From the IMG/VR virus record IMGVR_UViG_3300035208_002606: a stretch of DNA of 64,000 nt. One strand, 5' to 3'. Position numbers and translations under genes: made by a program. Source of the stretch: a virus. Taxonomy: Duplodnaviria > Heunggongvirae > Uroviricota > Caudoviricetes. The notes below the pieces were generated by a model, which worked only from the letters and a program-made list of their open reading frames with translations, made no database searches and was not told the DNA's origin. Position 1 is the first letter of the stretch; the number at the start of each line of letters is the position of its first letter. This document shows, in pieces, positions 1 to 64,000 of the stretch.

Positions 1-35
1 ACTGAAGAAATTCTTCGACAAGATTTTGGTTCCGC

Positions 36-254
36 TTAATCGCTAGGCGGTTCAGTAAACCCCAATCTTTTTGTGTGTTCGTGGGCGACTGTAAAAATAC
101 CAACGATAAGAGTCATTAAAGTTACGAACTCCCCACCCGTCAATTTATTCATAGCAAAAAACGCAACGCTAGGAATCCACACCAATATAAAGACGGTGAA
201 TTTAATCGATTTAATACGTTCCCGCCAAGGGTAATATTTTTTGGTTTCTGCCAT
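36..254 (-). CDS. small two-TM membrane protein (holin-like)
   Basis: 72 aa with two hydrophobic segments and charged ends; follows the structural-type gene on the minus strand. Confidence 0.4.
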   Translation of the reverse strand: MAETKKYYPWRERIKSIKFTVFILVWIPSVAFFAMNKLTGGEFVTLMTLIVGIFTVAHEHTKRLGFTEPPSD

Positions 255-264
255 TTCAACCCCC

Positions 265-1308
265 TTACGCCAACTGAAGCACCGCTAAGGTTTGGTCAAC
301 CGTTCCACGGTAATACAGGATTTGGTCGTGCGTGATATCATCGACAAAGGTCTCCCCCTTATTCAAAACAATTCCTACGACAGTTGCCGCATCCGACAAT
401 GTCGGGACTGAGTACTTGTAAAAGTCAACTTTGCGATTGGTGATATTCTTTTGGAGTATGCTGTTTGCTTTTTTGTCGTGAACGGCTACGCTGACGGCTG
501 AAATATTTCCAACCCAAGTTCCACCCGCTCCAGGATTGAATGTCAATGCTCCTGCGCTCTCTGCCGTAAAGTACATCGTGTAAGTTCCGTTGGCTGAAAT
601 ATTAGATTGTCCCTGACCACCCGCAACGATGTTAAGCCCCGTTCCAGGAACTGTAACATTACTTAAAGTCACCACGAGTTTATAGGTCACACCAACAACA
701 GGAACCCATCCTGTATCAACTACTAACGGAACGATGTTGCCTGTTGCGTGGCTCCATCCCGTTGCGGCGGCATAGGTAAATCCTGCTACAGGGGTCCAGC
801 CCCCGATGGCATCTGCGCCCGTTATGAGTTCCGCACCGTCAAGAGTAAAGGTGTAAGTGGTTCCTATCGTATTCACAACATTTCTCAACACCATACTGAT
901 TTCATCTTCCGACCCCGAACTTCTTGCCACATCATAAGGCCTGAAAACCAAATAAGTTTCATCAGAAACAGGAATCAATTGGGGTAGAACAGGGTCGGTA
1001 TCAAAAGTATAAAGACCCGTTACCGTACTATAAGAAACACTTCTAACAATATGGTCGATATGATAAGGGGCAAAATAAATTTCAATTTTACCGTCCGTGG
1101 TATTGTCCCCATTTTTACCTGTATTTTTAAGATAAAGGCGTTCTCTGTATTTCAGAACTTGTCCCCAAGTTAAACCGTCAGGACAGGCTATACATCCCCC
1201 GCCAACCCCTGCGGTGTAAGTAGTAAGATTACCCCATACAGTCGCACTCGCCATAGGAACGCTTAACAACGATGATTTCTCATATCTACGAAATTTCTCA
1301 ATAATCAT
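265..1308 (-). CDS. putative virion structural / tail-fibre-like protein
   Basis: Gly/Thr/Val-rich beta-type sequence; GAGG RBS; late-type TAAATA on the minus strand near 1325-1330. Confidence 0.45.
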   Translation of the reverse strand: MIIEKFRRYEKSSLLSVPMASATVWGNLTTYTAGVGGGCIACPDGLTWGQVLKYRERLYLKNTGKNGDNTTDGKIEIYFAPYHIDHIVRSVSYSTVTGLYTFDTDPVLPQLIPVSDETYLVFRPYDVARSSGSEDEISMVLRNVVNTIGTTYTFTLDGAELITGADAIGGWTPVAGFTYAAATGWSHATGNIVPLVVDTGWVPVVGVTYKLVVTLSNVTVPGTGLNIVAGGQGQSNISANGTYTMYFTAESAGALTFNPGAGGTWVGNISAVSVAVHDKKANSILQKNITNRKVDFYKYSVPTLSDAATVVGIVLNKGETFVDDITHDQILYYRGTVDQTLAVLQLA

Positions 1309-1362
1309 TTGCCACCTCTAAAGTTATTTATTAGAATTTGAAATAAACATTATAAAAAATAA

Positions 1363-1460
1363 TAAATAATAGTGTAGGGACAGGGGATGCAACCCTTTTT
1401 GAAAAGCCCAATTCTTTTCAAATTACCTACAATAAATTAAACTTAATTGGGAGGTTTAAG
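1363..1460 (+). promoter_or_regulatory. late promoter plus structured leader RNA, copy 1 (SD-sequestering pseudoknot)
   Basis: TAAATA 1363-1368; P1 tgtagg/cctaca; GGACAGG core; hairpin loop cccaatt (1407-1413) complementary to aattggg (1445-1451), which overlaps the SD. Confidence 0.8.
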
Positions 1461-2171
1461 ATGAGAAATAATCAAAAGGTTGTTTGGGGGTTTATTTATC
1501 TTTTTATTGTTTGTAATAAAGGGTATGTGGGACAAACCCCTTATTTAAAAAATAGATTTAAATGTCATTTTAAAATTAAAAAATCAAATTCTTACTTCCA
1601 CAATTCTTTACGCAAATACTTTAAAGAAAATAGTTCTTTCGAAATTTTAGAATGTTGGAAAAGAAATGAAAGAAGTTTAGAAGAATTTAAAAAATTACTT
1701 AATAATAGAGAAATATTTTGGATTGATAAATTAGGCACTTTTGACCCTGAACAAAAAAAGGGTTGGAATTTAACCCGTGGTGGTGGGGGAATTCTTGGAT
1801 TAAAAGGAAAATTTAGTCCAAATTGGAATAAAAAATTGTCTATAGAAACTAGAAGAAAAATAAGTGAAAATCACGCAAATATGTCAGGAATGAATAATCC
1901 TTGTTTTGGAAGAACGAAAGAGAAACATCCCTTTTTTGGAAAAAGGGGGAGTTCAACTTACTATTTTGGAAAGCACCATACAAAAGAAACAAAAAATAAT
2001 ATTTCTAAAAAAACAAGAGGGGAAAATAATGGTTCGGTAAAATTAACAGAAAAAGAAGTAATTGAAATAAAAAATAGTAGTTTATCTCAAATAGAGTTAG
2101 GAAAAATTTATAAAATACATCAATCTCATGTTTCTAGAATAAAAAGAAATGTAAATTGGAAATATTTATAA
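1461..2171 (+). CDS. GIY-YIG homing endonuclease (Seg-like) with NUMOD3-type repeats and C-terminal HTH
   Basis: GFIY...YVGQT, GWNLTRGG, NPCFG/HPFFGK repeats; AT-rich. Confidence 0.85.
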   Translation: MRNNQKVVWGFIYLFIVCNKGYVGQTPYLKNRFKCHFKIKKSNSYFHNSLRKYFKENSSFEILECWKRNERSLEEFKKLLNNREIFWIDKLGTFDPEQKKGWNLTRGGGGILGLKGKFSPNWNKKLSIETRRKISENHANMSGMNNPCFGRTKEKHPFFGKRGSSTYYFGKHHTKETKNNISKKTRGENNGSVKLTEKEVIEIKNSSLSQIELGKIYKIHQSHVSRIKRNVNWKYL

Positions 2172-2193
2172 CCATATATGATATAATATAAGT

Positions 2194-2529
2194 ATGAAAA
2201 AGATAATTAACAAACTTGTGCGAGATAAAATTCCTGAATTAATTTTAAAAAATGGAGAAGAGGGGGATTATTATCAATTTCCACTTGGCCCTGATTATGA
2301 AATAGAACTTATTAATAAATTAGGTGAAGAAATTGGTGAATATCTAGATAGCAAGAACCCTGAGGAACTGGCTGATATCTTGGAAGTTTTGATGGAGTTG
2401 GCGAAAATTAGGGATATCCCCTTTTCAGAAATCGAGGCCATTCGTCAGAAAAAGTTGAACGACCGAGGTGGCTTCAGTAAGAGAATATTCCTGGTGAAGG
2501 TGAGGGAAAATGAGAAACATGACGGATAA
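2194..2529 (+). CDS. MazG-like / PRA-PH-family nucleoside triphosphate pyrophosphohydrolase
   Basis: NKLVRDKIPE...KLGEEIGE...EELADILEV...RGGF signature. Confidence 0.8.
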   Translation: MKKIINKLVRDKIPELILKNGEEGDYYQFPLGPDYEIELINKLGEEIGEYLDSKNPEELADILEVLMELAKIRDIPFSEIEAIRQKKLNDRGGFSKRIFLVKVRENEKHDG

Positions 2530-2965
2530 GGAAACCGCCCAACACTTGAGAGAGTGGGTCAAGACTAATCATGCGACTTTTGCATGGCCTACCGATGCTT
2601 GCGGATACGAACAACATATTAAATTCGTAGAGCATCGAAACAAGAATTGGAACGGTTCGAGCATAGAGGAATTCAATAAGTTTATTTTGGACTATGCGGA
2701 TTCATTAGATGCATGTGATGAATTGGAAAAAATGATGCAGAAAACTCGCAACGCTCAAATTCGACCCAAGAAAAGATGGTGGCACATCAGGAAAAAGGTT
2801 TATTGCACCGAATGTAAGTACGAACGCGGCATGCAGATGGAAATGTTCGGGGTTGTTACGGAGATACCTATATGTGGTAAAGCCGAAAAAGATGGTGGCT
2901 ATAAAAACCGTTATCGTAAAAACAAAAGTAACAACTGCAAAGATTTTGAAGTAAAGGATAATTAA
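2510..2965 (+). CDS. hypothetical protein, Cys-containing C-terminal part
   Basis: ORF in a tightly packed run of genes. Confidence 0.5.
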   Translation: MRNMTDKETAQHLREWVKTNHATFAWPTDACGYEQHIKFVEHRNKNWNGSSIEEFNKFILDYADSLDACDELEKMMQKTRNAQIRPKKRWWHIRKKVYCTECKYERGMQMEMFGVVTEIPICGKAEKDGGYKNRYRKNKSNNCKDFEVKDN

Positions 2966-2966
2966 A

Positions 2967-3185
2967 ATGACCAAACAAGAATTCCTTGATAAGATTGATG
3001 ATGTTCGTGTAATGACAAACCATCTTTTTGTAACCGAAGATGATGGAGAGGAGTGGCAGGATGAAGCGGCCCAAGTAATCAAAACGCTAGGGGAACTTAG
3101 GAGTGATGCAGAACTCCTGCTTGAAGAAGAATACGATGCGGGTTATGAATTGGGGCTGAACAGAAGCGAAAATCTAAAGGAGTAA
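2967..3185 (+). CDS. hypothetical protein
   Basis: packed ORF, acidic. Confidence 0.5.
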   Translation: MTKQEFLDKIDDVRVMTNHLFVTEDDGEEWQDEAAQVIKTLGELRSDAELLLEEEYDAGYELGLNRSENLKE

Positions 3186-3187
3186 TA

Positions 3188-3418
3188 ATGCACCTGTTCA
3201 CCCTTGCCGAGAAAATGAGGTTGTGGATGAAATTACATCCCGACATGCAAAGTTCTTGCGAGTCATGTCCGATAAACAGAAGGGATGAGGGTTTTTCGGC
3301 AGATATCTGTAATGATTTGATAGCGATATTTCAAAAGAGATACAACATGCCCACTACGACAAAAATTTATGATTTATGCCCCGTTCCATTTATGGAGAGA
3401 GAGGATTTTGGAGAATGA
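3188..3418 (+). CDS. hypothetical Cys-rich protein
   Basis: AAGGAG RBS; CxxCP motif. Confidence 0.5.
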   Translation: MHLFTLAEKMRLWMKLHPDMQSSCESCPINRRDEGFSADICNDLIAIFQKRYNMPTTTKIYDLCPVPFMEREDFGE

Positions 3419-3861
3419 ACAGAGAAGAGATATCTTCCCAACTTCGTCTGATTTACGCCAAGACGAAACGCCAAGTAAACTTAGGAGACAGCGAACTTAT
3501 CTTGCACGACCTCTTCGGAATTGAAGATATTAAAATTTCAGTTGCCGAACATTTTGAAGATGCCTACAAGGATTATTTCGTTGTTCAAAAATTTGACGAC
3601 TCCAAGAGAGAGTTATGGAGTTACGAAGACATTTATGATTTTCTCAACACCCTGCTCCATATCAACATGGATGACCTGATTATTTTTTTCACCCACGATG
3701 AAATATTGGAGTATACTATTTCTTTAATAAATGTTTTGAATCGTGCCTTCAATAATTGGGTTCAAAACAAGAGAAGCGGTTTCAGGAAGGGAACGAAAAT
3801 TTATTTGGAGATGGACTCCGATGGAATTCATTTATATCTGAAGCCGGAGATAAAGACATAA
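3415..3861 (+). CDS. hypothetical protein
   Basis: ATGA overlap with the upstream stop; GGAG RBS. Confidence 0.55.
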   Translation: MNREEISSQLRLIYAKTKRQVNLGDSELILHDLFGIEDIKISVAEHFEDAYKDYFVVQKFDDSKRELWSYEDIYDFLNTLLHINMDDLIIFFTHDEILEYTISLINVLNRAFNNWVQNKRSGFRKGTKIYLEMDSDGIHLYLKPEIKT

Positions 3862-4095
3862 ATGAGAGAACAACTAGAATCCCTTATGATTAATTCCTTT
3901 ATGTCGTACAAGCAATTGGAACGCATTTTAGAAGAGAGCGAAAAAATCCCCGCTAGGGATATGCAGACTTTGAAAAATTTGCAACGAGAATTTTTTAAAA
4001 TAATAAATAGTTTTGTTCGGGCAATTCCTGAGACCAAAAACGAAGATAAAAAAGAAAATAAAAATAACGAAGATAAAAACGAATTAATTGTGTAA
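3862..4095 (+). CDS. hypothetical protein
   Basis: abuts the upstream stop. Confidence 0.5.
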   Translation: MREQLESLMINSFMSYKQLERILEESEKIPARDMQTLKNLQREFFKIINSFVRAIPETKNEDKKENKNNEDKNELIV

Positions 4096-4100
4096 CACTT

Positions 4101-4111
4101 TGTGGTATAAT
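4101..4111 (+). promoter_or_regulatory. extended -10 promoter (TGTGGTATAAT) likely driving the Y-RNA array and Ro60 gene
   Basis: TGTG(G/A)TATAAT recurs at 16094, 24218, 27170, 43069, 46755 and 49105, each before a gene start. Confidence 0.7.
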
Positions 4112-4151
4112 ATTCTTGTTGAAAGGATTTGAGAGTTATTTGACATTTTTG

Positions 4152-4255
4152 TTGAACGTGGCGACAGGGAAGAGTTACTTCTATCGAAATGGGAATGCAC
4201 CCAAATATGGGCGCTTGGGCTTCGGCCTTCTCTCTTTCCGCATGTTCCCGTTCAA
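4152..4255 (+). ncRNA. Y RNA-like module 1
   Basis: ttgaacg/cgttcaa closing stem; tggcgaca...tgttcc bulged helix; gagttacttc motif. Confidence 0.7.
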
Positions 4256-4264
4256 AGCAATATT

Positions 4265-4456
4265 AAAGATGTGGCGACAGAATGAGTTACTTCATTACAA
4301 CTATTATTTCTTACCCACGGGTAAGAAGCGGCGGGTAAACCCGCTGAAAGCCGCAAGGCGAAATGCCGTGAAATTCGGTGAGAGTCATAGGAACTACGCT
4401 TATGACTCGCCCACAATAAAGTGGGCGAGAAACTCGTTCGCTCATTCCCATCTTTT
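4265..4456 (+). ncRNA. Y RNA-like module 2 (large multi-hairpin cargo)
   Basis: aaagatg/catcttt stem; tggcgacagaatgagttacttc ... actcgttcgctcattcc; at least five internal hairpins. Confidence 0.7.
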
Positions 4457-4465
4457 AGCATTATT

Positions 4466-4577
4466 CGGATGTGGCGACAGAATGAGTTACTTCGGTTAAT
4501 AACTACACAGTAGTTTAGCGGGTTCAAACCCCGCAAAGGCCTTCGGGCTTTAAGACTTATTCGCTCATTCCCATCCG
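4466..4577 (+). ncRNA. Y RNA-like module 3 (T-arm-like hairpin)
   Basis: cggatg/catccg stem; gcgggttcaaaccccgc T-arm mimic; cttcgg hairpin. Confidence 0.7.
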
Positions 4578-4587
4578 TAGCATTATT

Positions 4588-4648
4588 AAGGCGTGGTGTA
4601 GACAGAGATACTTCATTGGAAAAAGCCTCTGTCGATTGTTCCCGCTTT
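4588..4648 (+). ncRNA. Y RNA-like module 4 (minimal)
   Basis: aaggcg/cgcttt stem, gacagag/ctctgtc stem, atacttc motif, almost no cargo. Confidence 0.65.
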
Positions 4649-4659
4649 TAGCATTATTA

Positions 4660-4744
4660 GAGTGTGGCGATAGATATGGGTTACTTCAAAACTAACCATC
4701 TTGGTTCTGCCGAAAGGCAATAGCCCTGTCGCATGTTCCCACTC
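4660..4744 (+). ncRNA. Y RNA-like module 5
   Basis: gagtg/cactc stem; tggcgata...gcatgttcc; ggttacttc; tgcc-gaaa-ggca hairpin. Confidence 0.65.
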
Positions 4745-4756
4745 GTAGCATTATTA

Positions 4757-4895
4757 GGAAGTGGTGTAGATATGAGATACTTCAATAAGATTAAACTGGC
4801 AGTTATGGGTTCGAATCCCATCCAACCTCACGAGGCCGGTAGTTCAATGGTAGAACGGCTAGTCCCCAAAAAGCCTCTATCGCTTGTTCCCTTCC
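4757..4895 (+). ncRNA. YrlA-type Y RNA module 6 (permuted tRNA-like domain)
   Basis: ggaag/cttcc stem; T arm atgggttcgaatcccat comes before a capped stem and a D arm tagttcaatggtagaac. Confidence 0.8.
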
Positions 4896-4906
4896 GTAGC
4901 AATATT

Positions 4907-5052
4907 TACTTGCGTGGTGAAAGGTGAAAGTTACTTCAATGTAATGAAACGATTTCAGGTTCGAGTCCTGACTTAGCCGCAAGGTTATGTAGCCTAATTG
5001 GTAAGGCGTTAGCCCGTAAGGGCAAGACTTTTGCCGCCTGTTCCCGCGAGTA
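4907..5052 (+). ncRNA. YrlA-type Y RNA module 7 (permuted tRNA-like domain)
   Basis: tacttgcg/cgcgagta stem; T arm tcaggttcgagtcctga, gcaa-capped stem, D arm tagcctaattggtaaggc. Confidence 0.8.
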
Positions 5053-5083
5053 CTGAACAAAAATTAAAAATAGGAGATAAACA

Positions 5084-6400
5084 ATGAAGACCAACAAGAA
5101 GACCGTGGCGCAAACGAAGACGACTCACGAAGGTGGTCGTGCTTCTCGTATTACCGCTCTTCAAGAACTAAAGAGGTCGGTAATGTCGTGTCTGCTTTTC
5201 GAAGACCAATTCTACGAGAACGGCGTGGATAACGCAACTCGTATCAAGAATTTGGTGGCGAAGGTAGACCCGCAGGATGCCGTTGCCGTGGCTATTTCAG
5301 CACGAAACGACATGCACCTTCGACATGCCCCGTTGTGGATTGCACGATGGTTGGCAAAGAATCCCGAAGCAAAGGTAGGAGAACTCTTGCCGCAAATTAT
5401 CCAACGAGCAGACGAACTCGCAGAGTTCGTTGCGATGTATTGGAAGGACAAGAAGCAACCGCTCTCCAAGCAAGTTAAGAAAGGTCTAGCCCAAGCATTT
5501 ACGAAGTTCAACGAGTATGCTTTGGCGAAGCACAACAGGGAAGGCGCAGTCAAACTGCGAGATGTCTTGTTCCTTTCTCACGCCAAGCCGAAGGATAAGG
5601 AGCAGGCAGAACTGTGGAAGAAACTCATTGACGGAACTCTCGCAACTCCCGACACTTGGGAAGTCGCCCTGTCAGCAGGGAAGGACAAGAAGGAAACCTT
5701 TGAGCGCATGTTGAAGGAGAACACTCTTGGGGACATGGCGTTCATGCGTAACCTGAGGAACATGGCCCAAGCCAAGGTGGACGAAAAACTCATCAAGGAG
5801 TCCTTCAAGAAGAGGAATTTCAACAAGGTATTCCCCTACCGTTTCATTGCGGCGGCTGAAAATGCGCCGTCCTTTGCGGCAGAGTTGGAGAAGAAAATGT
5901 TGGAGTCCCTGTCCGAGCATCCGAAGTTGGACGGCAAGACCGTTCTGCTCATCGATGTTTCGGGTTCGATGGACATGGAGATGTCGGGCAAGTCAGAGAT
6001 GACGAGAATCCATGCGGCTTCGGCTATCGCAGTACTCGCAAGGGAAATCTGCGAGAATGTTCAAATCTTCACTTTCTCCGAAAGGGCAAAGGAAGTGCCG
6101 AATGTTCACGGGTTCGGACTCATCGACAAGATTTGGAATTCGCAAATGCGCGGCGGCACGAATCTGTGGGGAAGCATTCGACAGATTGATGCCAAGGTGG
6201 ACTACGACAGGATGATTGTCTTCACGGACGAACAGGCTCACGACAGCATGACGAGTAAGCCGAAAGGTCAACTCTATGTCGTGAATGTCGGAGCCTATCA
6301 GAACGGCGTGGCCTACAAGAACTCCGTGCATATTGACGGATTCTCCGAGAAGGTTATTGACTTCATCATGGAGTACGAAAAACAAAGTGTGGTAGAATAG
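5084..6400 (+). CDS. rsr: Ro60/TROVE-domain RNA-binding protein with C-terminal vWA domain
   Basis: THEGG start, EDQFYE, KLRDVLFLSHAKP, TWEVALS, AFMRNLRN, PYRF, vWA MIDAS DVSGSM, GGT and FTDEQ. Confidence 0.92.
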   Translation: MKTNKKTVAQTKTTHEGGRASRITALQELKRSVMSCLLFEDQFYENGVDNATRIKNLVAKVDPQDAVAVAISARNDMHLRHAPLWIARWLAKNPEAKVGELLPQIIQRADELAEFVAMYWKDKKQPLSKQVKKGLAQAFTKFNEYALAKHNREGAVKLRDVLFLSHAKPKDKEQAELWKKLIDGTLATPDTWEVALSAGKDKKETFERMLKENTLGDMAFMRNLRNMAQAKVDEKLIKESFKKRNFNKVFPYRFIAAAENAPSFAAELEKKMLESLSEHPKLDGKTVLLIDVSGSMDMEMSGKSEMTRIHAASAIAVLAREICENVQIFTFSERAKEVPNVHGFGLIDKIWNSQMRGGTNLWGSIRQIDAKVDYDRMIVFTDEQAHDSMTSKPKGQLYVVNVGAYQNGVAYKNSVHIDGFSEKVIDFIMEYEKQSVVE

Positions 6401-6401
6401 T

Positions 6402-6433
6402 AAAAGGGGTGGTGGAAACACCACCCCTTTTTT
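6402..6433 (+). terminator. rho-independent terminator
   Basis: aaaaggggtggtg-gaaa-caccaccccttttttt. Confidence 0.85.
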
Positions 6434-6444
6434 AAAGGAGTAGA

Positions 6445-6750
6445 ATGAAAAGTGATTTTGTAGAAGGGCGGCAGTATATTGAATGTACTTGTGGAAGCAC
6501 CGACCATTTGTTAGTATTTGAACTCGACCCTCATTTTTGCGAAAAGTGGGGAGAGGTTTCAGTTTCTTTCACAAGCGGATATCACGAAAGATTTTTTGCG
6601 AGGTTAAAGGCCGCTGTCAAATATCTGTTTAAAAAGGAAAAATACTTACACATCAGCGACAGCATCATCATCAACGAGAAAAATTTAAAAGCACTAAAAA
6701 CAGCAATTAAGGAAATAGAAAAATTAGCCAAAACAAAAAAATTAGTTTAA
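6445..6750 (+). CDS. hypothetical protein
   Basis: AAGGAG RBS; CxC...H motif. Confidence 0.55.
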   Translation: MKSDFVEGRQYIECTCGSTDHLLVFELDPHFCEKWGEVSVSFTSGYHERFFARLKAAVKYLFKKEKYLHISDSIIINEKNLKALKTAIKEIEKLAKTKKLV

Positions 6751-6793
6751 CAAAGCATAGGGAAAAATTTCAAATAAGGAGGAAAAATTAACT

Positions 6794-7654
6794 ATGGACA
6801 TTAACAGTTTAATCAGCAGGGACGAGATTCAGAAGGACTTGGAGAAGAAGTCCGGCGGCGGGGAGATGAGCGACAGTCGTTTCGTTCGCATCCCCGATGG
6901 AAAGATGAAGGTGCGGCTCCTGCCACGCCTTGAATCGAAGGTTCCTTGGAAGACGGTATTCAGTCACCGTTACAACAAGAACGGCGAGAAATTATTCTCG
7001 ACCTGTCGCAAGACTTTCGGAAAGACCGATTGCCCAATTTGCAAGAGGTCATGGGCGATGTGGAATTCAGAGAACAAGGAAACGAAGGACACGGGCTATA
7101 CGGTTCGTGCAACCCCACGTTATATGTTCAACTGCTACATCGTAGACAACCCGACTAGGCCCGAAGAGAACGGAAGTGTTAAGATTCTTTCCGTGGGTAA
7201 GAAACTCTTCGACCTCATCTCAGAGAGTTTCAATTCCGAGGACTTGGGTGCGGCTATCTTTGACGCAGTCAACGGGTTCGATTTCGAAATCAACCGCAAG
7301 AAGTCAGGAGATAATCCTGATTATCCCGACTACTCTTCATCCCGCTTTATCTTCAAGAAGAGCGGCATCGTGAAGAGTTGGAAGGAAATCGAGGACAAAC
7401 TCATCAACATCAACGAACTCATCAAGGAAGAGTCTGTTGGCGAACTGATGGAGGCCTTCAAGTTCTTGGGGTTTGACGATATTCCTGTAGAGGAAAAGTC
7501 AGCACCGAAGAAACAGGCTCCCGTAAAGAAAGAGGAGAAGAAAGAGGAAGAAGAGGTTGACCTTGATGACCTAGAGGGAGACAACGGCGAAGAGACGAAC
7601 GGTTCCGACTCGCTTGACGATATCGACATCGAAGACGAGTTGGCAAACCTGTAG
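6794..7654 (+). CDS. single-stranded DNA-binding protein (T4 gp32-like)
   Basis: VRLLP, Zn ligands H/C...CPIC, NPTRPEENGSVKI, GFDF, YPDYSSSRF, acidic tail; precedes UvsX. Confidence 0.85.
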   Translation: MDINSLISRDEIQKDLEKKSGGGEMSDSRFVRIPDGKMKVRLLPRLESKVPWKTVFSHRYNKNGEKLFSTCRKTFGKTDCPICKRSWAMWNSENKETKDTGYTVRATPRYMFNCYIVDNPTRPEENGSVKILSVGKKLFDLISESFNSEDLGAAIFDAVNGFDFEINRKKSGDNPDYPDYSSSRFIFKKSGIVKSWKEIEDKLININELIKEESVGELMEAFKFLGFDDIPVEEKSAPKKQAPVKKEEKKEEEEVDLDDLEGDNGEETNGSDSLDDIDIEDELANL

Positions 7655-7678
7655 TAGTTTTTTACGCCAGGGCTTTCG

Positions 7679-7710
7679 GCCCGTTTCTCCCTTAGAAACG
7701 GGCATTTTTT
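7679..7710 (+). terminator. rho-independent terminator
   Basis: gcccgtttct-ccctt-agaaacgggc followed by atttttt. Confidence 0.75.
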
Positions 7711-7724
7711 CATAAGGAGAAATA

Positions 7725-8753
7725 ATGCCAAGAACAGTAGATACTTCAAAAAAGAACGAAGAGAAACCAAACGGAAAAATCAAGGAAACAATAGCAGACC
7801 TTATCAAGATTCTTGACGCTGAACCCGCTGAAGAGGTACAAACAAAGGCGTGGATTAGTACAGGGGTCAGGTCGCTTAACTTTCTACTTTCAGGAGATAC
7901 GGAGAAAGGAATTCCCGTGGGTAAGATGGTTGTAGTAGCAGGAGAACAGCAGTCGGGTAAGTCGCTCTTAGGCGCACGGATTGCGGCTCACGCACAGAAG
8001 CAGGGATATGTCGTGGTGTGGCTTGATTCTGAACTTGCGGGAAGCAAGCAGTTTCTAGGCCGTCAGGGTTTGGATGTCAACCAAGTTGTCTACAGGAATG
8101 TGGACACGGTTGAGGATTTTCAGTTGCTCACCATCAAAGCCCTGAACAGAGCCAAGGAAAAAGGACTTAAACTTTTTATTGTTCTCGACTCCTTGGGCGC
8201 ACTTTCAGGGGCGAAGGAGATGGACGATGCCGATGCCGAGAAGATGACGATGGATATGGGCCTGAGGGCAAAGAACATTCGCACCGCCTTCAAGCAAATC
8301 ATTCACCGTCTTGGTGTTACGGACAGTTGCTTTTTCTGTATCAACCATCAGTACATCTCCCCAGGATTTATTCCGAAGAAGGAGATGGGCGGCGGCATGG
8401 CGGCATGGTACTTGGGGCAAATCGTCCTGTTCCTTGCCAAGTTGAAGGGAGAGGACGGCGTGTTTTCAAGGGTTAAGATTGTATCAAAAAAGAACAGGGA
8501 ATTTATCGAAGGGCGAATCACCGAGTTCGTTATCAATTTCCGAGAGGGTATCGACCCCAATGACGGCTTGATAGACTTGTTTGACGAGTTCAAGGTGATA
8601 AAAAAAAGCGGAGCGTGGTATAATGTCGAAGGAGATGAAAAATCTTACCGAGAACAGGATATCATGAAGAACGAAGAACTGCTTGCAAAAATCATTGCGC
8701 TGTTGAAGGAGAAAACGAAAGACTACGTCTACTCTAGTTTTAGTGCTACCTAA
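7725..8753 (+). CDS. uvsX: RecA-like recombinase
   Basis: ISTG..LN..LSG, Walker A GEQQSGKS, LDSE, IVLDSLGAL, INHQY, MGGG, KKSGAWY. Confidence 0.92.
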   Translation: MPRTVDTSKKNEEKPNGKIKETIADLIKILDAEPAEEVQTKAWISTGVRSLNFLLSGDTEKGIPVGKMVVVAGEQQSGKSLLGARIAAHAQKQGYVVVWLDSELAGSKQFLGRQGLDVNQVVYRNVDTVEDFQLLTIKALNRAKEKGLKLFIVLDSLGALSGAKEMDDADAEKMTMDMGLRAKNIRTAFKQIIHRLGVTDSCFFCINHQYISPGFIPKKEMGGGMAAWYLGQIVLFLAKLKGEDGVFSRVKIVSKKNREFIEGRITEFVINFREGIDPNDGLIDLFDEFKVIKKSGAWYNVEGDEKSYREQDIMKNEELLAKIIALLKEKTKDYVYSSFSAT

Positions 8754-10138
8754 TGCCTAACACGATAGAAAATTATTCGGAAGTATTTCTGAAGACGGTG
8801 TTGGAGTTCACGGAATTCCGACATCTTTTCATTTCCAATTGGAATCCCGAATATTTTGACACCACCGAAGAACGAATTTTTTACAAGGTCATCAGAACGG
8901 TTTGGATAAACGACCACAAGATTCTGACGAAGAAAGATTTAATCTTGGAGTTCACCACCAAGAGCAAGTACGAAAAGATAAGAATGAAACTCGTTGAAGT
9001 GGTCGAGAGGGTCTACTCTCTCGACCTTTCCGAGTATACTGAATCTTTCGTGCGAGACCAATTCCTAGATATTCTTCGCAAGAAGAAATTACAATCCGCA
9101 GTACAGAGGATTGTGGAGGAAGTCAGCAAGTCGGGAAAGGTGGACGAGTCTGCCATCAAGGGAGACATCATCAAGTCGTTGGATATTGAAGACCACCTTC
9201 AGGACTTGGGAATCAATTATTACGAAGGCGACTTACTCAACCGAATGAAGGTGTTGCAGGAGTTGCAAGTCGCCCACTTCAAGACGGGATTCAACGCCGA
9301 CTTGGACGATGTCCTCAGGTTGAAACGAAAGACGGTAGTGGCGGTTTCGGCGCAGTTGGGCGTTGGCAAGAGTTTGTTCCTTAACAACCTAGCAATCAAT
9401 ATGTCCTTGGAAGGTCATAATATTCTGTACCTTTCGTTGGAAATGGATGCCTTTGATATTTCAAAAAGATTGGACAGGATAGCCTTGGGATTTCACGAGG
9501 ACGAATATTTCAAGTCTAGCGACTTGGTCTTGGAGAAGATGGACGAGGTCATAAAGGAAAATCCCAAGCACGGAAAATTATTTATCCGCAGTTACTCACC
9601 CCGAAGTCTTTCCGCTTTTCAAATCCGAACCCTGTTGGAAACCTACAGGATGAAGAATATCGGCATCGATGTCATTCTTGTGGACTACCTGACCCTGATG
9701 CGGCCTAACAATAATCGCAAAGATGATACTATGTACCAAAGAGGTAAAGATATAACAGAAGAGTTACAATCTGTTGCGAAAGATGAGCGTTGTCTGATTT
9801 TTACGGCCCTTCAGGTCAAGAATGAGGCGTACGGAAAGAAGAAGCAAGGTTCCGAACTAGTTGCAGAGTCTCTCGCAATTCCTCAAATTTTAGATAGCCT
9901 TATTAATATGAGGGAAATAATTATAGATGAAAGTGATAAGTTTTTTATTTTACATTTTGAAAAAGTTCGTGATTCAAAAAAAACAAATAAAATGATTTTT
10001 TTGAAATTGAAAGATAATTTGCGTATGGTTTCTGTAACAGAGGAGGAACGAAAGAATTTAGAAGAATTAACAAATAAAAGAAAAACCGTAGAAAGCAACA
10101 AAACCAATACCCAAACAGTTGATTTAGATGTATTATAA
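8753..10138 (+). CDS. replicative DnaB-like helicase (T4 gp41-like)
   Basis: Walker A AQLGVGKS, YLSLEM, ILVDYL, FTALQ, AES; follows UvsX. Confidence 0.88.
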   Translation: MPNTIENYSEVFLKTVLEFTEFRHLFISNWNPEYFDTTEERIFYKVIRTVWINDHKILTKKDLILEFTTKSKYEKIRMKLVEVVERVYSLDLSEYTESFVRDQFLDILRKKKLQSAVQRIVEEVSKSGKVDESAIKGDIIKSLDIEDHLQDLGINYYEGDLLNRMKVLQELQVAHFKTGFNADLDDVLRLKRKTVVAVSAQLGVGKSLFLNNLAINMSLEGHNILYLSLEMDAFDISKRLDRIALGFHEDEYFKSSDLVLEKMDEVIKENPKHGKLFIRSYSPRSLSAFQIRTLLETYRMKNIGIDVILVDYLTLMRPNNNRKDDTMYQRGKDITEELQSVAKDERCLIFTALQVKNEAYGKKKQGSELVAESLAIPQILDSLINMREIIIDESDKFFILHFEKVRDSKKTNKMIFLKLKDNLRMVSVTEEERKNLEELTNKRKTVESNKTNTQTVDLDVL

Positions 10139-10166
10139 TAAATATTATTAACAGAAGATTTTATTT

Positions 10167-10808
10167 ATGAAAAAAAAATATTTTACCGAAGAGGAAAAAA
10201 AAGAAGCAAGAAAAAAAGAAAGCGCAAGGTCTTATCAAAAAAACAAAGAGAAAATAAAAAACTATCAAAAAATATATCGAGAAAAAAATAAAAATATTTT
10301 AAAAATAAAAAATGAAGAATACCATGAACTGAATAAGGAAAAATTAAAAAAATATAGAAAAGTTTATAATCAAAATCATAAAATAGAAAGAAAAAAGTGG
10401 TGTAATGAAAATAAAGATAAAGTAAAATTATATAATAAAAAAACTTATTATAAAAACAAAGAAAAAAGAACAAAAAAAACAATAGAACGATTACACATAG
10501 ACATTAATTTTAAAATATCTTTTTATTTAAGAAATCGATTACGAGAGGCCTTTAAACATAATTGGAAATCAGGTTCCGCAGTCAAAGACTTAGGTTGTTC
10601 TATCCCCGAACTCAAAACCCATTTAGAATCTAAATTTCAAGAGGGAATGTCTTGGGATAACTATGGATTTTATGGTTGGCACATCGACCATATTATTCCT
10701 TTGGCCTCTTTTGATTTGAGTAATAGAGAAGAATTCTTAAAGGCCTGTCATTATACAAATCTTCAGCCGATGTGGGCTAAAGAAAATTGGACAAAAGGAA
10801 AGAAATGA
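10167..10808 (+). CDS. HNH homing endonuclease
   Basis: Lys-rich N-terminus, LGCS..EL..HLE, WHIDHIIP, HYTNLQP; very AT-rich. Confidence 0.8.
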   Translation: MKKKYFTEEEKKEARKKESARSYQKNKEKIKNYQKIYREKNKNILKIKNEEYHELNKEKLKKYRKVYNQNHKIERKKWCNENKDKVKLYNKKTYYKNKEKRTKKTIERLHIDINFKISFYLRNRLREAFKHNWKSGSAVKDLGCSIPELKTHLESKFQEGMSWDNYGFYGWHIDHIIPLASFDLSNREEFLKACHYTNLQPMWAKENWTKGKK

Positions 10809-11176
10809 AGAGACAGCCGTACGTAACGAACGCAGAAATATTAAACGAGTATCAGAAGTATTGGAAGGACGGAACGATTTCCGAAACGATGACGAAACTC
10901 ATCTACCTGATGGCTAGGAAAATCGCCAACGGCAGGAATTTTTACGGCTATCCCTTCAAAGAGGATATGATTCAGGAAGGAGTTATTCACGCCTTGCAAA
11001 AAGGCTTGCCAGGATTTGACAGGACGAAGAAAAACCCGTTCTGTTATTTATCCGTCATTATTCAGTTCAAATTCATCGAGTATATTAAAAAAGAGAAACG
11101 CAATATAACGATTAAGGAAGTGGTGACGGAAAAGTTAAAGGAAGATATCCTGCACGATATCAATAAGAGGAAGTAA
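10805..11176 (+). CDS. late-transcription sigma factor (T4 gp55-like)
   Basis: YVTNAEI, NFYGYPFKEDMIQEG, FD..KKNPFCY, IKKEK; upstream of gp47 as in T4. Confidence 0.82.
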   Translation: MKRQPYVTNAEILNEYQKYWKDGTISETMTKLIYLMARKIANGRNFYGYPFKEDMIQEGVIHALQKGLPGFDRTKKNPFCYLSVIIQFKFIEYIKKEKRNITIKEVVTEKLKEDILHDINKRK

Positions 11177-11178
11177 AA

Positions 11179-11289
11179 ATGTTTTATGATATGGACGAAG
11201 ATTGGAAAGATAAAGAAATTAAACAATTAAAATGGATTATTCCATTGGGTTTCGTGGTGATTTGTTTTCTTTTTTATTGGTTAGGATAA
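11179..11289 (+). CDS. small membrane peptide (36 aa, not in the ORF track)
   Basis: MFYDMDEDWKDKEIKQLKWIIPLGFVVICFLFYWLG; stop overlaps the next ATG (TAATG). Confidence 0.5.
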   Translation: MFYDMDEDWKDKEIKQLKWIIPLGFVVICFLFYWLG

Positions 11290-11471
11290 TGAATAAAACA
11301 CAATACAAAGAAGGCGACATAATAGACACCCCTAAAGAGATGAATATCAAATCCATCAATGAAGAAAAACAAACTGCCATGTTGGTGTGGATTGATGTTA
11401 AATCAGGAATGCCCTGTCGCTGTGAAGTTCCTTTAAGTGAATTACAAAAGGTGGAGAGGGAACCAAATTGA
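11289..11471 (+). CDS. hypothetical protein
   Basis: coupled start; short beta-rich domain. Confidence 0.45.
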   Translation: MNKTQYKEGDIIDTPKEMNIKSINEEKQTAMLVWIDVKSGMPCRCEVPLSELQKVEREPN

Positions 11472-11893
11472 AATACAATTCTTTAGAACTTCATTGGCTT
11501 CAAAAAAAATCCAAAGATTTATTCTATCCAAACTTATTGTTTGTGTCGGAATTAAAAAGTGCGGGTGGGTATTTTCTCCATCCTAGAAAATCAGAAGTTT
11601 GGATTGGTAATCGGGTTTATGATTTAACCAAGGGGATGATTATTGTCACCGAAATATGGGACGATAAAGAAATTCCCAATACGATTGCCCACGAATGGAG
11701 ACACTTTTTACAATATCATAAATTTGGACCGATTAAAGGCACACAATTTAACAATAAAATACCTTATCCAAGTGCAATCAAATCCTTTTTTCAAAATCCT
11801 TTTGAGAGGGACGCATTGTTGTATTCTCATAAAGTAGCACCAAGTTCAACATCAGATTATTGGATGGAAATAATAAATGAAAATGATAAATAG
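11468..11893 (+). CDS. putative zincin-like metallopeptidase
   Basis: IAHEWRH (HExxH) with a downstream PFERDA. Confidence 0.6.
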   Translation: MKYNSLELHWLQKKSKDLFYPNLLFVSELKSAGGYFLHPRKSEVWIGNRVYDLTKGMIIVTEIWDDKEIPNTIAHEWRHFLQYHKFGPIKGTQFNNKIPYPSAIKSFFQNPFERDALLYSHKVAPSSTSDYWMEIINENDK

Positions 11894-11981
11894 TAGTGAG
11901 GGACAGGGTTCGCTACCTTTTCAAAACACTCCTGATGTTTTGAATGACCTCACTAATATTTTGGTTTTCAGGAGGAACTAA
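11887..11981 (+). promoter_or_regulatory. late promoter plus structured leader RNA, copy 2
   Basis: TAAATA; P1 tagtgagg/cctcacta; loop ctcctga (11929-11935) complementary to tcaggag (11968-11974). Confidence 0.85.
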
Positions 11982-12686
11982 ATGGAAAAAAATGGATTGA
12001 TTTATGTCGGGATAAATTTAGAAAATGGAAAAAAATATGTAGGGTGTACTCGACATACTTTAGAAACAAGATTAAAATATCATTTTTATGATTTAAAAAG
12101 AGGCAAAAGATATGCGTTTAATCAAGCGCTTGATAAATATGGATTATCTAAATTTATTTTTATAACTATTCCTATTTCTTTTGAAAAAATGCATCATTAT
12201 GAAGCATTGGCAATTAGATTTTTAAAAACCAAATCACATCAAAACGGTTATAATATTTGTGATGGTGGCAGGGGAATAAAGGACTATACGGGAGAGATTA
12301 GAAAAAAAATAAGTAAAAATCATGCCGATGTAAGTGGCGAAAAAAATCCCATGTTTGGTAAAAAACGGACACAAAAAGAAAAAGATAATTTATCAAAAAT
12401 GAGAACAGGAAAAATAGGTTATATTAGAACAGAGGAGACAAATCAAAAACTCTCAATATCAATGAAAAAATATTGGGCAAGTGGTTTACACACCGATAGA
12501 AAAAGAGAGAATCACCCAAGAGCAAGAGCAGTAATATTAAAATCCCCAAATGGAACAGAGTATAATCTCCCTTGTTATCATCCTTTTTGTAAAGAATACA
12601 ATTTAAACCCCACCCGTATTCGCTCTGTTTTACAAGGAAAACAACAAAGTCATCACGGTTGGTCGGGGAGATATATAGAAAAATGA
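11982..12686 (+). CDS. GIY-YIG homing endonuclease
   Basis: GLIYVGINLENGKKYVG, NGYNICDGG, NPMFGK. Confidence 0.85.
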   Translation: MEKNGLIYVGINLENGKKYVGCTRHTLETRLKYHFYDLKRGKRYAFNQALDKYGLSKFIFITIPISFEKMHHYEALAIRFLKTKSHQNGYNICDGGRGIKDYTGEIRKKISKNHADVSGEKNPMFGKKRTQKEKDNLSKMRTGKIGYIRTEETNQKLSISMKKYWASGLHTDRKRENHPRARAVILKSPNGTEYNLPCYHPFCKEYNLNPTRIRSVLQGKQQSHHGWSGRYIEK

Positions 12687-13708
12687 AAATTTTATGTTTT
12701 ACTGATTTACATATAGGTAAAAACGCAAGTAATTCTTATTTTTTAGAATTAGACAAAAAAGCAATCAATGCTATTTGTGAAGAAATAAAAAAAGAAAATA
12801 TTGAAAAGGTTATTTTTTTGGGTGATTTTTTTCATAATCGTAGTGAATCATCTCCAAAAGCATTAGTAGTGGCTAGAAAAATATTAGACCAATTAAATTC
12901 TTTAAATATTCCGATAATAATGATATTAGGAAATCATTGTACGTTTTATAACAACCGAAAAGATTACAACTATTACAGGATTTTTGATGGGTTATTCGAA
13001 AATATTACTTTTGTGGAATCATTTTTAGAAGACGGAGAATTTCTTTATGTCGGTTGGATGCAAACCCCTGAAGAAGAAAAACGGTACGAGGAACTTTCCA
13101 AAAATTACAAATGGATTTTCGGACACTTTGAGTTCAGGGGTGCGGAGATGTCGGAGTATTACAAGACAACTAGCGGCCTAGAGAACAACAATACCACTTC
13201 GTATATCTTCTCAGGCCACATCCACCAACGCTCCCGCCAGGGGCGGCTTCATTATATCGGCTCCCCTTATCCGCAGACTTGGTCGGGCAGGAACAGAAAG
13301 GATTACGGCTTCGTTATTGTGGACACGGAGACGGAAGAGATAAAATTCACGGACTTGGAGTTGTACCACTTTAACGAGTACAAACTTCAAAAACTCCTGA
13401 TGCAAATCAAGATGGACAAGGAAGCAGTCAAGAAGGAAATGATACACTCCGAAACCAAAGTCATAGTCGATATCCCCTTGAGCGAGAAAGACCTTGCGGA
13501 TGTCAAGATTTTCCTGAACACTTTTCAACCTAAGAATCTCTTGGTGGAGAAGGAAGACCAAACGATAGTTTCCGAGAATATTAGTTACGACAAGTTGCAA
13601 CTTTCAGACCCCACATCCTTCATCACGGATTATATCACGGGGATGAAAATTGATGCCTTGCAGAAAAACAGGATACTTGACAAGGTGCAAAAAATCCTGA
13701 ACCAATAA
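12683..13708 (+). CDS. recombination nuclease, Mre11/SbcD-like (T4 gp47-like)
   Basis: DLH, LGDFFH, GNH, GHFE, FSGHIH, YIGSP metallophosphoesterase motifs. Confidence 0.9.
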   Translation: MKILCFTDLHIGKNASNSYFLELDKKAINAICEEIKKENIEKVIFLGDFFHNRSESSPKALVVARKILDQLNSLNIPIIMILGNHCTFYNNRKDYNYYRIFDGLFENITFVESFLEDGEFLYVGWMQTPEEEKRYEELSKNYKWIFGHFEFRGAEMSEYYKTTSGLENNNTTSYIFSGHIHQRSRQGRLHYIGSPYPQTWSGRNRKDYGFVIVDTETEEIKFTDLELYHFNEYKLQKLLMQIKMDKEAVKKEMIHSETKVIVDIPLSEKDLADVKIFLNTFQPKNLLVEKEDQTIVSENISYDKLQLSDPTSFITDYITGMKIDALQKNRILDKVQKILNQ

Positions 13709-14754
13709 TGGCAAACGATATTTTAAATTTCCTGAAGCATTTGGTGATTTCAAGGCACGGGTCTTTGGAGAAGGCCCGTTGGTCTGTCACGGGCGCAGGG
13801 GAAGTAAATTGCCGCTGTCCTTACTGTCTCGACAGCAAGAGGAACCCGCACAAGAAACGATTTTACTACAGCCTGAAAGATGGAGTTTTTTACTGTCATA
13901 ACTGCCAAAGAAAGGGGCCGCTTGCCAAACTTCTTAACGACTTCAAAAATGTTCCTACCGTTGACTACGACAGCCTCTTAAAGAACGCCAACCTACAAAA
14001 AGTTAAGGATTTTATAGACGGCGAACAGCGCATTCAGGAGCAGAAGGTTCAGGAGGCTGAATGGAGTTTGGAGTATCCTGACGGCGCAAGGTTGGATTCG
14101 CTCTTTGCGGACAAGGTCTACAAGAAACTTCCAAGTGAGGACAAAGCCGCCCTGCTCAAGGCTTGCAAGTATCTTCAGAGCAGGGGAGTGAAGAAGGAGT
14201 GGTACAGGTATTTTTATTTTGTTTTCCCTGAAGAAGAAAATGACCAATATATCCTGACCCTGTTCGAGTACAACGGCAGTTGGGTTTGGAGTGGGAGAAA
14301 GATTGACGACAACAGGCCTGGACCCAAATACTTGCATCTCAAGGGATTCCCTTTTCATCTCGCCTTGGGATTTGCCAACGAAGTCAGCACCACTAAGGGG
14401 GATAAGTTGTATGTGGTGGAATCATTTTGGAGTGCTTTATTATTAAATCAATCGAATTTAAATTCCGTTTGTGTTTTTGGATTAATGAATATGAAAGCAG
14501 ACCATTCTCCATTAGATATATTTCGGAAAAAATACGAATTAATATGGGTTCCCGATAATGATGACACGCTTCAGCAGTTTTACGAAATGAACAGGGGTGC
14601 GGCTAGGAAAATGAAAATTGTTTTGGTCCCCGAAAAGGATGTGGCAGACAGCGCAGTCAAACAGGGAGACAATTTCCGCAAGTGGTTCCTGTCCCGCAAG
14701 AAAATTTCCCTTTATGATTTTAAGACATTGAATTTATTAAAAACGATTTTTTAA
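13708..14754 (+). CDS. DNA primase (T4 gp61-like)
   Basis: NCRCPYCLDS...CHNC zinc ribbon; PKYL; TOPRIM YVVES and PDND. Confidence 0.85.
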   Translation: MANDILNFLKHLVISRHGSLEKARWSVTGAGEVNCRCPYCLDSKRNPHKKRFYYSLKDGVFYCHNCQRKGPLAKLLNDFKNVPTVDYDSLLKNANLQKVKDFIDGEQRIQEQKVQEAEWSLEYPDGARLDSLFADKVYKKLPSEDKAALLKACKYLQSRGVKKEWYRYFYFVFPEEENDQYILTLFEYNGSWVWSGRKIDDNRPGPKYLHLKGFPFHLALGFANEVSTTKGDKLYVVESFWSALLLNQSNLNSVCVFGLMNMKADHSPLDIFRKKYELIWVPDNDDTLQQFYEMNRGAARKMKIVLVPEKDVADSAVKQGDNFRKWFLSRKKISLYDFKTLNLLKTIF

Positions 14755-14820
14755 AAAGTTAGATTTTTAACGATTTTCATAAATAGATGTGAACATGAAA
14801 ACGAAAGGAGTGTACACATT

Positions 14821-15345
14821 ATGGAAATCAAAATCATTCACCAAGAAGAACTCGTAAAGAACCCCGCTAAGTGGTTACTCAAAAATATGGAACTTTGTGA
14901 AGAAGAACAAAAAATGTATGTGAGATATCCGATTGACAAGGCCAAGGAACTCCGCATCTTTTTCAAGAATACCTTGCTGGAGCCTGAGAAGAGAGAACAC
15001 ATCAAAAAGGTTTGGAAATCAGGAGAGGGTATTGAGGAACTCTTGGAATCCCTTTGGATTGTTAAGAGTACTTCTTCAGGCGTTCTTTTATTTGTCCCGT
15101 ACGAAACAGAGGCTAGCGACAAGTCAGGAGTGTTCGTTCTGACAATTTCCAAGTCATACTTTTATCCCTCACCACTATATTTTAAACGAAGCCATATTAC
15201 GGGCCAGGCCATCTCCTTATTTTATTCAACCCCGAAGAGTATTATTTTTCTGTTAGGAGAGGATACCGTCAACCTTGTGTACAATAATGCCAATTCCATC
15301 TCCCTCAAGAAGTATATCGATATTGACACGATAGAGAAGAAATAA
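14821..15345 (+). CDS. hypothetical protein
   Basis: AAGGAG RBS; upstream TAAATA. Confidence 0.55.
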   Translation: MEIKIIHQEELVKNPAKWLLKNMELCEEEQKMYVRYPIDKAKELRIFFKNTLLEPEKREHIKKVWKSGEGIEELLESLWIVKSTSSGVLLFVPYETEASDKSGVFVLTISKSYFYPSPLYFKRSHITGQAISLFYSTPKSIIFLLGEDTVNLVYNNANSISLKKYIDIDTIEKK

Positions 15346-15397
15346 TCTCCCTTGTCTGCCAATTCAATAAATAGTATTGACTGAACAGGAGGAAATT

Positions 15398-16081
15398 ATG
15401 GCTTATCCATTCATCGATGTCATTGGTGGCGGTTTAACAGTTGAAGATTGGTTTAAAAATCAATGCATGTATATAGGCACACAAAAATCTGCTTTGAGAT
15501 TGTTATCAATTGTACGAAATCAATTACATAAATATGAACATTCAAAAACAATGACTCCTGAAACTTTAAAAAAAATGAAAAAATTGGAGTCTAAATTAAT
15601 ATCAAAAGGAAAATCCTCGCTCAGTCAAGATTTTATAGAGAATTTAGACTTGGATGATTATCAGGTCGCCGTCCCGAAAAAGAGACCATCAAGGGCCGAC
15701 CTTCTAAAGATGAGACATGCTGATGAATCGTACACTCCCAACATCGACAAACTCGTGGATGAGAACAATCGGCGTTATACGATGGACGAGTTCAACGATA
15801 TTTACGAGGATATGCAAATGAAGGAAGGCTTCGGGCAAAATCCTACCAATCCTGCCGCACAGAAGCGTCTAGCCGCAACTCAACAGACAGCGACCAAAGA
15901 CCCTCAGGCCAAGAGGCTTATCGGGACAATTCAAAGAGATAAGGAAGCCCTGATAAAGCAAATCCAGAACTTGAGAAAAACAAAAGACCCTAATACACAA
16001 AGAATGTATGCCGACAATAACCTGAGAAAGATTTCGGACATTGGAGAATTAACCAATATTTTAGCCTCTTTGGGTCAATAA
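15398..16081 (+). CDS. hypothetical late protein
   Basis: TAAATA, then AGGAGG RBS before ATG 15398. Confidence 0.55.
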   Translation: MAYPFIDVIGGGLTVEDWFKNQCMYIGTQKSALRLLSIVRNQLHKYEHSKTMTPETLKKMKKLESKLISKGKSSLSQDFIENLDLDDYQVAVPKKRPSRADLLKMRHADESYTPNIDKLVDENNRRYTMDEFNDIYEDMQMKEGFGQNPTNPAAQKRLAATQQTATKDPQAKRLIGTIQRDKEALIKQIQNLRKTKDPNTQRMYADNNLRKISDIGELTNILASLGQ

Positions 16082-16128
16082 TTTACTACAGTTTGTGGTA
16101 TAATTAAGGTAGGAGTTTAATTCCAAGA

Positions 16129-16680
16129 ATGACTAAAATTTGCCCATGTTGTAAAAAAGAAAAAGATTTAGAATTAGGGTTTTCTAAGTGCCGCAGATGT
16201 AAAAGTGGCTACGCATCTTATTGTAAAAAATGTGTAAGAGAACTCCAATATAAATGGGAAAAAGAAAATAAACAACACCGAATAGAATATCAAAAAAAAT
16301 GGAGACAAGGAGATAAATTTAAAGAATGGAGCAGTCGATGGAACCAAACACCTCGACGTAAAAAACACAATAAAAAACGCTACAAAAAATATTATCAAAC
16401 CCCGAAAGGACACGCAGTTATTAATTTAATTAAAGCAAAACGAAGAGAGAAAAAACGGCAACTAATAAATGACTTAACAGCAAATCAAGTTTTAGAACTT
16501 CTTCAAGAACAAAATAACAAGTGTAAAATTTGTCAAAAGAATTTTTCTGAAAATTTACCCTATACCCTTGACCATATTTTTCCCGTTTCATTATCTAAAC
16601 CCGGAGACCCTGGTTTAACAAAAAGTAATGTACAATTACTTTGTGCAATTTGTAACAGAAGGAAATCAAATAAAATATGA
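16129..16680 (+). CDS. HNH homing endonuclease
   Basis: N-terminal CxxC pairs; CKIC...DHIFP...NVQLLCAICNRRKSNK. Confidence 0.85.
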   Translation: MTKICPCCKKEKDLELGFSKCRRCKSGYASYCKKCVRELQYKWEKENKQHRIEYQKKWRQGDKFKEWSSRWNQTPRRKKHNKKRYKKYYQTPKGHAVINLIKAKRREKKRQLINDLTANQVLELLQEQNNKCKICQKNFSENLPYTLDHIFPVSLSKPGDPGLTKSNVQLLCAICNRRKSNKI

Positions 16681-18446
16681 ATGAATTAGTATTTAAAGAT
16701 GTAGAAATGAGAAATTTTTTAAGCGTGGGGAATAAACCTTTAGCAATAACTTTTGATAGAGGTCTTAATTTTTGCTGCGGTTGGAATCATCACACCGCCT
16801 CCTCAAACGGTGTGGGTAAGACGGTAATATTCTACTCGTCCATTCTCTACGGACTTTTTGGAGAAACGGGTCGGGATATTAAGCAAGCCAACCTCATTAA
16901 CTACCGCAACAGGCAGAAGATGTACGTGCGCTTGACGATAGAGAAGAACGGGGAGGAAATCGTCATCTACAGAGGCCGCAAACCCAATGTTTTCTACTAC
17001 ATCCATAACGGTACGACTTATCAGAACGACAATGTCTACGAAACTCAGACCCAACTTAACAAACTTCTCGATATTTCCGAGGATATCTTCACAAATGTCT
17101 TTATTATCAACGCTTCGGATATACTAGATTTTATCAAGGAAGAAGGAAGTGTTAAACTCCGAGACCGCTTCGAAAAACTATTCTTCAAGGATGTGATATT
17201 CAAAAAAGTCCTTGAAACCGTCCGCAAGGAATACAACATCGTTCAGAAACAGCAGGAACTCAACCAATCCAAGATTCAGGAAAAGATAACATTCCTCAAG
17301 AGGCTCAAGGCCATTATCACTTCTTCCAAAAAGACCGACAACTACGAAAAACAGTTAGAAAAGTATAACCAACGAAGCAAGGAACTCCAAGAAAAACTGA
17401 TGCTTGTCGAAAATAAAATTTCCCAACGCCAAGACATCGAAAAATCCAAAAAATTAAAGGAAAAACGGAAGGAGTACTTGGAGAAGCATCACGAAATCAC
17501 TTCCAAAATCTATTACTACGAAGAAAAGATAAAAGAGACAGACGAAAAGATGAAAACCGTCTTCTCCGCAGAGTCCACTTGCCCCCTTTGCCGTCAAAAT
17601 ATCAACGAACACACAAGAGAGAAGTTAGACAAGGAATATCATCAGGAATATTCCGAACTGCAAAGGTTAAAAAAAGAATTCGAGGCCAATTCCACCCTCT
17701 GTCGAAGAAAATTGGACAAAATCAACGAGTTGGACGGACAAATTCAGGACACAATCTACAAGTACGACCAAGAAAAGACCAACACCAAGACCGCACTCAA
17801 CGAAATCGCCCAACAAATCAAGTTTTTTCAGGAAAATTACAAGACCCACTTGGGAATGGTGCAGGAGTTCAATGCCGTTCGTTCAGATTTACTTAAAATC
17901 CGCAACGAGAACGGCTCTCTCGATACCGAAAGAGAAGACTTAACCCTTTTGGCGCAACTCTTCGACAACTCTTCAGGCGGGATTCTCAATTTCTTCATCG
18001 AGAAGGTGCTGAAAGTTCTGAACTTAATCATTCTCAAGTACATCAGGCAGATGAATATGGACTTCACCTTCCACTTTGACTCCAACCTGAGGTTGAAATT
18101 CGATGTTCTCGACACCCTCTCCCTCAATAACTTTAGCGGTGGGGAGAAAAAAATAATCAACTTCATCGTGCTGTTCAGCCTGTTGGAATTTTTCTACCAA
18201 ACTTTGAATTTCAAGCCGTCCATCCTGATAATTGACGAGATTGCAGACACCGCAATATCTAGTTCCAAGGTTGACCTCATCTTTGGGATTCTTGCCAAGT
18301 TCAACAAGGATAGCAATGTCGGCGTGTACTGCCTTTCACACGATTACGGAGTTCAGCACAATTCCGTCATTCAGTTTGACAGGGTAATAGAATTAGAAAA
18401 GAAAAACGGTTTTACAGGAATAAAAGAAATCAAGAACAATAAATAA
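16677..18446 (+). CDS. recombination ATPase, Rad50/SbcC-like (T4 gp46-like)
   Basis: NFLSVGN, Walker A NGVGKT, coiled coil with CPLC zinc hook, FSGGEK signature, IIDE, SH. Confidence 0.92.
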   Translation: MNELVFKDVEMRNFLSVGNKPLAITFDRGLNFCCGWNHHTASSNGVGKTVIFYSSILYGLFGETGRDIKQANLINYRNRQKMYVRLTIEKNGEEIVIYRGRKPNVFYYIHNGTTYQNDNVYETQTQLNKLLDISEDIFTNVFIINASDILDFIKEEGSVKLRDRFEKLFFKDVIFKKVLETVRKEYNIVQKQQELNQSKIQEKITFLKRLKAIITSSKKTDNYEKQLEKYNQRSKELQEKLMLVENKISQRQDIEKSKKLKEKRKEYLEKHHEITSKIYYYEEKIKETDEKMKTVFSAESTCPLCRQNINEHTREKLDKEYHQEYSELQRLKKEFEANSTLCRRKLDKINELDGQIQDTIYKYDQEKTNTKTALNEIAQQIKFFQENYKTHLGMVQEFNAVRSDLLKIRNENGSLDTEREDLTLLAQLFDNSSGGILNFFIEKVLKVLNLIILKYIRQMNMDFTFHFDSNLRLKFDVLDTLSLNNFSGGEKKIINFIVLFSLLEFFYQTLNFKPSILIIDEIADTAISSSKVDLIFGILAKFNKDSNVGVYCLSHDYGVQHNSVIQFDRVIELEKKNGFTGIKEIKNNK

Positions 18447-18450
18447 CAGT

Positions 18451-19248
18451 ATGGAAGGAATCGTCTATATCGGCACTAATTTGAAGAATGGGAAACAATA
18501 TATTGGGAAAACAACTAGAGAATTAAAGGAAAGAACGAAAGAGCATGAAAAAGAAAATGGGTGTCGTTGTATTCATTCAGCAATCAAAAAATATGGTATA
18601 GAAAACTTCAAATGGATTCCTATAAAATATTTTATTGATGAGTTAAATGAAATGGAAATGTTTTGGATTAAAACTTTAAATACGGAAACACCGAAGGGAT
18701 ATAATTTAACAAATGGTGGAGATGGCGGGGATACTTTTACTAACAATTTAAAAAAAGAAAAAATAAGAGAAAAATCAAAAAAAGCATCACAAAAATATTG
18801 GGGGGAACATCCTGAAAAGAAAAAAGAACAATCGACAAAATGGAAAGGAAAAAATAATCCTATGTTTGGAAAAAAAGGAGAATTATCTCCATATTGGGGT
18901 AAAAAAAGACCCCAATATGGGTTAAAAGGAGAAAAAAATCCTTTTTTTGGAAAACATCATTCTGAAGCAAGTAAAAAAGCAATGAGTAAAAAAAGGATAG
19001 GGAAAACAGTTCCACACACAGAAGAATGGAACGAAAATATTTCAAAAGCACTTATGGGAAAACACCCCACAGAAGAAACGAAAAATAAAATAAGAAATAC
19101 AATTATTAACAATAAAATATCTGCTGGAAAAAACAACCCCATGTATGGTCGGAGCCTTTATTCAGTCTGGGTTGAAAAATATGGAAAAGAAATCGCAGAT
19201 GAAAAATACAAAAACTGGATAAATAATAAGAGACGGAAAATAATATGA
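18451..19248 (+). CDS. GIY-YIG homing endonuclease with NUMOD3 repeats (apparently leaderless)
   Basis: GIVYIGTNLKNGKQYIG, GYNLTNGG, NPMFGK/NPFFGKHHSE; TAAATA 5 nt before the ATG. Confidence 0.85.
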   Translation: MEGIVYIGTNLKNGKQYIGKTTRELKERTKEHEKENGCRCIHSAIKKYGIENFKWIPIKYFIDELNEMEMFWIKTLNTETPKGYNLTNGGDGGDTFTNNLKKEKIREKSKKASQKYWGEHPEKKKEQSTKWKGKNNPMFGKKGELSPYWGKKRPQYGLKGEKNPFFGKHHSEASKKAMSKKRIGKTVPHTEEWNENISKALMGKHPTEETKNKIRNTIINNKISAGKNNPMYGRSLYSVWVEKYGKEIADEKYKNWINNKRRKII

Positions 19249-19868
19249 TTAATATAGCATTAGTAATCGGCAGATTCCAGCCTTTGACTAAAGGACATGT
19301 CGAGTTGGCAAACTACGCATTGAGTTCAAAAGAAAATAATGACTTGGTATTTATGGCTATCATCGAAGGGGTCAAAACATCCGAAGATAAAACCCGCAAT
19401 CCTCTTTCGGGTGGCATGCGGGAGCAAATTATCAGGAAAGCGATACCTAGCACCAAATTGGAAACCATTATTTGCGGGTCGGCAAATATTCCTGTTATTG
19501 CATTTCAAATCATTGAGAACAGGGTGATGGAGCCGTATGATAAGAAATATCATTTCACCATCTACTCAGGTCCAGACCGTGTGAAAGCATACGAAGCCCA
19601 AACTGCCCCAAAGTACATAGAACAACTGAAGAGCGACCTTAACCGCCCCGACTTGGAAATCACTTTCAGCGTCAACAGCGACCTCCCAAAAAATTATGAC
19701 GCTACGAAACTTCGGGATGCCATTCGTGCGGGTCAGGACGCTGAAGCGAGGGGAATGTTGGGGATAGAGGATGAAGGCACATACGATGAAATCAAAGCGG
19801 AAGTCGAGAAAGGAATAAAAAAGGAAGCAATGGAGACAAAAATTAAATCTATATTGGAGAGACTATAA
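19245..19868 (+). CDS. cytidylyltransferase-like (HxGH) nucleotidyltransferase
   Basis: GRFQPLTKGH, RNPLS, GPDR, ATKLRDAI. Confidence 0.75.
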   Translation: MINIALVIGRFQPLTKGHVELANYALSSKENNDLVFMAIIEGVKTSEDKTRNPLSGGMREQIIRKAIPSTKLETIICGSANIPVIAFQIIENRVMEPYDKKYHFTIYSGPDRVKAYEAQTAPKYIEQLKSDLNRPDLEITFSVNSDLPKNYDATKLRDAIRAGQDAEARGMLGIEDEGTYDEIKAEVEKGIKKEAMETKIKSILERL

Positions 19869-21946
19869 TGAACAATTATGCAGCGGAAAAATTTGGTAGC
19901 GATAATGCGGCTTGCGAACAAGACGGAAAGACAGCGTCAGGAAAAATCGTAACGGAAGACGAACTGTTGGCGCTGCAGGAAGAAACCCTGAAGCGTCAAA
20001 GTGCGGGTGAGGCTGTTCACGATGAAGGTCCAGAGGAAGAAGAAGAACTTGAGGAAGTAGAGGATTTTGACGGGGAGGAATACGGTCTAGATAATTTACC
20101 AGAAATGTTAAAAAATGAAGAAGAGTATTTTGGGCCACAGGACACTCCTTTGGGGGATGAATACGGAAGTGGGGCTGATGTTTACGAAGGCCTTGACCAC
20201 CGCTATGACAGGACGGAATATTATTTCCTGACCGAAGAATTGGATTGGGACAAACTCGAAAGCGACCCGACCCAATTGTTCACCATAGGCAACAGCAAGG
20301 TTGCCGCAGATACCATTATCTACAACCTACAACCCGCAAGATTCTGTCCTTCGTTCGAGAACGGAATGTGCAAGATTGTTCAGCCCGTAGGCGGCGAGTT
20401 TAAGATTGCTTGCTACGCTTATCAGGACGAGCGGCAGTACGATGTCGCACTCCAACTCCGTCTCCGTCAGATGAGATTTTGGGACACTCATTCAGCCGAA
20501 GATATTTACAAGAAACTAGAGGAGTTTTATTATCACAAAAAAGTCAGAGGCGGTTCAATGGTGTACGCCATCGGCAAGGGGGCAAAGACTAAAACGGCGC
20601 ACCGTGCCGCAAGAAAGGCAACCCACTTAGGCCGTCCCGAAAAAGGTTCAGACAGAATGCCCGTCAAGAGCAAGAAACTGAAGTACATCCGCTTCAATCA
20701 ATCAGGAGACTTGAAGGATAAGGAAGACGCTATCAAGATGGACGAAGTGGCAAGACTCGCAAAGGAAAAACTTGGTCTTGATTCGTACAGTTATACGGCA
20801 AGAAAGGACATCTTAAATCAGTACAAATTCAAATATGTTCACATGAACGGCTCAGGATTTAATGCCGTCACCGCCATCAACGAGCCTGTTGCGGGTGGAA
20901 GAGGCGTGAAGTCCCTAGGAAAAACTTTCGCCGCCTTTCCGTCCCTCAGAGATAAAAAGGGCAATTGGATGGAAAGAGACCCGAAGGTAAAAATTTATTA
21001 CGAGGACATCTTCGAAAAACTCCTTCCTGACGGAAGCCCGAACCCCAAATTCGACAAGTACACCAAAGTCAACCCTTCGGGGTGGTATGCCTGTCCTGGG
21101 GATTGCAACTCCTGCCCCGCCTGCAAGGTTGACAAGTTCAAGAATATCGCCGTGAAAATTCACAGGTCATTCCACAAGATTGCATCGGATTGGCACGATG
21201 TCGAGAAAGTCGGCGCAAAGGGATACAGAGTTCATCAAAAATTCGACCCGTACGAAAGGGGTAAGAAGGGTGAAGCCTTAAAGTGGTCTAAGGAAATGGA
21301 AGCGGAATACGAAGCAAGAGCGGAGAAACTTCGCAAGCAGGACGAGTTCAGCAAACTTCCGAAGAAGGAAAAAGAGAAAATCGCCGCAGACGCATTGAAC
21401 CACGAATACGAAGCGTTTGATATTGACATGAATCCTGACTCTTACGAAGACTGGCAAAAGATTGTCAAGAAGTGGGAAGACAAGGTTAAGAAGTTGAAGT
21501 TAAATGTTCCTATTGCCAAGATGAGAGCGGCTCATGGCGTTCCCGATAATCGAACCATTAACAAGACAAGAAAACTGATGACGGCAGAGGACATTGATAA
21601 GTTCGCAACGGAAGAGGAGAAGGAGTTTTTGAGGGAGTCGATGGGTGATAAGGTCATGGATTGGAAATCTTATGCGGCAAAACTTAAAAAGAAGAGCATA
21701 GATGAACTATTATACATGAGAAAAGATGCATATGAAGCGGCACAGGCAGGAGACGATTTGGAAAAGGCGGGATTGCCAAATAACGGTGGTTATTACTGGG
21801 ACGAAGTTCATATGATAACGGATGAACTCAGGAGACGGAAAAAGGAATTGGAAAGTGTGCCATTAGACCCTGAACCCATATACGGCAATGACGGGGAAGA
21901 AATTAAAGACCTCCCCGATGACGATTATTATCGAGAGGACCGCTAA
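19868..21946 (+). CDS. large protein with a Gp88-like Cys-rich domain, acidic N-terminus and an internal capsid-tag-like motif
   Basis: GNSK...CP...C...CYA...RFNQSGD...YSYTAR...CPGDCNSCPAC resembles the phage Gp88 family as recalled. Confidence 0.5.
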   Translation: MNNYAAEKFGSDNAACEQDGKTASGKIVTEDELLALQEETLKRQSAGEAVHDEGPEEEEELEEVEDFDGEEYGLDNLPEMLKNEEEYFGPQDTPLGDEYGSGADVYEGLDHRYDRTEYYFLTEELDWDKLESDPTQLFTIGNSKVAADTIIYNLQPARFCPSFENGMCKIVQPVGGEFKIACYAYQDERQYDVALQLRLRQMRFWDTHSAEDIYKKLEEFYYHKKVRGGSMVYAIGKGAKTKTAHRAARKATHLGRPEKGSDRMPVKSKKLKYIRFNQSGDLKDKEDAIKMDEVARLAKEKLGLDSYSYTARKDILNQYKFKYVHMNGSGFNAVTAINEPVAGGRGVKSLGKTFAAFPSLRDKKGNWMERDPKVKIYYEDIFEKLLPDGSPNPKFDKYTKVNPSGWYACPGDCNSCPACKVDKFKNIAVKIHRSFHKIASDWHDVEKVGAKGYRVHQKFDPYERGKKGEALKWSKEMEAEYEARAEKLRKQDEFSKLPKKEKEKIAADALNHEYEAFDIDMNPDSYEDWQKIVKKWEDKVKKLKLNVPIAKMRAAHGVPDNRTINKTRKLMTAEDIDKFATEEEKEFLRESMGDKVMDWKSYAAKLKKKSIDELLYMRKDAYEAAQAGDDLEKAGLPNNGGYYWDEVHMITDELRRRKKELESVPLDPEPIYGNDGEEIKDLPDDDYYREDR

Positions 21947-21978
21947 CCAAAATTAAAATAGGAGACGAATGAGAAAGA

Positions 21979-23478
21979 ATGATTCTTGTCGAGAAAACCG
22001 CTAACCCTAATTACTTAAAAGTCTCAGCCGAGAAATCTATTTTCGGTTTCCTAAGCCTTCACTTCACGGTCAAAGACAAAAATTGTTTCTTTCACCCCCT
22101 GTACAAGAAAAAACTTTGGGACGGCAAGATAAGATTCCTAAGGTCTGACGGAACCATTCTGTCGGGCCTACTCGTTGAGATTCTCAGGATTGCCAAAATC
22201 AATCATTGGCAAGTACAGTTCGACAAAGACCTCATCCTGAACCCGCACAAGTTCCAACGCCCTGAAATCGAACTCAGCCTGAAGGATGTCACCCTATTTC
22301 CTGACCAAGTGGACACGATAGAAAAACTCCTGAAGTATAATTACGGACTCTGTAAACTTCCCACGAGCGCAGGAAAGAGTTATATCGAGATAGCCATCAT
22401 GAACCTCTACAGGCTCCGAGGCCTGAAGAATATGATTTTAATCGTTCCACGGCAGACGCTCGTGGAACAGATTTACGAGGATGTCGTTCTGAAATCCCCC
22501 TTTCTCAAGCCTGAAGAAGTGGGCCGTCTCTACGGCGGCATGAAGGAATGGGACAAGCCCGTTGTCGTTGCGACTTGGCAGAGCCTCAACACGCTCTTGC
22601 AGTTGGACTCCGATTACGGCAAGCGGTTTGAACTGCTCATCCTTGATGAGTGTCATATATCTTCTTCAGTAGCAAAAGTTACTAAAGAAGTCATCACCGC
22701 CTTCCCCACCAAGCACAAATATGGATTCTCTGCAACAATTTTAAGTAGAGACGCTGATAAACTTGAGTATCTTAATTCAGTTTCACTCTTTGGCCCAATA
22801 ACCGCAAGTGGGAGTATCCAAAAACTTCAAGAAATAGATAGAATTTCTGATGCCGAGATACAAATCAAATTGCTGAAGTATTCCATTCAGCCAGAAATAA
22901 AAACATACAACGAATATCAAGATTTTGTGCGTTATTCTCCGAAACGAAGAGAATATATCGTGGAATTAATTAAAGAAGTAAAAAATAGATTACCGAACTC
23001 TAATGGCCTTCTTCTTATTCGTAATGTTGATTTTGCTAGAGAAATGACTGAAATGTTACAGAAAGATTTTGGTGAAAATGTTCATTTAATTGAAGGGTCT
23101 GTTAAAGTCGAGGATAGAATTGAAATAAAAAACACTATAAAAAGAAATGAGAATCAGATATTGGTGGCTTCGGTAGGAACATTTTCTATAGGAGAAAATT
23201 TACCCAATCTCCATTGGCTGATTTTGGTTCAATCCCGCAAATCCGAAATAGAAACCATTCAACAGGTCGGCAGATTATTGAGAAAATATCCAGGGAAAGA
23301 AAAGGCACTCATATATGATATAACGGATGACTTGACGGTAATTCGGACAAACGAAAATGGCAAAGAAATAAAGAAAAATTTCGGGAAAAAACACTTGAAA
23401 AAACGCATAGAAGTCTTCCAACGACACGGATTAAAAGTAGTAGGGATAGAACAAGTTTATCTTCAAAATAATAAATAG
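21979..23478 (+). CDS. uvsW: SF2 DNA helicase
   Basis: WDGKIR, PTSAGKS, TWQSL, LDECH, GFSAT, QQVGRLLR, YDITDDL. Confidence 0.9.
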   Translation: MILVEKTANPNYLKVSAEKSIFGFLSLHFTVKDKNCFFHPLYKKKLWDGKIRFLRSDGTILSGLLVEILRIAKINHWQVQFDKDLILNPHKFQRPEIELSLKDVTLFPDQVDTIEKLLKYNYGLCKLPTSAGKSYIEIAIMNLYRLRGLKNMILIVPRQTLVEQIYEDVVLKSPFLKPEEVGRLYGGMKEWDKPVVVATWQSLNTLLQLDSDYGKRFELLILDECHISSSVAKVTKEVITAFPTKHKYGFSATILSRDADKLEYLNSVSLFGPITASGSIQKLQEIDRISDAEIQIKLLKYSIQPEIKTYNEYQDFVRYSPKRREYIVELIKEVKNRLPNSNGLLLIRNVDFAREMTEMLQKDFGENVHLIEGSVKVEDRIEIKNTIKRNENQILVASVGTFSIGENLPNLHWLILVQSRKSEIETIQQVGRLLRKYPGKEKALIYDITDDLTVIRTNENGKEIKKNFGKKHLKKRIEVFQRHGLKVVGIEQVYLQNNK

Positions 23479-23564
23479 TAGTGAGGGACAGGGTTCGCTA
23501 CCTTTTCAAAATGTCCTACCATTTTGAATAACCTCACTAATATTTTAGTCAGTAGGAGGGCCAA
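23472..23564 (+). promoter_or_regulatory. late promoter plus structured leader RNA, copy 3
   Basis: near-identical to copy 2, but loop tcctac (23514-23519) pairs with gtagga (23552-23557). Confidence 0.85.
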
Positions 23565-24227
23565 ATGGATTTAGAAAACGGAATTATTTATATTGCCACC
23601 AATTTAGTTAATGGAAAACAATATGTGGGCCAAACAGTTAGAAGTATAAAAGATAGAATATACGAACATAAAACAAGAAATAAAAAAACTTGTCCTGTTT
23701 TTCATTCCGCTATTGTCAAGTATAATATTTCATCTTTCAAATGGGTGTATTTTGAATATCCTATTGAAAATTTAGATTGGGCTGAAAATTTTTGGATAAA
23801 AACCCTGGACACAATATCACCTAATGGTTATAATTTAGATTCAGGGGGAAACACAACGAAACGACATCATAATTTATCCAAATTAAAAATGAAAATGAAA
23901 AAACTTGGGCAAAACAATCCTAATTTTGGACGAATAGGGGAAAAACATCCGATGTTTGGTTTAAGAGGTGAAAAAAGTCCTTTGTATGGAAAACCTAGAC
24001 CAGAATCGTTTAAATTAAAAATGAAAAAAATAATGGAAGGGGATAATCATCCTAATTTTGGAAACCATTTGTCACAGACTACAAGAGAAAAAATATCCAA
24101 GGCCTTAAAAAATAAATCAAAAAGTGAAAAACATAAATTGTCATTATCCAAATCACATAAAGGACAAACTCCTTGGAATAAAGGAAAGTTGGGATGGAAA
24201 AAGAAAAAGAGACAGGCTGTGATATAA
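23565..24227 (+). CDS. GIY-YIG homing endonuclease
   Basis: GIIYIATNLVNGKQYVGQT, PNGYNLDSGG, NPNFG/HPMFG repeats, PWNKG. Confidence 0.85.
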   Translation: MDLENGIIYIATNLVNGKQYVGQTVRSIKDRIYEHKTRNKKTCPVFHSAIVKYNISSFKWVYFEYPIENLDWAENFWIKTLDTISPNGYNLDSGGNTTKRHHNLSKLKMKMKKLGQNNPNFGRIGEKHPMFGLRGEKSPLYGKPRPESFKLKMKKIMEGDNHPNFGNHLSQTTREKISKALKNKSKSEKHKLSLSKSHKGQTPWNKGKLGWKKKKRQAVI

Positions 24228-24257
24228 TAAATAGTAGTAGAGTCTAGGAGGAATAAA

Positions 24258-24743
24258 ATGTTAATTCTTGACGAGAACGGAAAAGTAATCGAAAGTAACA
24301 ATAAAAGTGTAGACGAGTTAAAGCGTGAATCCTACAAGCACGGCAACGAGCAAATCCTGAAGGAAGAGGAAAAGGAAGAACTTACATCCTTCGTAGACAG
24401 CCTGGAAGAATTAGAGGGTGACGGGGAGGAAGATGCCAACATGGAAGCCGATAATCTCGACCCCTCTGCTGCCGAAGTAGCAATGGTTTTTGCAGAGTTC
24501 AAGGCCAATTTCGTCCGACAATTCGGAGAGGAAGAGTGTCAGGACGCTTTTTTGCAGTTTGAGGACTTCTTTAGCGGCAAAGGTGTGGATGTCAGCATAG
24601 ACTTAGGCGACCTTGGAGCAGGAGAAGGAATCCCAGGAGTTGAAAGTTCCGAACAGGAAATCATTTCAAGCGAGATTGAAGAACAAATCAACCACACAAA
24701 GCAACAATTCAACAGTTGGTTGGAGAGGAAAGGGAAGAAGTAA
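24258..24743 (+). CDS. acidic hypothetical late protein
   Basis: TAAATA plus AGGAGG RBS. Confidence 0.55.
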   Translation: MLILDENGKVIESNNKSVDELKRESYKHGNEQILKEEEKEELTSFVDSLEELEGDGEEDANMEADNLDPSAAEVAMVFAEFKANFVRQFGEEECQDAFLQFEDFFSGKGVDVSIDLGDLGAGEGIPGVESSEQEIISSEIEEQINHTKQQFNSWLERKGKK

Positions 24744-24744
24744 A

Positions 24745-24924
24745 ATGACCCAATCCCAACTTAAATCAAAAATCAAAGACTTGCAAGACGAAATAATCCG
24801 ATTAGACCATAAATATCACTTCAGTACGGACGATGTGGAAGTAGACGAAAAGACATTGGATATGATTTCAAAAAAGATTGACCACTTGCAAATGCTTCAG
24901 GATATGTTAGAAACAGCAAATTAA
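24745..24924 (+). CDS. small coiled-coil protein
   Basis: ATG just after the upstream stop. Confidence 0.45.
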   Translation: MTQSQLKSKIKDLQDEIIRLDHKYHFSTDDVEVDEKTLDMISKKIDHLQMLQDMLETAN

Positions 24925-24942
24925 TAACGAAAGGAAGTACGA

Positions 24943-25518
24943 ATGACTGCCAACGATGCTTGGATAATTTACAAACGAATCGACAATGAAATCAATGCCC
25001 TTGAAGTACCCTTGCAGACGTACATAGGCATGGAATTGAAAGACCCCCGCAAACTTCAAATCTATCAGTCCATTGTGGATTCGGGAGTGGATGTCAAGAA
25101 GTTTTTCCTTGCCAATTGTACCCTGAATAAGGAGTTTTGGATTGATTTTTACAAGTTCAACCCTGAACGATGCCTGACTCTTTATCACTCTTGGGATGAG
25201 TTCCTACGGTCGAACCGTCCCGACTACTTCAGACGGGTCATGGAAGAACTCAAGAAGGGAATCAGGCTGAATTTGGACGATAGGGACAAGTTCTTGGAGT
25301 TGGTACAGGTTCATGACCCATTGTTATTCTCAGCCCTTTATCCTGAGGATTTGGAATTACTGCTATCCTTGGATGACGATTGGGTAAAATTCCACATCCC
25401 GCCATATCAGAACGCAATGGAGTATATCCGCAAGGTCATTCGGGGGCATTTGATTCTGAAGGAGATGAAGAGTTTCGACAAATTACGAGCAGGGGTTTTA
25501 AAGATAATTGATAAATAG
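24943..25518 (+). CDS. hypothetical protein, possibly gp59-like helicase loader
   Basis: size, MT..DAW..Y start and proximity to RNase H; weak resemblance only. Confidence 0.3.
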   Translation: MTANDAWIIYKRIDNEINALEVPLQTYIGMELKDPRKLQIYQSIVDSGVDVKKFFLANCTLNKEFWIDFYKFNPERCLTLYHSWDEFLRSNRPDYFRRVMEELKKGIRLNLDDRDKFLELVQVHDPLLFSALYPEDLELLLSLDDDWVKFHIPPYQNAMEYIRKVIRGHLILKEMKSFDKLRAGVLKIIDK

Positions 25519-25541
25519 GGGTAGAGGAGATTCCGATTCAG

Positions 25542-25910
25542 ATGAAATTCACAATAGTAACTGAAAATTTATTGATAGAAGAAACAGTCAATCAACTAAG
25601 AAGTAATTTATCACAAATTTCTAAAGAAATAAAATCGACTTATGATGTCGAATTACGAACATATATAGAACCTAAAGAAAGAGGGAGTCAAAAAAAGAAT
25701 AGAGTTTTTATCGAGTGGATTAAAGCATTGCGCCCGGGCGCAGCCGCTTTCGCCATGCAAAAATTTTGCGAATGGGCAGACCAAAATGGTATTACTTTGG
25801 GATTAAAGGCTAGTGATGATTTTGGCACGAATAAAGAAAAATTAATATCATTTTATAACCATTTCAACTTTATTCCCATTATAAGTGAAATGGAAAGAGA
25901 ACCTAAATAA
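25542..25910 (+). CDS. GNAT-fold-like protein
   Basis: G.A...M..FC.WAD..G..L.L.A......L..FY..F.F pattern of GNAT motifs A/B. Confidence 0.45.
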   Translation: MKFTIVTENLLIEETVNQLRSNLSQISKEIKSTYDVELRTYIEPKERGSQKKNRVFIEWIKALRPGAAAFAMQKFCEWADQNGITLGLKASDDFGTNKEKLISFYNHFNFIPIISEMEREPK

Positions 25911-25925
25911 CAAGGAGGGCCGCAG

Positions 25926-26567
25926 ATGATAAAATTAAAAGAAATTCGTAGAAAAGACATAGAATATAGTACGTCCAAAAAAGGTGATGTGATAACAGTT
26001 GATATTACGGGAAATCCTGATGAAAGAAAGGCAAGGATTTTAACAAATAAATGGCAAAAACTTGAAACATCAATGCGAATTCTTAAAAAGCATTTAGATG
26101 AAACCAAATCTGAAATTAGAAACACCATTAAAGACATTGTTGATGCCGCTGACCTCCTTAATACAGTTAAATTTGAGGCAGAAAAATTTATTGTCACGAT
26201 GGATAAACAAGTCAATTTAACAAAGGAGAATAAAGATAAATATTATGCCTACCTTGCCAAAGCATTAAACATGAGCGAGGAGGCAGTTCAGGCTTTAGAA
26301 AAGAGTTTAACAGAAAGGGTAGAAACAGGGAGTATTAAAGAACCCACATTACGCTATACCCCAAAAATGGAATCTGTTTTTTCAACCATTAAATCTGCTT
26401 TTTATAATTTATTTGTCAAAAAATACATCAACCCCATTAAAGATATTTTAAGCATGGTCGCTTCCGTTGCAGAAGAAGAAAATATTTATAATAATTTGAC
26501 TTCAGAAGATATTCAAAAATATGGAACCGAAAAGGAACAAGAATTTCTTAACGAATATATAAAATGA
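25926..26567 (+). CDS. putative internal head protein
   Basis: TAAATA plus AGGAGG; C-terminal LTSEDIQKYGTEKEQEFLNE tag. Confidence 0.45.
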   Translation: MIKLKEIRRKDIEYSTSKKGDVITVDITGNPDERKARILTNKWQKLETSMRILKKHLDETKSEIRNTIKDIVDAADLLNTVKFEAEKFIVTMDKQVNLTKENKDKYYAYLAKALNMSEEAVQALEKSLTERVETGSIKEPTLRYTPKMESVFSTIKSAFYNLFVKKYINPIKDILSMVASVAEEENIYNNLTSEDIQKYGTEKEQEFLNEYIK

Positions 26568-27151
26568 AACTAAAAATATTAAACGAAACCAAAATCAGCA
26601 GGGTGTGGCAATTCGTTGAGAACCCTAAGTATTCCTTCGGAATTATGTCCGCACATCGTAGCGACCTCTCAAGAGACGAGAACGAAGAGAACGAGACCGA
26701 ACTCCTGAAGAATATTCTCGACAACGGCTACGGATTCATCGAACTTGTCGGCGGCAGTACGGAAAAGTTGGACAGCGGCGAAGAGGTCGAAATCACCGAA
26801 CCCTCTTACCTTATCAACGGCATCACCCGCAGAAAACTTGTCAATTGGGGGGTCAAGTACAATCAGGACTCAGTTCTCTACAAGAACAAGGACGGTTTTG
26901 AACTTATCTCGACTTCCGAACGGAACAACAAGAAGGTCGGGGATATCCTAGGACAGTTTAACTTCGCCCAAGGTCGGGAGAATATTGCCCTAGGCATCGA
27001 GGCCGTTCGTCAATATTATTCAAGATTAAAGAAGGGCAGTCACCGCCGCAAGAAGTTTTCCTTCGTCTTCAAGGAAAAACTAAGACCGAATTGGATGGGC
27101 GGGATGGCAAACCAAGCACCTGTTTGGATAACCCTAATCGAAGATAAATAA
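26564..27151 (+). CDS. conserved T4-like-phage hypothetical protein
   Basis: ILNE-TKISRVW start, SAHR, G.KYNQDSVL pattern. Confidence 0.5.
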   Translation: MKLKILNETKISRVWQFVENPKYSFGIMSAHRSDLSRDENEENETELLKNILDNGYGFIELVGGSTEKLDSGEEVEITEPSYLINGITRRKLVNWGVKYNQDSVLYKNKDGFELISTSERNNKKVGDILGQFNFAQGRENIALGIEAVRQYYSRLKKGSHRRKKFSFVFKEKLRPNWMGGMANQAPVWITLIEDK

Positions 27152-27189
27152 TCCCATCACACTTCAACCTGTGGTATAATAAGAGTAAG

Positions 27190-28113
27190 ATGAAACAAAA
27201 GAAACTCATACTCTTGGATTTTAATAACATGGTTTACATCGTGGTGTTTTCCAGATACCTTGTAGACAAGTACAAAGGAATCACCACAAAGGCAATGACG
27301 AAAGAGAAGATGGACGAACTGATGCGGGATTCGTTAAAGATGATGTTCTGTAAAATCTTTAACATTCTCGAATGGAATCAGGATTACCAGATTGACCTCC
27401 TATTTGCCAAGGACGGCTACAGGCTTTGGCGCAGGAACAGGCTCTTTCAGGAGTACAAGGCCCACCGCAAGAGCAAAAGAGATGCCTCTTCCGTTGACTT
27501 TGAACTCGTCTTCAATATCTTTGATGAAATTTGGGAGCAGTTGAAGGCCGTCTTGCCGTATCGTTTCATAAATTTGGACGGCATTGAAGTGGACGATATT
27601 ATTTACGAAACGATAATGTCGGAATACGACAGTTACGATGCCTTTCAGATTTATTCAGCCGATGCCGACTTCGTTCAAATCCTGAGGAATAAAAAGGTCG
27701 AACTGTACAACCCTAAAATGAAGGAGTTCCGTAAGCCTGAGGATTCGGAGTTCGACCTGTTCGAGAAAATTATAAGGGGGGACAAATCAGATGGTATTCC
27801 GAATATTTACACAGACTCCATCACGGAGCGTCAAAAGCCAATCTTTACCACTTCTATCAAGGCTTGGTATCAAGACAAAAATGCTTTTAAGGAATTTCTC
27901 AAAGCCCAACCCAAGGAAGTGCAAAAGCGATTCATCCGCAACAAGCGGTTGATTGACATGCGGGATATTCCTGACGATATTCGGAACGATATTCGTACTG
28001 CCCTTGTAGTTCCGTCTAAAAATTTCAACCTTCAGGAATACATGAAAACGGCAAAAAAATATTACATCGAAATGATGGAAGAAAAGGCTGAGATGATTTT
28101 CAGAACGGAATAA
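27190..28113 (+). CDS. rnh: RNase H / 5'-3' flap exonuclease
   Basis: LLDFNN, WR....EYKAHR, EVDDII, SADADFVQ, GDKSDGIPN, RNKRLID. Confidence 0.9.
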   Translation: MKQKKLILLDFNNMVYIVVFSRYLVDKYKGITTKAMTKEKMDELMRDSLKMMFCKIFNILEWNQDYQIDLLFAKDGYRLWRRNRLFQEYKAHRKSKRDASSVDFELVFNIFDEIWEQLKAVLPYRFINLDGIEVDDIIYETIMSEYDSYDAFQIYSADADFVQILRNKKVELYNPKMKEFRKPEDSEFDLFEKIIRGDKSDGIPNIYTDSITERQKPIFTTSIKAWYQDKNAFKEFLKAQPKEVQKRFIRNKRLIDMRDIPDDIRNDIRTALVVPSKNFNLQEYMKTAKKYYIEMMEEKAEMIFRTE

Positions 28114-28114
28114 A

Positions 28115-28513
28115 ATGACAATAGAAGAAATCAGGAAACAGGTTTTTGAGGATGCCCGTCAGCAGTATGAAGACCCCACCGACAGGCTTCAGTCCAACGG
28201 GGATAAGGCATTAAAGTATGCAGAATACCGATATCGTATTAGCAAGGAAAGGGACAAGCAGAAGCGATTGCTAGACCTAAAATACGCAGAATTGTACAAG
28301 GCGAACAAGTTCGAATCCAATCGTATTCTTAAAAATAAGCAGGATGTGGAGTGCTTCATCGACACGGACGAAGAATATCAAAAGTTAAGAGCCGCTTTCG
28401 ATACATTGGAAAGTATACTAACTTTTCTTGACCAAGTGGTTCAGGTCTATCAACAGCGTGAAGCATCGGAACGCCTTATCTTTAAATCCAAAACAGGAAT
28501 AGGGGACAGATGA
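28115..28513 (+). CDS. uvsY: recombination mediator, UvsY-like
   Basis: 132-aa helical protein with K.DVE.FID.DEEY..L motif and a G-containing C-terminus. Confidence 0.6.
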   Translation: MTIEEIRKQVFEDARQQYEDPTDRLQSNGDKALKYAEYRYRISKERDKQKRLLDLKYAELYKANKFESNRILKNKQDVECFIDTDEEYQKLRAAFDTLESILTFLDQVVQVYQQREASERLIFKSKTGIGDR

Positions 28514-28701
28514 AATACGATTTAACAGCAACGATAAAAGATGGTTTTGGTCGCACCCAAACATTCGCCCATTATTCCAATATTTCTGTTTGGAAGGCAT
28601 TTTGGGTATTTATCGATATTTATTTTAAAACGAAAAAGAATAAAAGAAACCATATCATTATCACACTTGATGAAAAATTAATAAGGAGTAAAAATGAATA
28701 A
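28510..28701 (+). CDS. hypothetical protein
   Basis: overlapping start/stop packing. Confidence 0.45.
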   Translation: MKYDLTATIKDGFGRTQTFAHYSNISVWKAFWVFIDIYFKTKKNKRNHIIITLDEKLIRSKNE

Positions 28702-29431
28702 AGACAATTTTATACTTCTAGATATAGAAGTTAACGTCAACGAGAATTTGCAAATCGACAGGCACTTCCACGCCATTCAAATCGGCGCAACCAAAATCAC
28801 AGACGGAGACTTTAAGAACTATCAGACCTTCAATGCTTTTATCAAGACACAGAAGATTGAAGAGTATCCCGAAGTCGGCACGGAACTGACGAAGTTCATC
28901 AAGAAACTGACGAAGATTACTCAGAAGCAAGTGGATACGGCAGAGGCTTTTCCCGAAGTGTGGAACAAGTTCTTGGTGTTTTCTGCCCCGTACTTCGAGT
29001 TCTTCGCAAGTTGGGGTAAGTACGATTGGGATGTTCTCAAACGTAATTGTGATTATTATGACCTTCCGTTCCCGTTCAAGTACCATGTCAACCTGAAGGA
29101 TTATTACAAGGTGATTTTTAAGAACGAAGATGTTCAAATGGGTGCAGGGGTTAGAGCGGCTTGCAACTATTTTAAAATCCCCTTCAACGAACAGGGTCAA
29201 CACAACGGCCTAGAGGATGCCAAGATGATTACGGCTATTGCGGCTGCTATGGTCGAAAGGGGATTTTACACTTTCAAGAAAACACCATATAATATAGATA
29301 CGGAAGAGTTGCTAAGACCCACCCCTAAAGACCTTTCGGCCTATAGATATTTTCTCAATCCCATTCTAGTCAAGGAGTGGAACAAGACTCAAAAACGGTT
29401 GAAAGAAATCAAGTATTTCATGTTTCCGTGA
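28694..29431 (+). CDS. DEDDh 3'-5' exonuclease (ERI-1/KapD-like)
   Basis: LDIE, IQIGA, LTKITQ..VD.A..F.EV, SWGKYD, HNGLEDA. Confidence 0.8.
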   Translation: MNKDNFILLDIEVNVNENLQIDRHFHAIQIGATKITDGDFKNYQTFNAFIKTQKIEEYPEVGTELTKFIKKLTKITQKQVDTAEAFPEVWNKFLVFSAPYFEFFASWGKYDWDVLKRNCDYYDLPFPFKYHVNLKDYYKVIFKNEDVQMGAGVRAACNYFKIPFNEQGQHNGLEDAKMITAIAAAMVERGFYTFKKTPYNIDTEELLRPTPKDLSAYRYFLNPILVKEWNKTQKRLKEIKYFMFP

Positions 29432-29439
29432 GGACAAAA

Positions 29440-30564
29440 ATGGAAAAAAAGTTTTGGCATCCGTCCGTTACATCCCAATTTACTGTTTGCCCCATTCCTT
29501 ATCATATGGATACTTACAGAGGGTGTACCTACAACTGCCTCTACTGCTTCGCAAGAGACTTCGTTGTATTCTCCCGTAGGAATTCCGAACACAAGGAATT
29601 TTCATATCTAGTCGGCAACAAAGCAGACTCCCTAGACAAATGGATTCAGCGAACTCTCAAGAAGGATTACGATTACGACAAAGCGGAGGAAGTGGCTTTC
29701 AAGGAGCGCATCCCCATCAAGATTGGTGCAACTTCCGACCCCTTTCCACGCTCCGAAGCGCAGGACAAAATCACTTACGATATTTTGAAGGTGTTCGAAA
29801 AGTACGATTACCCCTTGGAAATTCAGACGAAGAATCCCGAAGTACTTGCAACTTACGCAGAAGACTTTAAAAATCCAAATTGGGTCGTAGCAGTTACGCT
29901 GATTTCAACAGATGAAGATTTCCTGAAAGTGGTTGAACCTCTCGCCCCTTCTGCAAAGGAACGTCTAGCCGCAATTAAGAAATTGACGGAGCAGGGTAAG
30001 AAAGTGATGGTGAAAATACAACCCGCCATCTATCCCAAAATCCTGAAGGACTTGCCCGACTTGGTCGAGAAGATTCACGAGGCAGGGTGCTTCGGCTTCA
30101 ACACCGAAGGATTGAAAATCAGGAAATCAATGCCTGAAAGTGAACGGCTTCTTTTTACTAAAATCAGTAAGGCCATCGGTTACGACCTGAGGAATTATTA
30201 CGCCAAGAATGGAATTACAACAGGTTCGGATTGGGAGATGACCAATCCGAAGAAAATGGAATATATCAACTTGGCACAATCTTTGGCAGATAAATACGGA
30301 CTGAAATTCTATGTTGCAGACAACAATATGGGCTGTCTAGGTTGTAACGGAGAATGTTGCGGGACAGACCTTCTGCACGATTACAGGATTTGGGGAAACA
30401 ACACCCGCAGTCGGCAGTTTCCCGATAAGTCAAAATATTCCGAAGAACTAGGAAAGTGCAAGGTCAACTTCGTCCGCAGTCAGACCAATGCCAACAAAAC
30501 AATGAATGAAGTTTCTCAACGCTATAACGAGAAACAGAAGTACGCTTTGAAGACATTAGTATGA
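29440..30564 (+). CDS. radical SAM protein (spore-photoproduct-lyase-like family)
   Basis: DTYRGCTYNCLYCFA (CxxxCxxC), GATSDPF, IQTKN, EP.APS..ERL; extra C-terminal CCG. Confidence 0.85.
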   Translation: MEKKFWHPSVTSQFTVCPIPYHMDTYRGCTYNCLYCFARDFVVFSRRNSEHKEFSYLVGNKADSLDKWIQRTLKKDYDYDKAEEVAFKERIPIKIGATSDPFPRSEAQDKITYDILKVFEKYDYPLEIQTKNPEVLATYAEDFKNPNWVVAVTLISTDEDFLKVVEPLAPSAKERLAAIKKLTEQGKKVMVKIQPAIYPKILKDLPDLVEKIHEAGCFGFNTEGLKIRKSMPESERLLFTKISKAIGYDLRNYYAKNGITTGSDWEMTNPKKMEYINLAQSLADKYGLKFYVADNNMGCLGCNGECCGTDLLHDYRIWGNNTRSRQFPDKSKYSEELGKCKVNFVRSQTNANKTMNEVSQRYNEKQKYALKTLV

Positions 30565-30596
30565 AACATATCGATTTATTTGCAGGAAGAGTATGA
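30561..30596 (+). pseudogene. orphaned 5' end of the C5 methyltransferase (MKHIDLFAGRV*)
   Basis: motif I HIDLFAG repeats the start of 31284; ATGA-coupled to the radical SAM stop. Confidence 0.75.
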
Positions 30597-30602
30597 AAAC
30601 AA

Positions 30603-30703
30603 TAAATAATAGTGTAGGGACAAGGAGTAATTACCCATTCGGAATACCTCGTATATTCTGGATTACCTACACTATTTTAATAATTTTACGAGGAGGTTGT
30701 TAA
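30603..30703 (+). promoter_or_regulatory. late promoter plus structured leader RNA, copy 4
   Basis: P1 aatagtgtagg/cctacactatt; loop cctcgta (30647-30653) pairs with tacgagg (30687-30693). Confidence 0.8.
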
Positions 30704-31303
30704 ATGGAAAATAATATTGAACTTAAAGAGAAAAAACGATTAAAATATTGTTGGGTTTGTGGAAAAGAATTTGAGGCACATACGCCGTGGCACAGATATT
30801 GCTCGCACAAATGTGAAGCAGAAAATCAAAGAAATATTAAAGGAAGAGTTGTTGATAAAGGAAGATATTGTAGACAATGTGGGAAAAAATTTATTCCTTC
30901 ACGAAATGGGGGACAAAATAAACAACATTGCTCTCCCGAATGTGCAGTTAAAAGTGCTAGAGAATCTAGGTCTAAATTTTATAAACTAAATCCACAAAAA
31001 CGAAAAGAGTATGGTTTAAATAGAGAAAAAAAAGTAGGAAAAGACAATAATTTATTAAGATTTTATTTGCGATATCCTGAAGCCCCTAAAAAATGTCAAG
31101 GTTGTGGCAATGATAGGGTTCTTGATATTGCACACAGACCCGAATTTAGGAGAAATGGGGCTTGGAGGTCTAAATCAAATACAACAATCAAAAAAGTATG
31201 GATTTTATGCCCAACTTGTCACGCTTTGTTAGATAGAAAAGGCTGGACTCCAGAAGAGATTGGGATAAAGGAGGAGGAGTCAAATGCCGCTAAAGAAATT
31301 TAA
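30704..31303 (+). CDS. HNH endonuclease with two zinc-finger repeats
   Basis: CWVCGKEF...YCSHKC, CRQCGKKF...HCSPEC, CQGCG...DIAH...LCPTCHALLD. Confidence 0.75.
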   Translation: MENNIELKEKKRLKYCWVCGKEFEAHTPWHRYCSHKCEAENQRNIKGRVVDKGRYCRQCGKKFIPSRNGGQNKQHCSPECAVKSARESRSKFYKLNPQKRKEYGLNREKKVGKDNNLLRFYLRYPEAPKKCQGCGNDRVLDIAHRPEFRRNGAWRSKSNTTIKKVWILCPTCHALLDRKGWTPEEIGIKEEESNAAKEI

Positions 31304-32759
31304 TCATATTGATTTGTTCGCGGGAATTGGGGGATTTTCTTATGCCGCCCGACAGATTTGGGGTGAGGAATATGAACCCGCATTCTTCTGCGAAATCGAC
31401 AAGTACTGCCAAGCCGTACTCAGAAAAAATTTTGGAAAGGAGATAAAGATTTATGGGGACATTAGAAAAGTCACCAAAGAGAGATACCTTAGAGATATTG
31501 CCAACGCCAAGGGCATCCAAAACGACAAACGAGAACGAGGAAAATTGGAAGAAGAGGCAAGCGGCAGGAAAGGTCTCGACTCCCCCTCTCGCTCTCGCCA
31601 TTCAAATGTCCCGCCGCAAGAAAACCAAGACTTTAAAATTGACCTCCTTACCGCTGGCCCACCCTGCCAACCCGCATCTCAAGCAGGAAAGCGAGAAGGA
31701 GAGGAAGATGACCGTTGGCTCTGGGACGAAATGTTTAAAGTTATACAAGACTTTAAACCGACATGGTGCATCGTTGAAAATGTTTACGGACTTCTTAGTC
31801 TCAAAAGGGGAGTGGTATTCGACTCGTTGTTCTCTAAGATGGAAAGCCTTGGTTACGAAGTCCAACCATTTGTTATTGGTGCAGTCGGCAAAAACGCTCC
31901 CCACAAAAGATACCGAGTCTGGTTTATTGCTCACGCCAAGGGCAACGGAAGTGTTGGAAAGTCAGGAGGGGTTCGTCAACAGGAACAACGACAGGTCGAT
32001 GAATTGCTATCCCAACTTGACAACGCAAATCAGCGGGATGCTGACTACTCCGAATGTTCAGGACTCAAGGAATGTTCCTGCGGCGCTGAGGCCGAGCAGA
32101 ATCGAGACGGGGAGAAAGACGGATTATCTCAGCCGCCAAATTGCAATGGTTCCGACCCCGACAGGCACGGATTACAAGAGCAGAGGGCCGAACAGCAAAC
32201 AGATGGGCGTGGACAATTTGATGAAAATGCTCCCGACCCCAAGCACGAAGGATATGTCGGGCGGGGCAGTACAGGCAGAGGCAACGGAGACGGGATTCAA
32301 GAGGGTGAGCAAACAGGGCAAATCTCACGGGGCGCAACTTCACGATGTGGTGAAGACCGTCTCGATGTTGGGAACTCCGAAGGAACAGGACAGTCGTGCG
32401 GCTTTGACGGACAGGGGCCGAAGCAATATGGGGGAGCAAGTGAATCAGGCTTTGAAAGATGGGACAGAGGGTGGTATGAAGTTGCAACCAAACTTTGTAG
32501 AGTGGCTAATGGGCTTCCCGCAAAATTGGACGGACTTGAACTCACCGCCTCCAAACACAGAGAAGAAAGATTGAGAGCGTTAGGAAATGCCGTAGTGCCG
32601 CCGTTGGTTGCCGAGTTTCTCAAGGCCATTAAAAAGGTCGAAGAGATGAATTTGACGGACGAGCCAAAAGTGAAAAAAACGATTGAACACATAAATATAG
32701 ATGAGAGTGGAGAAAAGTATTTCGTGACAAAGACACTAAAGAATTTTGGAGTGAAGTAA
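31284..32759 (+). CDS. DNA (cytosine-5) methyltransferase, alpha chain (motifs I-VIII and X)
   Basis: DLFAGIGG, CEID, GDI, GPPCQ, VENV, PHKRYRVW, LGNAVVP; motif IX absent in this frame. Confidence 0.85.
   Translation: MPLKKFNHIDLFAGIGGFSYAARQIWGEEYEPAFFCEIDKYCQAVLRKNFGKEIKIYGDIRKVTKERYLRDIANAKGIQNDKRERGKLEEEASGRKGLDSPSRSRHSNVPPQENQDFKIDLLTAGPPCQPASQAGKREGEEDDRWLWDEMFKVIQDFKPTWCIVENVYGLLSLKRGVVFDSLFSKMESLGYEVQPFVIGAVGKNAPHKRYRVWFIAHAKGNGSVGKSGGVRQQEQRQVDELLSQLDNANQRDADYSECSGLKECSCGAEAEQNRDGEKDGLSQPPNCNGSDPDRHGLQEQRAEQQTDGRGQFDENAPDPKHEGYVGRGSTGRGNGDGIQEGEQTGQISRGATSRCGEDRLDVGNSEGTGQSCGFDGQGPKQYGGASESGFERWDRGWYEVATKLCRVANGLPAKLDGLELTASKHREERLRALGNAVVPPLVAEFLKAIKKVEEMNLTDEPKVKKTIEHINIDESGEKYFVTKTLKNFGVK
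31453..32574 (+). CDS. nested +1-frame methyltransferase beta chain (repeat modules plus motif IX)
   Basis: 373 stop-free codons; six [LMV]xTP modules; C-terminal KLQPNFVEWLMGFPQNWT resembles C5-MTase motif IX. Confidence 0.7.
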   Translation: MGTLEKSPKRDTLEILPTPRASKTTNENEENWKKRQAAGKVSTPPLALAIQMSRRKKTKTLKLTSLPLAHPANPHLKQESEKERKMTVGSGTKCLKLYKTLNRHGASLKMFTDFLVSKGEWYSTRCSLRWKALVTKSNHLLLVQSAKTLPTKDTESGLLLTPRATEVLESQEGFVNRNNDRSMNCYPNLTTQISGMLTTPNVQDSRNVPAALRPSRIETGRKTDYLSRQIAMVPTPTGTDYKSRGPNSKQMGVDNLMKMLPTPSTKDMSGGAVQAEATETGFKRVSKQGKSHGAQLHDVVKTVSMLGTPKEQDSRAALTDRGRSNMGEQVNQALKDGTEGGMKLQPNFVEWLMGFPQNWTDLNSPPPNTEKKD

Positions 32760-32998
32760 TGAAAAAATCAAAATATAACTATGTTATGTTTTTCACCTAT
32801 GTAAAAGATAATAAAGAACATTTGGTGGGTCATATTATTTGCACGGAAGAAATTCCATCATTAGAGGGAATTGATTATAATAAAAAAGAAGTAATAGAAG
32901 ATGCAAAATTAAATTTAACAATTGATGATTTAAGAGTCATTATGGTATCTAGTGAAATGATTTATCAAACTTATCATCATATGTTCGAGGGGAAATAA
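32759..32998 (+). CDS. hypothetical protein
   Basis: TAATG coupling at both ends. Confidence 0.5.
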   Translation: MKKSKYNYVMFFTYVKDNKEHLVGHIICTEEIPSLEGIDYNKKEVIEDAKLNLTIDDLRVIMVSSEMIYQTYHHMFEGK

Positions 32999-33468
32999 TG
33001 AGTATCGTGCTAGGGATTGACCCCGGAAATGTTCAATCGGCATTGGTCTTGCTAGACACCGAAACTCAGGAAATCCTGTATAAGGCCATTCTGCCGAACC
33101 TTGAATGTTTTCTAGCGTTCGAGCAGATGAAACCCGCTCCTGATATTTGCGTAATCGAGCAAGTTGCAGGAATGGGAATGGTTGTTGGCGAAACTGTATT
33201 TGAAACTGCCGTGTGGAGCGGGAGGTTTTGGCAGATGTTGGATTCGTTAGGATATCGTGTGGATAGAATAAAACGAAATGAAATCAAAAATATTCTTTGC
33301 GGTTCAAGCAGGGCCAAGGATAAAAATATTCGTCAACGGCTGATAGATATTTACGGCGAACAGGGAACGAAGAAGAATCCCGGGAAGACATATCAGATTC
33401 GTGCCGATATGTGGGCTGCTTTGGCTGTTGCAACGGCGTGGGATATAAAACAGAAGGAGAAGAAATGA
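32998..33468 (+). CDS. RuvC-like Holliday junction resolvase
   Basis: VLGIDPG, VIEQ, K..LCG...AKD, ADMWAALAVA. Confidence 0.75.
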   Translation: MSIVLGIDPGNVQSALVLLDTETQEILYKAILPNLECFLAFEQMKPAPDICVIEQVAGMGMVVGETVFETAVWSGRFWQMLDSLGYRVDRIKRNEIKNILCGSSRAKDKNIRQRLIDIYGEQGTKKNPGKTYQIRADMWAALAVATAWDIKQKEKK

Positions 33469-33583
33469 TTGGTAAAATATTATGTTTCTTCGGTTTTCAT
33501 AAGTGGTATTTGTGGCAACCTTATCCGAATCTTTATCCCGAAATAAAAATAAAAAGATGCTCTCGCTGTGACGATTTTTATGA

Positions 33584-33904
33584 GTGGAGATAAAAATGTT
33601 TAGCCTTAAACAAAAACAGTTCATTGCCGCAGAAATTGAGAAATTACTTTTGAGCCTCAATCATCCTGAAATGCCAACATCAAAACCAAATTTTACCCTG
33701 CATGTCGATGGGAAAGAGGAATGGTCGTGGGCAGACATCAAGCCCAATTGGATATACGAAGGGGAATCTCAACAGCCATCAATAAACCCATTCAATGAAA
33801 TGATTGCCAATCAAACCCCCGTGCCCCCCGATATTCAAAAAATAGTAAACGAGAACTTCATGAGCCTGATAACCAAAGATAGTGATTTAAAGGAGAAAAA
33901 ATAA
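33584..33904 (+). CDS. hypothetical protein
   Basis: ORF in a small-gene cluster; true start may be a few codons downstream. Confidence 0.5.
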   Translation: MEIKMFSLKQKQFIAAEIEKLLLSLNHPEMPTSKPNFTLHVDGKEEWSWADIKPNWIYEGESQQPSINPFNEMIANQTPVPPDIQKIVNENFMSLITKDSDLKEKK

Positions 33905-33905
33905 A

Positions 33906-34145
33906 ATGAAAGTTTTTTGTCAAAGTTGCAAACATTTTTGGTCAAGTACTTTTTGTGCCGCCCCATCTAATGTAAAAGATACTTGGTTTGGCCCAAATAG
34001 TGCTATGATATTAACCCCCGAAGAAAAAAACAAAAACAATGATTGTCCCGATTATATTGATAAGAAATTAGCGGAGAGGAAAGAACAACTACAAAAAGAG
34101 ATTGAGATATGGAATAATAAAAAATGGTGGCAATTTTGGAAGTAA
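33906..34145 (+). CDS. hypothetical Cys-rich protein
   Basis: C..C...C...KNKNNDC motif, similar to the C-terminus of 2510..2965. Confidence 0.5.
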   Translation: MKVFCQSCKHFWSSTFCAAPSNVKDTWFGPNSAMILTPEEKNKNNDCPDYIDKKLAERKEQLQKEIEIWNNKKWWQFWK

Positions 34146-34502
34146 GGAGAAGAAATAAAATGAAAAAAAATGAAAAACAATTTGGAGAAAAATTGTATTC
34201 AAATTGGAAAAAGTGGCAAGAAGAAAATGCCGAAATAAGTAGAAAGGAACGCGCTGATATTGAAAAACTTGAGGGAAAAGAAAAACTATCGGCAGAAACT
34301 CAACAATTTTTAACCGAATTAAAGAGATTTCAAAAATTCATGAAAAAACAAGAAAAAATTGTCAATACTTTTTATGGTGAACCGAAAAAGGAGAAGAAAT
34401 AAAATGAAAAAGCGTTATTGGGTACTGTTGGGATTGGTTGCGATTGGCGGCTACTTGTATTGGAAAATCAATCAAGACCTGTTTGATTTTTAAGGAGCAA
34501 TT

Positions 34503-34811
34503 ATGGATAACATTATAGAACAATTCGATAAATATTTGAAGTCAAATGCATCAGAAGTCAAATTTATTTATTGCGGCATAATGACTTCTCCGGTGGAATT
34601 AGAATGGCTTGCCCATCAGTATAAAACAGATGTCACTCTCCCTGATGAAAACATCACTCCCGATATTTTTCCCGTAATATTAGAAACGATGAATGATAAG
34701 TTTTCAGGAGAAGAAATAAAAATTTATCAAATATTCACTAAAAAAGCAGTAAGGGAAACCATGAATAATGTTGTGAATATACTTCATTTTCGTTTTGGAG
34801 TAAAGGAATAA
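34503..34811 (+). CDS. hypothetical protein
   Basis: AAGGAG RBS. Confidence 0.5.
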   Translation: MDNIIEQFDKYLKSNASEVKFIYCGIMTSPVELEWLAHQYKTDVTLPDENITPDIFPVILETMNDKFSGEEIKIYQIFTKKAVRETMNNVVNILHFRFGVKE

Positions 34812-34827
34812 ATTTAGGAGTGATGAA

Positions 34828-35070
34828 ATGAAAGACATATTTTGGTGGGAACCAAAAATTTCGAAGCATAAAGCAATATGTTTACAGTTAAGTTGGGTGC
34901 AACCTAGACATATTGATTTTGGTTGTGAATTTGACTCTTCGTGGAAAGATGACCATGCAGGATTTGCCATCACGATAAGTCTGTTTAAGATTATGTTCCA
35001 CTTTAACTTTTATGACATTCGCCATTGGGATGATGAAAAAGACCAATGGGTAATATATGAGGAGAACTAA
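34828..35070 (+). CDS. hypothetical protein
   Basis: AGGAG RBS. Confidence 0.45.
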   Translation: MKDIFWWEPKISKHKAICLQLSWVQPRHIDFGCEFDSSWKDDHAGFAITISLFKIMFHFNFYDIRHWDDEKDQWVIYEEN

Positions 35071-35071
35071 A

Positions 35072-35830
35072 ATGAACGAAAAACTGAAAGTATTTTTTAA
35101 GAAATTCATGACCTTCTTGGCGAACAATTGGATTGCTATTCTTATCATTTTCGCCCTGTTGGGATTGAGCGGGATTACCAAAAGTTGTGCCGACAACAAA
35201 CTCAGGAATGCCAACGCAAGGATTGCCGAGTTGGAAAAAGCAAACAAAGATTTAGAGGCTCAACTTGCACAGAGTGCCGAGTCGCAAGACCTTCTTGACA
35301 TTCAATTGAAGGAACTTTTGGCTGTTGTGGAATCATTGAAGAAGGATAAGGAATCCCTAGAAAAAGACAAGGCTAAGATTGCCAAGAAGTACAAGGACTT
35401 GCAGGACAAGTTCGGACAACTTTCACAGGAACAGCAAGACCAACTTCTTATCGAGTTGATGGAGAAGTACAACATTCAGGCAGAGATTCGGGACAATATG
35501 CTCATCATCACGATGGAGGACAGAGGCAGACTCTACACCTTCATGATTGATATTGACAAGGTGAAAGAGGATTTGGAAAATACCAACGAACTGCTTCTGA
35601 ATTGCAGAGCGACAGTAACGGCAAAGGACGAAATCATCTCTAATAGGAACGCAACCATCGTACTGAAAGATAAGGATATTACGACACTAAAAACCGTGTT
35701 GAATAACAAGGACGAGATTATCAGGAAGTTGAACAACAAGGTTCTGTGGACGAAGGTTAAGTTCTTTGGAAGCAGGGCCATCCCTGCATTATTGGTGGGT
35801 TTAGTTGTCGGGTTCTTGGTGGGGAAGTAA
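35072..35830 (+). CDS. membrane-anchored coiled-coil protein (spanin-like?)
   Basis: N-terminal hydrophobic segment, long heptad coiled coil, C-terminal hydrophobic segment. Confidence 0.45.
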   Translation: MNEKLKVFFKKFMTFLANNWIAILIIFALLGLSGITKSCADNKLRNANARIAELEKANKDLEAQLAQSAESQDLLDIQLKELLAVVESLKKDKESLEKDKAKIAKKYKDLQDKFGQLSQEQQDQLLIELMEKYNIQAEIRDNMLIITMEDRGRLYTFMIDIDKVKEDLENTNELLLNCRATVTAKDEIISNRNATIVLKDKDITTLKTVLNNKDEIIRKLNNKVLWTKVKFFGSRAIPALLVGLVVGFLVGK

Positions 35831-36108
35831 AATGAAATATAAACAATTGGAAACTTTAGATTATACTAGTGAAGATAATTGTATGGGTGAAATAATTTTT
35901 AACGGGCAAACGAGTGGTTCATTTCGTAAAGCAAATTCAAAAGAAGGTTGGGTTGATACTTGGATTATTTATGGTTTAACAAAACAACATTTTCCAGATT
36001 TTCTTAAAGATGAAAATGGTAAATGTATAGTTGTTAGGTTATATGGCAAAGTAGAAATATTTGCCCTGGATAAACAAGGCAAAAGAATAGAAGAAAAGGA
36101 GGAATAAT

Positions 36109-36453
36109 ATGTGTATAAGTAAAGAAATGGCAGGGAATTATCCAAAAGAAATGACAGGGAATTATCCATCTCACCCTTATGTGGGTGCAGAGGTAAAAAG
36201 ACCCACTAATCAAAGGGATGAGAATGAAAAGATTTTGGCAGTATTAATGGAAATACAGAGTTTCTCTGCTAAGATTTTAGAAATGGCTGAGGATATGAAA
36301 GATTATTATTTAGGGGCGAGGCCCGAAAAGTCAGGGGAAGACGAGGTAATCAATCCTGCGCCGCGGAATGGCTTTTTCGACAAAATATTGAGTATTTCAA
36401 ATGAGACTCAACGTAATTTGTCAGAGATTTGGGAAATATTGCATAAGATGTAA
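36109..36453 (+). CDS. hypothetical protein with an 8-aa tandem duplication
   Basis: AGGAGG RBS; KEMAGNYP/KEMTGNYP. Confidence 0.5.
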   Translation: MCISKEMAGNYPKEMTGNYPSHPYVGAEVKRPTNQRDENEKILAVLMEIQSFSAKILEMAEDMKDYYLGARPEKSGEDEVINPAPRNGFFDKILSISNETQRNLSEIWEILHKM

Positions 36454-36477
36454 GGAGGATAACAAGGAAAAATAAAG

Positions 36478-36696
36478 ATGGAAATTAAAATCACCAATGC
36501 GAAAAAAATTAAAATAAAAGAAGGCGACCTTTTGGTCTTTGAAGTGGATGCTAAGTTGTCGCCTAAAAGGTTTATTGAATGGGCAGAAAAATTCACAAAG
36601 GGGATGGAAGAGTTATATCCAAATATCAAGGTTTTGGTTTTACCAAAAGAAGTACAACTAAAAACTATTCTTAATGCGGAAAAGTTGAAAAAATAA
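36478..36696 (+). CDS. hypothetical protein
   Basis: ORF with RBS. Confidence 0.5.
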   Translation: MEIKITNAKKIKIKEGDLLVFEVDAKLSPKRFIEWAEKFTKGMEELYPNIKVLVLPKEVQLKTILNAEKLKK

Positions 36697-36713
36697 TAAC
36701 ACAAGGAGACATA

Positions 36714-36788
36714 ATGGACGATATGGAATTGCTATCGATTGCGGAAAAACACTTTAACGGCGATGTCAACATTGCGAAAATTTGGTAA
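36714..36788 (+). pseudogene. orphaned 5' end of ribonucleotide reductase (MDDMELLSIAEKHFNGDVNIAKIW*)
   Basis: own AAGGAG RBS; GDVNIAKIW identical to the N-terminal region of 37880. Confidence 0.8.
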
Positions 36789-36807
36789 CAAAATAAAACC
36801 AAAATGA

Positions 36808-36902
36808 TAAATACAGGTGAAGGACAGGGAGTCGCGACCTTTCTAAATGTCCTAGCATTTAGATTACTTCACTTGATTATTTTAACTCTAGGAGGTTAGA
36901 AG
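36808..36902 (+). promoter_or_regulatory. late promoter plus structured leader RNA, copy 5
   Basis: P1 caggtgaag/cttcacttg; loop tcctag (36850-36855) pairs with ctagga (36888-36893). Confidence 0.8.
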
Positions 36903-37877
36903 ATGAATCGTGAAGAAATAAAGAAAAAAATTAAAGAAAAAATTTCTTTGTTGAAAAATGAAAGATTAGATGGTTTAGTTTTATCTTTAAAAAATAGAAA
37001 TAAAAACATTTATAATTCCATTATCGAAGAAACAGAATATTTGGGTGAAGAATGCAAATTTATGGAAAGAATTTATCATATTACAAATGATTTAAAAGAA
37101 CGGCCCAAATGTCTTATCTGCGGAAAAGAATTGCTATTTATTCGATATAATGACGCTTATAGAAAATATTGTAATAAATGTTCCCAAAAATCAGAAGAAA
37201 GAAATAAAAAAATAAGTGAATCTAAATTAAATATGGGTGAAGAAAGAAAGAAAAAATTATATGTTGATATAACAAAAAAAAGAGTTCCTAAATATATAAA
37301 GACTTGGGAAAATAAACCATTAGCCGAAAAAATAAAAATTTGGGACAAGCAACAAAAAACGAGAAACGATAAATCTCAGGAAGAAAAAAATATTATTTTA
37401 GAAAAAAACAGAAGGGGGGTTCATAAATATCAATCAAAACTAACAAATGAAGAGGTAATAAAAATATGTGATAAAATTGCACAGACTCGTATAAAAAATG
37501 GAATACATTCATCTTATGCTGCCTATTGTGGTTATTATAAAGAAATTTATTTCCAAAGTTTATCTGAACTTATTTTTTTAATTTTCTGTTTTGACCATAA
37601 TATTAAAATAGAAAGGGCAAAAATAATATCAAAATATTATAATTTAATAGACGACAAAAACCATCGTTATTATCCAGATTTTTATTTACCAGAAGTAGAC
37701 CAATATATAGAAATTAAAGGGCGAGTTTTTCCCGATGATGAAATAAAATGGAAAACATTTCCATATAAATTGGATATTTATTTAGACCGTAGTGGGAAAT
37801 TTAAAATATTAAAACAATATGTTGTTGGAAAATATGGAAAGTGTTTTTACAAAGAGCATATAAAAAAGGAGTTATAA
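36903..37877 (+). CDS. putative homing endonuclease, C-terminal PD-(D/E)XK (TnsA-like) domain
   Basis: CLICG...YCNKC zinc motif; RYYPDFYLP...YIEIKG; very AT-rich. Confidence 0.7.
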   Translation: MNREEIKKKIKEKISLLKNERLDGLVLSLKNRNKNIYNSIIEETEYLGEECKFMERIYHITNDLKERPKCLICGKELLFIRYNDAYRKYCNKCSQKSEERNKKISESKLNMGEERKKKLYVDITKKRVPKYIKTWENKPLAEKIKIWDKQQKTRNDKSQEEKNIILEKNRRGVHKYQSKLTNEEVIKICDKIAQTRIKNGIHSSYAAYCGYYKEIYFQSLSELIFLIFCFDHNIKIERAKIISKYYNLIDDKNHRYYPDFYLPEVDQYIEIKGRVFPDDEIKWKTFPYKLDIYLDRSGKFKILKQYVVGKYGKCFYKEHIKKEL

Positions 37878-37879
37878 AT

Positions 37880-40096
37880 ATGAATCAAGATTTACAAAAA
37901 GTTGCAGACCGATTTTTCGATGGCGATGTTAATATTGCGAAAATTTGGTACAAGAAATATACAACAACCGAGGAAACGCCGCAAGATGTTTGGAAGAGGA
38001 TGGCGAAACTTTGTTCCGAAGTAGAAAAGGCAGACTCACAAAAAGAATGGGAAAATAAATTTTATGAGGTAATGAAAGATTGGCGGTTTGTTCCTGCTGG
38101 AAGAATTTTATTTGGTTTAACAGAAAATATAAAAGATAAAACGAGAAGAAAGGTTACTTTAAGTAATTGTTTTGTTGTTGAACCACCACAAGATTCATTA
38201 GAAAGTATAATGGATGTTGCTTATAAAATGAGTAAAATTTATTCCAATGGTGGAGGGTGTGGTGTGGATTTAAGCAATATCCGACCCCAGGGGAGTTTGG
38301 TAAATAATGCGGCTATTTATAGTGATGGTGTTATTCCGTTTATGAATTTATATAGCCAAATAACAAGCACTATTGCCATATCAGGTCGCCGGGGCGCACT
38401 TATGATTACTTTAGATTGTTCACATCCTGATGTTGAAAATTTTATTAATGCAAAAAAAGATTTAAGTAAAATAAACTCTGCAAATATTTCTGTAAAGATT
38501 ACAGATAAATTTATGAATGCGGTATTGGCAGATGAACCGTGGGAAACGACGTTCAAAATAAAAGACACGGGTGAAGAAATTAAGAAAACATTTTCTGCCA
38601 AAAAATTATTTGAATTGATTATAAAAAATAATTGGGAGAGTGCTGAACCTGGAATCATTTTTTTTGACAGGGCAAAAAATTATACACCCTTATCACATTT
38701 TAGTAAATATGTACCCATTTCTTCTAATCCATGTAGTGAAATTTTTCTTTCGGGTAATGGGGCTTGTTTATTGGGTTCATTAAATTTATCAAAATTTGTC
38801 AAATATGGGTTTACAAAAAGAGCAGAATTTGATTTTGTTGAATTTGAAAAAGCGACACAATTGGCTGTGAGAATATTGGATAACATACTGGAACTTCAGG
38901 TGAAGTATAAACTATATCCGTTCCAAGAACAAATTAATCATGCCGCAGGAAGTAGACAAATTGGGCTTGGGATTATGGGATTAGCAGATATGTTTGCTCT
39001 CTTGGGACTAAAATATGATTCAGATGAATCTTTATTTTTCGCAAATAATCTTTTTGAAAAATTTAGAAATATTTCATATACAGCATCGATAGACCTAGCA
39101 AAAGAAAAAGGAAAATTCCCAGATTTTGACAAGGATGTATATTTTAAATCCGAATATGTGAAAACTCTTCCTGAAGAAATAAAAAAGAATATAGAACAAT
39201 ATGGAATTAGAAATATCACTTTAAATGCCTGCGCTCCTACGGGAAGTTTAGCAATTTTGGCAGGGTGTTCTTCTGGAATAGAACCTATTTTTTCTTTGGA
39301 ATATACTAGAAAGGTTAAATTAAGAGATGATGGGGGAGAGGAAACTATTAAAGTTTATCATAATTTATATAGAAAATTTTTGGAAAAACAATACGATTAT
39401 GATGTGAGTAATTGGATAACTGCCCACCATATTGATTGGCGATTTAGAATTAAAATGCAAGGGGCAATCCAAAAGTATATTGATAATTCTATAAGTTCAA
39501 CAATTAATTTACCAACAAATACTCCTGAAATTACCATTTCTGAAATTTATAAAATGGCTTGGAAGTATGGTTTAAAGGGGGTGACTATATATAGAGATTC
39601 GTGCAGAGAAAATATCCTGACCACTAAGAAATCCCGACCCTACGAACTCGTAGGCAAGACCTACCAAATCTACGATGAGAACGATGTTACTTATTATGTG
39701 ACGGTCAACAATATTCTTGAGGGGGTGAAGTATCGACCCTTCGAAATATTCATCAACTCCAAAGAGAGTAGCGAGTATCTCAATGTTATCACCCGCCTGC
39801 TGTCCGCAATTTTCCGCAGAACAAGTGATGCGGAGTTCGTTATCAAGCAGTTGGAAAAGTCGTCCAAGAATGAGGATGGATTATTGAGACAGTTGGCAAA
39901 GGTTATTGCGGGTCATATGGGTGTCAACCCCAATTCTACACCCATTAATACACCCATTCCTGCGGTTACTACACTCAATACCCAATCAGACGGATTGCAG
40001 ATTTGTCCTTCTTGTGGACAAAAAACGTTAAAGAAAGAAGGGGGTTGCGAAGAATGCACCTCCACCACCTGTGGCTACGGGAAATGTTCAATATAA
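37880..40096 (+). CDS. nrdJ: ribonucleotide reductase, class II (B12-dependent) type
   Basis: PAGRIL, LSNCFV, GGGCG, RRGA, NPCSE, CLLGSLNL, APTGS, SSGIEP, KGVTIYR; C-terminal PFEIF domain and zinc ribbon; no small-subunit gene nearby. Confidence 0.85.
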   Translation: MNQDLQKVADRFFDGDVNIAKIWYKKYTTTEETPQDVWKRMAKLCSEVEKADSQKEWENKFYEVMKDWRFVPAGRILFGLTENIKDKTRRKVTLSNCFVVEPPQDSLESIMDVAYKMSKIYSNGGGCGVDLSNIRPQGSLVNNAAIYSDGVIPFMNLYSQITSTIAISGRRGALMITLDCSHPDVENFINAKKDLSKINSANISVKITDKFMNAVLADEPWETTFKIKDTGEEIKKTFSAKKLFELIIKNNWESAEPGIIFFDRAKNYTPLSHFSKYVPISSNPCSEIFLSGNGACLLGSLNLSKFVKYGFTKRAEFDFVEFEKATQLAVRILDNILELQVKYKLYPFQEQINHAAGSRQIGLGIMGLADMFALLGLKYDSDESLFFANNLFEKFRNISYTASIDLAKEKGKFPDFDKDVYFKSEYVKTLPEEIKKNIEQYGIRNITLNACAPTGSLAILAGCSSGIEPIFSLEYTRKVKLRDDGGEETIKVYHNLYRKFLEKQYDYDVSNWITAHHIDWRFRIKMQGAIQKYIDNSISSTINLPTNTPEITISEIYKMAWKYGLKGVTIYRDSCRENILTTKKSRPYELVGKTYQIYDENDVTYYVTVNNILEGVKYRPFEIFINSKESSEYLNVITRLLSAIFRRTSDAEFVIKQLEKSSKNEDGLLRQLAKVIAGHMGVNPNSTPINTPIPAVTTLNTQSDGLQICPSCGQKTLKKEGGCEECTSTTCGYGKCSI

Positions 40097-40204
40097 AGGA
40101 GGAACAAAATGAAAAGAAAAAACAAATTTGATTTGTCATTGAAGGAATTGAAACAAAACAGATTTGACAACCTAAAGAAGCCAAAGAAAATAAGGAGAAA
40201 TAAA

Positions 40205-40432
40205 ATGAGTATGGAATGGGCAAGACAAAAAGTGGCACTCGCATGGTGTCAACCAAAAACAGAGAACAAGGAAATGGATGTAGATTTAGCAGAGGAATTT
40301 GCAAAAATCTTGGACAGGGAAACGAGTATGCCATTATTGGGAAATGCAACAACAGGAGAGTTGCTTAATGAACTCATAGCAAGAGCAGAAGTTGCTGGAT
40401 ATATTAATTATAAAACCGTTGATGATGTGTAA
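40205..40432 (+). CDS. hypothetical protein (start at 40205 after AAGGAG)
   Basis: the in-frame upstream extension from 40109 looks like a duplicated 5' remnant of 40447. Confidence 0.5.
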   Translation: MSMEWARQKVALAWCQPKTENKEMDVDLAEEFAKILDRETSMPLLGNATTGELLNELIARAEVAGYINYKTVDDV

Positions 40433-40446
40433 TAAGGAGTAATAAA

Positions 40447-40800
40447 ATGAGAAAAACAAAAGAGGCTATTGATTTGTCATTGGAGGAGTTGAGAAAAAAT
40501 AGGATTGATAATTTTATTCAACGATTATATTTTGCTCTGTACGAAAACTATTATGGCAACAATAGAATTGTTGTAAAAAATTCTACCTCTTCAAAAGGAG
40601 CGGGGGAATTTGGGGTTCTATGTGTCAATACCCTATTCACCAAAGAAGAACTAGAATACATTCGAAAGGAACCTGAAATTTTTGGGGAGTTTGTCCGTCA
40701 GGGTTGGCATGTCACAACAAGAATTGATAAAGACCATGAGGATTTTGAAGAAGAAGATTCTCATTTATTCACGGAGTTCACTTTTACAGTAGAAAAATAA
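40447..40800 (+). CDS. hypothetical protein
   Basis: AAGGAG RBS. Confidence 0.5.
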   Translation: MRKTKEAIDLSLEELRKNRIDNFIQRLYFALYENYYGNNRIVVKNSTSSKGAGEFGVLCVNTLFTKEELEYIRKEPEIFGEFVRQGWHVTTRIDKDHEDFEEEDSHLFTEFTFTVEK

Positions 40801-40856
40801 GGTCGGTATGAAATAAGGAAATAAAATGGAGGTAGTCGTTTACAACAAAAAACAAT

Positions 40857-42176
40857 ATGTATGTTAAAGTAAAAATTAAATTTGTTTTATCTTTGCTAGT
40901 GTCATTTGCGTGGATTGCGGTTGCCACATATTTGGCGATACCGTGGTTTTATGACATAGCGGCACAATTAGGCTCTGTTTTGGCGGTCATAATCATTTTG
41001 ACACTAGCGATTATCCCGGGGTGGGCAATGTCGTTTGTGATATCTTCTTTATGTTTTGATAAACGCCCAAATTATAAAGAGAAAGTGTTTAATGCGCCGC
41101 CGCTTACTTTATTAATAGCGGCATATAATGAGGAAAATAATATTATTGATACCTTATCATCGATATCTTCCCAAGAATACAATAGTCATTTACGGGTTAT
41201 AATAATTGATGATGGCTCGACTGATAAAACGGCAGAAAAAGCATCTGAATTTATAAATAATCATTTTAGTGAAAGTAAAACCTTTGAATTGGTGAAGCAC
41301 GAAAAAAATCAAGGCAAAGCCCAAGCACTACAAACAGGTTTAAATCTTACAGAAACCAAATATATTATCACGATGGATGGAGACTCTTACCTTTTAAAAA
41401 ACTCCGTTGATAACCTTGTAAGAAATATTGTTTTCGGCCCACCAATGACCGCGGCTGTTGCGGGTAGTGTTTTGGTTCGTAATTCCCGAAAAAATTTAAT
41501 TACTAGACTTCAAGAGTGGGATTATTTTCACGGCATTGCCACCATCAAAAGAGTGCAATCTCTTTACCAAGGAACGATGGTCGCCCAAGGTTCTTTCTCC
41601 GTTTATCGAACTGATTTTGTGAGACGAGTTGGTGGGTGGCCTTCAAAAATAGGAGAAGATATTGTTTTAACTTGGGGATTACGAGAAAAGGGGGATAGAA
41701 TTTCTTACGCTGAAAATGCATTTTGTTTTACCCATGTTCCCGAAACCTACAAACAATTTTTTAGACAACGAAAGCGATGGGCAAGAGGATTGATAGAAGC
41801 ATTTAAAAAGTATCCACGGTCTCTGACCCAATTAAAAATGACTTTGCCTTTTATTTGGTATAACCTTTGTTTCCCATTAGTGGATAGTAGTTATCTATTA
41901 TTTTTTATTCCTGGAATAGTTTTAGCATTATTATTCAAGTGTTATCTATTAGTAGGATTGATGACAATATTGTTGCTTCCGTTGGCAGTTATTGCTAATA
42001 TCATATTTTTCTATAAACAAAAAAAGATATTTAAAAAATATGGATTAAAAGTGAGACGAAATGTTTTTGGTTTTCTTTTTTATATGTTAATTTATCAAAC
42101 ACTAATGGCCCCCGCTACGGTGGCAGGATATCTCAGCGAAGTATTAAATTTAACAAAGAAATGGGGGACGAAATAA
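40857..42176 (+). CDS. processive membrane GT2 glycosyltransferase (PgaC/IcaA-like polysaccharide synthase)
   Basis: N- and C-terminal TM helices; AYNEE, DDGSTD, DGDS, GED and QRKRW motifs. Confidence 0.85.
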   Translation: MYVKVKIKFVLSLLVSFAWIAVATYLAIPWFYDIAAQLGSVLAVIIILTLAIIPGWAMSFVISSLCFDKRPNYKEKVFNAPPLTLLIAAYNEENNIIDTLSSISSQEYNSHLRVIIIDDGSTDKTAEKASEFINNHFSESKTFELVKHEKNQGKAQALQTGLNLTETKYIITMDGDSYLLKNSVDNLVRNIVFGPPMTAAVAGSVLVRNSRKNLITRLQEWDYFHGIATIKRVQSLYQGTMVAQGSFSVYRTDFVRRVGGWPSKIGEDIVLTWGLREKGDRISYAENAFCFTHVPETYKQFFRQRKRWARGLIEAFKKYPRSLTQLKMTLPFIWYNLCFPLVDSSYLLFFIPGIVLALLFKCYLLVGLMTILLLPLAVIANIIFFYKQKKIFKKYGLKVRRNVFGFLFYMLIYQTLMAPATVAGYLSEVLNLTKKWGTK

Positions 42177-42177
42177 A

Positions 42178-43047
42178 ATGAAAAAAATAAAAATAATAAT
42201 ATTGATATTATTGTTCTGTACACAAATATTACCTGCGGACGATTTGGAAATAAAAACATTATTATTTAATGACGATGAATACTCCCAATCTATTAACTTG
42301 TATCAAATTTGGCATTGGGGAAACGCCATCAATAAAATAGGATTAGGGGCAACCCAAACTTTTATCATCGAAAATGATAACAACCGTTCATTTTACGGCG
42401 GGTTAGTAGAATTTAAAACCAAATCCAAAAACACCGAATTGTTTGGGCAAGTTAATTTTTTACGGTGGAATAAAAAACTAAAAATACCTTTTAATATTTC
42501 CTTTGCTCAAATGATTGGAAAATTCAGGTTCGAAGAAACGCTAGATTACGACACTATTAATTCTGTAAAATCTTACGATGCCCAACTTGATTTTATTGCG
42601 GCATCATTCACTCTCGATTATTATATTTTTAAGAATTTAACCCTTATCAACTCTTATTGGTACAGAAGGGTGTCGGACAAAAACGATGCTTATCGTTATC
42701 TTGGTAGAGTTATTTTGGATTTTAATAAACATTATCACTTGCAATATTCATATCGGAATTTTCGTAATGATTACAAGACGATAAATTATTTCAGCCCTGA
42801 AAATTTTACCCAACATATTTTAGCCTTGGGGTATTATGGGGTATCAAAGGATAAATTTAAAATAAAAATATGGGCCGGCCCAATTTTTCAGGACGATAGT
42901 TACGAAACAAGTTGGGGGATAATCGAACGAATTTATTCTGTTTGGACTATTGGTGAAAAATGGTCTCTAGAGGGGAAAATTGAGGCAAATCAAATCAAGT
43001 CAGGATATCAATACACTCAATTTCTTTTGTCTATTATTTATAGATAG
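42178..43047 (+). CDS. signal-peptide-bearing outer-membrane beta-barrel-like protein (PgaA-porin-like)
   Basis: MKKIKIIILILLF signal; alternating aromatic beta strands; YFSP motif; terminal aromatic strand. Confidence 0.5.
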   Translation: MKKIKIIILILLFCTQILPADDLEIKTLLFNDDEYSQSINLYQIWHWGNAINKIGLGATQTFIIENDNNRSFYGGLVEFKTKSKNTELFGQVNFLRWNKKLKIPFNISFAQMIGKFRFEETLDYDTINSVKSYDAQLDFIAASFTLDYYIFKNLTLINSYWYRRVSDKNDAYRYLGRVILDFNKHYHLQYSYRNFRNDYKTINYFSPENFTQHILALGYYGVSKDKFKIKIWAGPIFQDDSYETSWGIIERIYSVWTIGEKWSLEGKIEANQIKSGYQYTQFLLSIIYR

Positions 43048-43095
43048 AAAGCCAAATTTATTACAGAGTGTGGTATAATAGAGATAGGAGCAAGA

Positions 43096-43329
43096 ATGAA
43101 AATTAGAAAATGGATTTGTAAACATTTCGGTCATGTTGGGTTTACCCGAATTGACAATATTCTAGTAGATATGGCAATGATTGAAATTAAGAATATGGGG
43201 AAAACAGACACTACCATTAAATGTTCTCGCTGTAAACAGAAAATTTCAATTCAGAAAATTTACGATTTGACCCACGATGGCGTGAAGAGGGCAAATAAAG
43301 AAATCATTAAATTATCAGAGGTAGAGTAA
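43096..43329 (+). CDS. hypothetical Zn-binding protein
   Basis: IC..FGH...CSRC; promoter at 43069 and AGGAG RBS. Confidence 0.5.
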   Translation: MKIRKWICKHFGHVGFTRIDNILVDMAMIEIKNMGKTDTTIKCSRCKQKISIQKIYDLTHDGVKRANKEIIKLSEVE

Positions 43330-43331
43330 AA

Positions 43332-43823
43332 ATGAGAGACGCTTTAAAAGGCAGACCACTTTATTTAAAAAACAGAAAGAATGAAAATGATTTAGAAAGC
43401 GGACTTACCCACTCTCATCCCGAACCTGAAGGAGAGTCCCCGACAAAAAGACAGATGACATTCACTCCCGAACAGGAAGAGGCTAGGAAAGCCGCAAAAG
43501 CAGGAAAGTTGGGAATCAAGTTTGACGATGACCCTGATAAACTTCGCTGGGATTTAATGCCTTGGCGTGAAGCGGAACAAATCGTGGAAATCCTGACCAT
43601 AGGGGCCAACAAGTACGCAGATGATAATTGGAAGTACATTCCAAACCTTAGAAGGCGGTATTTTGCGGCGGCAATGCGCCATTTCATCAAGTGGTTTATG
43701 GGGTTTAAATACGACAAGGAAACTAAAAAGAACCATCTTGCCCACGCTCTCTGTTGTATTATGTTTTTACTGTGGCAAGACAACGAAAATGAGAACAAGA
43801 AGGACGATGAAAACAATAAATAA
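43332..43823 (+). CDS. dATP/dGTP diphosphohydrolase-like protein (DUF5664 family)
   Basis: KFD..K.RWDL.P, GANKY..DNW, RY..AAMRH, HLAHA.CC..FL. Confidence 0.75.
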   Translation: MRDALKGRPLYLKNRKNENDLESGLTHSHPEPEGESPTKRQMTFTPEQEEARKAAKAGKLGIKFDDDPDKLRWDLMPWREAEQIVEILTIGANKYADDNWKYIPNLRRRYFAAAMRHFIKWFMGFKYDKETKKNHLAHALCCIMFLLWQDNENENKKDDENNK

Positions 43824-43897
43824 CAGTATATTAAACCGCCGAAGCGTTGCGACCTTTAAGCAGTTTTAAACAAAAACTACACCAGAGGAGGAAAACG

Positions 43898-44701
43898 GTG
43901 GACGAACAAAATTTAATAAGCAACACTTCGGACAATATGAACGAAAATATGACCGAAGAGGGGGATGAGCAGATAAAAGAACCTTGGCTCATAAGGAACA
44001 AGACTAAAATCCTTTTTTCAATTATTGGGATTTTGGCAATTTGTCTGCTTGGAACATTGGATAGTGCCTACAAAACAGAAAAACGATTACAACATCAACT
44101 GAAACAAAGGACGGAAAGCCTGACTTGGTTGGCTTGGGAACATAAACGAGTCAGAACGGAAAGGGACTTTTTCGCCAAAGTTACCGAAGATGTGAACTAC
44201 TACAAGTTCATCAAGACGGTTTACGAAGGCAAAGACAGGGATGGATTTTTCGAGACCATTTCCATCATTTACGAAGAGTCCAAACGGGCAGGAATCAGCC
44301 CTTGGGAAACCCTGAGTATTGTTCATCAGGAATCAGGATTTAATCCTTCCGCAGTTAGTATGATTTGGAAAAGGGATAAAGATGGGAATATGGAACAAGT
44401 CCCCTGTGCTTACGGTTTGATGCAAATCAACTACAATGCGTGGAAGGACGAAAAAGGATTAACCCCTGAAAATCGGTTTGATAAAAGGTTCAATGTGAGA
44501 ACAGGATTGGAGATTTACAAGTATTATTTGGGGCTTGCCAATGGGGATAAATTTTTGGCCTTGTTCTATTACAATAACGGACCGGCCCCTAGAAACCCCA
44601 ATCACAGTTATGCCCCCGCAGTAATGGCTTCCAGGTTTATGAAGATGTCTGTAAACTATGAACCCATTGAATTAGAGAAATCAATAGGAATAAGCCAATA
44701 A
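43898..44701 (+). CDS. lytic transglycosylase (SLT domain) with N-terminal TM anchor
   Basis: QESGFNP.A, AYGLMQIN, YYNNG; GTG start after GAGGAGG. Confidence 0.8.
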   Translation: MDEQNLISNTSDNMNENMTEEGDEQIKEPWLIRNKTKILFSIIGILAICLLGTLDSAYKTEKRLQHQLKQRTESLTWLAWEHKRVRTERDFFAKVTEDVNYYKFIKTVYEGKDRDGFFETISIIYEESKRAGISPWETLSIVHQESGFNPSAVSMIWKRDKDGNMEQVPCAYGLMQINYNAWKDEKGLTPENRFDKRFNVRTGLEIYKYYLGLANGDKFLALFYYNNGPAPRNPNHSYAPAVMASRFMKMSVNYEPIELEKSIGISQ

Positions 44702-44961
44702 TGCCACGCTCACATTCTCAAGTCGTTTTCGATTCCCGCATCAGTAAACGGGCAACAGAAGCAGACCTGTCGGTGTCATACAAAATTACTGAAGAAGAAT
44801 TGAATTTTGTTACGAAACTCTATCAGGCCTACAAAATCAAGGGGATTACCAAAGCACCAACTATCGAAATGTTCCTTAAAGACCTAGTATTCAGCAATAG
44901 CGAATTATTTAAGAAGGAGTGTAATTATGCCGACATATATTCTGAAATGCCCAAAGTGTAA
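44701..44961 (+). CDS. hypothetical protein
   Basis: coupled start. Confidence 0.45.
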   Translation: MPRSHSQVVFDSRISKRATEADLSVSYKITEEELNFVTKLYQAYKIKGITKAPTIEMFLKDLVFSNSELFKKECNYADIYSEMPKV

Positions 44962-45271
44962 AAAGGAATTTGAGTTTTTAAAATTGAGGGCGAACTCTAA
45001 GGCAATTTGTCCGAAATGCGGATACGCTGAAGACTTTGAAAAATTACCTACGGCCCCTGCTCTGTCTTTCAAAGGAGAAGGGTGGACAACTACAAATTAC
45101 TCAGCATCGGTTGACCCCACAACGGTTCCAGGGGTTAAGAAAATCGAGAACCCCACAAGAGAGCAACGCACCTTGTACAAGACAAGAAAACAAGCAACAG
45201 GCCGAAGAAAGAAAGTCAAAGTTGCAGGACTTCCCGAAGTTAAAAGGCAACTTCCTTTGGGAAAGGCCTAA
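44927..45271 (+). CDS. FmdB-family zinc-ribbon protein
   Basis: MPTY..KC..C...FE...CPKCG...FKGEGW. Confidence 0.75.
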   Translation: MPTYILKCPKCKKEFEFLKLRANSKAICPKCGYAEDFEKLPTAPALSFKGEGWTTTNYSASVDPTTVPGVKKIENPTREQRTLYKTRKQATGRRKKVKVAGLPEVKRQLPLGKA

Positions 45272-45476
45272 GGAGAAATAAAATGGAACCATATTGTCCT
45301 GAGTGTGGAAAGAACCACCCGACTTTTACGGGAGGCTGTCCGTACAAGAATGAACGCCAAATTCCTATGGTGTATCCAAATAATTTTCAAGCACCTGAAA
45401 AAGAAGAAGTAATAAAGAAATTGAATAGGATTATTGAACTGTTAGAAAAGATGGAATATTATCTTCGTACACAAAA

Positions 45477-46169
45477 ATGATTTCTATAGTCATTCCAACT
45501 TATACGAACTTCAGCGGACTAAAAGCGTGTATTGCATCCATAGAAGAATACACAAATTTAGACGATATTGAAATTATTGTATCAGCCAACGGCGCACCCA
45601 AGGAAGTAAAGCCTTATCCCTTTAATGATGTTACAAAAATTATATGGCATGATGCCCCTATAGGCTATGCCAAGGCCTGTAATGCGGGAATTAAAGAAGC
45701 CAAGGGTGAGTACATTATCTTACTGAACGATGATTGTGTTCTAACTCCTCAAGCGCAGAATCGATGGCTGAATATGCTTCTGCGACCCTTTCAAGAAAAT
45801 TCAAAGGTCGGGCTAAGTGGGCCGCTGATAAATTTTTCTCCTCCCGCCAATTCCCGATTTATTGTATTTTTTATTGTGATGATTAAAAGGGAAGTCTTCG
45901 ACAAGATAGGACTCCTTTCCGAAGATTACGGAATGGGGGCAGGGGAAGATACGCAGTTCTGCATCGAAGCCATGCAAGCGGGATATGAATTAGGTTGCGC
46001 TAGCATTGGTCCAGTTATCAAAGGTGAAAAATATATGACTGGAAATTTTCCTATATTTCATGCAGGAGAAGAAACCGTTAGTAAACTTAAAAATTGGCAA
46101 GAAATATTTAATAATAATTCCAAAATTCTAGCCCGTAAATATAACCCAAATTGGTCAGGATTAAAATAA
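45477..46169 (+). CDS. GT2 glycosyltransferase (soluble)
   Basis: ISIVIPTY, GYAKACNAG, LLNDD, GED. Confidence 0.8.
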   Translation: MISIVIPTYTNFSGLKACIASIEEYTNLDDIEIIVSANGAPKEVKPYPFNDVTKIIWHDAPIGYAKACNAGIKEAKGEYIILLNDDCVLTPQAQNRWLNMLLRPFQENSKVGLSGPLINFSPPANSRFIVFFIVMIKREVFDKIGLLSEDYGMGAGEDTQFCIEAMQAGYELGCASIGPVIKGEKYMTGNFPIFHAGEETVSKLKNWQEIFNNNSKILARKYNPNWSGLK

Positions 46170-46187
46170 AAAATACTAAATAATAGT

Positions 46188-46740
46188 AGGCTTGGGGAAC
46201 AAGCCGTGGCAGGAAACGCCACAATTGCTTAACAAATAGGAGGATAAACTATGAGCAGCAACTTACCAACAAAAAGAAAAGTCAGTTCGTTTTTAACACC
46301 CCGTTCCATTTTCTCACCTTTTTTCAGGGACTTTGATTTCGAGGATAATCTACAAGATATTCTTTCAGAGTTCAGAGGCCTGATGCAATGGGACGAGAGA
46401 ATGGGTTCCTGCGACTTTGAGAAGACCAAAGACGAGTATATCGTTTCGGTCGATGTCCCAGGTCTTACCAAGAACGATATCAAAGTCGAAATTGACGGGA
46501 ATGTGATGAAAATCTCAGGGGAAAGAAAACCCAAGGAAAAAGTCGAAGGGAGAGAGTATCTCGCAAGCGAAAGAACCTACAGACGCTTCGAGCGTTCGTT
46601 CGCTCTTCCCGAAGATGTTGACACAAATAAGCACGATGCCAAAGTCGAAAACGGCGTTCTCACTTTGACATTCGGACGGAAAAATACAGAGGACAAGCCG
46701 AAAACCATAGAGATTAAGTAAGAGGTCGTTCCCCAAGCCT
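46188..46740. repeat. perfect 13-bp inverted repeat enclosing the Hsp20 gene
   Basis: aggcttggggaac (46188-46200) and gttccccaagcct (46728-46740). Confidence 0.8.
46251..46721 (+). CDS. small heat-shock protein (Hsp20/alpha-crystallin)
   Basis: DVPGL.K.DI.V, ISGER, ER.Y..FERSF.LP, A..ENGVLTL, IEIK. Confidence 0.92.
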   Translation: MSSNLPTKRKVSSFLTPRSIFSPFFRDFDFEDNLQDILSEFRGLMQWDERMGSCDFEKTKDEYIVSVDVPGLTKNDIKVEIDGNVMKISGERKPKEKVEGREYLASERTYRRFERSFALPEDVDTNKHDAKVENGVLTLTFGRKNTEDKPKTIEIK

Positions 46741-46782
46741 CTTTTATTTCAGAGTGTGATATAATAGAAGTAGGAGTTAAGA

Positions 46783-47094
46783 ATGAATGATAAGAAGCAA
46801 GATGATTTTTTCACACGAGCGAAAGACGAAGCAGGATTCACCAAAGGTCCGTGGATTATAGAAAGGCACGGAAATGGTTGGGCTTTATTTTCCCGTGAAA
46901 ATGAATTTCAACACGGTCTTAATTTGATGTATATTTCCGAACCCGATTGGAATTTCGAAGCCAATAAAAGATTGATAGAAGCGGCTCCGGACCTTTACAA
47001 TGAATTGGAAAAATTGGTTAAAACACTCGACAGTCTTGGTCATTATATTGATACAGGGCCAGCATGGGGAGTATTAAAAAAAGTGAGAAATTAA
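46783..47094 (+). CDS. hypothetical phage protein
   Basis: TKGPW...AN.RLI.AAPDL family pattern. Confidence 0.6.
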   Translation: MNDKKQDDFFTRAKDEAGFTKGPWIIERHGNGWALFSRENEFQHGLNLMYISEPDWNFEANKRLIEAAPDLYNELEKLVKTLDSLGHYIDTGPAWGVLKKVRN

Positions 47095-47096
47095 GA

Positions 47097-48128
47097 ATGA
47101 ATACAGCCTACACCTACAATGATATTCAACTGATTCCACAGTATTCCGAAGTGGAGTCAAGAAGTTCCATCGACCTCTCTACCCAACTCTCAAGAAACTT
47201 TCGATTATCCGTTCCCCTTGTAGCCGCCCCTATGGATACGGTGTGTGAATGGGAGATGGCAGTCGAACTGATGAAGTTTGGAGGCGTGGGGTGCATCCAC
47301 CGCTTCATGACGATTGAGGAACAGGTGGAACAAGTTAAGAAAGTTAAAAAGCACACCCTTTCCAATCCCAATGTCCCTGTTATGGCAGCAGTCGGGGCAA
47401 CAGGAGATTACTTTGAACGGGCGCAAGAACTTGTTAAAAATGGAGCCAATGTTCTTTTGATAGATGTTGCCCACGGACATCACATTCATGTCAAGAAGGC
47501 GATTGATGCGCTAAAGGCTTTCTCAGGAGTTGATATTATTGCAGGGAATATTGCAACGGGCGGCGGCGCAATTGATTTAATTAATTGGGGGGCTGATGCC
47601 TTACGAATTAATGTTGGTAATGGCGCACTTTGCACAACTCGAATTAAAACAGGATTTGGTGTTCCAAGTGTAACTTGTTTATTGAGTGTTATGGACCGTG
47701 TGTGGAGAGATACCGAGGCGGTAAGAATTCCCGTCATTGCAGACGGCGGCGTTCGCAACAGCGGTGATATTGCGAAGGCCTTGGCCTTAGGCGCAAACTC
47801 CGTCATGCTTGGCTCCCTTTTGGCGGCTACGGAAGAAAGCCCCGGAAAAATCGTGGATAAACTCCCTTTGGGATTGTTCAAGAGATATAGGGGTAGCGCA
47901 TCCTTGGAGACGAAACTGACCCACGGACTCAACGGTAGAAATGTTGAAGGAGAGTCAGCAGAAATTCCTTACAAGGGCGGCGCAAAATACATTATCATGG
48001 ACTTACTAGACGGCATTCGTTCCGCTTTGTCCTATGGTGGGGCCAAGAACTTGCAGGAATTTCACCCCAATTTTAATATCGTAACTTATTCAGGAATTCG
48101 TGAGGCGATGCCACATTTGGTGAAGTAG
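47097..48128 (+). CDS. IMPDH/GMP reductase family oxidoreductase lacking CBS domains (probably GMP reductase)
   Basis: APMDTV, DVAHGH, GNGALCTTR, IADGG, MLGS, YRGSAS...NVEG; no RY dyad seen in the flap. Confidence 0.8.
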   Translation: MNTAYTYNDIQLIPQYSEVESRSSIDLSTQLSRNFRLSVPLVAAPMDTVCEWEMAVELMKFGGVGCIHRFMTIEEQVEQVKKVKKHTLSNPNVPVMAAVGATGDYFERAQELVKNGANVLLIDVAHGHHIHVKKAIDALKAFSGVDIIAGNIATGGGAIDLINWGADALRINVGNGALCTTRIKTGFGVPSVTCLLSVMDRVWRDTEAVRIPVIADGGVRNSGDIAKALALGANSVMLGSLLAATEESPGKIVDKLPLGLFKRYRGSASLETKLTHGLNGRNVEGESAEIPYKGGAKYIIMDLLDGIRSALSYGGAKNLQEFHPNFNIVTYSGIREAMPHLVK

Positions 48129-48487
48129 AATGAATAAAGAAGAAAGAGAAAAATGGTTTAAGAATATTTTGTATGATATTGCAGAATCTATGGATTCTGA
48201 CCCCGAAGGAAATCAGCAAAGATGTATGGATATATTAGAAGAGATTTATCAACAGGGTGTAGAAGATGCAACTCCTTATATGGGTTAAATAGAATGAACT
48301 GTAAAAAGTGTGAATATTTTGTTTGGTGTGAAATGGTTGATGGGTGGTCTGTTCTCACTCGTGAAGACTCTTCCAAAAGAGATAAAGACCATTGTTATCA
48401 TTATTTACGAGAACTTGAAAACACAACATTATACAAAGGGGATAGACAAAGAAATCCTTGCCCTCTTTTGAAAAAGGTAAATAAAAA

Positions 48488-49114
48488 ATGACAATAATCC
48501 ACCAAACAGCAGAACTCCTAAGTGAAATTAATCAGACGGCTATTTTAAAGGCCTTGGAATTATACGGACGCAACTGCTATCAATCCGAACACAAAATTAC
48601 CAAGACTTCACACGAAGCCTTCATCAAAATGCTCTTACAACGAAAGCATATGTCGGTCTTGGAGCATATCAATCTCACCTTTCGCCTGATTACTGACAGA
48701 GGGATGTTGGCAGAGTTGACCCGCCATCGGCTTGCAAGTTATTCCGTGGAATCGACACGATATGTCAAGTACGATGATATTGTTGTTGTGTGGCCTTTCT
48801 ATTTTACTAATGGAAAAATTATGGATGAGGTCGATGATGCGGAATGGACGGACGCTGTGCAAAATGCAGAAATGGCCTACAGAATGTTATTAGGGAATCA
48901 TACCCCTCAAATTGCCCGTTGCGTTCTTCCGATGTCCTTGGCGACTGATATTGTAATGACAGCCAACTTGAGAGAATGGCTTCATATTCTAAACCTCAGG
49001 ACTGCCAAGGATGCTCACCCGCAAATGCAGGAACTCATGATGCAAGTCTACAAGATTCTCAACAAGGAGTTGCCGCTTATCTTCAATCAGGAAACAATAC
49101 CGAGTGTGATATAA
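48488..49114 (+). CDS. thyX: flavin-dependent thymidylate synthase
   Basis: HMSVLEH, ELTRHR.ASYSVESTRY, AR.VLP, NLREW, R....AHPQM. Confidence 0.92.
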   Translation: MTIIHQTAELLSEINQTAILKALELYGRNCYQSEHKITKTSHEAFIKMLLQRKHMSVLEHINLTFRLITDRGMLAELTRHRLASYSVESTRYVKYDDIVVVWPFYFTNGKIMDEVDDAEWTDAVQNAEMAYRMLLGNHTPQIARCVLPMSLATDIVMTANLREWLHILNLRTAKDAHPQMQELMMQVYKILNKELPLIFNQETIPSVI

Positions 49115-49129
49115 TATAAGGAGATAAAA

Positions 49130-49369
49130 ATGAAAACAAAAATTAATCCGACAAAAACCCCGTCAGGGGGGACAAGCGTTCTCACAGTCTTGTTCATCAT
49201 CTTTGTCGTTTTGAAACTGACGAAGAACATTACTTGGAGTTGGTGGTGGGTTACTTCCCCAATTTGGATACCCCTTGCGTTGGTAATTGTTATTTTGGGG
49301 ATTGTTGCGTTAGTGGCTGTTATCAGTTCCACCATAGCCTTGCACAAAAATAAGAGGAGAAAGAAATGA
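49130..49369 (+). CDS. small membrane protein
   Basis: FVVLKL...I.WSWWWV..PIW pattern. Confidence 0.6.
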   Translation: MKTKINPTKTPSGGTSVLTVLFIIFVVLKLTKNITWSWWWVTSPIWIPLALVIVILGIVALVAVISSTIALHKNKRRKK

Positions 49370-49701
49370 ATTATAAATTTAAGAAAAGACCCGTTGTCAT
49401 TGAAGCGTTTCAAATGACAAAAGAGCGAAGGCAATCTAATCAGGATTGGCCTGAATGGTTACATCACGCTTGGAATAAGCCGTGGGGAGAAGTTGGTGCT
49501 GTCAAAGGTGAAGATTATCCTCAAAGTAAAGGCGATGATAGGCTAATGATTTATACCCTAGAAGGGAAAATGTCGGTGGAGTGGGACGATTGGATTATTC
49601 AAGGTATACATGGCGAACTCTATCCCTGTAAGCCCGATATTTTTGAAAAGACTTACGATGAATTGGTTGAAAAGGATTACGAAACTATAAAAAGGAGTTA
49701 A
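49366..49701 (+). CDS. conserved phage hypothetical protein
   Basis: KRPVVIEA...TLEG...DWII.G..GELYPCKPDIFEKTY. Confidence 0.7.
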   Translation: MNYKFKKRPVVIEAFQMTKERRQSNQDWPEWLHHAWNKPWGEVGAVKGEDYPQSKGDDRLMIYTLEGKMSVEWDDWIIQGIHGELYPCKPDIFEKTYDELVEKDYETIKRS

Positions 49702-49707
49702 AGAATA

Positions 49708-50529
49708 ATGAAAGAAAAAGAAGCACCTACGAAGGTCAAAGTAACCGAGAAAGATTTTAACTTTCTCAAGAAAGTCCAAGGACTTCGGGACGAGATTCTT
49801 ATCAAGAAGTCCAAAATCAAGGAGAAGGGGGCCAAGGAAGAGAAGGAAGTCATGACCACAACGGTTGTTGACGAGTCCTCAGTTTATATGGTTCAGGCCG
49901 TGCAGTTCAATTCCCTTTTCAAGAAAGAGTCCTTCGGCATGAAGGATATCAAGGCGTTCCTGAAGTCCGTAACGAAGTACGGAGAATTTGAAGAGCAGGA
50001 TTTGTACCTTGTCTTCGGAGACGGCAAAAAGAAAATCTCCTACAAGAAGTTGGATGAAAGCACACTTCAACAGACCTCACTTCCTGTCATAGATACGGCG
50101 GGATATATCTCTGTTCCGTTAGAGGAAGCACATGTCAAGGCGATTCAGGAAGGCCTGAAGAACGAACTGAGCGATTACGCATCCCTTCGCATCACCCCCG
50201 AAAACAAACTCGTTCTTAAAATCGGTGAATTATCCTACGACAACCTTTACGAAGAGGAAATCAGGGATATCACCCGCAAAGACCCGAAGGACAAGAGTGA
50301 AATCAAGTTCCTGACGAAACTGAAGCAGTTGTCCCGTCTGTTTTCCCTGTTGGATTCAGACTCGAAATCTACTTTGTTTTTGAAGGCGGGAAGCCCCCTC
50401 ATCTTTATCGAGAAGAGCGAGACCCTACACACCAAGACTTTTATTGCTCCAGTTGCAGATGACGATTCGGAAGAAGATAAAATTGATGAAATCGTGGATG
50501 ACCCCGATGTGGAATCTGAAGAAGGATAA
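49708..50529 (+). CDS. sliding clamp (T4 gp45-like)
   Basis: size, position before the clamp loader, terminal FIAP strand. Confidence 0.55.
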   Translation: MKEKEAPTKVKVTEKDFNFLKKVQGLRDEILIKKSKIKEKGAKEEKEVMTTTVVDESSVYMVQAVQFNSLFKKESFGMKDIKAFLKSVTKYGEFEEQDLYLVFGDGKKKISYKKLDESTLQQTSLPVIDTAGYISVPLEEAHVKAIQEGLKNELSDYASLRITPENKLVLKIGELSYDNLYEEEIRDITRKDPKDKSEIKFLTKLKQLSRLFSLLDSDSKSTLFLKAGSPLIFIEKSETLHTKTFIAPVADDDSEEDKIDEIVDDPDVESEEG

Positions 50530-50553
50530 AAGAAAAACAATAAATAATAGTAG

Positions 50554-51318
50554 ATGAAAAAAGAGCAAGGGTTTATTTATATAACCACAAATATAACTAA
50601 TGGTAAACAATACGTGGGACAAACAATAAGAAACTTTAAACAAAGGAAAAGAGAACACATTCATCCTGCCGATACCCTGCTTCTTTATCGCGCCTTGAAA
50701 AAACATGGTGAAGAAAATTTCAAGTGGGTTTATTTTGATTGCCCCATTAAAGATTTAGACTGGCAAGAAACATTATTAATAAAAGAGTTAAATACTTTGG
50801 CTCCAAAAGGTTATAACTTAGAAACAGGCGGGAATAAAAATAAACACCCACATGAAACGACAAAACAAAAAATAGGACAAGGGAGGAGTAAGTATTTAAA
50901 AGAACACCCCGAAACAATTAAAGGGGAAAATAATCCATTTTATCAACATAAATGGACAGAAGAAGAACGAGAAAATTTAAGTAAAAAATTAAAGGGTAGA
51001 TTTATAGGTGAAAAAAATCCTAACTATGGAAAAGGAAAATTTGGAAAAGACAACCCTAGATTTGGAAAGGGACACCTACAAACAGGAAAAAATAATCCCA
51101 ATTATGGACATAAATGGACACAAGAACAAAAAGAGGCCCAAAGTAAAAAATTAAAAGGAAAGTTTTCTGGTGAAAATAATCCTATGTTTGGGGTTCATCG
51201 TTTTGGTAAAGAAAATCCTATGTTTGGGAAAAAAAGACCCGACCTAGTTGAACGAAATAAAAAAAGAAAGGAGAATAAATGCGAATTTGGAACGAAGAGT
51301 ACCGCCCAAAAACCCTAA
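50554..51318 (+). CDS. GIY-YIG homing endonuclease with NUMOD3-type repeats
   Basis: GFIYITTNITNGKQYVGQT, PKGYNL..GG, repeated NPxYG/NPMFG. Confidence 0.85.
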   Translation: MKKEQGFIYITTNITNGKQYVGQTIRNFKQRKREHIHPADTLLLYRALKKHGEENFKWVYFDCPIKDLDWQETLLIKELNTLAPKGYNLETGGNKNKHPHETTKQKIGQGRSKYLKEHPETIKGENNPFYQHKWTEEERENLSKKLKGRFIGEKNPNYGKGKFGKDNPRFGKGHLQTGKNNPNYGHKWTQEQKEAQSKKLKGKFSGENNPMFGVHRFGKENPMFGKKRPDLVERNKKRKENKCEFGTKSTAQKP

Positions 51319-52139
51319 AAGGGATGATACTGCCGCCTGAACACCTTCAGGCGTTCAACAACTACCTCAAGGACGGACTGCCGAATGTTATTTTCTACGG
51401 TAGTCCTGGGACGGGAAAAACAACCACCGCCCTTATTCTTATCAAGCACTCAGGGTCAGAGTTCAAGAGAATGAACGGCTCCGACACGAGAGGCATTGAT
51501 GTGGTTCGAGAAGAAATCAAGAATTTCATTCAGACGAAGAGTTTCAACCTGAAGCCCAAAATCGTATTCTACGATGAAGCGGAGGCACTCACCCCTGACG
51601 CTTTCAAGGCCTTGAAGGAAATGACGGAACGATATCAGAAAAGGGTGAGTTTTATCTTTGCGACCAATCACCTTTACAAATTTCCTGAGGCCATTCGTTC
51701 CCGTTGTACCTTGTTCGAGTTCAAAAAGCCTACCAAAGGTGAGACCATTCAGTACTTGAGAAATGTCCTAGAGGCCGAGAAGGTCAGATACTCGCCCGAA
51801 GATTTGGATGCTGTGTACAAATCCTGTGCAGGAGACCTCAGGCGTTCTCTCAACTTCCTGCAACGATACTCAATGTCGGGAAAGTTGGAACTCCCTCAGG
51901 AGACTTACGGAGAAATCCTGAAGTTGATAAAGACGGGAAGCCTGACCGACCTTAAAAGATTCTTTGCGGGAAACAGCGTGGACTTTAACGGGTTGTACCG
52001 CTTCCTGTTCGAAAGGACTGACGAGCCTACGAAGGCGGTGTTGTTGGCGAAGTACGCTTATCAAGATGCGTTGTGTGTCGATAAAGAAATTAACTTTGTC
52101 GGTTTTGTTGCCGAGTACCAAAAGTTAAACACTAAATAA
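51279..52139 (+). CDS. clamp loader AAA+ subunit (T4 gp44 / RFC-like)
   Basis: W.EEYRP, GSPGTGKTT, DEAE, SRC, GDLR. Confidence 0.9.
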   Translation: MRIWNEEYRPKTLKGMILPPEHLQAFNNYLKDGLPNVIFYGSPGTGKTTTALILIKHSGSEFKRMNGSDTRGIDVVREEIKNFIQTKSFNLKPKIVFYDEAEALTPDAFKALKEMTERYQKRVSFIFATNHLYKFPEAIRSRCTLFEFKKPTKGETIQYLRNVLEAEKVRYSPEDLDAVYKSCAGDLRRSLNFLQRYSMSGKLELPQETYGEILKLIKTGSLTDLKRFFAGNSVDFNGLYRFLFERTDEPTKAVLLAKYAYQDALCVDKEINFVGFVAEYQKLNTK

Positions 52140-52143
52140 TAGT

Positions 52144-52488
52144 ATGGCAAAGTTCAAAGTAATTGAAATCTTAGGACGGGAAAAACTCCTACGATATCTA
52201 AAAAGTAAAGAAGTAGAAGGCGGCAAAGAATGCCCCACCTGTCACGGTTGGGGAAAAATTTTTGTAGGACAAGACAAGGATAAAAGGGTGGAATGTCCTG
52301 AGTGTGGTGGAACAGGAAAAATAAAAGTTAAAGAATCCACCACGGCAGGAAGCCTTTCAGCCGCTCCCGCAGGAGCAACCCCGATGCAACGATACGATGC
52401 CAAAGGCCAACCCACTTCGGCAGTAATGCCAAAGGGATTTAAAAAAAAGAAGAAAAAGAAAATCATCAAAAGAGTGTTACCAAAGTAA
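52144..52488 (+). CDS. small protein with a DnaJ-type CxxCxGxG zinc finger
   Basis: CPTCHGWG and CPECGGTG; basic tail; TAAATA 5 nt upstream. Confidence 0.55.
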   Translation: MAKFKVIEILGREKLLRYLKSKEVEGGKECPTCHGWGKIFVGQDKDKRVECPECGGTGKIKVKESTTAGSLSAAPAGATPMQRYDAKGQPTSAVMPKGFKKKKKKKIIKRVLPK

Positions 52489-52514
52489 AATAAAAATAAA
52501 AGAGGTACGAATGA

Positions 52515-52766
52515 ATGGGTATTTACAACATAGTCAACTTCTCGTTGAACTGTCCTGTGTGCGGGAGTTTAATAAAACAGTTTCAGACCAAAGAAGGAAA
52601 TGGGGCTTTTGATATAGTTGCATTCAACGAGGTCAATAATTTTTATGCAATTTGCCCATCCTGTTCCTCTTTGGTAGAATTTTATTATGCCCCCGAAAAC
52701 AAGGAGCGAACAATTGAAGACTACAAAGCCCGTATAATTTCAACCCGTAAAAATGACAGATATTAA
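52515..52766 (+). CDS. small zinc-ribbon protein
   Basis: CPVCG...FQTK...CPSC. Confidence 0.5.
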   Translation: MGIYNIVNFSLNCPVCGSLIKQFQTKEGNGAFDIVAFNEVNNFYAICPSCSSLVEFYYAPENKERTIEDYKARIISTRKNDRY

Positions 52767-53130
52767 TCGCACCCCTTTTGATTTTGTCAAGCAGATTCGG
52801 GCGGGAGTCCCGCTGACTGCGGACGAAATGAAGGAGTTTAATCCGTTTTTAATTACAAAATTATACTATTACGCAGGATATGAAAAAGTTGCGAATTTCT
52901 TCAACATCCTTCATATTCTCCCCAAGGAAATCCAGTACAGGTTGTTCTGTATTTTTTTCAAGGGTGTTTACCCTAAGGGGTGGATTAAATCGACAAAAAT
53001 AAACAAGAAAATTCCTGTTGAAATCGAACACCTGAAGATGATTTATTCCGTTTCCACAAAGGTTGCAACGGAATACGCAGAACTTCTGACAGATGAGGAA
53101 CGCAAGGAAATCAGGAGGAAGTATGATTAA
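52753..53130 (+). CDS. clamp loader small subunit (T4 gp62-like)
   Basis: PFDF, FNPFLI, QY, W.K, Y.VS...A.EY..LL. Confidence 0.7.
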   Translation: MTDINRTPFDFVKQIRAGVPLTADEMKEFNPFLITKLYYYAGYEKVANFFNILHILPKEIQYRLFCIFFKGVYPKGWIKSTKINKKIPVEIEHLKMIYSVSTKVATEYAELLTDEERKEIRRKYD

Positions 53131-53398
53131 CAAAAAATGTTTTCTTACCAATAAAGGCAAACTTTATGTAATATTACATGGGGGATGTAAATATATGAAT
53201 CTTAATCATTTCATGTGTGAGGGCTGTGTTTATTTCACCCAGAAAGCAAAAAAATTAAAATTACAACGATTACAAGAATTAAAAGAAGATATGTCTTTTT
53301 ATCATATAGATTTAGAAAAAGAACTTGTAGCAATTTTATCCCAAGAAATTAAAAACCAACAAAATATGGGATATATAAAAGAGGGAATATATGATTAA
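53123..53398 (+). CDS. Cys-rich small protein carrying a major-capsid-like segment (paralog A)
   Basis: AGGAGG RBS; C.L.NK..L.VILH..C...C..C.YF, then KAKKLK...ELKEDM...HIDLEKELVAILSQEI. Confidence 0.6.
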   Translation: MINKKCFLTNKGKLYVILHGGCKYMNLNHFMCEGCVYFTQKAKKLKLQRLQELKEDMSFYHIDLEKELVAILSQEIKNQQNMGYIKEGIYD

Positions 53399-53645
53399 AG
53401 GCTGTCCTTTAGACAACAAGGAAAGACTCAGAGTCATACTGCATTCGGAGTGCCATCTTGGTCAATTTGATAATGAGGTCTGTAAAAAATGTCCTTATTT
53501 TCAAACATTTCTTCGGGGATATCCAAGTTTAATCGCAAACGAGATTTTTGGAGTTCAGCCGATGAACCCACCAACAGGGATGATTTTTAATTTAAAATTT
53601 AGATACGACCTAGGAGAAAAGAATGAAGACGAAAAAGAAAAATAA
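53391..53645 (+). CDS. Cys-rich small protein carrying a Gol-region major-capsid segment (paralog B)
   Basis: same Cys scaffold, then RGYPSLIANEIFGVQPMNPPTGMIFNLKFRY. Confidence 0.7.
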   Translation: MIKGCPLDNKERLRVILHSECHLGQFDNEVCKKCPYFQTFLRGYPSLIANEIFGVQPMNPPTGMIFNLKFRYDLGEKNEDEKEK

Positions 53646-53859
53646 AGAAGAAGGAATTTTTTACGAAAAGTGTCTGCTTGAGGAAAAGTTAGATGCCAAG
53701 CAATCAGGACTTTTCAAACTTAACGGGATGTGTTTCGTGTTGGAAAAATTTCCTGAACTAAAGGCCACCTGCCCCGACTGTTTCTACTTCAAGGAAATTC
53801 CACCCAAGAGTTATTCTTGCAGGAGATTTTTTTGCACCCTTGAGAAGGTAGAAAAATAA
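53623..53859 (+). CDS. Cys-rich small protein (more distant paralog C)
   Basis: KCLL...C...CPDCFYF. Confidence 0.5.
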   Translation: MKTKKKNKEEGIFYEKCLLEEKLDAKQSGLFKLNGMCFVLEKFPELKATCPDCFYFKEIPPKSYSCRRFFCTLEKVEK

Positions 53860-56800
53860 TGGCAAAGCATATTATTTTCGTGTCGGAAAAAGACCACTTC
53901 GCCAAAAACGATGACTATATCAAGACGAAGTTGTTGAAGAAGTGGAACCCGCAAGTCTACAGCCACCTTTCCGAAGAAGAGGCAACAGGCTTGGATGCCA
54001 ATTTGGTTTTATTGTTCGGAAGTGAAATTCTTTACCGCAAATTTCCCGACAAGGATTTCGGCAAATTTTTCAGAGACCAAGACGGACAAGTCTTCGGCTC
54101 CTTGCAAAATTACAAGGACTTTGACCGACTAGAGAAGAAGGAAACCACAACCAAAATAAAAGAGGCGAGGGAAAAACTTAACAAATTTTTCTCTCGCTTT
54201 GCTTTGGTTCGAGTTACAGACCACTCCTATTTCTACAGGGATATCGATTTTAAGAAGATTAGGGCTAAGAACGCTTTCAAGGCCAACTTCAAATTCGTGG
54301 AAGACCCTGAAGGAGATTATCTTTCCTACGAAGGCAAGAAACTGAAAAAGGTCCCGAAGGAGTACCAAACCTTTTCCCAAACCTACGAAGAGCATCTCAG
54401 GGCGAAGGACTTATTTTATTACGAACAGTATCCCAATATCGCACACACCCGTCTCCTGCACTACTGCACCTTCGACATCGAAACCAATCTTTCGCTCGAT
54501 ACCGCAAAAGCACCTGAACCCATTATTTCCATCGCCGCTCACTCCAATATCTACGACAAGAATTTTGTTTGGATTTTAAAGAAGAAGGAGGGGCAGACTT
54601 ACGACAAGGAGAAATTTAAGAACGAAAAAATCTTTGAATTTTTGAACGAAGTAAAAATGCTTCGCCACTTCTTCGACACGATGGAAAAGTTGCAAGTGGA
54701 TTTGTTGGGCGGGTGGAACTGTATACCCACCTCGCAATCTGTTTGGGGAGAAAATAAAATAACTTCTATTTTAGAAGCCTCTAATAAATTATGTGATTCT
54801 AATATACTTTTTAAATCCCCAATTTCAAAAAAAGAAAAATGGGAAATAGAATTGATAAATGGGTCAAAAATATATACATCTTCTGACCATAGAACTCCTA
54901 TCATAAGAATACCAAAAGAAAAATATACTAACTTAGAAAATAAAATTTGTGAAAATCTAGAAATGACAACAGAAGAAATGCACTCTTCTAAAGATTCTTT
55001 ATTTGTCGAATTAAAATTGAGGACAAATGAAAATTTAGATAATACAAATTATAATTTATCTCAACTTTATTTGGCTGGCCTTGTATATACAGATGGCTCT
55101 ATTAAAAATAAAAAGTATTTTTATAAAGGGTTTGTGGTTTCCCAATCTGATAAATCATTTTTAAAAAAACTGCCATTTTTAACTACTAAAATTTTAGGAC
55201 CGTGGAAAAATAATTATTCTAGAAATGTAAAATCTTCTCTTTTGGGTAATGCCATCCATCTCATTTATAACGATAAAAAAGAGAAAGAACTTAATTTTCA
55301 AGAACTTTCTACACTTTCTTATAAACAATTTATGTCATTTTTGTCAGGATTATTAGATGGTGATGGGTGTAATATAAGAAATAAAGGAATTGGATTATGT
55401 GATTATCATGAAGGGTCTATAGATAAAATCTATGAATTATGTTTATGGAATGGAATTCTTTCGTCAATTTCCAAAAATAGATTTGTATTGCGATTTCTGA
55501 ATTTAAAATTATCTGATTTAAGTTTATTGAAAGAAAAAAGATGGGTAAAATTAAAAACAACAAAAATAGATAGAAACTCCAAAACAAAGGCACATCTAAA
55601 AAAATTTCGCATTATTGGAAATAAATGTTTAATTAGAATTAAAAAAATAAAAAACACAAAAAAAGTGGTGGAAATGGTGGATATTACCACCACAACAAAA
55701 TATTTTTATACTCATGGAATGAAAACCCATAATTGCGACTTCTTCGACATTCCTTACCTTCTGCACCGAAGCAAAAGATTGGGGGTGGACTTCAAGAACT
55801 TCCTTGCCGAAGTCTACGAAAGCATCGGCAAGGACGGCGAAAAATCCTACTTCTGCCACGAAATCATTTTGTGGGATTATCTACGCTATGCCAAGTGGAT
55901 TATCGTGGAGAACAAGCCGATTGCTTGGAGTCTTGACGCAGTTTCCAAGCACCTGTTCAACGAAAAGAAAATCGAACACGAAGGCATCGATGTTCTGTGG
56001 GCCAAGAAGGATTTGAGCGACCTGATAGAATACAACCTGAAGGATGTTTACCTGACGGAAAAGATAGCGCAGATGCAGAAGATTATCGAGTTCCCGATTC
56101 TCTATCAAAAGATTGCCCCGCAGACCTATGAGAATGTTTACTTCAACAGCCGTTTTTTGGAGACGATGATTCATCAACGCTTCAAGCAGTTCAAGTTCCC
56201 GTCCAAGAAAAAACAAAAACTTAGTTCAACTTTCAAAGGGGCATTGGTGTTGGAGACCAAGCCCGGACTGTTCGAGAATGTTTCCGTCTTCGACTTCTCA
56301 GCCCTGTACCCAAGTATTATGATTTCTCTCAACCTTTCCAAGGATACGATTATTGAGGACTTGAAGGATTTCGACCCCAAGACGGATATCAGAATCGGGA
56401 ACGTAATGTTCACGGGAAAACGCAAAGGCGTGGTTCCTCAACTCGCCCAACTGCTCCTAACAGAACGAAACAAGTTGAAGAAGAGGAAAATGGAATTCTC
56501 AGGAGACTCGCAGGAATTTAAAATTCTGAACGACCTGGAAGCCTGTTTCAAGGCAACGAACAACGCCCTCTACGGCGTGTTGGGATTCAGGGGCTTTATT
56601 CTGTACGACCAACGAGTTGCCTCATCCGTCACCCATGTCGCACGAGAGACCCTGCGCTTTGTCAAGCATGCGGCTGAAGAACAGGGCTATCAAATCCTGA
56701 CGGGGGATACGGATAGTATTTTTATCAAAGTGCAGTCGGATAGTTTGGAAGAAACCATTCAGAAGTCCAAGCACCTTCAAGATATTTTCAACAAGGGACT

Positions 56801-57488
56801 TCCCGAATTTTTGGACAAGTTCACCAAGAACGACAAACTCATCAAGACCCACATTATGCAGACCGTGTTCGAAAAGTCATTCTCCAAGTTACTTCTCGCT
56901 CCTGCCAAAAAGAAACAGGTAGGATTCCTTAAATTCTTCAAGGGAAAAATTCTCGACAAGGAAGAACTTTACATCAAGGGGTTTGAGGCCATTAAGGATG
57001 ACACACCGACATTCTTCAAGAAAGTTTTAAAGGGACTTTACGAAAATATCCTAAATAATTATGGAGATGTGGAAAAACTGAAGGAATATGCCAAGGGAGT
57101 AAAGAAGGAATTGAAACAACAACAACCTATCGACCTCGTAATCCGTAAGAAGATGAGCAAGAGAATAGAAGAATACGATTCCAAGGTTCAGCATGTCAAA
57201 GCCATTCGCAACTCCAATACTACTATCAAGAGGGGAGAAACGGTCAATATCTTGTTCGTCCAAGACCCCCGACAGGTTATTCACTACGACCCCGAATTGA
57301 ACTTAAAATTCGAGATAGATTACAAAAAATACTTCCACGACTTTTTGGTGAAGAAGATTGAACTTATCGATTCTAGTCTACACTACAAACTGTTCTTGGA
57401 GAAAACGAAATTGATGGATATTTCTCAGGTCAATATCGTCAACCGCATCAAGAAGAAAAAAATCGTGTTGAAGAAATTAGGAGAGTAG
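53859..57488 (+). CDS. family B DNA polymerase (T4 gp43-like) with an intein
   Basis: FDIET, GWN/FDIPY split by the intein, YNLKD, DFSALYPS, K..NNALYG, GDTDS, KGFE. Confidence 0.95.
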   Translation: MAKHIIFVSEKDHFAKNDDYIKTKLLKKWNPQVYSHLSEEEATGLDANLVLLFGSEILYRKFPDKDFGKFFRDQDGQVFGSLQNYKDFDRLEKKETTTKIKEAREKLNKFFSRFALVRVTDHSYFYRDIDFKKIRAKNAFKANFKFVEDPEGDYLSYEGKKLKKVPKEYQTFSQTYEEHLRAKDLFYYEQYPNIAHTRLLHYCTFDIETNLSLDTAKAPEPIISIAAHSNIYDKNFVWILKKKEGQTYDKEKFKNEKIFEFLNEVKMLRHFFDTMEKLQVDLLGGWNCIPTSQSVWGENKITSILEASNKLCDSNILFKSPISKKEKWEIELINGSKIYTSSDHRTPIIRIPKEKYTNLENKICENLEMTTEEMHSSKDSLFVELKLRTNENLDNTNYNLSQLYLAGLVYTDGSIKNKKYFYKGFVVSQSDKSFLKKLPFLTTKILGPWKNNYSRNVKSSLLGNAIHLIYNDKKEKELNFQELSTLSYKQFMSFLSGLLDGDGCNIRNKGIGLCDYHEGSIDKIYELCLWNGILSSISKNRFVLRFLNLKLSDLSLLKEKRWVKLKTTKIDRNSKTKAHLKKFRIIGNKCLIRIKKIKNTKKVVEMVDITTTTKYFYTHGMKTHNCDFFDIPYLLHRSKRLGVDFKNFLAEVYESIGKDGEKSYFCHEIILWDYLRYAKWIIVENKPIAWSLDAVSKHLFNEKKIEHEGIDVLWAKKDLSDLIEYNLKDVYLTEKIAQMQKIIEFPILYQKIAPQTYENVYFNSRFLETMIHQRFKQFKFPSKKKQKLSSTFKGALVLETKPGLFENVSVFDFSALYPSIMISLNLSKDTIIEDLKDFDPKTDIRIGNVMFTGKRKGVVPQLAQLLLTERNKLKKRKMEFSGDSQEFKILNDLEACFKATNNALYGVLGFRGFILYDQRVASSVTHVARETLRFVKHAAEEQGYQILTGDTDSIFIKVQSDSLEETIQKSKHLQDIFNKGLPEFLDKFTKNDKLIKTHIMQTVFEKSFSKLLLAPAKKKQVGFLKFFKGKILDKEELYIKGFEAIKDDTPTFFKKVLKGLYENILNNYGDVEKLKEYAKGVKKELKQQQPIDLVIRKKMSKRIEEYDSKVQHVKAIRNSNTTIKRGETVNILFVQDPRQVIHYDPELNLKFEIDYKKYFHDFLVKKIELIDSSLHYKLFLEKTKLMDISQVNIVNRIKKKKIVLKKLGE
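54720..55733 (+). mobile_element. intein with LAGLIDADG homing endonuclease (338 aa)
   Basis: starts CIPTSQ and ends KTHN before Cys; YLAGLVYTDG and FLSGLLDGDG; AT-rich against flanks. Confidence 0.92.
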
Positions 57489-57491
57489 AAA

Positions 57492-57881
57492 ATGTTAGAC
57501 GACAATTATGGCCAGGAGTTGTACCAACAAATGAGTAATAATGTTTCAAGCCAGTATTATATTACTACGGACACTACCGCCGTACCACCAAACTATGGTG
57601 GGCAATTGACTATTACTCCCGCCGTGCAACACAATCACGCCATCAATCCTTTAGGTGGGCTGTGGTATGACGCATCGCGCCCAGGAATCAATTACGAAGA
57701 AAGTTTCGGAAAACTAATCATCTTTATTCTAGGTTCGTCAAAAGTTTCTCAGGATATAAAGGATGAGTTTATCAATCAAGGAATGAGATTGGAGGAATTT
57801 CGGAAGTATGTCAAGGAATATTTCCCGCAGTACATCGATAAAATAACCTTATGGGAAAAACTCCATCTTAACGAAAAATAG
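57492..57881 (+). CDS. hypothetical protein
   Basis: AGGAG RBS. Confidence 0.5.
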   Translation: MLDDNYGQELYQQMSNNVSSQYYITTDTTAVPPNYGGQLTITPAVQHNHAINPLGGLWYDASRPGINYEESFGKLIIFILGSSKVSQDIKDEFINQGMRLEEFRKYVKEYFPQYIDKITLWEKLHLNEK

Positions 57882-57912
57882 CAGTAAACAATAAATAAAA
57901 AGGAGAGTAAAA

Positions 57913-58047
57913 ATGTCATTTGAAGAGATGATTGATTTGATTTCAGTTTTGAATTATTCCGTTAAAGTAGGAGCCATTAGTCCCATAGTAGCAGGACAAT
58001 ATATCGAGGTAATAGTAAAAAGAATACTTGATATACCTAGAAAATAG
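57913..58047 (+). CDS. 44-aa hypothetical peptide between direct repeats (not in the ORF track)
   Basis: AAGGAG RBS; MSFEEMIDLISVLNYSVKVGAISPIVAGQYIEVIVKRILDIPRK. Confidence 0.45.
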   Translation: MSFEEMIDLISVLNYSVKVGAISPIVAGQYIEVIVKRILDIPRK

Positions 58048-58070
58048 CAGTAGACAATAAATAGGATTGT

Positions 58071-58826
58071 ATGAGTGAAGTAAAAAATATTATTTATCAA
58101 GCACAAAACAAACAACGAAAATGTTTTTACATAGGATATTCATCTAGGGGGTTATCTTCTAGAAAACACACACATAAACAAGGGTGTTTTCAAAAAAATC
58201 AAAATATTAAATTTTATAATTTTCTTAGAAAATACGGATGGGATAGTTTTACTTGGGAAATACTAGCAGTTTATCCCACAAAAGAAGAGTTACCTGAAGC
58301 CGAACGATATTGGCTAATTAAAGAAAAGAAAAATCGACCAGATTGGGAGTATTTGAATATGACAGAAGGAGGAGAGGGGTCTCTAGGTCATATAGTTAGT
58401 GATAAACAGAAACAGATACAAAGTATAAAAATGTCAGGAAAAAATCATCCTTTTTGGGGTAAAAAAAGACCCGAACATTCAGAAAAAATGAAAGGAAAGT
58501 TTTTGGGATTTAAACATACAGAAGAAACAAGAATGAAAATGAGAAAACCCAAATCTGAAGAAGCAAAACAACATATGCGAAAACCAAAAACCCATGAACA
58601 TAATCAAAAAAATTCTTTAGCGCATATGGGCCTTCAAGTAGGAAAAAAAAATGGAATGTGGGGAAAACACCCTATACCGTGGAATAAAGGACAATTAAAA
58701 CTTTCTATTAAAAATATTTCAAAAATTAAAGAACTTTTATTAAAAAAAAATATAACACAACACAAAATTGCAACAATATTTAATGTTGCTGATTCTATGA
58801 TTACAAAAATAAAAAAGGAGATATAA
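58071..58826 (+). CDS. GIY-YIG homing endonuclease
   Basis: IIYQAQN...FYIG, LNMTEGG, HPFWGKK, PWNKG, C-terminal HTH. Confidence 0.8.
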   Translation: MSEVKNIIYQAQNKQRKCFYIGYSSRGLSSRKHTHKQGCFQKNQNIKFYNFLRKYGWDSFTWEILAVYPTKEELPEAERYWLIKEKKNRPDWEYLNMTEGGEGSLGHIVSDKQKQIQSIKMSGKNHPFWGKKRPEHSEKMKGKFLGFKHTEETRMKMRKPKSEEAKQHMRKPKTHEHNQKNSLAHMGLQVGKKNGMWGKHPIPWNKGQLKLSIKNISKIKELLLKKNITQHKIATIFNVADSMITKIKKEI

Positions 58827-58828
58827 TT

Positions 58829-59044
58829 ATGTTTAATGAAAATGGAATGGAAGAACTTAAAATGCTTGTGGGGGAAATAGAAATGCAAGTTAACTCTTTT
58901 CTCGCAGATGCCAAAAAAGAAGTTGCGCCCAAGAGCGCATGGTTGAGAGCGAGACGAACAACGATTACCCTGCAAAAGCAGTTTAAACAATTTAGAAATT
59001 TATCAGTTCAAGTAGCAAAAGAATTAAAAAAGGAGAAAAAATAA
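58829..59044 (+). CDS. histone H1-like Hc1-family protein
   Basis: F.ADA.K...KSA..RARR....L.K..K.FR..S pattern. Confidence 0.6.
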   Translation: MFNENGMEELKMLVGEIEMQVNSFLADAKKEVAPKSAWLRARRTTITLQKQFKQFRNLSVQVAKELKKEKK

Positions 59045-59340
59045 TGGAACTTATTAACAATGATGGAAATGGAAAAGAGCAAAAGGCAACAGATACTACC
59101 CCAAAAGAAGAAAAACCGAAGACTCACGAAGATTATCTAAGACAATTTTCCGAAGAATTAAATAGTATTTTGGTCAAAGGCTATCCTCTGACCGCTGTTT
59201 TACAGGTGTTAGATACTGTCGTATTCGAACTTCGTATGGACATGTACATGCGGCAGATGGCGGCAATAGAACAAGCACAACGCAATCAGAAGCACATCGA
59301 AATCCCCCATATGAAGATACCCACAGGCAAACAAAAATAA
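59044..59340 (+). CDS. hypothetical protein
   Basis: coupled start. Confidence 0.5.
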   Translation: MELINNDGNGKEQKATDTTPKEEKPKTHEDYLRQFSEELNSILVKGYPLTAVLQVLDTVVFELRMDMYMRQMAAIEQAQRNQKHIEIPHMKIPTGKQK

Positions 59341-59389
59341 AAAATAATTTCAGTAGAAATAATAAATACTTTTGTGGAGGCATAACAAT

Positions 59390-60493
59390 ATGGAAAAAAA
59401 ACTCTTAGAGCAAGATTTGGAACCCATTCAAGACGAAGTTCCTGAGGATTCCGCACCAATAGACAGCGATTTGGATTTGGAAGAATTTAGTGACGAAGCC
59501 GAGGAAATGGGAGAAAATGATTATCAATATGTTTTAACTGTTGAGCAGGAAGACGCAGAAGATGGTCAAAATCTTGAGCCTGAGTTCACATTCCTGTTGA
59601 CTCCAAAGGAAGCCGCAGAGAAAGAAGAGAGTGATGAATTGGAGCAGATTGAAGACACAAGTGCCGATATTGAAGGCGCACAAGCCCCTGAAGCGTCCGT
59701 TGCTCCTGCTCCTGCCGCACCGCTTCCTGAATCAGTTTGGAGTGATTTGGAGCCTTTGACGGAACAAGGTGAAGGCGCAATCATGCCTGCCGGCGGCGAG
59801 AATACTCCTCCACCGCCTCCTGCCGATGCCGCTCCTGCTCCTGTGGAAGAACCTCTTCCTGAGGGTGAGCCTGAGTTGGAAGAAGTCGAACCTATTCGTC
59901 TTTCTGCCGAAGATATCAAAGGCTTCTTGGAAAGCGGAGATGTCGAACTCAAGTTCAGTATTGACGAGGAGACCGAGTTCAGTATTGAAGAGGCCATTGA
60001 TTACTTGAAACTTTATCCCGATTCAGAAATTTATGTCACCGTCAAAAGTGACCTAGCCGAGTTCAAGGAAAAGTTGGACGAATTCCTAGCGGGTAAGGAA
60101 GAGGGAGAAGTCGAAGCCGCAACCGAGACTCAGAATGTCGAAGTTGACAACGAAGGCGAATCTCTCGACCTCAAGAATACTCCTCAGGCAAATCCCGCAA
60201 CTCCACAACCCCAACAGGAATCATTCTCAATCTTTAATATTCGGGGAAAGAAAAATCTTCCTGACGGCATCTACATCGGACATCTTGCAGAGAACAAACT
60301 GTACGGGAGAATTGATGTCAAATTGACTGCCAGCAAATTAGTCATCGACAAGGATGTCTTCGAATTGAAGGAGAATCTCGACATTGCCGAGGCCAAGGAC
60401 AAGGAAACAATCGGCTTGGTTCTAAACGAGAACGAAGTTGAGAAACTTGTGAAGGTCTTGGAAGAGAAGGCAGATATTAGAGTCAACCTGTAA
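59390..60493 (+). CDS. highly acidic, Pro/Ala-rich late protein (prohead core/scaffold-like)
   Basis: TAAATA plus GGAGG; many [LP]xE-[SQ] sites. Confidence 0.45.
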   Translation: MEKKLLEQDLEPIQDEVPEDSAPIDSDLDLEEFSDEAEEMGENDYQYVLTVEQEDAEDGQNLEPEFTFLLTPKEAAEKEESDELEQIEDTSADIEGAQAPEASVAPAPAAPLPESVWSDLEPLTEQGEGAIMPAGGENTPPPPPADAAPAPVEEPLPEGEPELEEVEPIRLSAEDIKGFLESGDVELKFSIDEETEFSIEEAIDYLKLYPDSEIYVTVKSDLAEFKEKLDEFLAGKEEGEVEAATETQNVEVDNEGESLDLKNTPQANPATPQPQQESFSIFNIRGKKNLPDGIYIGHLAENKLYGRIDVKLTASKLVIDKDVFELKENLDIAEAKDKETIGLVLNENEVEKLVKVLEEKADIRVNL

Positions 60494-60497
60494 ATAG

Positions 60498-60547
60498 AAA
60501 AACCCGCCGTATTCCTCTCCAACCGAATCGGCGGGTTTTTTATTTTT
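60498..60547 (+). terminator. rho-independent terminator
   Basis: aaaaacccgccg...cggcgggtttttt. Confidence 0.75.
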
Positions 60548-60560
60548 AGACTAAATATAG

Positions 60561-61028
60561 GTGATGAGCGGGTTTAAAAAAATAATCGTAGAGAATCATT
60601 ACAAGAAAAACTTAACGCAACGAAAACTCTGTTTCCGTTCTAATTGGGAAATAGCATTTGCTAATTTTCTTGACAGCAACACCAATGTCAAGGAGTGGAG
60701 AAACGACTTCCCCATCAAGTACAAAGATAAATACGGCTCCCAAAAAATCAAAACTTATTATGTCGATTTTAAGGTTGATATGACTGACGGGGGTATTCTA
60801 CTCTGCGAAGTCAAACCCGTTAAAACTCTTACCCGCCGTGTCAAAACCGACTCTTTCCGGTTTAAAAGAATCCATGCCACAAACTACGCAAAAAATTTGG
60901 CAAAATTCGAGACCGTGGAACTCTTCTGCCGTAAAATCGGATGGAAATTTTTCCTTATAGACAAACAAAAACATCAATTTAAATTTTATCGATGGGATGT
61001 CCAAAACCAAATACCTATTTTAGTGTAG
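60561..61028 (+). CDS. head completion nuclease (T4 gp4-like, TnsA-type)
   Basis: RSNWE..F...LD.N..V..W, YYVDF, EVKP, N.AK......C...GW.F. Confidence 0.8.
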   Translation: MMSGFKKIIVENHYKKNLTQRKLCFRSNWEIAFANFLDSNTNVKEWRNDFPIKYKDKYGSQKIKTYYVDFKVDMTDGGILLCEVKPVKTLTRRVKTDSFRFKRIHATNYAKNLAKFETVELFCRKIGWKFFLIDKQKHQFKFYRWDVQNQIPILV

Positions 61029-61070
61029 TTTATTTCGCAAAATAATAAATAACAACGGAGGAAGCAATTC

Positions 61071-61874
61071 ATGGGAACAAGATGTAATATTGGCTATCAT
61101 ATGAAAAATGGAAGAATTCGCCATGTCTATAGTCATTGGGATGGCTATCCCGAAGGAGTTGGAGCGATTCTTTATGACCATTATAGAGATTGGGCCAAAG
61201 TTAAGAAATTAATTGACCTTGGTGATATTTCTAGTTTGGGTCCAGAAATAGGAGAGAAGCATGACTTCAATGCTCCCTATGATGAAAAGTACACAGGAAC
61301 TACTTTTTATGGCAGAGACCGTGATGAAAAAGATACAGCTGCCCGTGTTTCTAGAGATAAGGATTCTTACGCTAAAAAGGCAGACGATTCAGGCGCAGAG
61401 TATGCTTATCTTTTTTCTCCTCCCACAAAGAAATGGGAAGTATTAAAAATAGGATACGGAAAAACAGGTAGAAGATGGCAAGACTTAGGAAAAGTCTTAG
61501 GGAGAACAAATAAAATGGAAAATGATATGGACTTAGTACACGGCGAAAGTAACCCTTTTGAATCGATTACCAAAAAGGACATTTACCAATACGGCACAAA
61601 AGAGGAAATTGCATTCCTTAAAGAGGCGATAGACTTGGGGGTTGCGGGAGCCATCAGTATCCCGAAGGAACCATCCACGGACGAAAAAATCGAAGCACAA
61701 CTGAAGAGAAGCACTTTTCCCTTAATCAACAGGATGCACACTAGCATTATTTCGGCACAAAATGAATTCAATAAAATTCCCGCCGAGTACCGCAAGCAGA
61801 ACATTCAAGGTAAGATTGCCAAAGTGTTCGGAGCAATCGGGAAAATGAAAAAGCATATCGAAGGGAGGGTATAA
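61071..61874 (+). CDS. conserved phage protein (MGTR...Y.HWDGYP family) with an internal tag
   Basis: HWDGYPEGVG..L..HY, GDISSL, EYAYLF; ITKKDIYQYGTKEEIAFLKE. Confidence 0.65.
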   Translation: MGTRCNIGYHMKNGRIRHVYSHWDGYPEGVGAILYDHYRDWAKVKKLIDLGDISSLGPEIGEKHDFNAPYDEKYTGTTFYGRDRDEKDTAARVSRDKDSYAKKADDSGAEYAYLFSPPTKKWEVLKIGYGKTGRRWQDLGKVLGRTNKMENDMDLVHGESNPFESITKKDIYQYGTKEEIAFLKEAIDLGVAGAISIPKEPSTDEKIEAQLKRSTFPLINRMHTSIISAQNEFNKIPAEYRKQNIQGKIAKVFGAIGKMKKHIEGRV

Positions 61875-61876
61875 GA

Positions 61877-62302
61877 ATGGCAGATGTAGTTCAGGCTGAA
61901 AAAAGCCGCGCACTTGACAAAGCAATCAATCATTACAAGAACATCAATCGGTATTTTTCAGACATCGTAGGTATTTTGAAGTTGGATATGCCGCAGAACC
62001 AAAAGGATGTTCAGACATTCTTAAAGTCCATCGGATATACCGCTGAAGACTTGGCTGAATACAACGAAGTCTTTGGAGAGGAAGGAGTCTTTATTAATGC
62101 CGTGGCAGATTTGGAAGAGATGCAGAAAATGCTGACCTCGCAACTTCCTCAATACACAGAATCCCCAAGTGCAACCGCACAAATTCCTCAAGATATGGAT
62201 GTAAACGAAATTGTTCCTGAAACCGAAGAGGAACTCAGCGGCCCTCAGGAACAGGAAATAGGTGGGCCTGATTTGACTCAGGAAGAACCCATTTCGATGT
62301 AG
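61877..62302 (+). CDS. hypothetical acidic protein
   Basis: GGAGG RBS. Confidence 0.5.
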   Translation: MADVVQAEKSRALDKAINHYKNINRYFSDIVGILKLDMPQNQKDVQTFLKSIGYTAEDLAEYNEVFGEEGVFINAVADLEEMQKMLTSQLPQYTESPSATAQIPQDMDVNEIVPETEEELSGPQEQEIGGPDLTQEEPISM

Positions 62303-62310
62303 GAGGCAAC

Positions 62311-62937
62311 ATGAATTTCAACGAGAGATTAAAAATATTTTTGGGAGAAGAGGAAGTCAAACCCAACGAATCTGGGAAGGTAAACAAAGACCCTGAATCC
62401 CAAGTCAAGCCCGAAAAGGCTTTGGAGATTTCCAAGGATGTCAAAACCCTCAAGCAGTTCTTCACTTTGGTGAATCCTCTGCGTGGCGAAGTTAAGCGTT
62501 CGGCATTGTTCCGCTACATCAAGGAGTTCCGTCAAAGGGGCAAGGATGTCATCATCCTGAAAAATAAGAACGAGGTCGGCGTGGAACTTTGTCCTGGGCT
62601 GTATCCGTTCTTTGCTGTCAATCGCACCGAATTGAGTGCGTTCCTTGCATCGATTATGGAAGACGAAGGGGCCATGAAGGACTTTGCTAACCAAATCGAA
62701 ACCATTTACACTCAGGAAGAGACCGAACTTCAACCCGTGGATTATATCGATTTTGTCATCAAGAACAAAATTTCGATTATGACGAATCCTGCCGAAGAGT
62801 CATTTGGCGTGGATACACCGAGCGATTCCGTCCCGACTAATATGACTCCGAAGAATCAGGAAGATTTATCCGTCAAGCCTAAGGAAGTAGAGGATTCGGA
62901 AGGGATTGATAAGAGTCAGGAGAAAGAGGAGGAGTAG
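62311..62937 (+). CDS. hypothetical protein
   Basis: AGGAGG RBS; FLGE-E near the N-terminus. Confidence 0.5.
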   Translation: MNFNERLKIFLGEEEVKPNESGKVNKDPESQVKPEKALEISKDVKTLKQFFTLVNPLRGEVKRSALFRYIKEFRQRGKDVIILKNKNEVGVELCPGLYPFFAVNRTELSAFLASIMEDEGAMKDFANQIETIYTQEETELQPVDYIDFVIKNKISIMTNPAEESFGVDTPSDSVPTNMTPKNQEDLSVKPKEVEDSEGIDKSQEKEEE

Positions 62938-62940
62938 AAA

Positions 62941-63291
62941 ATGAAACTCACCAAAGAAGATATTCAGAAGTATGGGACGGAAGACGAGAAAGAGTTTTTA
63001 AATCTTAAAGAAATAAGTTTTGATTCCATATCAACAGCAGGATGGGATAAAGATATAGTAAGAGTAAAAGTAACTTTTACTGGAATAGAAGGAATAAAGG
63101 AAGAGGAAGGCACAACTACTTTTCATTTGGGCAAATTCAAATTAGTTGCTCAAGAAGACCCGATAGCAGAACATAAAACTGATATATATGCTAAACTTTT
63201 TGACAAAAATAAAAAACAAATACGGACATTCAATAGTTTAGATATTGAAGGGGCTTTAAATGATGCCATTGATTTTATTTTGAATTTATAG
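62941..63291 (+). CDS. putative internal head protein (N-terminal tag)
   Basis: MKLTKEDIQKYGTEDEKEFLNLKE. Confidence 0.55.
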   Translation: MKLTKEDIQKYGTEDEKEFLNLKEISFDSISTAGWDKDIVRVKVTFTGIEGIKEEEGTTTFHLGKFKLVAQEDPIAEHKTDIYAKLFDKNKKQIRTFNSLDIEGALNDAIDFILNL

Positions 63292-63300
63292 GAGTAGAAC

Positions 63301-63705
63301 ATGAAACTCACCAAGGAAGACATTCAAAAATATGGGACGGAAGACGAAAAGAAAATTCTTTTAGAAACGGGCGAGATGGGGCAATATGATATTGAAACGG
63401 GCGGGGATTGGTATGAAGCGGCCCAAACACTTAAACAAGCAGCACGACACATTGGAAAATTGACAAAGGGGATGTTAGAATTTATCAAGATTAGACCCTT
63501 TGACCAATATCTAGGCCCATATGCACAATGTAAAGCATTTGGTTCTTGGGCAAGATTATGGTTTTCCACACCTGGCGATAATATGTTTTACTTAGAAGGC
63601 CCGGCAGATATAGACATGGAGGGAGATGTCTACGATATTGCAAGACAAATGCGACAATATCAAAAAAGGGAAATGACGAAACTTGCACAAGAACACGGAG
63701 GTTAA
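63301..63705 (+). CDS. putative internal head protein (N-terminal tag)
   Basis: MKLTKEDIQKYGTEDEKKILLE. Confidence 0.55.
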   Translation: MKLTKEDIQKYGTEDEKKILLETGEMGQYDIETGGDWYEAAQTLKQAARHIGKLTKGMLEFIKIRPFDQYLGPYAQCKAFGSWARLWFSTPGDNMFYLEGPADIDMEGDVYDIARQMRQYQKREMTKLAQEHGG

Positions 63706-63708
63706 AAC

Positions 63709-63987
63709 ATGAAACTCACCCAAAAAGATATATCCAAATACGCAACCGAAGACGAACTTTATCTTTTGGAAGCGGCAGAAGCAGAGGGAAAAAATATTTT
63801 GCTCGAAGAAGTAAAAGTCGGTAAAAAGTTATTGAGTTGGGATGAATCTCAAATTCTTCAAGATGAGGCCGATGACATGAAGGAGAATTGGGAAGATAGG
63901 GGATTTGACCAAGAACCAACGGACGATGAAATAAATAATATGATATCTCATGAACCATTGGACTGGTATTGGGATGATTTTGCCTAG
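63709..63987 (+). CDS. putative internal head protein (N-terminal tag)
   Basis: MKLTQKDISKYATEDELYLLE. Confidence 0.55.
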   Translation: MKLTQKDISKYATEDELYLLEAAEAEGKNILLEEVKVGKKLLSWDESQILQDEADDMKENWEDRGFDQEPTDDEINNMISHEPLDWYWDDFA

Positions 63988-64000
63988 GCTTTAGACGAAA

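Follow-up and report, generated by a model that had tools for sequence, protein, structure and literature searches.

Homing endonucleases need to be held close to silence if the phage that carries them is to be spared, and to our knowledge the only control described so far consists of simple ribosome-binding-site (RBS) hairpins, each specific to its gene. The 64,000-nucleotide stretch of DNA analysed here (the window), from an uncultured T4-like phage, raises the question of why five nuclease genes should share one folded leader of about 100 nt and what that leader does to their expression. We propose that it is probably a portable cis-acting translational lock, the promoter-plus-leader module of free-standing homing-endonuclease cassettes in T4-like phages, and that it most likely keeps the nuclease behind it untranslated.

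The initial annotation had described five copies with the layout TAAATA, P1 5′ arm, GACA junction, P2, P3, U-N-A, P1 3′ arm, AU-rich linker, GGAGG and ATG, and had noted that the P3 loop complements the flank of the Shine-Dalgarno (SD) sequence; copies, positions and layout were all recovered, and the complement is exact in every copy (Table 1). The exact pattern TAAATA-N3-5-GTG-N1-2-RGGACARGG matched the window five times, against none expected from 100 shuffles, and R1, a covariance model built in this analysis and run on the window with filters off, found only the same five copies at 64–104 bits, with the runner-up at 20 bits. In line with the annotation, which recognised no named RNA family, the element matched no Rfam family: Rfam 15 gave no match in the 64-kb window at the gathering score, and a scan of each of the five copies at E≤10 gave nothing relevant, the int-alpA motif (RF02996) included. 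No description of the leader motif was found in the literature searched. A coding leader was considered and rejected, as one open frame runs through some copies only, and in copy 3 the frame of the leader does not agree with that of the ATG.

Table 1. Leaders, pairing elements and downstream genes in the window.
Feature	Coordinates	Strand	Details
Leader copy 1	1363..1463	+	Pattern and R1, 103.6 bits; ATG 1461
TAAATA, copy 1	1363-1368	+	
Helices, copy 1	P1 1370-1378 with 1426-1434; P2 1383-1396; P3 1398-1422; P4 1437-1459	+	
Junction GACA, copy 1	1379-1382	+	
SD GGGAGG, copy 1	1449-1454	+	
P3 loop CCCAATT, copy 1	1407..1413	+	Exact complement of 1445-1451
P4 loop AATTGGG, copy 1	1445..1451	+	Kissing partner, overlapping SD
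GIY-YIG + NUMOD3 homing endonuclease, 236 aa	1461..2171	+	After copy 1
Leader copy 2	11887..11984	+	Pattern and R1, 84.3 bits; ATG 11982
Helices, copy 2	P1 11894-11901 with 11948-11955; P2 11906-11918; P3 11920-11944; P4 11960-11982	+	
P3 loop CTCCTGA, copy 2	11929..11935	+	Complement of 11968-11974
Kissing partner TCAGGAG, copy 2	11968..11974	+	P4 loop and SD
GIY-YIG + NUMOD3 homing endonuclease, 234 aa	11982..12686	+	After copy 2
Leader copy 3	23472..23567	+	Pattern and R1, 82.7 bits; ATG 23565
Helices, copy 3	P1 23479-23486 with 23532-23539; P2 23491-23503; P3 23505-23528; P4 23544-23565	+	One mismatch in P4
P3 loop TCCTAC, copy 3	23514..23519	+	Complement of 23552-23557
Kissing partner GTAGGA, copy 3	23552..23557	+	
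GIY-YIG + NUMOD3 homing endonuclease, 220 aa	23565..24227	+	After copy 3
Leader copy 4	30603..30706	+	Pattern and R1, 89.1 bits; ATG 30704
Helices, copy 4	P1 30610-30618 with 30666-30674; P2 30623-30636; P3 30638-30662; P4 30676-30704	+	P4 of 11 bp
P3 loop CCTCGTA, copy 4	30647..30653	+	Complement of 30687-30693
Kissing partner TACGAGG, copy 4	30687..30693	+	
HNH-like endonuclease, 199 aa	30704..31303	+	PHROGs phrog_1271, E 3.8e-12; after copy 4
Leader copy 5	36808..36905	+	Pattern and R1, 64.4 bits; ATG 36903
Helices, copy 5	P1 36814-36822 with 36867-36875; P2 36827-36840; P3 36842-36863; P4 36880-36901	+	
P3 loop TCCTAG, copy 5	36850..36855	+	Complement of 36888-36893
P4 loop CTAGGA, copy 5	36888..36893	+	Kissing partner
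DUF7487-related putative homing endonuclease, 324 aa	36903..37877	+	After copy 5

Each leader lies directly upstream of its open reading frame (ORF), as do the 5′ elements of the I-TevI/mobE type. The downstream genes had been read as three GIY-YIG, one HNH and one PD-(D/E)XK nuclease, and the first four assignments stand, the GIY-YIG proteins carrying NUMOD3 and the HNH-like protein matching phrog_1271, with no significant match in Pfam. The fifth is unproven as PD-(D/E)XK: its Atlas neighbours with domains of that type (TnsA-N, endonuclease I) are at lead level only, and PDB sequences gave no match. Its N-terminus is instead common to DUF7487 homing endonucleases (46% identity over 71 aa with the DUF7487 protein of locus L014), and it groups with the DUF7487 set F3. 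When related loci are included, all full-length ORFs 3′ of leaders encode nucleases, of at least three families, and identical 29-nt 5′ modules, the 5′ halves of the leaders, precede GIY-YIG, endonuclease VII/HNH-like and DUF7487 nucleases, bearing out the earlier suggestion that the RNA is independent of nuclease family.

The covariance-model search of phage metagenomes that the annotation had proposed recovered about 50 distinct versions in IMG/VR, where R1 gave 59 matches (50 distinct) on phage contigs; related phage records carry 5–11 copies each. A looser three-way-junction pattern without TAAATA returned mostly chance matches in IMG/VR, together with three more divergent members, one in locus L064 and two in L100, all of which keep the loop/SD complement. 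A metagenome search yielded at least 16 model matches in 100 loci, many of them duplicating IMG/VR contigs. Megablast of 12 kb of the window against GenBank phages gave no match, and DNA of the window was matched in public runs from landfill and groundwater metagenomes, with no RNA run listed among the matches.

Covariation backs P1, P2 and P3, which together form the three-way junction that had been proposed: 88.4% of cells in the nested helices are paired compared with 78.5% in shuffles, none of 500 of which reaches the observed value. P3 is 98.7% paired (99.6% in alignment A7), with compensatory change in eight of its nine pairs; P1 measures 8–12 bp after register correction, and its outer pairs in copy 5 carry two compensatory changes. 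A fourth, covariation-supported hairpin, P4, was overlooked in the initial annotation. P4 averages 7.2 bp, with the SD divided between loop and 3′ arm and the ATG 0–3 nt after the base of the hairpin. It is 89% paired with compensatory changes in six of seven pairs (alignment A7), and its cognate arms outscored the permuted ones in all of 2000 permutations. Alignment A7 contains 52 G·U cells, 41 of them in P4, which would become A·C mismatches on the opposite strand, pointing to the sense strand as the one that acts as RNA. Also overlooked was one P2 pair that occurs as G·U (26), A·C (19), A-U (1) or G-C (1), and switches between G·U and A·C within identical P2 loops. No covarying downstream partner was found for the P2 loop, where cognate and non-cognate pairing were equal (4.09 nt).

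Because the SD sits in P4, the contact made by P3 is a loop-loop kissing interaction, the 6–7-nt P3 loop pairing with the entire P4 loop. The pseudoknot-type contact proposed earlier is thereby confirmed in its pairing and revised in its partner, which is a hairpin loop and not a single strand. A perfect 6–7-nt complement lies at the cognate SD flank in 45 of 47 distinct leaders, which carry 37 different loops, whereas non-cognate combinations of loop and flank pair over a mean of 3.7 nt. The loop-loop helix is 97.8% paired in A7, with double changes in six of seven pairs, and falls to 39–54% when the partner is slid out of register. Both hairpins are conserved, and their loops complement each other and covary, as expected of an intramolecular kissing interaction; the covariation shows both the predicted structure and the predicted occlusion of the SD. 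In the fully paired 7-nt kissing complexes of ColE1 RNA I/RNA II and TAR-TAR*, whole loops of 6–7 nt likewise form a Watson-Crick helix, although those contacts are trans-acting or artificial, while the one described here forms within a single molecule, has a three-way junction as its scaffold and occludes an SD. A rough geometric estimate of ours, not a computed one, suggests that where the linker is only 0–2 nt, strain may arise if P1 and P4 are complete and the 7-bp kiss is coaxial.

The proposed mechanism follows the order of the helices. In the sense RNA, P1, P2 and P3 would fold into the three-way junction, and P4 would form next, its loop containing the 5′ half of the SD, its 3′ arm the remainder, and the start codon lying at its base; the P3 loop would then act as a private, extended anti-SD sequence pairing with the complete P4 loop. 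Since the entire RBS is double-stranded in this folded state, binding of the 30S subunit would be blocked, and because the P3 loop always pairs exactly with the RBS of its own gene, translation of the nuclease is most likely prevented. Very little nuclease would be made, whichever transcript received the cassette.

This lock is best read as a more complex form of the T4 I-TevI/mobE RBS hairpins. I-TevI, I-TevII, I-TevIII, segB and Aeh1 mobE have hairpins that sequester the RBS and contain a late promoter (PMC2988022). The leader shares with them a 5′-UTR position before phage homing-endonuclease genes, a base-paired SD, presumed silencing of read-through transcripts and a T4-type late box overlapping the 5′ arm of the structure (TATAAATA in the T-even hairpins, ATAAATA in the leader). 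It is more elaborate, as had been suggested, in that four helices and a three-way junction replace a single hairpin and the SD is held by P4 and a loop-loop contact, and it differs further in that its sequence is preserved among many phages and in front of unrelated nuclease families. Dassa et al. (2009) also described conserved 5′-UTR hairpins, at GOS "fractured gene" loci, for free-standing endonuclease genes of the GIY-YIG and Vsr-like types; these were predicted with RNAfold only, and neither covariation between loop and SD nor a kissing contact or a junction is reported (PMC2677866). Those hairpins, too, come from metagenomic phage-like loci with GIY-YIG and Vsr-like nucleases and contain TATAAATA, and their two mutually pairing conserved motifs could, when compared by description only, correspond to the P1 arms (PMC2677866). 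Unlike the "fractured gene" loci as described there, the cassettes examined here have neither inteins nor "fractured genes" at their flanks.

The TAAATA box either borders the P1 5′ arm or runs into it, and ATAAATA is enriched in the window (51 occurrences versus 19 expected). The related phage records G001 and G002 encode a gp55-type late sigma factor (phrog_234, E about 1e-17) and a gp23-type capsid, so that TAAATA is plausibly a late promoter overlapping P1, a prediction made from sequence; in both records it also occurs upstream of the head-gene operon. By analogy with I-TevI and mobE, late transcripts would begin within P1, retaining 4–5 of its 8–12 bp, and with P1 shortened the junction keeping P3 and P4 together would become looser, permitting some late translation. 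We put this timing forward tentatively, judging it somewhat less than an even chance. For an RNA begun at the sixth base after TAAATA, the predicted probability of P1 falls from 0.87 to 0.41; however, in nested-structure folding of the shortened RNA the SD is still buried, which counts against the proposal. In the T-even hairpins the arm that pairs with the SD is absent from late transcripts, whereas in this leader the predicted late start is upstream of P3, P4 and their kissing contact alike.

An "address-coded" lock that senses its start site or answers to a factor is possible but unlikely: a phage factor would recognise the conserved junction with its G·U/A+·C wobble, or a transcription start inside P1 would undo the lock. 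Were this so, release of the anti-SD loop would turn on all 5–11 nuclease genes together late in infection, and the leader would place a regulon of selfish genes under one portable RNA, a natural, re-programmable kissing-loop translational switch. Slightly more doubtful is a regulated switch in which a trans factor, either a phage or host protein or a small ligand, binds GACA, U-N-A and the P2 wobble and thereby breaks or stabilises the kissing lock, making the nuclease genes of one phage a single regulon. In favour of such a switch, junction bases G17, A18, C19, A20, U63 and A65 show little or no variation among 47 leaders, wobble geometry is favoured over Watson-Crick at the P2 pair, and one 5′ module stands before unrelated genes 5–11 times per genome. 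SAM-II and preQ1-II riboswitches and r-protein operators, in which an SD-sequestering pseudoknot binds a defined ligand or protein, likewise conceal the SD by tertiary pairing. Riboswitches, however, combine a conserved pocket with one metabolic pathway, whereas only about seven unpaired junction bases are conserved here, few for a ligand pocket, and the genes are selfish nucleases of at least three families. Conservation of the 5′ module could also be explained by promoter function or gene conversion.

That conservation is pertinent to a further reading, which we consider improbable, in which the promoter and leader act mainly as DNA, supplying recombination with portable homology by which nuclease ORFs are exchanged between cassettes, with the RNA fold secondary. 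The PeSL (promoter-stem-loop) cassettes of T4-type phages offer a likeness, and besides the identical 29-nt modules before different nuclease families, a single site after a UvsW-like helicase holds different nucleases, every one with a leader, and leader remnants are joined to truncated ORFs (L008:8596 and L033:8854). The sequence from TAAATA to P2 is near-invariant beyond what pairing demands, which points to an added role that may include promoter function, protein binding or recombination homology. Yet a DNA-level module leaves unaccounted for the compensatory changes in four helices and the loop-loop helix as well as the sense-only G·U pairs, and it could accompany the lock instead of replacing it. 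Most improbable is an antisense RNA, a self-cleaving ribozyme or a transcription attenuator, given the G·U pairs, chiefly those of P4, that an opposite strand would turn into mismatches, the failure of any ribozyme or other Rfam model to match any copy at E≤10, and the lack of a U-tract after P3 or P4 in the five copies.

With translational locking retained as the preferred reading, the leader is a well-supported candidate for a new Rfam family (more than 45 distinct sequences with a covarying pseudoknot), its G·U/A·C wobble preference and invariant GACA junction offer concrete targets for structural work, and it provides a naturally occurring blueprint for programmable cis-acting translational repressors. 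It would be a conserved, portable RNA module that silences any nuclease ORF placed behind it, a repression that we infer, and its three to four "address" bases are free to evolve provided that loop and SD flank remain complementary. Such a module would account for the spread of unrelated nuclease genes through large phage genomes at low cost.

The leader, an RNA element of about 100 bases ahead of nuclease genes, occurs in the window as the five stretches recognized in the initial annotation (starting at 1363, 11887, 23472, 30603 and 36808), and their layout was borne out by reading of the sequence and by pattern and covariance-model searches. The pattern TAAATA-N3-5-GTG-N1-2-RGGACARGG matches the window five times, always at one of these starts, where 100 dinucleotide-preserving shuffles gave an expectation of 0, and a covariance model of the leader (R1), run over the whole window with filters off, recovers these five copies only (64-104 bits; next match, 20 bits). 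The leader pattern is also present in 49 IMG/VR loci, in which R1 finds 59 matches, 50 of them distinct (alignment A4), and a looser pattern yields three more divergent members, one in locus L064 and two in L100, that keep the whole design. Four related phage records hold 5-11 copies each; the one with 8 copies is a 223-kb genome, complete and bounded by terminal repeats. The genes of the window, nearly all on the + strand, include a DnaB/gp41-like helicase, SbcCD, RNR and DNA polymerase, and in gene content and strand layout it is phage-like; no close relative was found among GenBank phages. Based on the presence in related records of a gp55-type late sigma factor (phrog_234, E ~1e-17) and a gp23-type major capsid protein (E ~1e-82), and on the UvsW-like helicase, RecA, DNA ligase and clamp loader genes among those upstream of cassettes, the leader-bearing phages are, judged by their genes, distant T4-like phages. 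The public runs listed with the phage DNA are landfill and groundwater metagenomes, none of them an RNA run. An ORF of the window (5084-6400) matches the 'RNA-binding protein' family phrog_850 of the PHROGs phage protein families (E 1e-50).

The initial annotation described an AU-rich linker ahead of the Shine-Dalgarno (SD) sequence and a P3 loop complementary to the bases flanking the SD. The complementarity holds, but the 'linker' is not single-stranded, as covariation shows that it forms a fourth hairpin, P4, with the bases 3′ of the SD. P4 averages 7.2 bp over 47 leaders and, on the leader alignment A7, is 89% paired with compensatory changes in 6 of 7 pairs; plain folding predicts it for four of the window's five copies. 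When its arms were permuted 2000 times, the cognate arms scored better every time. What complements the P3 loop is the loop of P4; the remainder of the SD opens the P4 3′ arm, and the start codon lies 0-3 nt past the stem. Because the partner of the P3 loop is itself a loop, the contact between P3 and P4 is a loop-loop (kissing) helix, which uses the whole of the 6-7-nt loops. The 47 distinct leaders have 37 loop sequences between them, and 45 of these leaders carry a perfect 6-7-nt complement at the cognate site; one of the remaining two forms 7 pairs if one G·U is permitted, and the other is window copy 5, which was misaligned there and whose true pairing is TCCTAG/CTAGGA. Non-cognate combinations of loop and partner average 3.7 nt. 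On A7 the kissing helix is 97.8% paired, with both-sided changes in 6 of 7 pairs and up to four pair types at some; its predicted duplex energy averages -7.7 kcal/mol, and the spacing from P3 loop to partner is almost constant (36-42 nt). The P3 loop always begins with C, whose partner is an SD guanine, and is rich in pyrimidines towards its 5′ end (CUCC, CCUC, UCCU, CUU), so that it reads as an anti-SD lengthened by 3-4 'address' bases. The frequent G·U pairs (52 cells in A7, 41 in P4) place the fold on the sense RNA only and so speak against both a DNA cruciform and an antisense RNA.

The remaining helices are similarly conserved. On A4, 88.4% of the cells of the nested helices are paired versus 78.5% in shuffles, with none of 500 shuffles as high, and sliding the partner gives 40-55% pairing. 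P3 is a helix of 9 bp, 98.7% paired, with compensatory changes in 8 of 9 pairs (A4). P1, in its corrected register, comprises 8-12 bp and in many copies extends into the final bases of TAAATA; its pairs 1-8, counted from the junction, are 87-100% paired, with GC/AU/UA exchanges, and the outer pairs of window copy 5 carry two double changes. The P1 3′ arm of this copy, CTTCAC (36867-36875), can also pair with GTGAAG in nuclease codons 3-5 (36909-36917), a pairing that plain folding favours over P1 and that may be chance or an alternative state. In P2, two G-C pairs are invariant, the third is G-C, U-A or C-G, and the fourth is G·U in 26 leaders, A·C in 19, and A-U and G-C in 1 each. Both wobble forms are seen with an identical P2 loop sequence, and the change between them therefore arose more than once; preference for G·U and A·C over Watson-Crick intermediates classically marks a wobble pair as important for function. 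The junction segments G-A-C-A (J1/2) and U-N-A (J3/1) are invariant or almost so.

In the folded sense RNA, covariation thus shows the SD to be wholly base-paired: the kissing helix takes up its 5′ half and P4 its 3′ half, and the AUG sits at the base of the P4 stem. Such pairing would block 30S binding and allow very little nuclease translation, and the leader is probably, at base, a cis-repressor of that translation. Control by a trans-acting factor or a ligand seems unlikely. The window has 51 ATAAATA sites (19 expected), the majority of them on the + strand, and many start codons follow such a site at a distance of 15-35 nt; in relatives the motif also precedes the head-gene operon. Together with the gp55 homologue, this enrichment and placement make ATAAATA/TAAATA a plausible gp55-type late promoter. 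A host-type extended -10 sequence, TGTGGTATAAT, is present in the window near 27190. T4 late transcription starts ~6 nt past the promoter box, and a similar start here would leave late RNAs with only 4-5 bp of P1. Truncated in this way, the RNA is predicted to form the inner P1 pairs with a probability of 0.41 instead of 0.87; P3, P4 and the kissing helix are kept, and nested folding still buries the SD. Because these elements survive, we regard a switch in which the late start inside P1 loosens the lock as conceivable, though somewhat doubtful.

The original proposal that nuclease families share the RNA independently of their kinship is supported by identical 29-nt 5′ modules ahead of different families; the module ATAGTGTAGGGACAAGGAGTAATTACCCA, for instance, is found before genes of the GIY-YIG, endonuclease VII-like and HNH-like types. 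The downstream proteins fall into four families by BLAST clustering. Among 39 ORFs, 19 encode GIY-YIG with NUMOD3 and 6 carry DUF7487, some of these with Vsr-like DUF559 in addition. In PHROGs, endonuclease VII/HNH families are matched by a set of 13 members, and an HNH family by the window gene at 30704-31303. The gene behind copy 5 (36903), annotated as PD-(D/E)XK, is related to the DUF7487 set; on the strength of Atlas leads it is a PD-(D/E)XK candidate. Directly 3′ of the copy-4 cassette is a DNA methyltransferase ORF (31284-32759; phrog_363/116), within which a 373-codon ORF (31453-32574) is nested in another frame.

The genes immediately 5′ of the cassettes are conserved ones for replication and recombination. 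For 10 of 47 cassettes the upstream ORF stops inside the AAT-RAT-AAA-TAR box, so that unrelated proteins share N-x-K C-termini; the C-terminus of the neighbour is thus rewritten by the cassette's 5′ edge. Several intact leaders stand before ORFs cut to 15-38 codons, and in locus L008 a leader remnant is fused to an endonuclease VII-like ORF at a point midway through it. Such truncated ORFs and remnants fit decaying selfish cassettes. A 169-kb relative has, next to a region with a leader copy, additional short stretches that match the gp23 capsid family and contain in-frame stops (G001:C1:124646-125007, locus L276); these may be a piece of capsid gene that a cassette insertion left behind.

Leaderless genes, cassette edges and cassette remnants in the window and in IMG/VR loci (L numbers)
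Feature	Location	Match
GIY-YIG homing endonuclease without leader	window 18439-19248, 50540-51318, 58057-58826	phrog_314, E 1e-20 to 1e-32
Upstream gene ending in promoter box	window 11878-11893, 23463-23478; L001, L009, L013, L042, L046, L037:9564, L015:6261	
Truncated leader remnants (cut within or after P3)	L008:8596-8692, L033:8854-8954	
Decaying cassettes, further sites	L037:525-596, L037:6008-6121, L008:6158-6202	

The three GIY-YIG genes without the element have no SD, and their ATG lies 5-7 nt after ATAAATA, so that a late transcript from that promoter would be leaderless. The mRNAs of these genes look leaderless only when made from ATAAATA, which would be another way of confining translation to 'late only'.

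No Rfam family, int-alpA included, matches the leader in scans of the window and the copies, in agreement with the initial annotation, in which it was not recognized as a named RNA family, and no published description of the motif was found in the literature searched. Dassa et al. (2009) reported 'hairpins', with TATAAATA, ahead of endonuclease genes of the GIY-YIG and Vsr-like kinds in metagenomes, in which two conserved motifs are complementary to each other (PMC2677866). Loop-SD covariation, P4 and the junction, all features of the leader, are not described in that paper; compared by description, the two may be the same or sister families. The hairpins of T4 I-TevI, segB and mobE have the same presumed purpose, keeping nuclease translation low (PMC2988022), although the device in the leader is different and more elaborate. 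Nearest in kind among known systems is the RBS hairpin of T-even phages, in which a late promoter is embedded: like it, the leader lies in the 5′ UTR of a homing-endonuclease ORF and its 5′ arm is overlapped by a late-promoter-type box, whereas its SD is not paired with an arm that is lost at the late start. The evidence strongly supports the leader as a real structured RNA family, a variation on a type of control already known; because the module is self-contained, it would act wherever the cassette inserts.

What the first reader, a model, noticed from the sequence alone, without database searches (positions are those of the whole stretch)
4101..6433. Phage operon of seven tandem Y-RNA-like modules with interchangeable cargo, followed by Ro60
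Seen in sequence: between one extended -10 promoter and the Ro60/TROVE gene lie seven units (4152-4255, 4265-4456, 4466-4577, 4588-4648, 4660-4744, 4757-4895, 4907-5052). Each has the same frame: a unit-specific closing stem whose arms co-vary (ttgaacg/cgttcaa, aaagatg/catcttt, cggatg/catccg, aaggcg/cgcttt, gagtg/cactc, ggaag/cttcc, tacttgcg/cgcgagta), a conserved G-TGG(C/T)G...TTCC-C bulged helix, a second co-varying stem, an invariant TACTTC, and a cargo ranging from about 12 nt to well over 100 nt. Established: bacterial Ro60 (Rsr) binds a bulged helix formed by the Y RNA ends and is usually encoded next to a small number of Y RNAs; in Deinococcus the RNA tethers Rsr to PNPase. Inference: the phage makes a panel of Ro60 RNPs with a constant handle and a variable effector domain, which could recruit different host factors or act as RNA decoys.
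Basis: partly seen in the sequence, partly recalled or inferred. Interest (0 to 1): 0.92.

Follow-up and report, generated by a model that had tools for sequence, protein, structure and literature searches.

The report
Phage Ro60 operon, seven Y RNAs
An uncultured T4-like phage carries a gene for the ring-shaped RNA-binding protein Ro60, preceded by seven small partner "Y RNA" genes that share one docking stem but have different bodies; this is a large example of a known protein-RNA system, and similar rows of up to eight sit unannotated beside Ro60 genes in many phages and bacteria.

Summary
Window 4152-5052 (+) holds exactly seven tandem units between a conserved extended -10 promoter (4103-4111) and a Ro60 gene (5084-6400), which ends in a terminator (6406-6433).

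- **Shared frame.** Each unit has a unit-specific closing stem, a bulged U, a GG:CC pair step, GGYG..AG, a second covarying stem and UACUUC. The 3' strand reads YG...RUUCC.
- **Cargo.** It runs from a short loop to about 135 nt.
- **Model specificity.** A covariance model of the frame finds only these seven in the 64 kb window. It finds 68 units in phage loci and 291 in 80 bacterial Ro60 loci, all on the Ro60 strand.
- **Covariation.** Compensatory changes occur at all 15 modelled pairs.
- **Protein.** It is a true Ro60: Pfam TROVE plus vWA, and the fold of the solved phage phiLo Ro60.
- **YrlA relation.** Units 6 and 7 carry the permuted tRNA mimic of YrlA. The frame carries a variant of the published YrlA motif GNCGAAN0-1G, and the published YUAY.

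The interpretation (a constant Ro60 handle with variable effector modules) is the established Y RNA model, so it is supported but not new. No paper I could search describes the scale: 7 units here, 8 in Caulobacter phage CcrColossus, 5 in Xanthomonas phage Tenjo. This scan has reported such arrays before on other DNA. RNA processing, Ro60 binding and function remain untested.

The parts
4103..4111 (+). Extended -10 promoter TGgTATAAT, the presumed start of the operon (transcription start about 4118)
   Evidence: Read. TGnTATAAT is conserved at the same place in L001 and L002. The two-hexamer scan did not list it because there is no -35.
4133..4147 (+). Conserved leader GAGTTATTTGACATT just before the first unit; role unknown
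   Evidence: Identical in the window, L001 and L002.
4152..4255 (+). Y RNA unit 1 (104 nt): 7-bp closing stem, handle, and cargo of three short hairpins, one with a UUCG loop
   Evidence: Fold. R1 hit at 53 bits, E 1.5e-10.
4265..4456 (+). Y RNA unit 2 (about 191 nt): 7-bp closing stem and a cargo of about 131-135 nt with six hairpins; matches no known RNA family
   Evidence: Fold. R1 hit at 38.5 bits, E 6.5e-7. Orthologues in L001 and L002 keep five cargo pairs through changes on both sides.
4466..4577 (+). Y RNA unit 3 (112 nt): cargo of three hairpins including a T-arm look-alike (GCGGG-UUCAAAC-CCCGC) but no D arm
   Evidence: R1 hit at 60.4 bits.
4588..4648 (+). Y RNA unit 4 (61 nt): a minimal unit made of the handle plus a loop of about 11 nt
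   Evidence: R1 hit at 51.7 bits. Units of 62 nt sit at the matching place in L001 and L002.
4660..4744 (+). Y RNA unit 5 (85 nt): cargo of two hairpins, one with a GAAA loop
   Evidence: R1 hit at 54.9 bits. Its cargo is 76-77% identical to L001 unit 4 and L002 unit 0.
4757..4895 (+). Y RNA unit 6 (139 nt): YrlA-type permuted tRNA mimic, in the order T arm, loop-closed acceptor-like stem, D arm
   Evidence: Rfam YrlA core at 4800-4857 scores 30.6 bits (gathering score 69). R1 hit at 73.7 bits. The T and acceptor-like stems covary across 16 phage units.
4907..5052 (+). Y RNA unit 7 (146 nt): 8-bp closing stem, YrlA-type permuted tRNA mimic and one extra GUAA hairpin
   Evidence: Rfam YrlA core at 4948-5010 scores 32.1 bits. 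R1 hit at 70.6 bits. A 151-nt contig in an RNA library covers 4901-5050, which is only a weak hint.
4256..4906 (+). Six A/U-rich spacers of 9-12 nt with the shared core AGCAWUAUU (4256-4264, 4457-4465, 4578-4587, 4649-4659, 4745-4756, 4896-4906); candidate cutting sites
   Evidence: Similar spacers occur in L001 and L002 but not in distant arrays. The processing role is inference.
5072..5077 (+). Shine-Dalgarno AGGAGA of the Ro60 gene
   Evidence: Read.
5084..6400 (+). Ro60 (Rsr-like) gene, 438 aa: TROVE HEAT-repeat ring plus vWA domain with the MIDAS motif DVSGSM
   Evidence: Pfam. PDB sequence match to 9KOP/9L5Y at E 1.6e-30. AlphaFold model at pLDDT 80.9. Foldseek 9KOP TM 0.76, then 2I91, 1YVP and 2NVO. 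D291/S293/S295 are invariant in 14 relatives.
6406..6433 (+). Intrinsic terminator (GGGGTGGTG-GAAA-CACCACCCC followed by six T)

Best explanation
The stretch is a phage operon that makes one Ro60 protein and seven Y RNAs.

Most likely course:
1. An early-type promoter (4103-4111) drives one transcript through the seven units and the Ro60 gene to the terminator at 6433.
2. Host nucleases cut in the A/U-rich spacers and trim back to each closing stem.
3. Each released RNA docks on Ro60 through the constant handle (closing stem, bulged U, GG:CC, GGYG..AG opposite YG..RUUCC, second stem, UACUUC).
4. The variable body decides what the particle meets. Two bodies are full tRNA look-alikes of the YrlA type, one or two carry a T arm only, three are plain hairpin sets, and one is almost nothing.

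By analogy with Deinococcus Yrn1 and phage phiLo Yrl RNAs, at least some bodies would tether Ro60 to host exoribonucleases such as PNPase. The tRNA-like ones would engage enzymes that read the tRNA elbow. The minimal one may only close the ring.

Shown here: the structure, its conservation, its strict linkage to Ro60, and the identity of the protein. Inferred: co-transcription, processing, binding and partners.
For: - Seven units share one frame, and there are no others in 64 kb.
- Both helices covary strongly: all 15 pairs show double changes, and the score is 0.78 against 0.22 shuffled.
- Linkage to Ro60 is strict. The same frame lies beside Ro60 in 17 of the 19 phage loci tested (IMG/VR contigs plus CcrColossus, Tenjo and crAss001) and in three more of six published phages. 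It gives 291 hits in 80 bacterial Ro60 loci, every one on the Ro60 strand and nearly all just upstream.
- The protein is Ro60 by Pfam, by sequence and by fold. Its closest solved relative is phiLo Ro60, which was shown experimentally to bind two upstream Y-like RNAs and, with them, host PNPase.
- The frame has the published YrlA landmarks: a variant of GNCGAAN0-1G, and YUAY.
- The public YrlA model aligns end to end, below its cut-off, with units of Tenjo, CcrColossus, L007 and L008 that my model also finds.
- Cargo hairpins keep their pairing through compensatory changes between related phages.
- The promoter and terminator bracket the whole stretch, and no convincing terminator lies between.
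- There is precedent for two Y RNAs cut from one precursor upstream of rsr in M. smegmatis.
Against: - There is no direct evidence of discrete RNAs. The only RNA-library data are a few short assembled contigs from relatives, which may be DNA carry-over and show no ends.
- Rfam YrlA is not reached at its gathering score (32 and 31 bits against 69), and only the tRNA-like core aligns in the window.
- The handle differs from the published motif: GGYGNNAG rather than GNCGAAN0-1G. The GG:CC step is followed by conserved non-Watson-Crick positions.
- A terminator-like pattern was flagged at 4420-4446 inside unit 2. I read it as the unit's own 3' handle.
- No phage gene for PNPase, RtcB or an RNA ligase was seen next to the operon. 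The whole genome was not available.
Confidence: 0.8

Rival explanations
1. The units are not released. They form a long structured 5' leader with seven Ro60 binding sites, through which Ro60 feeds back on the stability or translation of its own mRNA.
For: All units lie between the promoter and the Ro60 start codon on one transcript, with no internal terminator. Ro60 binding to the handles is expected in either case.
Against: In crAss001 and Microcystis phage Mvi-JY20 the same units lie downstream of Ro60. In Salmonella the Y RNAs are 3' of rsr, and in M. smegmatis the upstream pair is processed. Seven different, conserved and covarying cargos are not needed for simple feedback. Feedback could still exist in addition.
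Confidence: 0.08
2. The RNAs are real and released but act without Ro60. They would be free tRNA-elbow decoys or sponges for host tRNA-binding enzymes or defence nucleases, and the constant stem would only protect their ends.
For: Three units carry a T-arm motif (unit 2 has only a T-arm-like hairpin) and two carry full tRNA-like cores. In some relatives the arrays sit inside phage tRNA gene clusters.
Against: The frame is found essentially only beside Ro60 and on its strand, in more than 100 loci from distant phages and bacteria. The conserved non-helical handle bases (GGYG..AG, RUUCC, UACUUC) go beyond what end protection needs. Units 1, 4 and 5 have no tRNA-like part.
Confidence: 0.07
3. The units are decaying repeats (duplicated tRNA-like pseudogenes) with no function.
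For: They are tandem repeats with shared flanks. ARAGORN and Rfam call nothing at standard thresholds.
Against: Pairing is kept by compensatory changes in every helix tested, including the cargo. The family is spread across phyla and always sits next to Ro60. The units differ from one another far more than recent duplicates would.
Confidence: 0.02

Closest known systems
Bacterial and phage YrlA/YrlB Y RNAs with Rsr (Ro60): Salmonella rsr-yrlBA-rtcBA, M. smegmatis, mycobacteriophages, CcrColossus (Chen et al. 2014, PMC4201824; Rfam RF02553)
   Same: - The RNAs are encoded beside Ro60 on the same strand.
- The terminal stem carries a GNCGAA-like motif, followed by YUAY at the entry to the body.
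- The body is the permuted tRNA mimic (T arm, closed acceptor-like stem, D arm) in units 6 and 7.
- Further Y RNAs have only a T arm or none, as with YrlB.
- Several RNAs come from one precursor.
   Different: - There are seven RNAs in one row, against the one or two per locus that were reported and tested.
- Five bodies were not described before, including a six-hairpin body of about 131 nt and an almost empty one.
- The handle variant is GGYGNNAG with a GG:CC step.
- The Rfam gathering score is not reached.
Thermus phage phiLo Ro60 with Yrl1 and Yrl2 (NAR 2025, PMC12135203; PDB 9KOP, 9L5Y)
   Same: It is the closest solved protein (E 1.6e-30, TM 0.76). The Y-like RNAs lie upstream of a phage Ro60 gene. 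Binding of the RNAs to Ro60 and to host PNPase was shown for phiLo.
   Different: phiLo has two RNAs, found through a CGAA motif, and no tRNA-like module is reported. Protein identity is about 25%. Nothing has been tested for the present phage.
Deinococcus radiodurans Rsr with Yrn1/Yrn2 (RYPER complex with PNPase)
   Same: Several small RNAs lie upstream of rsr on the same strand. The RNAs are modular, with a Ro60-binding stem and an effector-binding body that includes a T-arm-like hairpin. This is the tether model I adopt.
   Different: It is a different RNA lineage, cellular rather than phage, with at most four RNAs and its own handle sequence.
Vertebrate Y RNAs (hY1, hY3, hY4, hY5)
   Same: A small family of RNAs has one conserved Ro60-binding stem with a bulge, and variable loops that bind different proteins.
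   Different: They are separate Pol III genes rather than a polycistronic array. They have no tRNA-like module and carry a La-binding U tail.

Membership tests
Ro60 / Rsr (TROVE + vWA ring protein) | TROVE (HEAT-repeat) domain | tested here: met
   PF05731 at E 1.2e-12, 48.2 bits against a cut-off of 23.
Ro60 / Rsr (TROVE + vWA ring protein) | C-terminal vWA domain with MIDAS motif DxSxS | tested here: met
   PF25045 vWA_Ro60 scores 27.3 bits, just under its 27.7 cut-off. DVSGSM is invariant in 14 relatives. The vWA fold appears in the model.
Ro60 / Rsr (TROVE + vWA ring protein) | Overall fold of solved Ro60 proteins | tested here: met
   The AlphaFold model has pLDDT 80.9. Foldseek gives 9KOP at E 5.9e-21 and TM 0.76, then 2I91, 1YVP and 2NVO at E about 1e-12 and TM 0.66-0.71.
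Y RNA (general) | Long stem formed by the 5' and 3' ends, containing a conserved Ro60-binding region | tested here: met
   The closing stem plus GG:CC is 94-97% paired, with compensatory changes at 7-8 of its 8 pairs. The conserved motifs are GGYG..AG and YG..RUUCC.
Y RNA (general) | Encoded close to Ro60 on the same strand (in bacteria and phages) | tested here: met
   The window array ends 31 nt before the Ro60 start codon. All 291 hits in 80 bacterial loci and all 68 significant phage hits (E up to 0.001) are on the Ro60 strand.
Y RNA (general) | Physically bound and stabilised by Ro60 | not testable with these tools
   This needs co-purification or gel-shift experiments. It has been shown only for relatives (phiLo, Salmonella, M. 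smegmatis, Deinococcus) in the literature.
YrlA (Rfam RF02553) | Score at or above the Rfam gathering cut-off (69 bits) | tested here: not met
   There is no hit at gathering level. Units 7 and 6 score 32.1 and 30.6 bits, over model positions 24-84 only. Bradyrhizobium, Tenjo and CcrColossus units also stay below 69 bits, so the public model is narrow.
YrlA (Rfam RF02553) | Permuted tRNA-like domain: T arm, loop-closed acceptor-like stem, D arm with GG | tested here: met
   Met for units 6 and 7 only, by alignment to the model core. The T and acceptor-like stems covary in 16 phage units. Units 1-5 lack it.
YrlA (Rfam RF02553) | GNCGAAN0-1G near the 5' end and YUAY before the body (Chen 2014) | tested here: inconclusive
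   YUAY is present (UUAC or AUAC). The 5' motif is GGCGACAG, GGUGUAGA or GGUGAAAG: it matches at 6-7 of 8 positions and is not identical.

The most novel reading that the evidence does not exclude
The arrays may be a fast-changing adaptor or decoy library. One Ro60 ring would be loaded with interchangeable RNA bodies, each aiming it at a different host RNA enzyme or soaking up a different tRNA-reading defence factor. Phages would gain, lose and swap whole units as hosts change. In support, unit content differs between phages whose Ro60 proteins are 82-84% identical, and in some relatives the cargo is a nearly complete, non-permuted tRNA. This would make Ro60 with Y RNAs a programmable, multiplexed RNA-guided system and not a single quality-control particle.
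Probability: 0.2. Interest if true: 0.8.

Novelty: new member of a known kind. Interest (0 to 1): 0.5.

Why it matters
What the variable half of bacterial Y RNAs does is still an open question. So far one partner, PNPase, has been shown to bind Y RNAs directly (Deinococcus Yrn1, phiLo Yrl RNAs), and the tRNA-like half of YrlA has no known effector.

A single phage operon that offers seven bodies on one handle is a ready-made comparison set for pull-downs. The covariance model built here shows where else such sets occur:
- in cultivable phage-host pairs (CcrColossus on Caulobacter crescentus with 8 units, Tenjo on Xanthomonas with 5, Marchewka on Brevundimonas with 5);
- in hundreds of soil-bacterial genomes.

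In all of these places the units are unannotated or mis-annotated as tRNA. The finding also shows that the public YrlA model misses most of this family.

Tried and rejected
- Rfam at gathering level gave nothing in the whole window. ARAGORN found no tRNA or tmRNA.
- Units 1-5 match no Rfam family even at E up to 10; only noise appeared (snoRNA, TUG1, freshwater-2).
- The two-hexamer promoter scan did not list the extended -10, and it flagged a terminator-like pattern inside unit 2 that I discount.
- No whole genome is held for the window, so RtcB, RNA ligase, PNPase and tRNA genes elsewhere in the phage could not be sought.
- Pfam on 17 neighbouring ORFs showed gp32, UvsX/RecA, a DnaB-like helicase, two GIY-YIG endonucleases and a sigma-like protein, but no RNA repair gene.
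- The small ORF after Ro60 (6445-6750) is conserved only in the three closest contigs, so it is not a general partner.
- Sequencing runs: only assembled contigs were available. Two sediment RNA libraries hold short pieces of close relatives, covering part of units 3-4, units 6-7 and parts of Ro60. These data show neither ends nor proof of transcription. One contig joins 4649 to 4832, which I could not interpret.
- Model R1 found nothing beside the Ro60 genes of Ralstonia phage RsoM2USA, Halovirus HGTV-1 and Vibrio phage phiKT1024; these may use other handles. IMG/VR contig L006, which is cut inside its Ro60 gene and has no upstream DNA, also gave no hit.
- An alternative pairing of the handle (GCGA with UCGC, as in the Rfam consensus) was considered. 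It was set aside because the G:C pair that opens stem 2 shows compensatory changes.
- The supplementary tables of Chen 2014 and the 2020 Annual Review (PMC10870794) are not held. I therefore could not see how many YrlA copies were already listed per phage.
- Four literature searches found no description of arrays of more than two to four Y RNAs. The library lacks most subscription journals.
Full report
**What is in the sequence**

Window 4100-6433 reads, in order, on the + strand:
- an extended -10 element, TGgTATAAT (4103-4111);
- a 15-nt leader;
- seven structured units (4152-5052) separated by A/U-rich spacers of 9-12 nt with the core AGCAWUAUU;
- a Shine-Dalgarno sequence;
- a 438-codon ORF (5084-6400);
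- a strong intrinsic terminator (6406-6433).

Every unit has the same frame:
- a unit-specific closing stem of 5-8 bp;
- an unpaired U;
- GG paired with CC;
- GGYG..AG on the 5' strand opposite YG...RUUCC on the 3' strand;
- a second stem of about 7 bp whose sequence differs from unit to unit;
- then (U/A)UACUUC and the cargo.

The unconstrained minimum-energy fold recovers this frame in six units. In unit 6 the frame costs no energy.

**Is it more than chance?**

The 5' motif occurs five times in the window against 0.02 expected. I aligned 30 units from the window and from related phage contigs (A1) and built a covariance model, R1, of the frame only (15 pairs).

In the 64 kb window R1 finds exactly the seven units, with E-values from 1e-15 to 6e-7. 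It also gives one weak hit that lies antisense inside a long ORF and is noise.

Covariation results:
- On the 30-unit alignment, 91.6% of cells pair against 66% in shuffles.
- On 68 model-aligned phage units, 87.5% pair against 58.7%.
- All 15 pairs show changes on both sides.
- The covariation score is 0.78 against 0.22 shuffled and at most 0.25 when partners are slid.

Two caveats apply. My first list of units required five closing pairs, and the second alignment is fitted to the model. Stem 2 was never a criterion and still covaries. Even the near-invariant GG:CC step shows A:U replacements, for example UAGCG with UUCU in the first units of L001 and L002.

**The protein**

- Pfam finds TROVE (E 1.2e-12) and a Ro60-type vWA domain.
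- The closest solved protein by sequence is the Ro60 of Thermus phage phiLo (9KOP/9L5Y, E 1.6e-30, full length).
- An AlphaFold model (pLDDT 80.9) superposes on 9KOP at TM 0.76. It then superposes on Xenopus Ro60 with RNA, human Ro60 and Deinococcus Rsr.
- The MIDAS motif DVSGSM is invariant among 14 relatives.

**What the units are**

Chen et al. 2014 defined bacterial and phage YrlA RNAs by four features:
- a GNCGAAN0-1G motif near the 5' end;
- a conserved YUAY at the entry to the body;
- a permuted tRNA-like body (T arm, loop-closed acceptor-like stem, D arm);
- a position beside Ro60 on the same strand.

The window units have GGCGACAG, GGUGUAGA or GGUGAAAG, then UUAC or AUAC. Units 6 and 7 align to the tRNA-like core of Rfam YrlA at 30.6 and 32.1 bits, well below the gathering score of 69. 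The same public model aligns end to end, also below its cut-off, with units of Xanthomonas phage Tenjo (55.9 bits), CcrColossus, L007 and L008 that R1 also finds. This ties the two descriptions together.

The other cargos are as follows:
- Unit 3 has a T-arm look-alike without a D arm, as reported for M. smegmatis YrlB.
- Units 1 and 5 are small hairpin sets.
- Unit 2 is a six-hairpin body of about 131 nt with no family match.
- Unit 4 is almost only the handle.

Cargo structure is under selection. Between the window and its relatives, five pairs in unit 2 change on both sides and stay paired. The T and acceptor-like stems covary across 16 YrlA-type phage units.

**How common is it?**

| Source | Units found by R1 |
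|---|---|
| L001 (IMG/VR; Ro60 84% identical) | 8 |
| L002 (IMG/VR; Ro60 82% identical) | 7 |
| Other IMG/VR contigs (Ro60 43-54% identical) | 1-4 (one truncated contig none) |
| Caulobacter phage CcrColossus | 8 |
| Xanthomonas phage Tenjo | 5 (four at E up to 0.001) |
| Brevundimonas phage Marchewka | 5 |
| Rhizobium phage TM39 | 3 |
| Microcystis phage Mvi-JY20 | 2, downstream of Ro60 |
| crAss001 | 1-3, downstream of Ro60 |
| RsoM2USA, HGTV-1, a Vibrio phage | none |

In the published phages the units lie in unannotated gaps next to the TROVE gene.

A scan of one genome per prokaryote species gave more than 500 relatives of this Ro60 at 51-58% identity. Most are in Terriglobia and Alphaproteobacteria, including Bradyrhizobium isolates. 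In the best 80 loci R1 gave 291 hits, every one on the Ro60 strand and nearly all just upstream. The typical number is 4-6 per locus and the maximum is 8.

The window's seven is therefore at the upper end of a common pattern and is not an exception. Unit content turns over between close relatives. Window unit 3 has no counterpart in L002, L001 unit 5 and L002 unit 3 have none in the window, and the first position holds different units.

**Comparison with what is known**

- Y RNAs are already described as modular, with a Ro60-binding stem and an effector-binding body.
- Phage YrlA RNAs were reported in 22 phages.
- Two Y RNAs cut from one precursor upstream of rsr were shown in M. smegmatis.
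- Four small RNAs lie upstream of rsr in Deinococcus.
- phiLo Ro60 binds two upstream Y-like RNAs and host PNPase.

In the papers available to me I did not find any description of rows of five to eight Y RNAs with one handle, nor of the non-tRNA-like bodies. Chen 2014 itself notes that Ro60-bound RNAs 'eluded bioinformatic discovery'.

Earlier agents of this scan have reported similar arrays on other DNA and reached the same judgement. I found the CcrColossus and Tenjo arrays before reading those notes.

**Mechanism and its status**

Shown:
- the structure, its covariation, its strict linkage to Ro60 and the identity of the protein;
- operon boundaries conserved in relatives.

Inferred:
- one transcript;
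- cutting in the spacers, whose core GC-AUU would fit the RN|WUU preference of enterobacterial RNase E (this preference is from my own knowledge, and the host is unknown);
- trimming to the stems;
- binding of every unit to Ro60;
- different partners for different bodies.

The only expression data are short contigs from two sediment RNA libraries that cover parts of units 3-4, 6-7 and Ro60 in close relatives. They prove nothing about ends or transcription.

The rivals are a purely cis-acting leader, Ro60-independent decoys, and dead repeats. They are disfavoured by three observations: arrays lie downstream of Ro60 in some phages, the frame is exclusively linked to Ro60, and the covariation is strong.

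**Verdict**

This is a real, well-supported and large Y RNA array with a genuine phage Ro60. It is a new member of a known kind. Its value is as a natural panel of effector modules and as a pointer to cultivable phages that carry the same arrays.

Noticed in passing
L018 1633-1797 (Caulobacter phage CcrColossus JX100810, about 109124-109288): The GenBank feature 'tRNA-Gln' (L018 1637-1704) lies inside one of the eight Y RNA units. ARAGORN finds no tRNA there. It is probably a Y RNA cargo mis-annotated as a tRNA.
   Followed up: partly
L012 3774-3905 and L014 3775-3905 (IMG/VR contigs): One unit carries, inside the same handle, a non-permuted tRNA-like body with a D arm, an anticodon-like arm and a T arm in normal order. 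This differs from the permuted YrlA layout.
   Followed up: no
L007 196-3552 and L008 1614-2203, 4536-7944: In these phage contigs the Y RNA array and Ro60 gene sit inside large tRNA gene clusters (25 or more tRNAs). In L008 tRNA genes and Y units are interleaved.
   Followed up: no
window 4133-4147; L001 about 532-546; L002 about 3086-3100: A 15-nt leader, GAGTTATTTGACATT, lies between the promoter and the first unit and is identical in three related phages. Its role is unknown; it could be a processing signal or a protein-binding site.
   Followed up: no
window 4568-4649 joined to 4832-4925 (RNA-library contig, run X20): One 193-nt contig joins the end of unit 4 to the middle of unit 6, with two extra letters between. 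It is either a relative with a different unit order or an assembly chimera.
   Followed up: no
window 1461-2171 and 11982-12686: Two GIY-YIG/NUMOD3 homing-endonuclease genes flank the replication and Ro60 region. Other first-reader notes describe a shared leader RNA in front of such genes.
   Followed up: no
window 6445-6750: A 101-aa ORF with a Cys/His cluster lies directly after the Ro60 terminator. It is conserved only in the three closest contigs (40-47% identity) and has no Pfam match.
   Followed up: partly
L026-L105 (bacterial genome contigs): This short (about 420-455 aa) Ro60 type is very common in Terriglobia/Acidobacteriota and Alphaproteobacteria genomes. It is closer to the window protein (51-58% identity) than any published phage Ro60 (48% or less). 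Whether these copies are chromosomal or prophage-borne was not checked.
   Followed up: no

Follow-up and report, generated by a model that had tools for sequence, protein, structure and literature searches.

Two nested reading frames of an uncultured phage carry the complementary parts of a putative two-subunit DNA (cytosine-5) methyltransferase

The window, i.e. the complete stretch of 64,000 nucleotides analysed here (IMG/VR virus record IMGVR_UViG_3300035208_002606, Caudoviricetes), contains a methylase gene, alpha, with a second long open reading frame, beta, in its +1 frame. The features of this locus are listed below in the order of their positions.

31270-31279, plus strand: Shine-Dalgarno sequence of alpha, GGAGGAGGAG, within the 3' end of the HNH gene (read from the sequence)
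31284-32759, plus strand: alpha coding sequence, 491 aa; predicted catalytic subunit with motifs I-VIII and X as well as two unconserved spacers (ORF, PF00145, conservation profile)
31311-31472, plus strand: alpha motifs I (31311-31334, DLFAGIGG), II (31383-31400) and III (31452-31472)
31434-31442, plus strand: Shine-Dalgarno sequence of beta, GGAAAGGAG, formed by the alpha codons G-K-E and ending 10 nt 5' of the beta ATG
31453-32574, plus strand: beta coding sequence, 373 aa, +1 frame, entirely within alpha; putative specificity and motif IX subunit (ORF, homologues)
31479-31628, plus strand: alpha insert between motifs III and IV; its +1 frame is beta module 1 (type R, LPTPRAS from 31498)
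31629-31928, plus strand: doubly functional stretch, conserved in both frames, with a beta score that beats alpha recodings in 31/31 loci
31656-31679, 31770-31784 and 31902-31925, plus strand: alpha motifs IV (GPPCQPAS), VI (IVENV) and VIII (HKRYRVWF)
31810-31884, plus strand: conserved beta segment of helix and beta-hairpin, EWYSTRCSLRWKALVTKSNHLLLVQ, with an invariant Trp, inside the doubly functional stretch
31929-32468, plus strand: alpha filler, unconserved and merely kept open, over beta modules 2-6 (types U, W, I, O, G)
31498, 31927 and 32041, plus strand: starts of the module heads LPTPRAS, LLTPRATE and LTTPNVQD in beta
32149, 32230 and 32368, plus strand: starts of the module heads VPTPTGTD, LPTPSTKD and LGTPKEQD in beta
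32469-32540, plus strand: another stretch conserved in both frames, with motif IX in beta and the pre-X block in alpha (conservation profile, hhalign)
32472-32540, plus strand: alpha pre-X block, WYEVATKLCRVANGLPAKLDGLE (conservation profile)
32482-32532, plus strand: beta motif IX, LQPNFVEWLMGFPQNWT (homology to one-chain enzymes by hhalign)
32583-32603, plus strand: alpha motif X, GNAVVPP, 3' of the beta stop codon

Alpha matches the Pfam family DNA_methylase (PF00145) with an E-value of 2.4e-41, and all catalytic motifs of the C5-methyltransferases are present in this frame, namely I (FxGxGG), IV (PCQ, with the catalytic Cys), VI (ENV), VIII (RxR) and X (GNxV). Between motif VIII and the pre-X block the chain runs through about 180 residues rich in G, Q, E, D, S and R that show no conservation among relatives, and the insert between motifs III and IV (31479-31628) is occupied in only 10-35% of them. 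A variable target-recognition region and motif IX are missing from alpha; both are found in beta. With the Pfam match, the motif coordinates and the conservation profile, the preliminary description of a 491-aa frame with motifs I-VIII and X, with filler in place of the target-recognition domain (TRD) and motif IX could be confirmed. The neighbouring genes encode a radical SAM protein, an HNH endonuclease and a RuvC-like resolvase. Since no restriction enzyme gene was found next to the methylase among the flanking genes, the window gene is probably an orphan, self-protective phage methylase and not part of a restriction-modification system.

The nested frame was likewise found as it had been described, with 373 open codons, six modules and a motif-IX-like segment close to its end. 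Its ATG at 31453 is built on the Tyr-Gly of alpha motif III (T-ATG-GG). The same arrangement of Shine-Dalgarno sequence and ATG occurs in two jumbo-phage contigs (L017 and L018) with a beta that is 60-62% identical, and in Patescibacterial (CPR) and Bdellovibrionales relatives (L097, L098 and L100) the beta ATG also lies on the Tyr-Gly of motif III. Counted from the beginning of the stop-to-stop +1 frame, the median position of the first beta-frame ATG in 132 loci is 7 codons. Beta matches PHROG 1008 (phrog_1008), 'DNA methyltransferase', with an E-value of 4e-29, and 138 called homologues were obtained. Pfam searches with beta and with its C-terminus gave no match, motif IX included, and no match resulted from PDB sequence searches with beta, its profile or its C-terminus. 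The AF2 model of beta alone is poor (pLDDT 61, pTM 0.31), with a pLDDT of 77-86 at residues 100-150, and a Foldseek search with this poor model (pLDDT 61) gave no meaningful match.

Both open reading frames are genuine and under selection. Chance can be excluded as the origin of the open +1 frame, since synonymous resampling of alpha left 373 +1 codons open in 0 of 20,000 trials, a synonymous shuffle within the gene gave a +1 run of 373 codons in 0.035% of the trials, and the longest +1 open runs of the remaining long ORFs in the window comprise 23-97 codons, compared to 373 in alpha. The GC content of the gene is 48.5%, compared to 39% for the window, which lowers the frequency of stop codons.

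Along the locus, conservation switches between the two frames, as revealed by a profile built over 132 distinct nested loci, and in two stretches both frames are conserved. In these loci the conserved parts of alpha are 31299-31470, 31629-31928 and 32469-32640, with the region 31929-32468 essentially without conservation (top-residue frequency 0.01-0.31). The conserved parts of beta comprise 31629-31928 (0.45-0.68), the module heads and 32469-32540 (0.65-0.77). For motifs IV-VIII of alpha, the +1 translation was scored against a beta profile trained on other loci, with synonymous alpha recodings as control. The mean score amounted to 142 bits, compared to 77 bits for recoded alpha, and in 31 of 31 loci the observed beta score exceeded the maximum of 100 recodings; only 1.6% of the recodings of this region stay open in the beta frame. 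For the filler the direction was reversed: beta was recoded synonymously in 120 loci and the stops appearing in the alpha frame were counted. No stop is present in the alpha filler in any of the 120 loci, whereas beta recoding predicts 5.5 on average, and the mean share of recodings that leave the filler open is 1.3%. In the window itself, 0 stops compare with 10.6 expected, and none of 300 beta recodings was open. From the beta score above that of the recodings and the stop-free filler we therefore conclude that the N-terminal half of beta is selected and that alpha is translated through the filler. Of the earlier reading of beta, the modules and motif IX can be retained, but the remainder of the chain is not filler, the part over alpha motifs IV-VIII being conserved and selected.

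Related loci, 177 in number, come from phages, viral contigs and the genomes of many phyla; 145 of them keep the same +1 nesting. A frameshift artefact of sequencing or assembly is ruled out, because these 145 independent loci share one layout. Of the remainder, 21 loci are misses of the motif IX search pattern, two mycobacteriophage loci are overlapping two-gene forms, and a one-frame reading was obtained in only 2 of the 177. One of these two (L034) results from a 1-nt indel, as it has the usual nested layout plus a 1-nt shift right after ENVxGLL..GG. In 143 of the 147 loci whose beta is nested in +1, and likewise in the window, it is the alpha frame that holds motif X. With tblastn, alpha and beta queries gave overlapping matches in different frames of Paenibacillus larvae phages. 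In the Paenibacillus phage Diva the nested gp50 carries the GenBank annotation 'g49 internal gene', and the same +1 offset is present in Bacteroides phage BS-TP4.

Searches with the beta alignment A1 extended this range to at least 456 viral-contig loci and, in a one-genome-per-species set, to 231 loci, among them Patescibacteria, Bdellovibrionales, Bacteroidota, Chlamydiae, Lentisphaerae and a Methanoperedens bin. When 1.84 billion cluster representatives were searched with a profile, 22,386 proteins resembling beta were obtained at E<=1e-10, and 3,856 at E<=1e-30. The ESM Atlas clusters nearest to beta are without annotation and mostly viral. With both frames open and selected across hundreds of independent loci, the proposal of dual coding with a division of work similar to that of M.EcoHK31I is supported.

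The role of beta becomes apparent in comparison with one-chain relatives, in which LLPTP modules and FSEWMMGWP lie between motifs VIII and X. In gp22 of the Mycobacteroides prophage prophi88-1, a single frame carries motifs I-VIII, LLPTP modules, FSEWMMGWPIGW and then IGNGVVP. The beta profile aligns with the VIII-to-X region of one-chain actinobacterial enzymes, which Pfam does not score, with an hhalign probability of 98.4% and an E-value of 5e-15. M.HhaI and the AF2 model of the one-chain enzyme can be superposed from end to end (Z 23.8, 254 residues, rmsd 3.2); in the AF2 model of a one-chain actinobacterial homologue the catalytic domain and the IX-X region are good and the modules are disordered (pLDDT <50). 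It follows from the hhalign match and the superposition of the one-chain model on M.HhaI that what an ordinary C5 methylase has as its variable (target-recognition) region and motif IX is located in beta. The preliminary description is corrected here by the one-frame relatives, which show the modules to be the ordinary VIII-IX region of a large methylase subfamily. Mycobacteriophages show intermediate layouts: in BabyBack two genes overlap by 8 nt, in DreamTeam1 the second ORF overlaps the first by 180 nt, and in both phages motif X belongs to the second chain.

All six modules of beta start with a head of the form xLPTPxxxD. Since single-linkage clustering merged 712 of 936 modules via this shared head, the module tails were clustered instead, which resulted in some 30-50 recurrent types. 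Each of the six modules in the window is of a type of its own (R, U, W, I, O and G). Other betas contain these types as well, in a different succession and on both sides of the central segment; the PTPTGTDYKSRG type, for instance, is N-terminal in L017, L018 and L097 and fourth in the window. In the beta of locus L004 (60% identical), three modules are N-terminal and the fourth unit differs, with flanks shared with the window. AF2 folds only some of the modules, among them type O with three strands and a helix (pLDDT 81-88).

In a crude head count, relatives contain roughly 0-7 modules with a median of 3, which places the window with its six modules in the top 3%. The comparison of module numbers that the preliminary description had suggested also bears on its idea of module gain with both frames open, which is supported: numbers range from 0 to 7, close relatives differ, and alpha is open in 120 of 120 loci. 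As far as can be read from these sequences, the data support a turnover of modules under the rule of keeping both frames open. The typing and shuffling of the modules are at most compatible with a multispecific enzyme, as had been considered for the window. It is conceivable, if rather doubtful, that each module acts as an autonomous target-reading head. The head would dock at the catalytic cleft and the type-specific tail would read the bases, so that six types would lead to the methylation of several unrelated motifs, and phages might swap modules to alter their anti-restriction spectrum while alpha is kept open. If true, the locus would represent a combinatorial, dual-coded specificity array with modules exchanged on either side of the central segment of beta.

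In our view the locus is likely to specify an uncultured phage's two-subunit DNA (cytosine-5) methyltransferase, with both subunits derived from the same DNA in two frames. Alpha, starting at 31284, would form the fold for AdoMet binding and catalysis with motifs I-VIII and X; its two spacers would be translated merely to connect the conserved parts. Beta, initiated at its own Shine-Dalgarno sequence and the ATG built into alpha motif III, would provide the content between VIII and X, that is, the helix-hairpin segment, the string of xLPTPxxxD modules for target recognition and motif IX. Both chains could then assemble into one HhaI-like enzyme, which would methylate the phage DNA, probably for self-protection. 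Translation of both chains in this phage, formation of the heterodimer, the anti-restriction role and the task of each module are inferred here from the features described above.

In principle, both proteins could be made with beta being more than a specificity half, either as a solo DNA-binding or regulatory protein or as a partner of several alpha-type chains. The very large number of beta-type proteins (22,386 cluster representatives at E<=1e-10) and the modules on both sides of the central segment of beta would suit such a role. However, beta always lies inside an alpha that is missing exactly the content of beta (145 loci), and motif IX belongs to the methylase fold. We regard a beta acting in this way as unlikely.

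Less probable still is a single chain produced by recoding, in which the ribosome would change from frame 0 to +1 after motif VIII, continue in this frame through the modules and motif IX, and be back in frame 0 ahead of motif X. The one-chain homologues from actinobacterial prophages do have the order I-VIII, modules, IX, X, and an A4G4 run, CAAAAGGGGAG (~31800), is located after motif VI, where L034 and P0115 change frame. A junction as in these two loci would, however, lose motifs VII, VIII and X. Recoding is very unlikely because about 160 beta codons 5' of the shift and the 180-codon alpha filler would be open needlessly: neither an open and conserved beta upstream nor an open filler is required for one chain, yet selection keeps both. 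Moreover, beta has its own Shine-Dalgarno sequence and ATG, and the chains of M.EcoHK31I are separate (PMC2836561).

That alpha is the sole gene, with the open +1 frame a by-product of its composition or conservation, or that the locus is a decaying methylase, is hardly credible: the higher GC content with its fewer stops and the conservation of alpha, from which part of the beta similarity over IV-VIII stems (recoded alpha still reaches 77 bits), speak in its favour, but none of 20,000 recodings was open, the beta profile score lies far over that of the recodings in each of the 31 loci, conservation resides in beta where alpha has none, beta is a homologue of the region from VIII to X in one-chain enzymes, and alpha without beta would have neither TRD nor motif IX.

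To our knowledge, same-strand overlaps of more than 1 kb with selection on both products are very rare outside small viruses. The overlap that underlies the two-subunit methylase proposed here is conserved across hundreds of sampled loci, and the layout is very common in phages. The beta family comprises tens of thousands of sequence clusters without a Pfam model, the members being mostly 'hypothetical' or uncalled. Recognition of the layout leads to a corrected annotation of many phage methylases that seemingly lack a TRD. It also represents a large natural data set on the sharing of codons by two proteins, and separate expression of beta offers a simple handle on whether short typed modules set methylation specificity.

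Nested two-chain C5 methylases are a kind known since 1995, and members of the present family already appear in GenBank annotation; an account of the family-wide layout or of typed modules was not found in the literature searched. Multispecific C5 methyltransferases are described for the Bacillus phages SPR, phi3T, rho11 and H2 (as cited in PMC8936443). Similar to the window, they contain short units that are separable and follow one another between motifs VIII and IX, but they are single chains, in contrast to the two frames found here. No match in any Bacillus phage was obtained by tblastn with beta.

M.AquI and the methylases of cluster A-type mycobacteriophages (DreamTeam1, BabyBack) are likewise split after motif VIII with overlapping frames, and the second chain of the actinophages carries LLPTP modules and a motif IX homologous to window beta. 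They differ in that motif X goes with the second chain and in an overlap of 8-180 nt instead of full nesting (PMC3404938). The M.AquI type is marked by a second chain with motifs IX and X; in the window, beta has motif IX, with motif X in alpha.

Homologous alpha/beta pairs of the same family with the same +1 nesting are present in Paenibacillus larvae phages (Fernvirus; Diva gp49/gp50) and Bacteroides phage BS-TP4. Compared to the window, these have fewer modules (Diva beta comprises 234 aa) and are without the III-IV insert. A functional study of the nested methylases of Fernvirus or BS-TP4 was not found in the literature. In a tblastn search of plasmids only Paenibacillus and Bacteroides records matched, and no enterobacterial plasmid.

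The precedent named in the preliminary description, M.EcoHK31I of E. coli HK31 (YGGCCR; Lee, Kam and Shaw 1995), is represented correctly according to PMC2836561 and PMC3404938. There, beta lies wholly in another frame of alpha, activity was shown experimentally to require both chains, and internal Met codons of beta are usable as starts. As published in these sources, the TRD is part of alpha, and beta adds motif IX only. The window shares with this enzyme a beta ORF entirely within alpha in a different frame, an alpha with motifs I-VIII and X as well as a beta with motif IX. Judged from the published description of M.EcoHK31I, it differs in that the TRD equivalent, the modules, lies in beta and the VIII-X region of alpha is unconserved filler. 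The window enzyme is set apart by this location of the specificity region in beta instead of alpha. In addition, window beta reaches upstream over alpha motifs IV-VIII, and M.EcoHK31I belongs to a restriction-modification system, whereas the window gene appears as a phage orphan. The best reading of the locus is an M.EcoHK31I-like two-subunit orphan phage methylase.

An endonuclease cassette appears to have entered the methylase gene at its 5′ end. At 30561-30703 of the window, an 11-codon stub, MKHIDLFAGRV*, represents a second copy of the methylase N-terminus with motif I, and its start overlaps the stop codon of the radical SAM gene as ATGA. The stub is followed by a leader and then by an endonuclease gene:

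30704-31303, HNH endonuclease gene (order: stub, leader, HNH gene)

The Shine-Dalgarno sequence of alpha, the C5-methyltransferase frame with motifs I-VIII and X, is located within the 3′ end of this HNH gene. With a GC content of 48.5 % the methylase gene (31284-32759) exceeds the 39 % of the window; dual coding may carry this cost, or the gene may be of foreign origin.

Differences from related methylases were also observed further downstream. The last ~36 residues of alpha (window 32649-32756) are a lineage-specific tail, absent from most relatives, with an occupancy (share of relatives with a residue at the position) of 0.02-0.35. In a 60 %-identical relative (L004:2293-4047), alpha departs from that of the window immediately past EVATEFCGISNGFSD and continues for ~170 further codons without motif X up to the end of the locus; its IX/X region may contain an insertion of endonuclease or intein-like type.

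In two independent sequences, L034:1837-2821 and P0115, the alpha frame passes into that of beta, the nested module and motif IX frame, directly past ENVxGLL..GG, yielding alpha(I-VI)::beta fusions. The window carries an A4G4 run (CAAAAGGGGAG) at the equivalent site, about 31795-31810. This frame switch could be a homopolymer sequencing error or mark a slippage-prone site.

In Mycobacterium phage DreamTeam1 (L014:1441-2100), the second of the methylase ORFs can be read uninterrupted from a GTG at 1441 onward and shares 180 nt with gene 80; a conserved TSGMMLAGRL segment lies in this overlap. Since the record annotates the second ORF from 1780 only, the annotation probably truncates it.

Follow-up and report, generated by a model that had tools for sequence, protein, structure and literature searches.

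Small Cys4 proteins encoded among the replication genes of T4-like jumbo phages carry ancient copies of virion-protein segments

Bacterial sensing of conserved phage structural proteins is a field of very active study, and the answers of phages to such sensing, beyond point mutation, are largely unknown. The Gol region of the T4 major capsid protein (MCP) gp23 is a stretch of 29 residues, better conserved than any other part of gp23; it works in linear form, as a short peptide apart from the folded protein, and is recognized by the e14 Lit protease together with EF-Tu (PMC3014915). Binding of EF-Tu by this region has been proposed to be important for translation and folding of gp23 (PMC3014915). 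For Lit and CapRel alike, short motifs are described as the means of recognizing the MCP (bioRxiv 10.64898/2026.01.04.697583), and tail fibres also trigger defences (PMC13728456). Protein fragments commonly inhibit the protein from which they derive (PMC9245647, PMC11831152, bioRxiv 10.1101/2023.05.02.539157). In microProteins and other inhibitory fragments, including the Rpn_S intragenic antitoxins, a small protein matches one segment of a larger oligomerising protein. Another point of comparison is provided by the internal proteins IPI–III of T4, which are encoded in tandem arrays of small genes and have a conserved N-terminus, a variable remainder and fast turnover between related phages.

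The two small proteins described here, the products of ORFs A and B, share features with each of these systems and differ from all of them. In function they probably resemble microProteins or inhibitory fragments most closely and B, whose tail is homologous to the stretch 99–131 of gp23, would specifically resemble the Gol peptide. Unlike Gol, which is part of gp23 itself, the segment in B belongs to a protein with its own gene in a replication operon and is joined to a Cys4 module. Unlike microProteins and the Rpn_S antitoxins, one putative zinc carrier bears fragments of several virion proteins, and the genes are separate, stand in tandem arrays and have diverged anciently from their parents (37–66% identity). 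With IPI–III, and with hyperplastic arrays of small early ORFs, they have in common the tandem layout, the constant N-terminus, the variable rest and the turnover. There is, however, no sequence similarity to the internal proteins; the conserved part is a Cys4 domain instead of a 10-residue targeting peptide, and the variable parts copy structural proteins.

The stretch of DNA that was analysed (the window, 64,000 nt) is part of the 239-kb metagenomic contig ENA ERZ27247350, and its source is an uncultured T4-like jumbo phage. The DNA polymerase of the window is at most ~24% identical to that of any isolate phage, over the aligned half, and the phage's own capsid protein at most ~34%. The genome of a close relative, G004, is complete (223 kb, with terminal repeats), and genomes of the group are of jumbo size (223–239 kb). 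The window contains a replication and nucleotide-metabolism module with UvsX, gp41, gp46, UvsW, ribonucleotide reductase, ThyX, the sliding clamp and the clamp loader. GIY-YIG homing-endonuclease genes are found at 50554–51318, between clamp and clamp loader, and at 58071–58826.

The three small ORFs to which an earlier note on this DNA had drawn attention exist at the positions it gave, all on the plus strand: A at 53123–53398 (91 aa, ATG at 53123), B at 53391–53645 (84 aa) and the cysteine-rich C at 53623–53859 (78 aa), which precedes the polymerase. The upstream boundary of the array is a gp62-like small clamp-loader subunit (52753–53130, plus strand; phrog_225, E 2e-12). Downstream it is bounded by a gp43-like family B DNA polymerase (53859–57488, plus strand) with a LAGLIDADG intein; this polymerase has 1209 aa, compared with 870 aa in the L048 orthologue, where the insert is absent. 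The T4 gene order 45-44-62-regA-43 was confirmed, so that the array does lie, as had been proposed, between gp62 and gp43 at the map position of regA. A Shine-Dalgarno-like purine run is present 5′ of each of the three ORFs, and each of their starts overlaps the stop of the preceding gene, just as the polymerase ATG (53859) overlaps the stop of C. Because of these purine-rich ribosome-binding sites and start/stop overlaps, A, B and C almost certainly share a transcript, and are coupled in translation, with the replication genes. Since A and B sit in a gp44–gp62–pol replication operon, it is reasonable to infer, with T4 as the analogy, that they are expressed before the late genes, with early or middle timing. 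No informative timing signal came from scanning for promoters and terminators or from searching for the late-promoter motif of T4.

A and B begin with a common N-terminal module of about 40 residues, which we refer to as the scaffold (residues 1–39 of each protein, at 53123–53239 and 53391–53507, respectively). The sharing of this module, seen in the earlier note, is confirmed by 43% identity over 35 aa. Four cysteines, C5, C21, C31 and C34 in B numbering, are invariant in 66 of 66 family sequences and include a CxxC knuckle. At the sequence level the scaffold thus has both features of a generic Cys4 metal site, as the putative zinc-binding carrier of the note should, and it presumably holds one zinc ion. 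AlphaFold, run with the family alignment, predicts a small helical N-terminal module (pLDDT 70–83) followed by a tail that is largely unstructured, mostly at pLDDT <65. Searches of Pfam, PHROGs, NCBIfam and PADLOC with the scaffold returned no match, Foldseek found no similar fold in the PDB even at E <= 10, and the ESM Atlas yielded nothing usable. No defence-related PADLOC model was matched by the ORFs and no RNA-binding family by A or B. The scaffold is likewise absent from isolate phage genomes: matches of B in 2563 phage records all fall within MCP genes and involve the tail only. By these comparisons the scaffold belongs to no described zinc-finger family.

The tail of B (residues 42–76, 53514–53618; its start had been quoted as 53511, three nucleotides too early) matches the Pfam Gp23 family (PF07068) at profile positions 14–45 with 38.3 bits and E 1.4e-9, exceeding the curated cut-off of 24.4, and the PHROG major head protein with E 5.3e-9. 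It is 65.5% identical to residues 82–110 of the phage's own MCP and aligns to residues 99–131 of T4 gp23, as represented by PDB capsid sequences, with ~58–64% identity. This is the stretch that the earlier note had equated with the Gol region, and the T4 gp23 strings given there occur verbatim in the PDB alignments. From the T4 gp23 alignment and the general features of the HK97 fold, we take the copied piece to be the end of the N-arm and the first E-loop strand.

The tail of A (residues 38–86, 53234–53380) is more diverged. Alone it matches Pfam Gp23 with E 6e-4 and 19.8 bits, below the cut-off of 24.4, at profile positions 146–187, and it shares 37% identity with residues 216–253 of the own MCP. 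A profile of six A-type proteins aligned to residues 213–262 of the same MCP with a profile-profile probability of 95% and E 2.5e-8. By the same alignment and fold features, this piece presumably corresponds to the returning (second) E-loop strand and the spine helix. Tails of this class, in orthologues or paralogues of A, were also found in G001, L048, P0040, P0050 and P0091; a word-pattern scan for ORF A in IMG/VR found nothing. Thus A and B do carry different fragments of the MCP, as had been suggested, and both are homologous to the phage's own capsid gene.

That gene lies outside the window, in which no MCP gene was found. It was located via synteny with the related 169-kb contig G001 and then by flank sequence, about 16 kb downstream of the polymerase (L043:18292–19647, 451 aa); a search for MCP homologues at E <= 1e-100 had not revealed it. 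The MCP gene is intact, and the possibility that the array is a split or intron-broken MCP gene was rejected. The mapping onto T4 gp23 rests on sequence alignment, the AlphaFold model of the own MCP (from 18 close sequences) having a pLDDT of 36. A and B show significant local profile homology to the Pfam Gp23 MCPs, including the vertex paralogue gp24, but each spans only ~30–50 of the 376 profile positions. Because this coverage is about a tenth of the fold, A and B are, judged from the alignments, not capsid proteins: an HK97 fold could not form.

The copies are ancient. Nucleotide identity between the B tail and the own MCP gene is 55%, and only 7 of 29 third codon positions match, from which it follows that third positions are randomised and synonymous sites saturated. 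Nucleotide similarity to the MCP gene being at background, recent recombination and a role at the DNA level (recombination, antisense pairing) were both rejected. The tails carry clade-specific residues of the group's MCP, plus ancestral residues that have since changed in the present MCP, and hence go back to an ancestral form of the capsid gene of this group. They evolve faster than the near-invariant parent segments. Nevertheless, B is under purifying selection: compared with its orthologue P0002 (75% identical, present in six other contigs at the same locus), dN/dS is 0.15 overall, 0.09 in the scaffold and 0.24 in the tail, at dS ~1, vs 0.10 for the neighbouring gp62. Decay of the ORFs, an outcome that the earlier note had considered, is not borne out by this ratio or by the invariant cysteines. 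From architecture and selection taken together, we are highly confident that A and B are working genes whose copied segments are selectively maintained.

We then asked how widely the scaffold occurs. A scaffold-only profile, searched against 1.84 billion representative proteins, gave 88 matches. About 85 of them are small proteins of 57–153 aa in which the scaffold nearly always starts at residue 1; the remainder are a few repetitive longer proteins, apparently spurious, and no fusion of the scaffold into a larger protein was found in this search. There are at least 16 copies in G001 and 10 in the complete G004 genome. A Pfam scan of 66 members detected Gp23 in 13 and Phage_sheath_1C in 8, and no other family recurred; the best match to the tail-sheath C-terminal domain scored 33 bits and covered nearly the full domain. 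By motif, ~40% of members bear one of five capsid segments, and these five fall on the blocks in which the MCP alignment varies least. The gap between gp62 and polymerase in G001 contains six scaffold paralogues followed by a C orthologue; half of the six tails copy the contig's own MCP (residues 75–113, 241–268 and 400–415), and members outside the gap copy residues 312–333 and 383–423. Another G001 member (78171–78518, equivalent to L037:18171–18500, minus strand) has a tail of GYS/GWS collagen-like triplets matching the repeats of five large fibre-like proteins encoded at 209–9516 of the same contig. The search for scaffolds fused to pieces of other structural proteins, proposed on the basis of A and B alone, was thus rewarded with the tail-sheath C-terminal domain and collagen-like fibre repeats. 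No source protein was assigned for ~45% of family tails; for the IKIE, NEGV, T/N/Y-rich and HTH-like classes none was found in G001, the window or L043. Literature searches for phage capsid-fragment decoys or mimics gave nothing equivalent, and we therefore consider the architecture new and A, B and their relatives a previously undescribed phage protein family. It offers cloneable natural proteins that present the most conserved capsid motifs, including the putative Gol stretch, together with pieces of sheath and fibre, and whichever way these proteins act, their tails would map functionally critical segments of T4-type virion proteins.

The nature of the copied proteins bears on one possible function, that of dominant-negative poisons of competitors, whose fragments would co-fold or co-polymerise with the capsid, sheath or fibre proteins of a rival and cap or derail its assembly. 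All identified tails derive from self-associating, polymerising proteins, fragments commonly inhibit their parents (PMC9245647, PMC11831152), and the kept motifs are conserved across all T4-like MCPs, the B tail matching the MCP gene in each of the 2563 isolate phage records mentioned above. Fast copy-number turnover between related phages would also fit. However, no discrimination between self and non-self is visible, the B tail being 66% identical to the own MCP and ~64% to that of T4, and a small protein made early would be vastly outnumbered by capsid protein, an obstacle unless poisoning is substoichiometric. We regard this explanation as unlikely but as a serious rival to the reading favoured below, and give similarly low odds to the victims being co-infecting T4-like phages, induced prophages or satellites. 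Were the proteins inhibitors or regulators of assembly, they would be natural cases of fragment-based virus-assembly inhibition.

The composition of the array differs markedly among relatives. Between gp62 and the polymerase, L020 has only B and the window has A and B; G004 has four members there, L048 about five and G001 six. Arrays thus hold from one to six copies with differing tails although the MCPs of these phages are ~90% identical, and such turnover is typical of arms-race accessory genes. In a scaffold tree, itself weakly resolved, well-supported clades mix tail classes, and one scaffold subtype bears Gol-type, strand-only, spine, C-terminal and sheath tails. This mixing points either to swapping of tails between carriers or to concerted evolution of scaffolds within a genome.

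Tails are evidently trimmed as well as conserved. The G004 orthologue of a spine-helix member (L046:4077–4274) keeps the first dozen MCP-like residues and then diverges, in a manner that resembles a frameshift or truncation, and several members of the ‘strand-only’ class retain just the last strand of the Gol-type tail.

Truncated or frame-shifted tails such as that of L046 4077–4274 and of the strand-only class, along with the GIY-YIG and HNH genes and the intein nearby, are what might be expected if the ORFs were non-functional chimeras left by illegitimate recombination or homing-endonuclease traffic. We consider such an origin extremely improbable. The dN/dS of 0.15 at dS ~1 and the four cysteines invariant in 66 sequences speak against debris, as does the invariable placement of the fragments, which follow the same module on its C-terminal side and keep the frame in which the MCP is read. 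Moreover, there are ~85 clusters from many samples, and the saturation of synonymous sites relative to the parent gene implies long retention.

Which parts of the capsid protein were copied limits what the tails could imitate. Core strands and the spine helix would mimic only non-native or nascent capsid protein and not a folded epitope. Incorporation into the particle, with tails that co-assemble with the parent and carry the zinc module in or on the virion in the manner of the T4 internal-protein targeting sequences, therefore meets a difficulty, since a complete HK97 fold cannot take up these elements. It would furthermore make the constant part the cargo and leave the addressing to the variable part, the reverse of expectation. 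What speaks for virion targeting is the loose likeness of tandem arrays with a conserved N-terminus and a variable rest to those of the T4 internal proteins, and a 114-aa neighbour (see below) that may mimic the region of the MCP maturation site; on balance we think it very unlikely.

Mimicry of core segments does imply binding to the non-native parent or to its handlers, and a role of the proteins as regulators directed at the phage itself has to be weighed. They could be holdase-like or capping factors acting on folding intermediates of the own capsid, sheath and fibre proteins and timing or buffering the assembly of a large virion, or, alternatively, could engage the host handlers (EF-Tu, chaperonin) of these proteins. 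Jumbo genomes of 223–239 kb are in keeping with such a need, and the Gol region, to which EF-Tu binds, has a proposed role in gp23 translation and folding (PMC3014915). Regulators of this type would be predicted to form a stable, conserved, single-copy set, yet the repertoire differs among phages with near-identical MCPs. Their genes lie in the replication module and not in the morphogenesis module, and the tails evolve faster than the nearly invariant parent segments. Direct action on the own virion proteins seems improbable to us, and action through host handlers no less so, but self-directed regulation is another serious rival.

The reading that we tentatively favour, at somewhat less than an even chance, is that the proteins act in trans against host sensors, by mimicking motifs of virion proteins that are yet unassembled. 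The probable zinc module displays a flexible tail copied from a linear, conserved stretch of a virion protein that polymerises. As the copied capsid segments would be HK97 core strands and a helix, unable to join a folded subunit, the tails would imitate nascent or unassembled capsid protein and compete for whatever binds those linear motifs: host sensors, the parent proteins during folding and assembly, or host handlers such as EF-Tu. The likeliest targets would be surveillance proteins of the host that recognize freshly synthesized structural proteins by short motifs, in the way Lit reads Gol with EF-Tu, and CapRel. Each paralogue, made with the replication genes before the late phase, might occupy or blunt one sensor. 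That the carriers form a modular arsenal of mimics of the capsid, sheath and fibre motifs that bacterial sensors read, refitted by tail swapping so that each paralogue disarms one sensor before the late phase, is a possibility we hold with more doubt.

We prefer antagonism of sensors for three reasons. The repertoire turns over among phages whose structural proteins hardly differ, a sign of an external pressure that varies; the neighbours of the array are early accessory genes; and an early protein of low abundance would suit a low-abundance sensor better than it would the most abundant late protein. Several considerations weigh on the other side. A displayed trigger, such as a Gol-like motif, is expected by default to activate a Lit-type sensor rather than to block it, and a small protein made early could not titrate EF-Tu, which is far too abundant. 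Both the sheath handshake domain and the collagen-like repeats serve self-association and suit co-assembly with the parent at least as well as binding to a sensor. If the family does consist of sensor antagonists, it would represent a new principle of counter-defence, mimicry of the phage's own triggers, and its tails would point to the motifs that immunity reads.

ORF C lies directly upstream of the polymerase in all relatives examined and is 61–81% identical to three orthologues, with which it shares four invariant cysteines (C17, C50, C53 and C66). A resemblance of its cysteine pattern to the scaffold had been claimed earlier; C is indeed cysteine-rich, but the relation is weak, with an hhalign probability of 43%, and C may be distantly related to it. 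The tail of C has no assigned source. The likeness of C to T4 RegA is confined to map position: C has no similarity to T4 RegA and was rejected as its equivalent.

Between gp44 and gp62, the window encodes a 114-aa protein with a DnaJ-type CXXCXGXG zinc finger (52144–52488, plus strand). The C-terminal half of this protein aligns to residues 47–83 of the own MCP, which surround the predicted prohead-protease maturation cleavage site, with an hhalign probability of 71% and E 3.7e-5. Its orthologues in G001, G004 and L047 are without the zinc finger and have kept the tail. This is suggestive of a second type of carrier, which may follow a similar capsid-fragment theme. The product of the neighbouring gene (52515–52766) is a zinc-ribbon protein of the classical type, 83 aa long; immediately behind its second CxxC stands a short motif that resembles, with no statistical support, the C-terminal strand motif of the MCP.

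A different arrangement was seen in a related phage, ~2.4 kb downstream of an MCP and an HNH gene. There, a 104-aa ORF (L018:6732–7046, equivalent to G003 603–680) opens with a copy of MCP residues 385–408, scoring 28 bits to Pfam Gp23, and continues with an unrelated tail. A Cys-rich 69-aa ORF precedes it with a 23-nt overlap; the architecture differs from that of the family, and a frameshift is possible.

Elsewhere in the window, a Ro60/TROVE-like protein with a vWA domain is encoded at 5084–6400 (Pfam TROVE, E 1e-12). The replication module also holds genes for a C5 cytosine DNA methylase and a family-2 glycosyltransferase (31284–32759 and 40857–42176), which may form a DNA-modification system.
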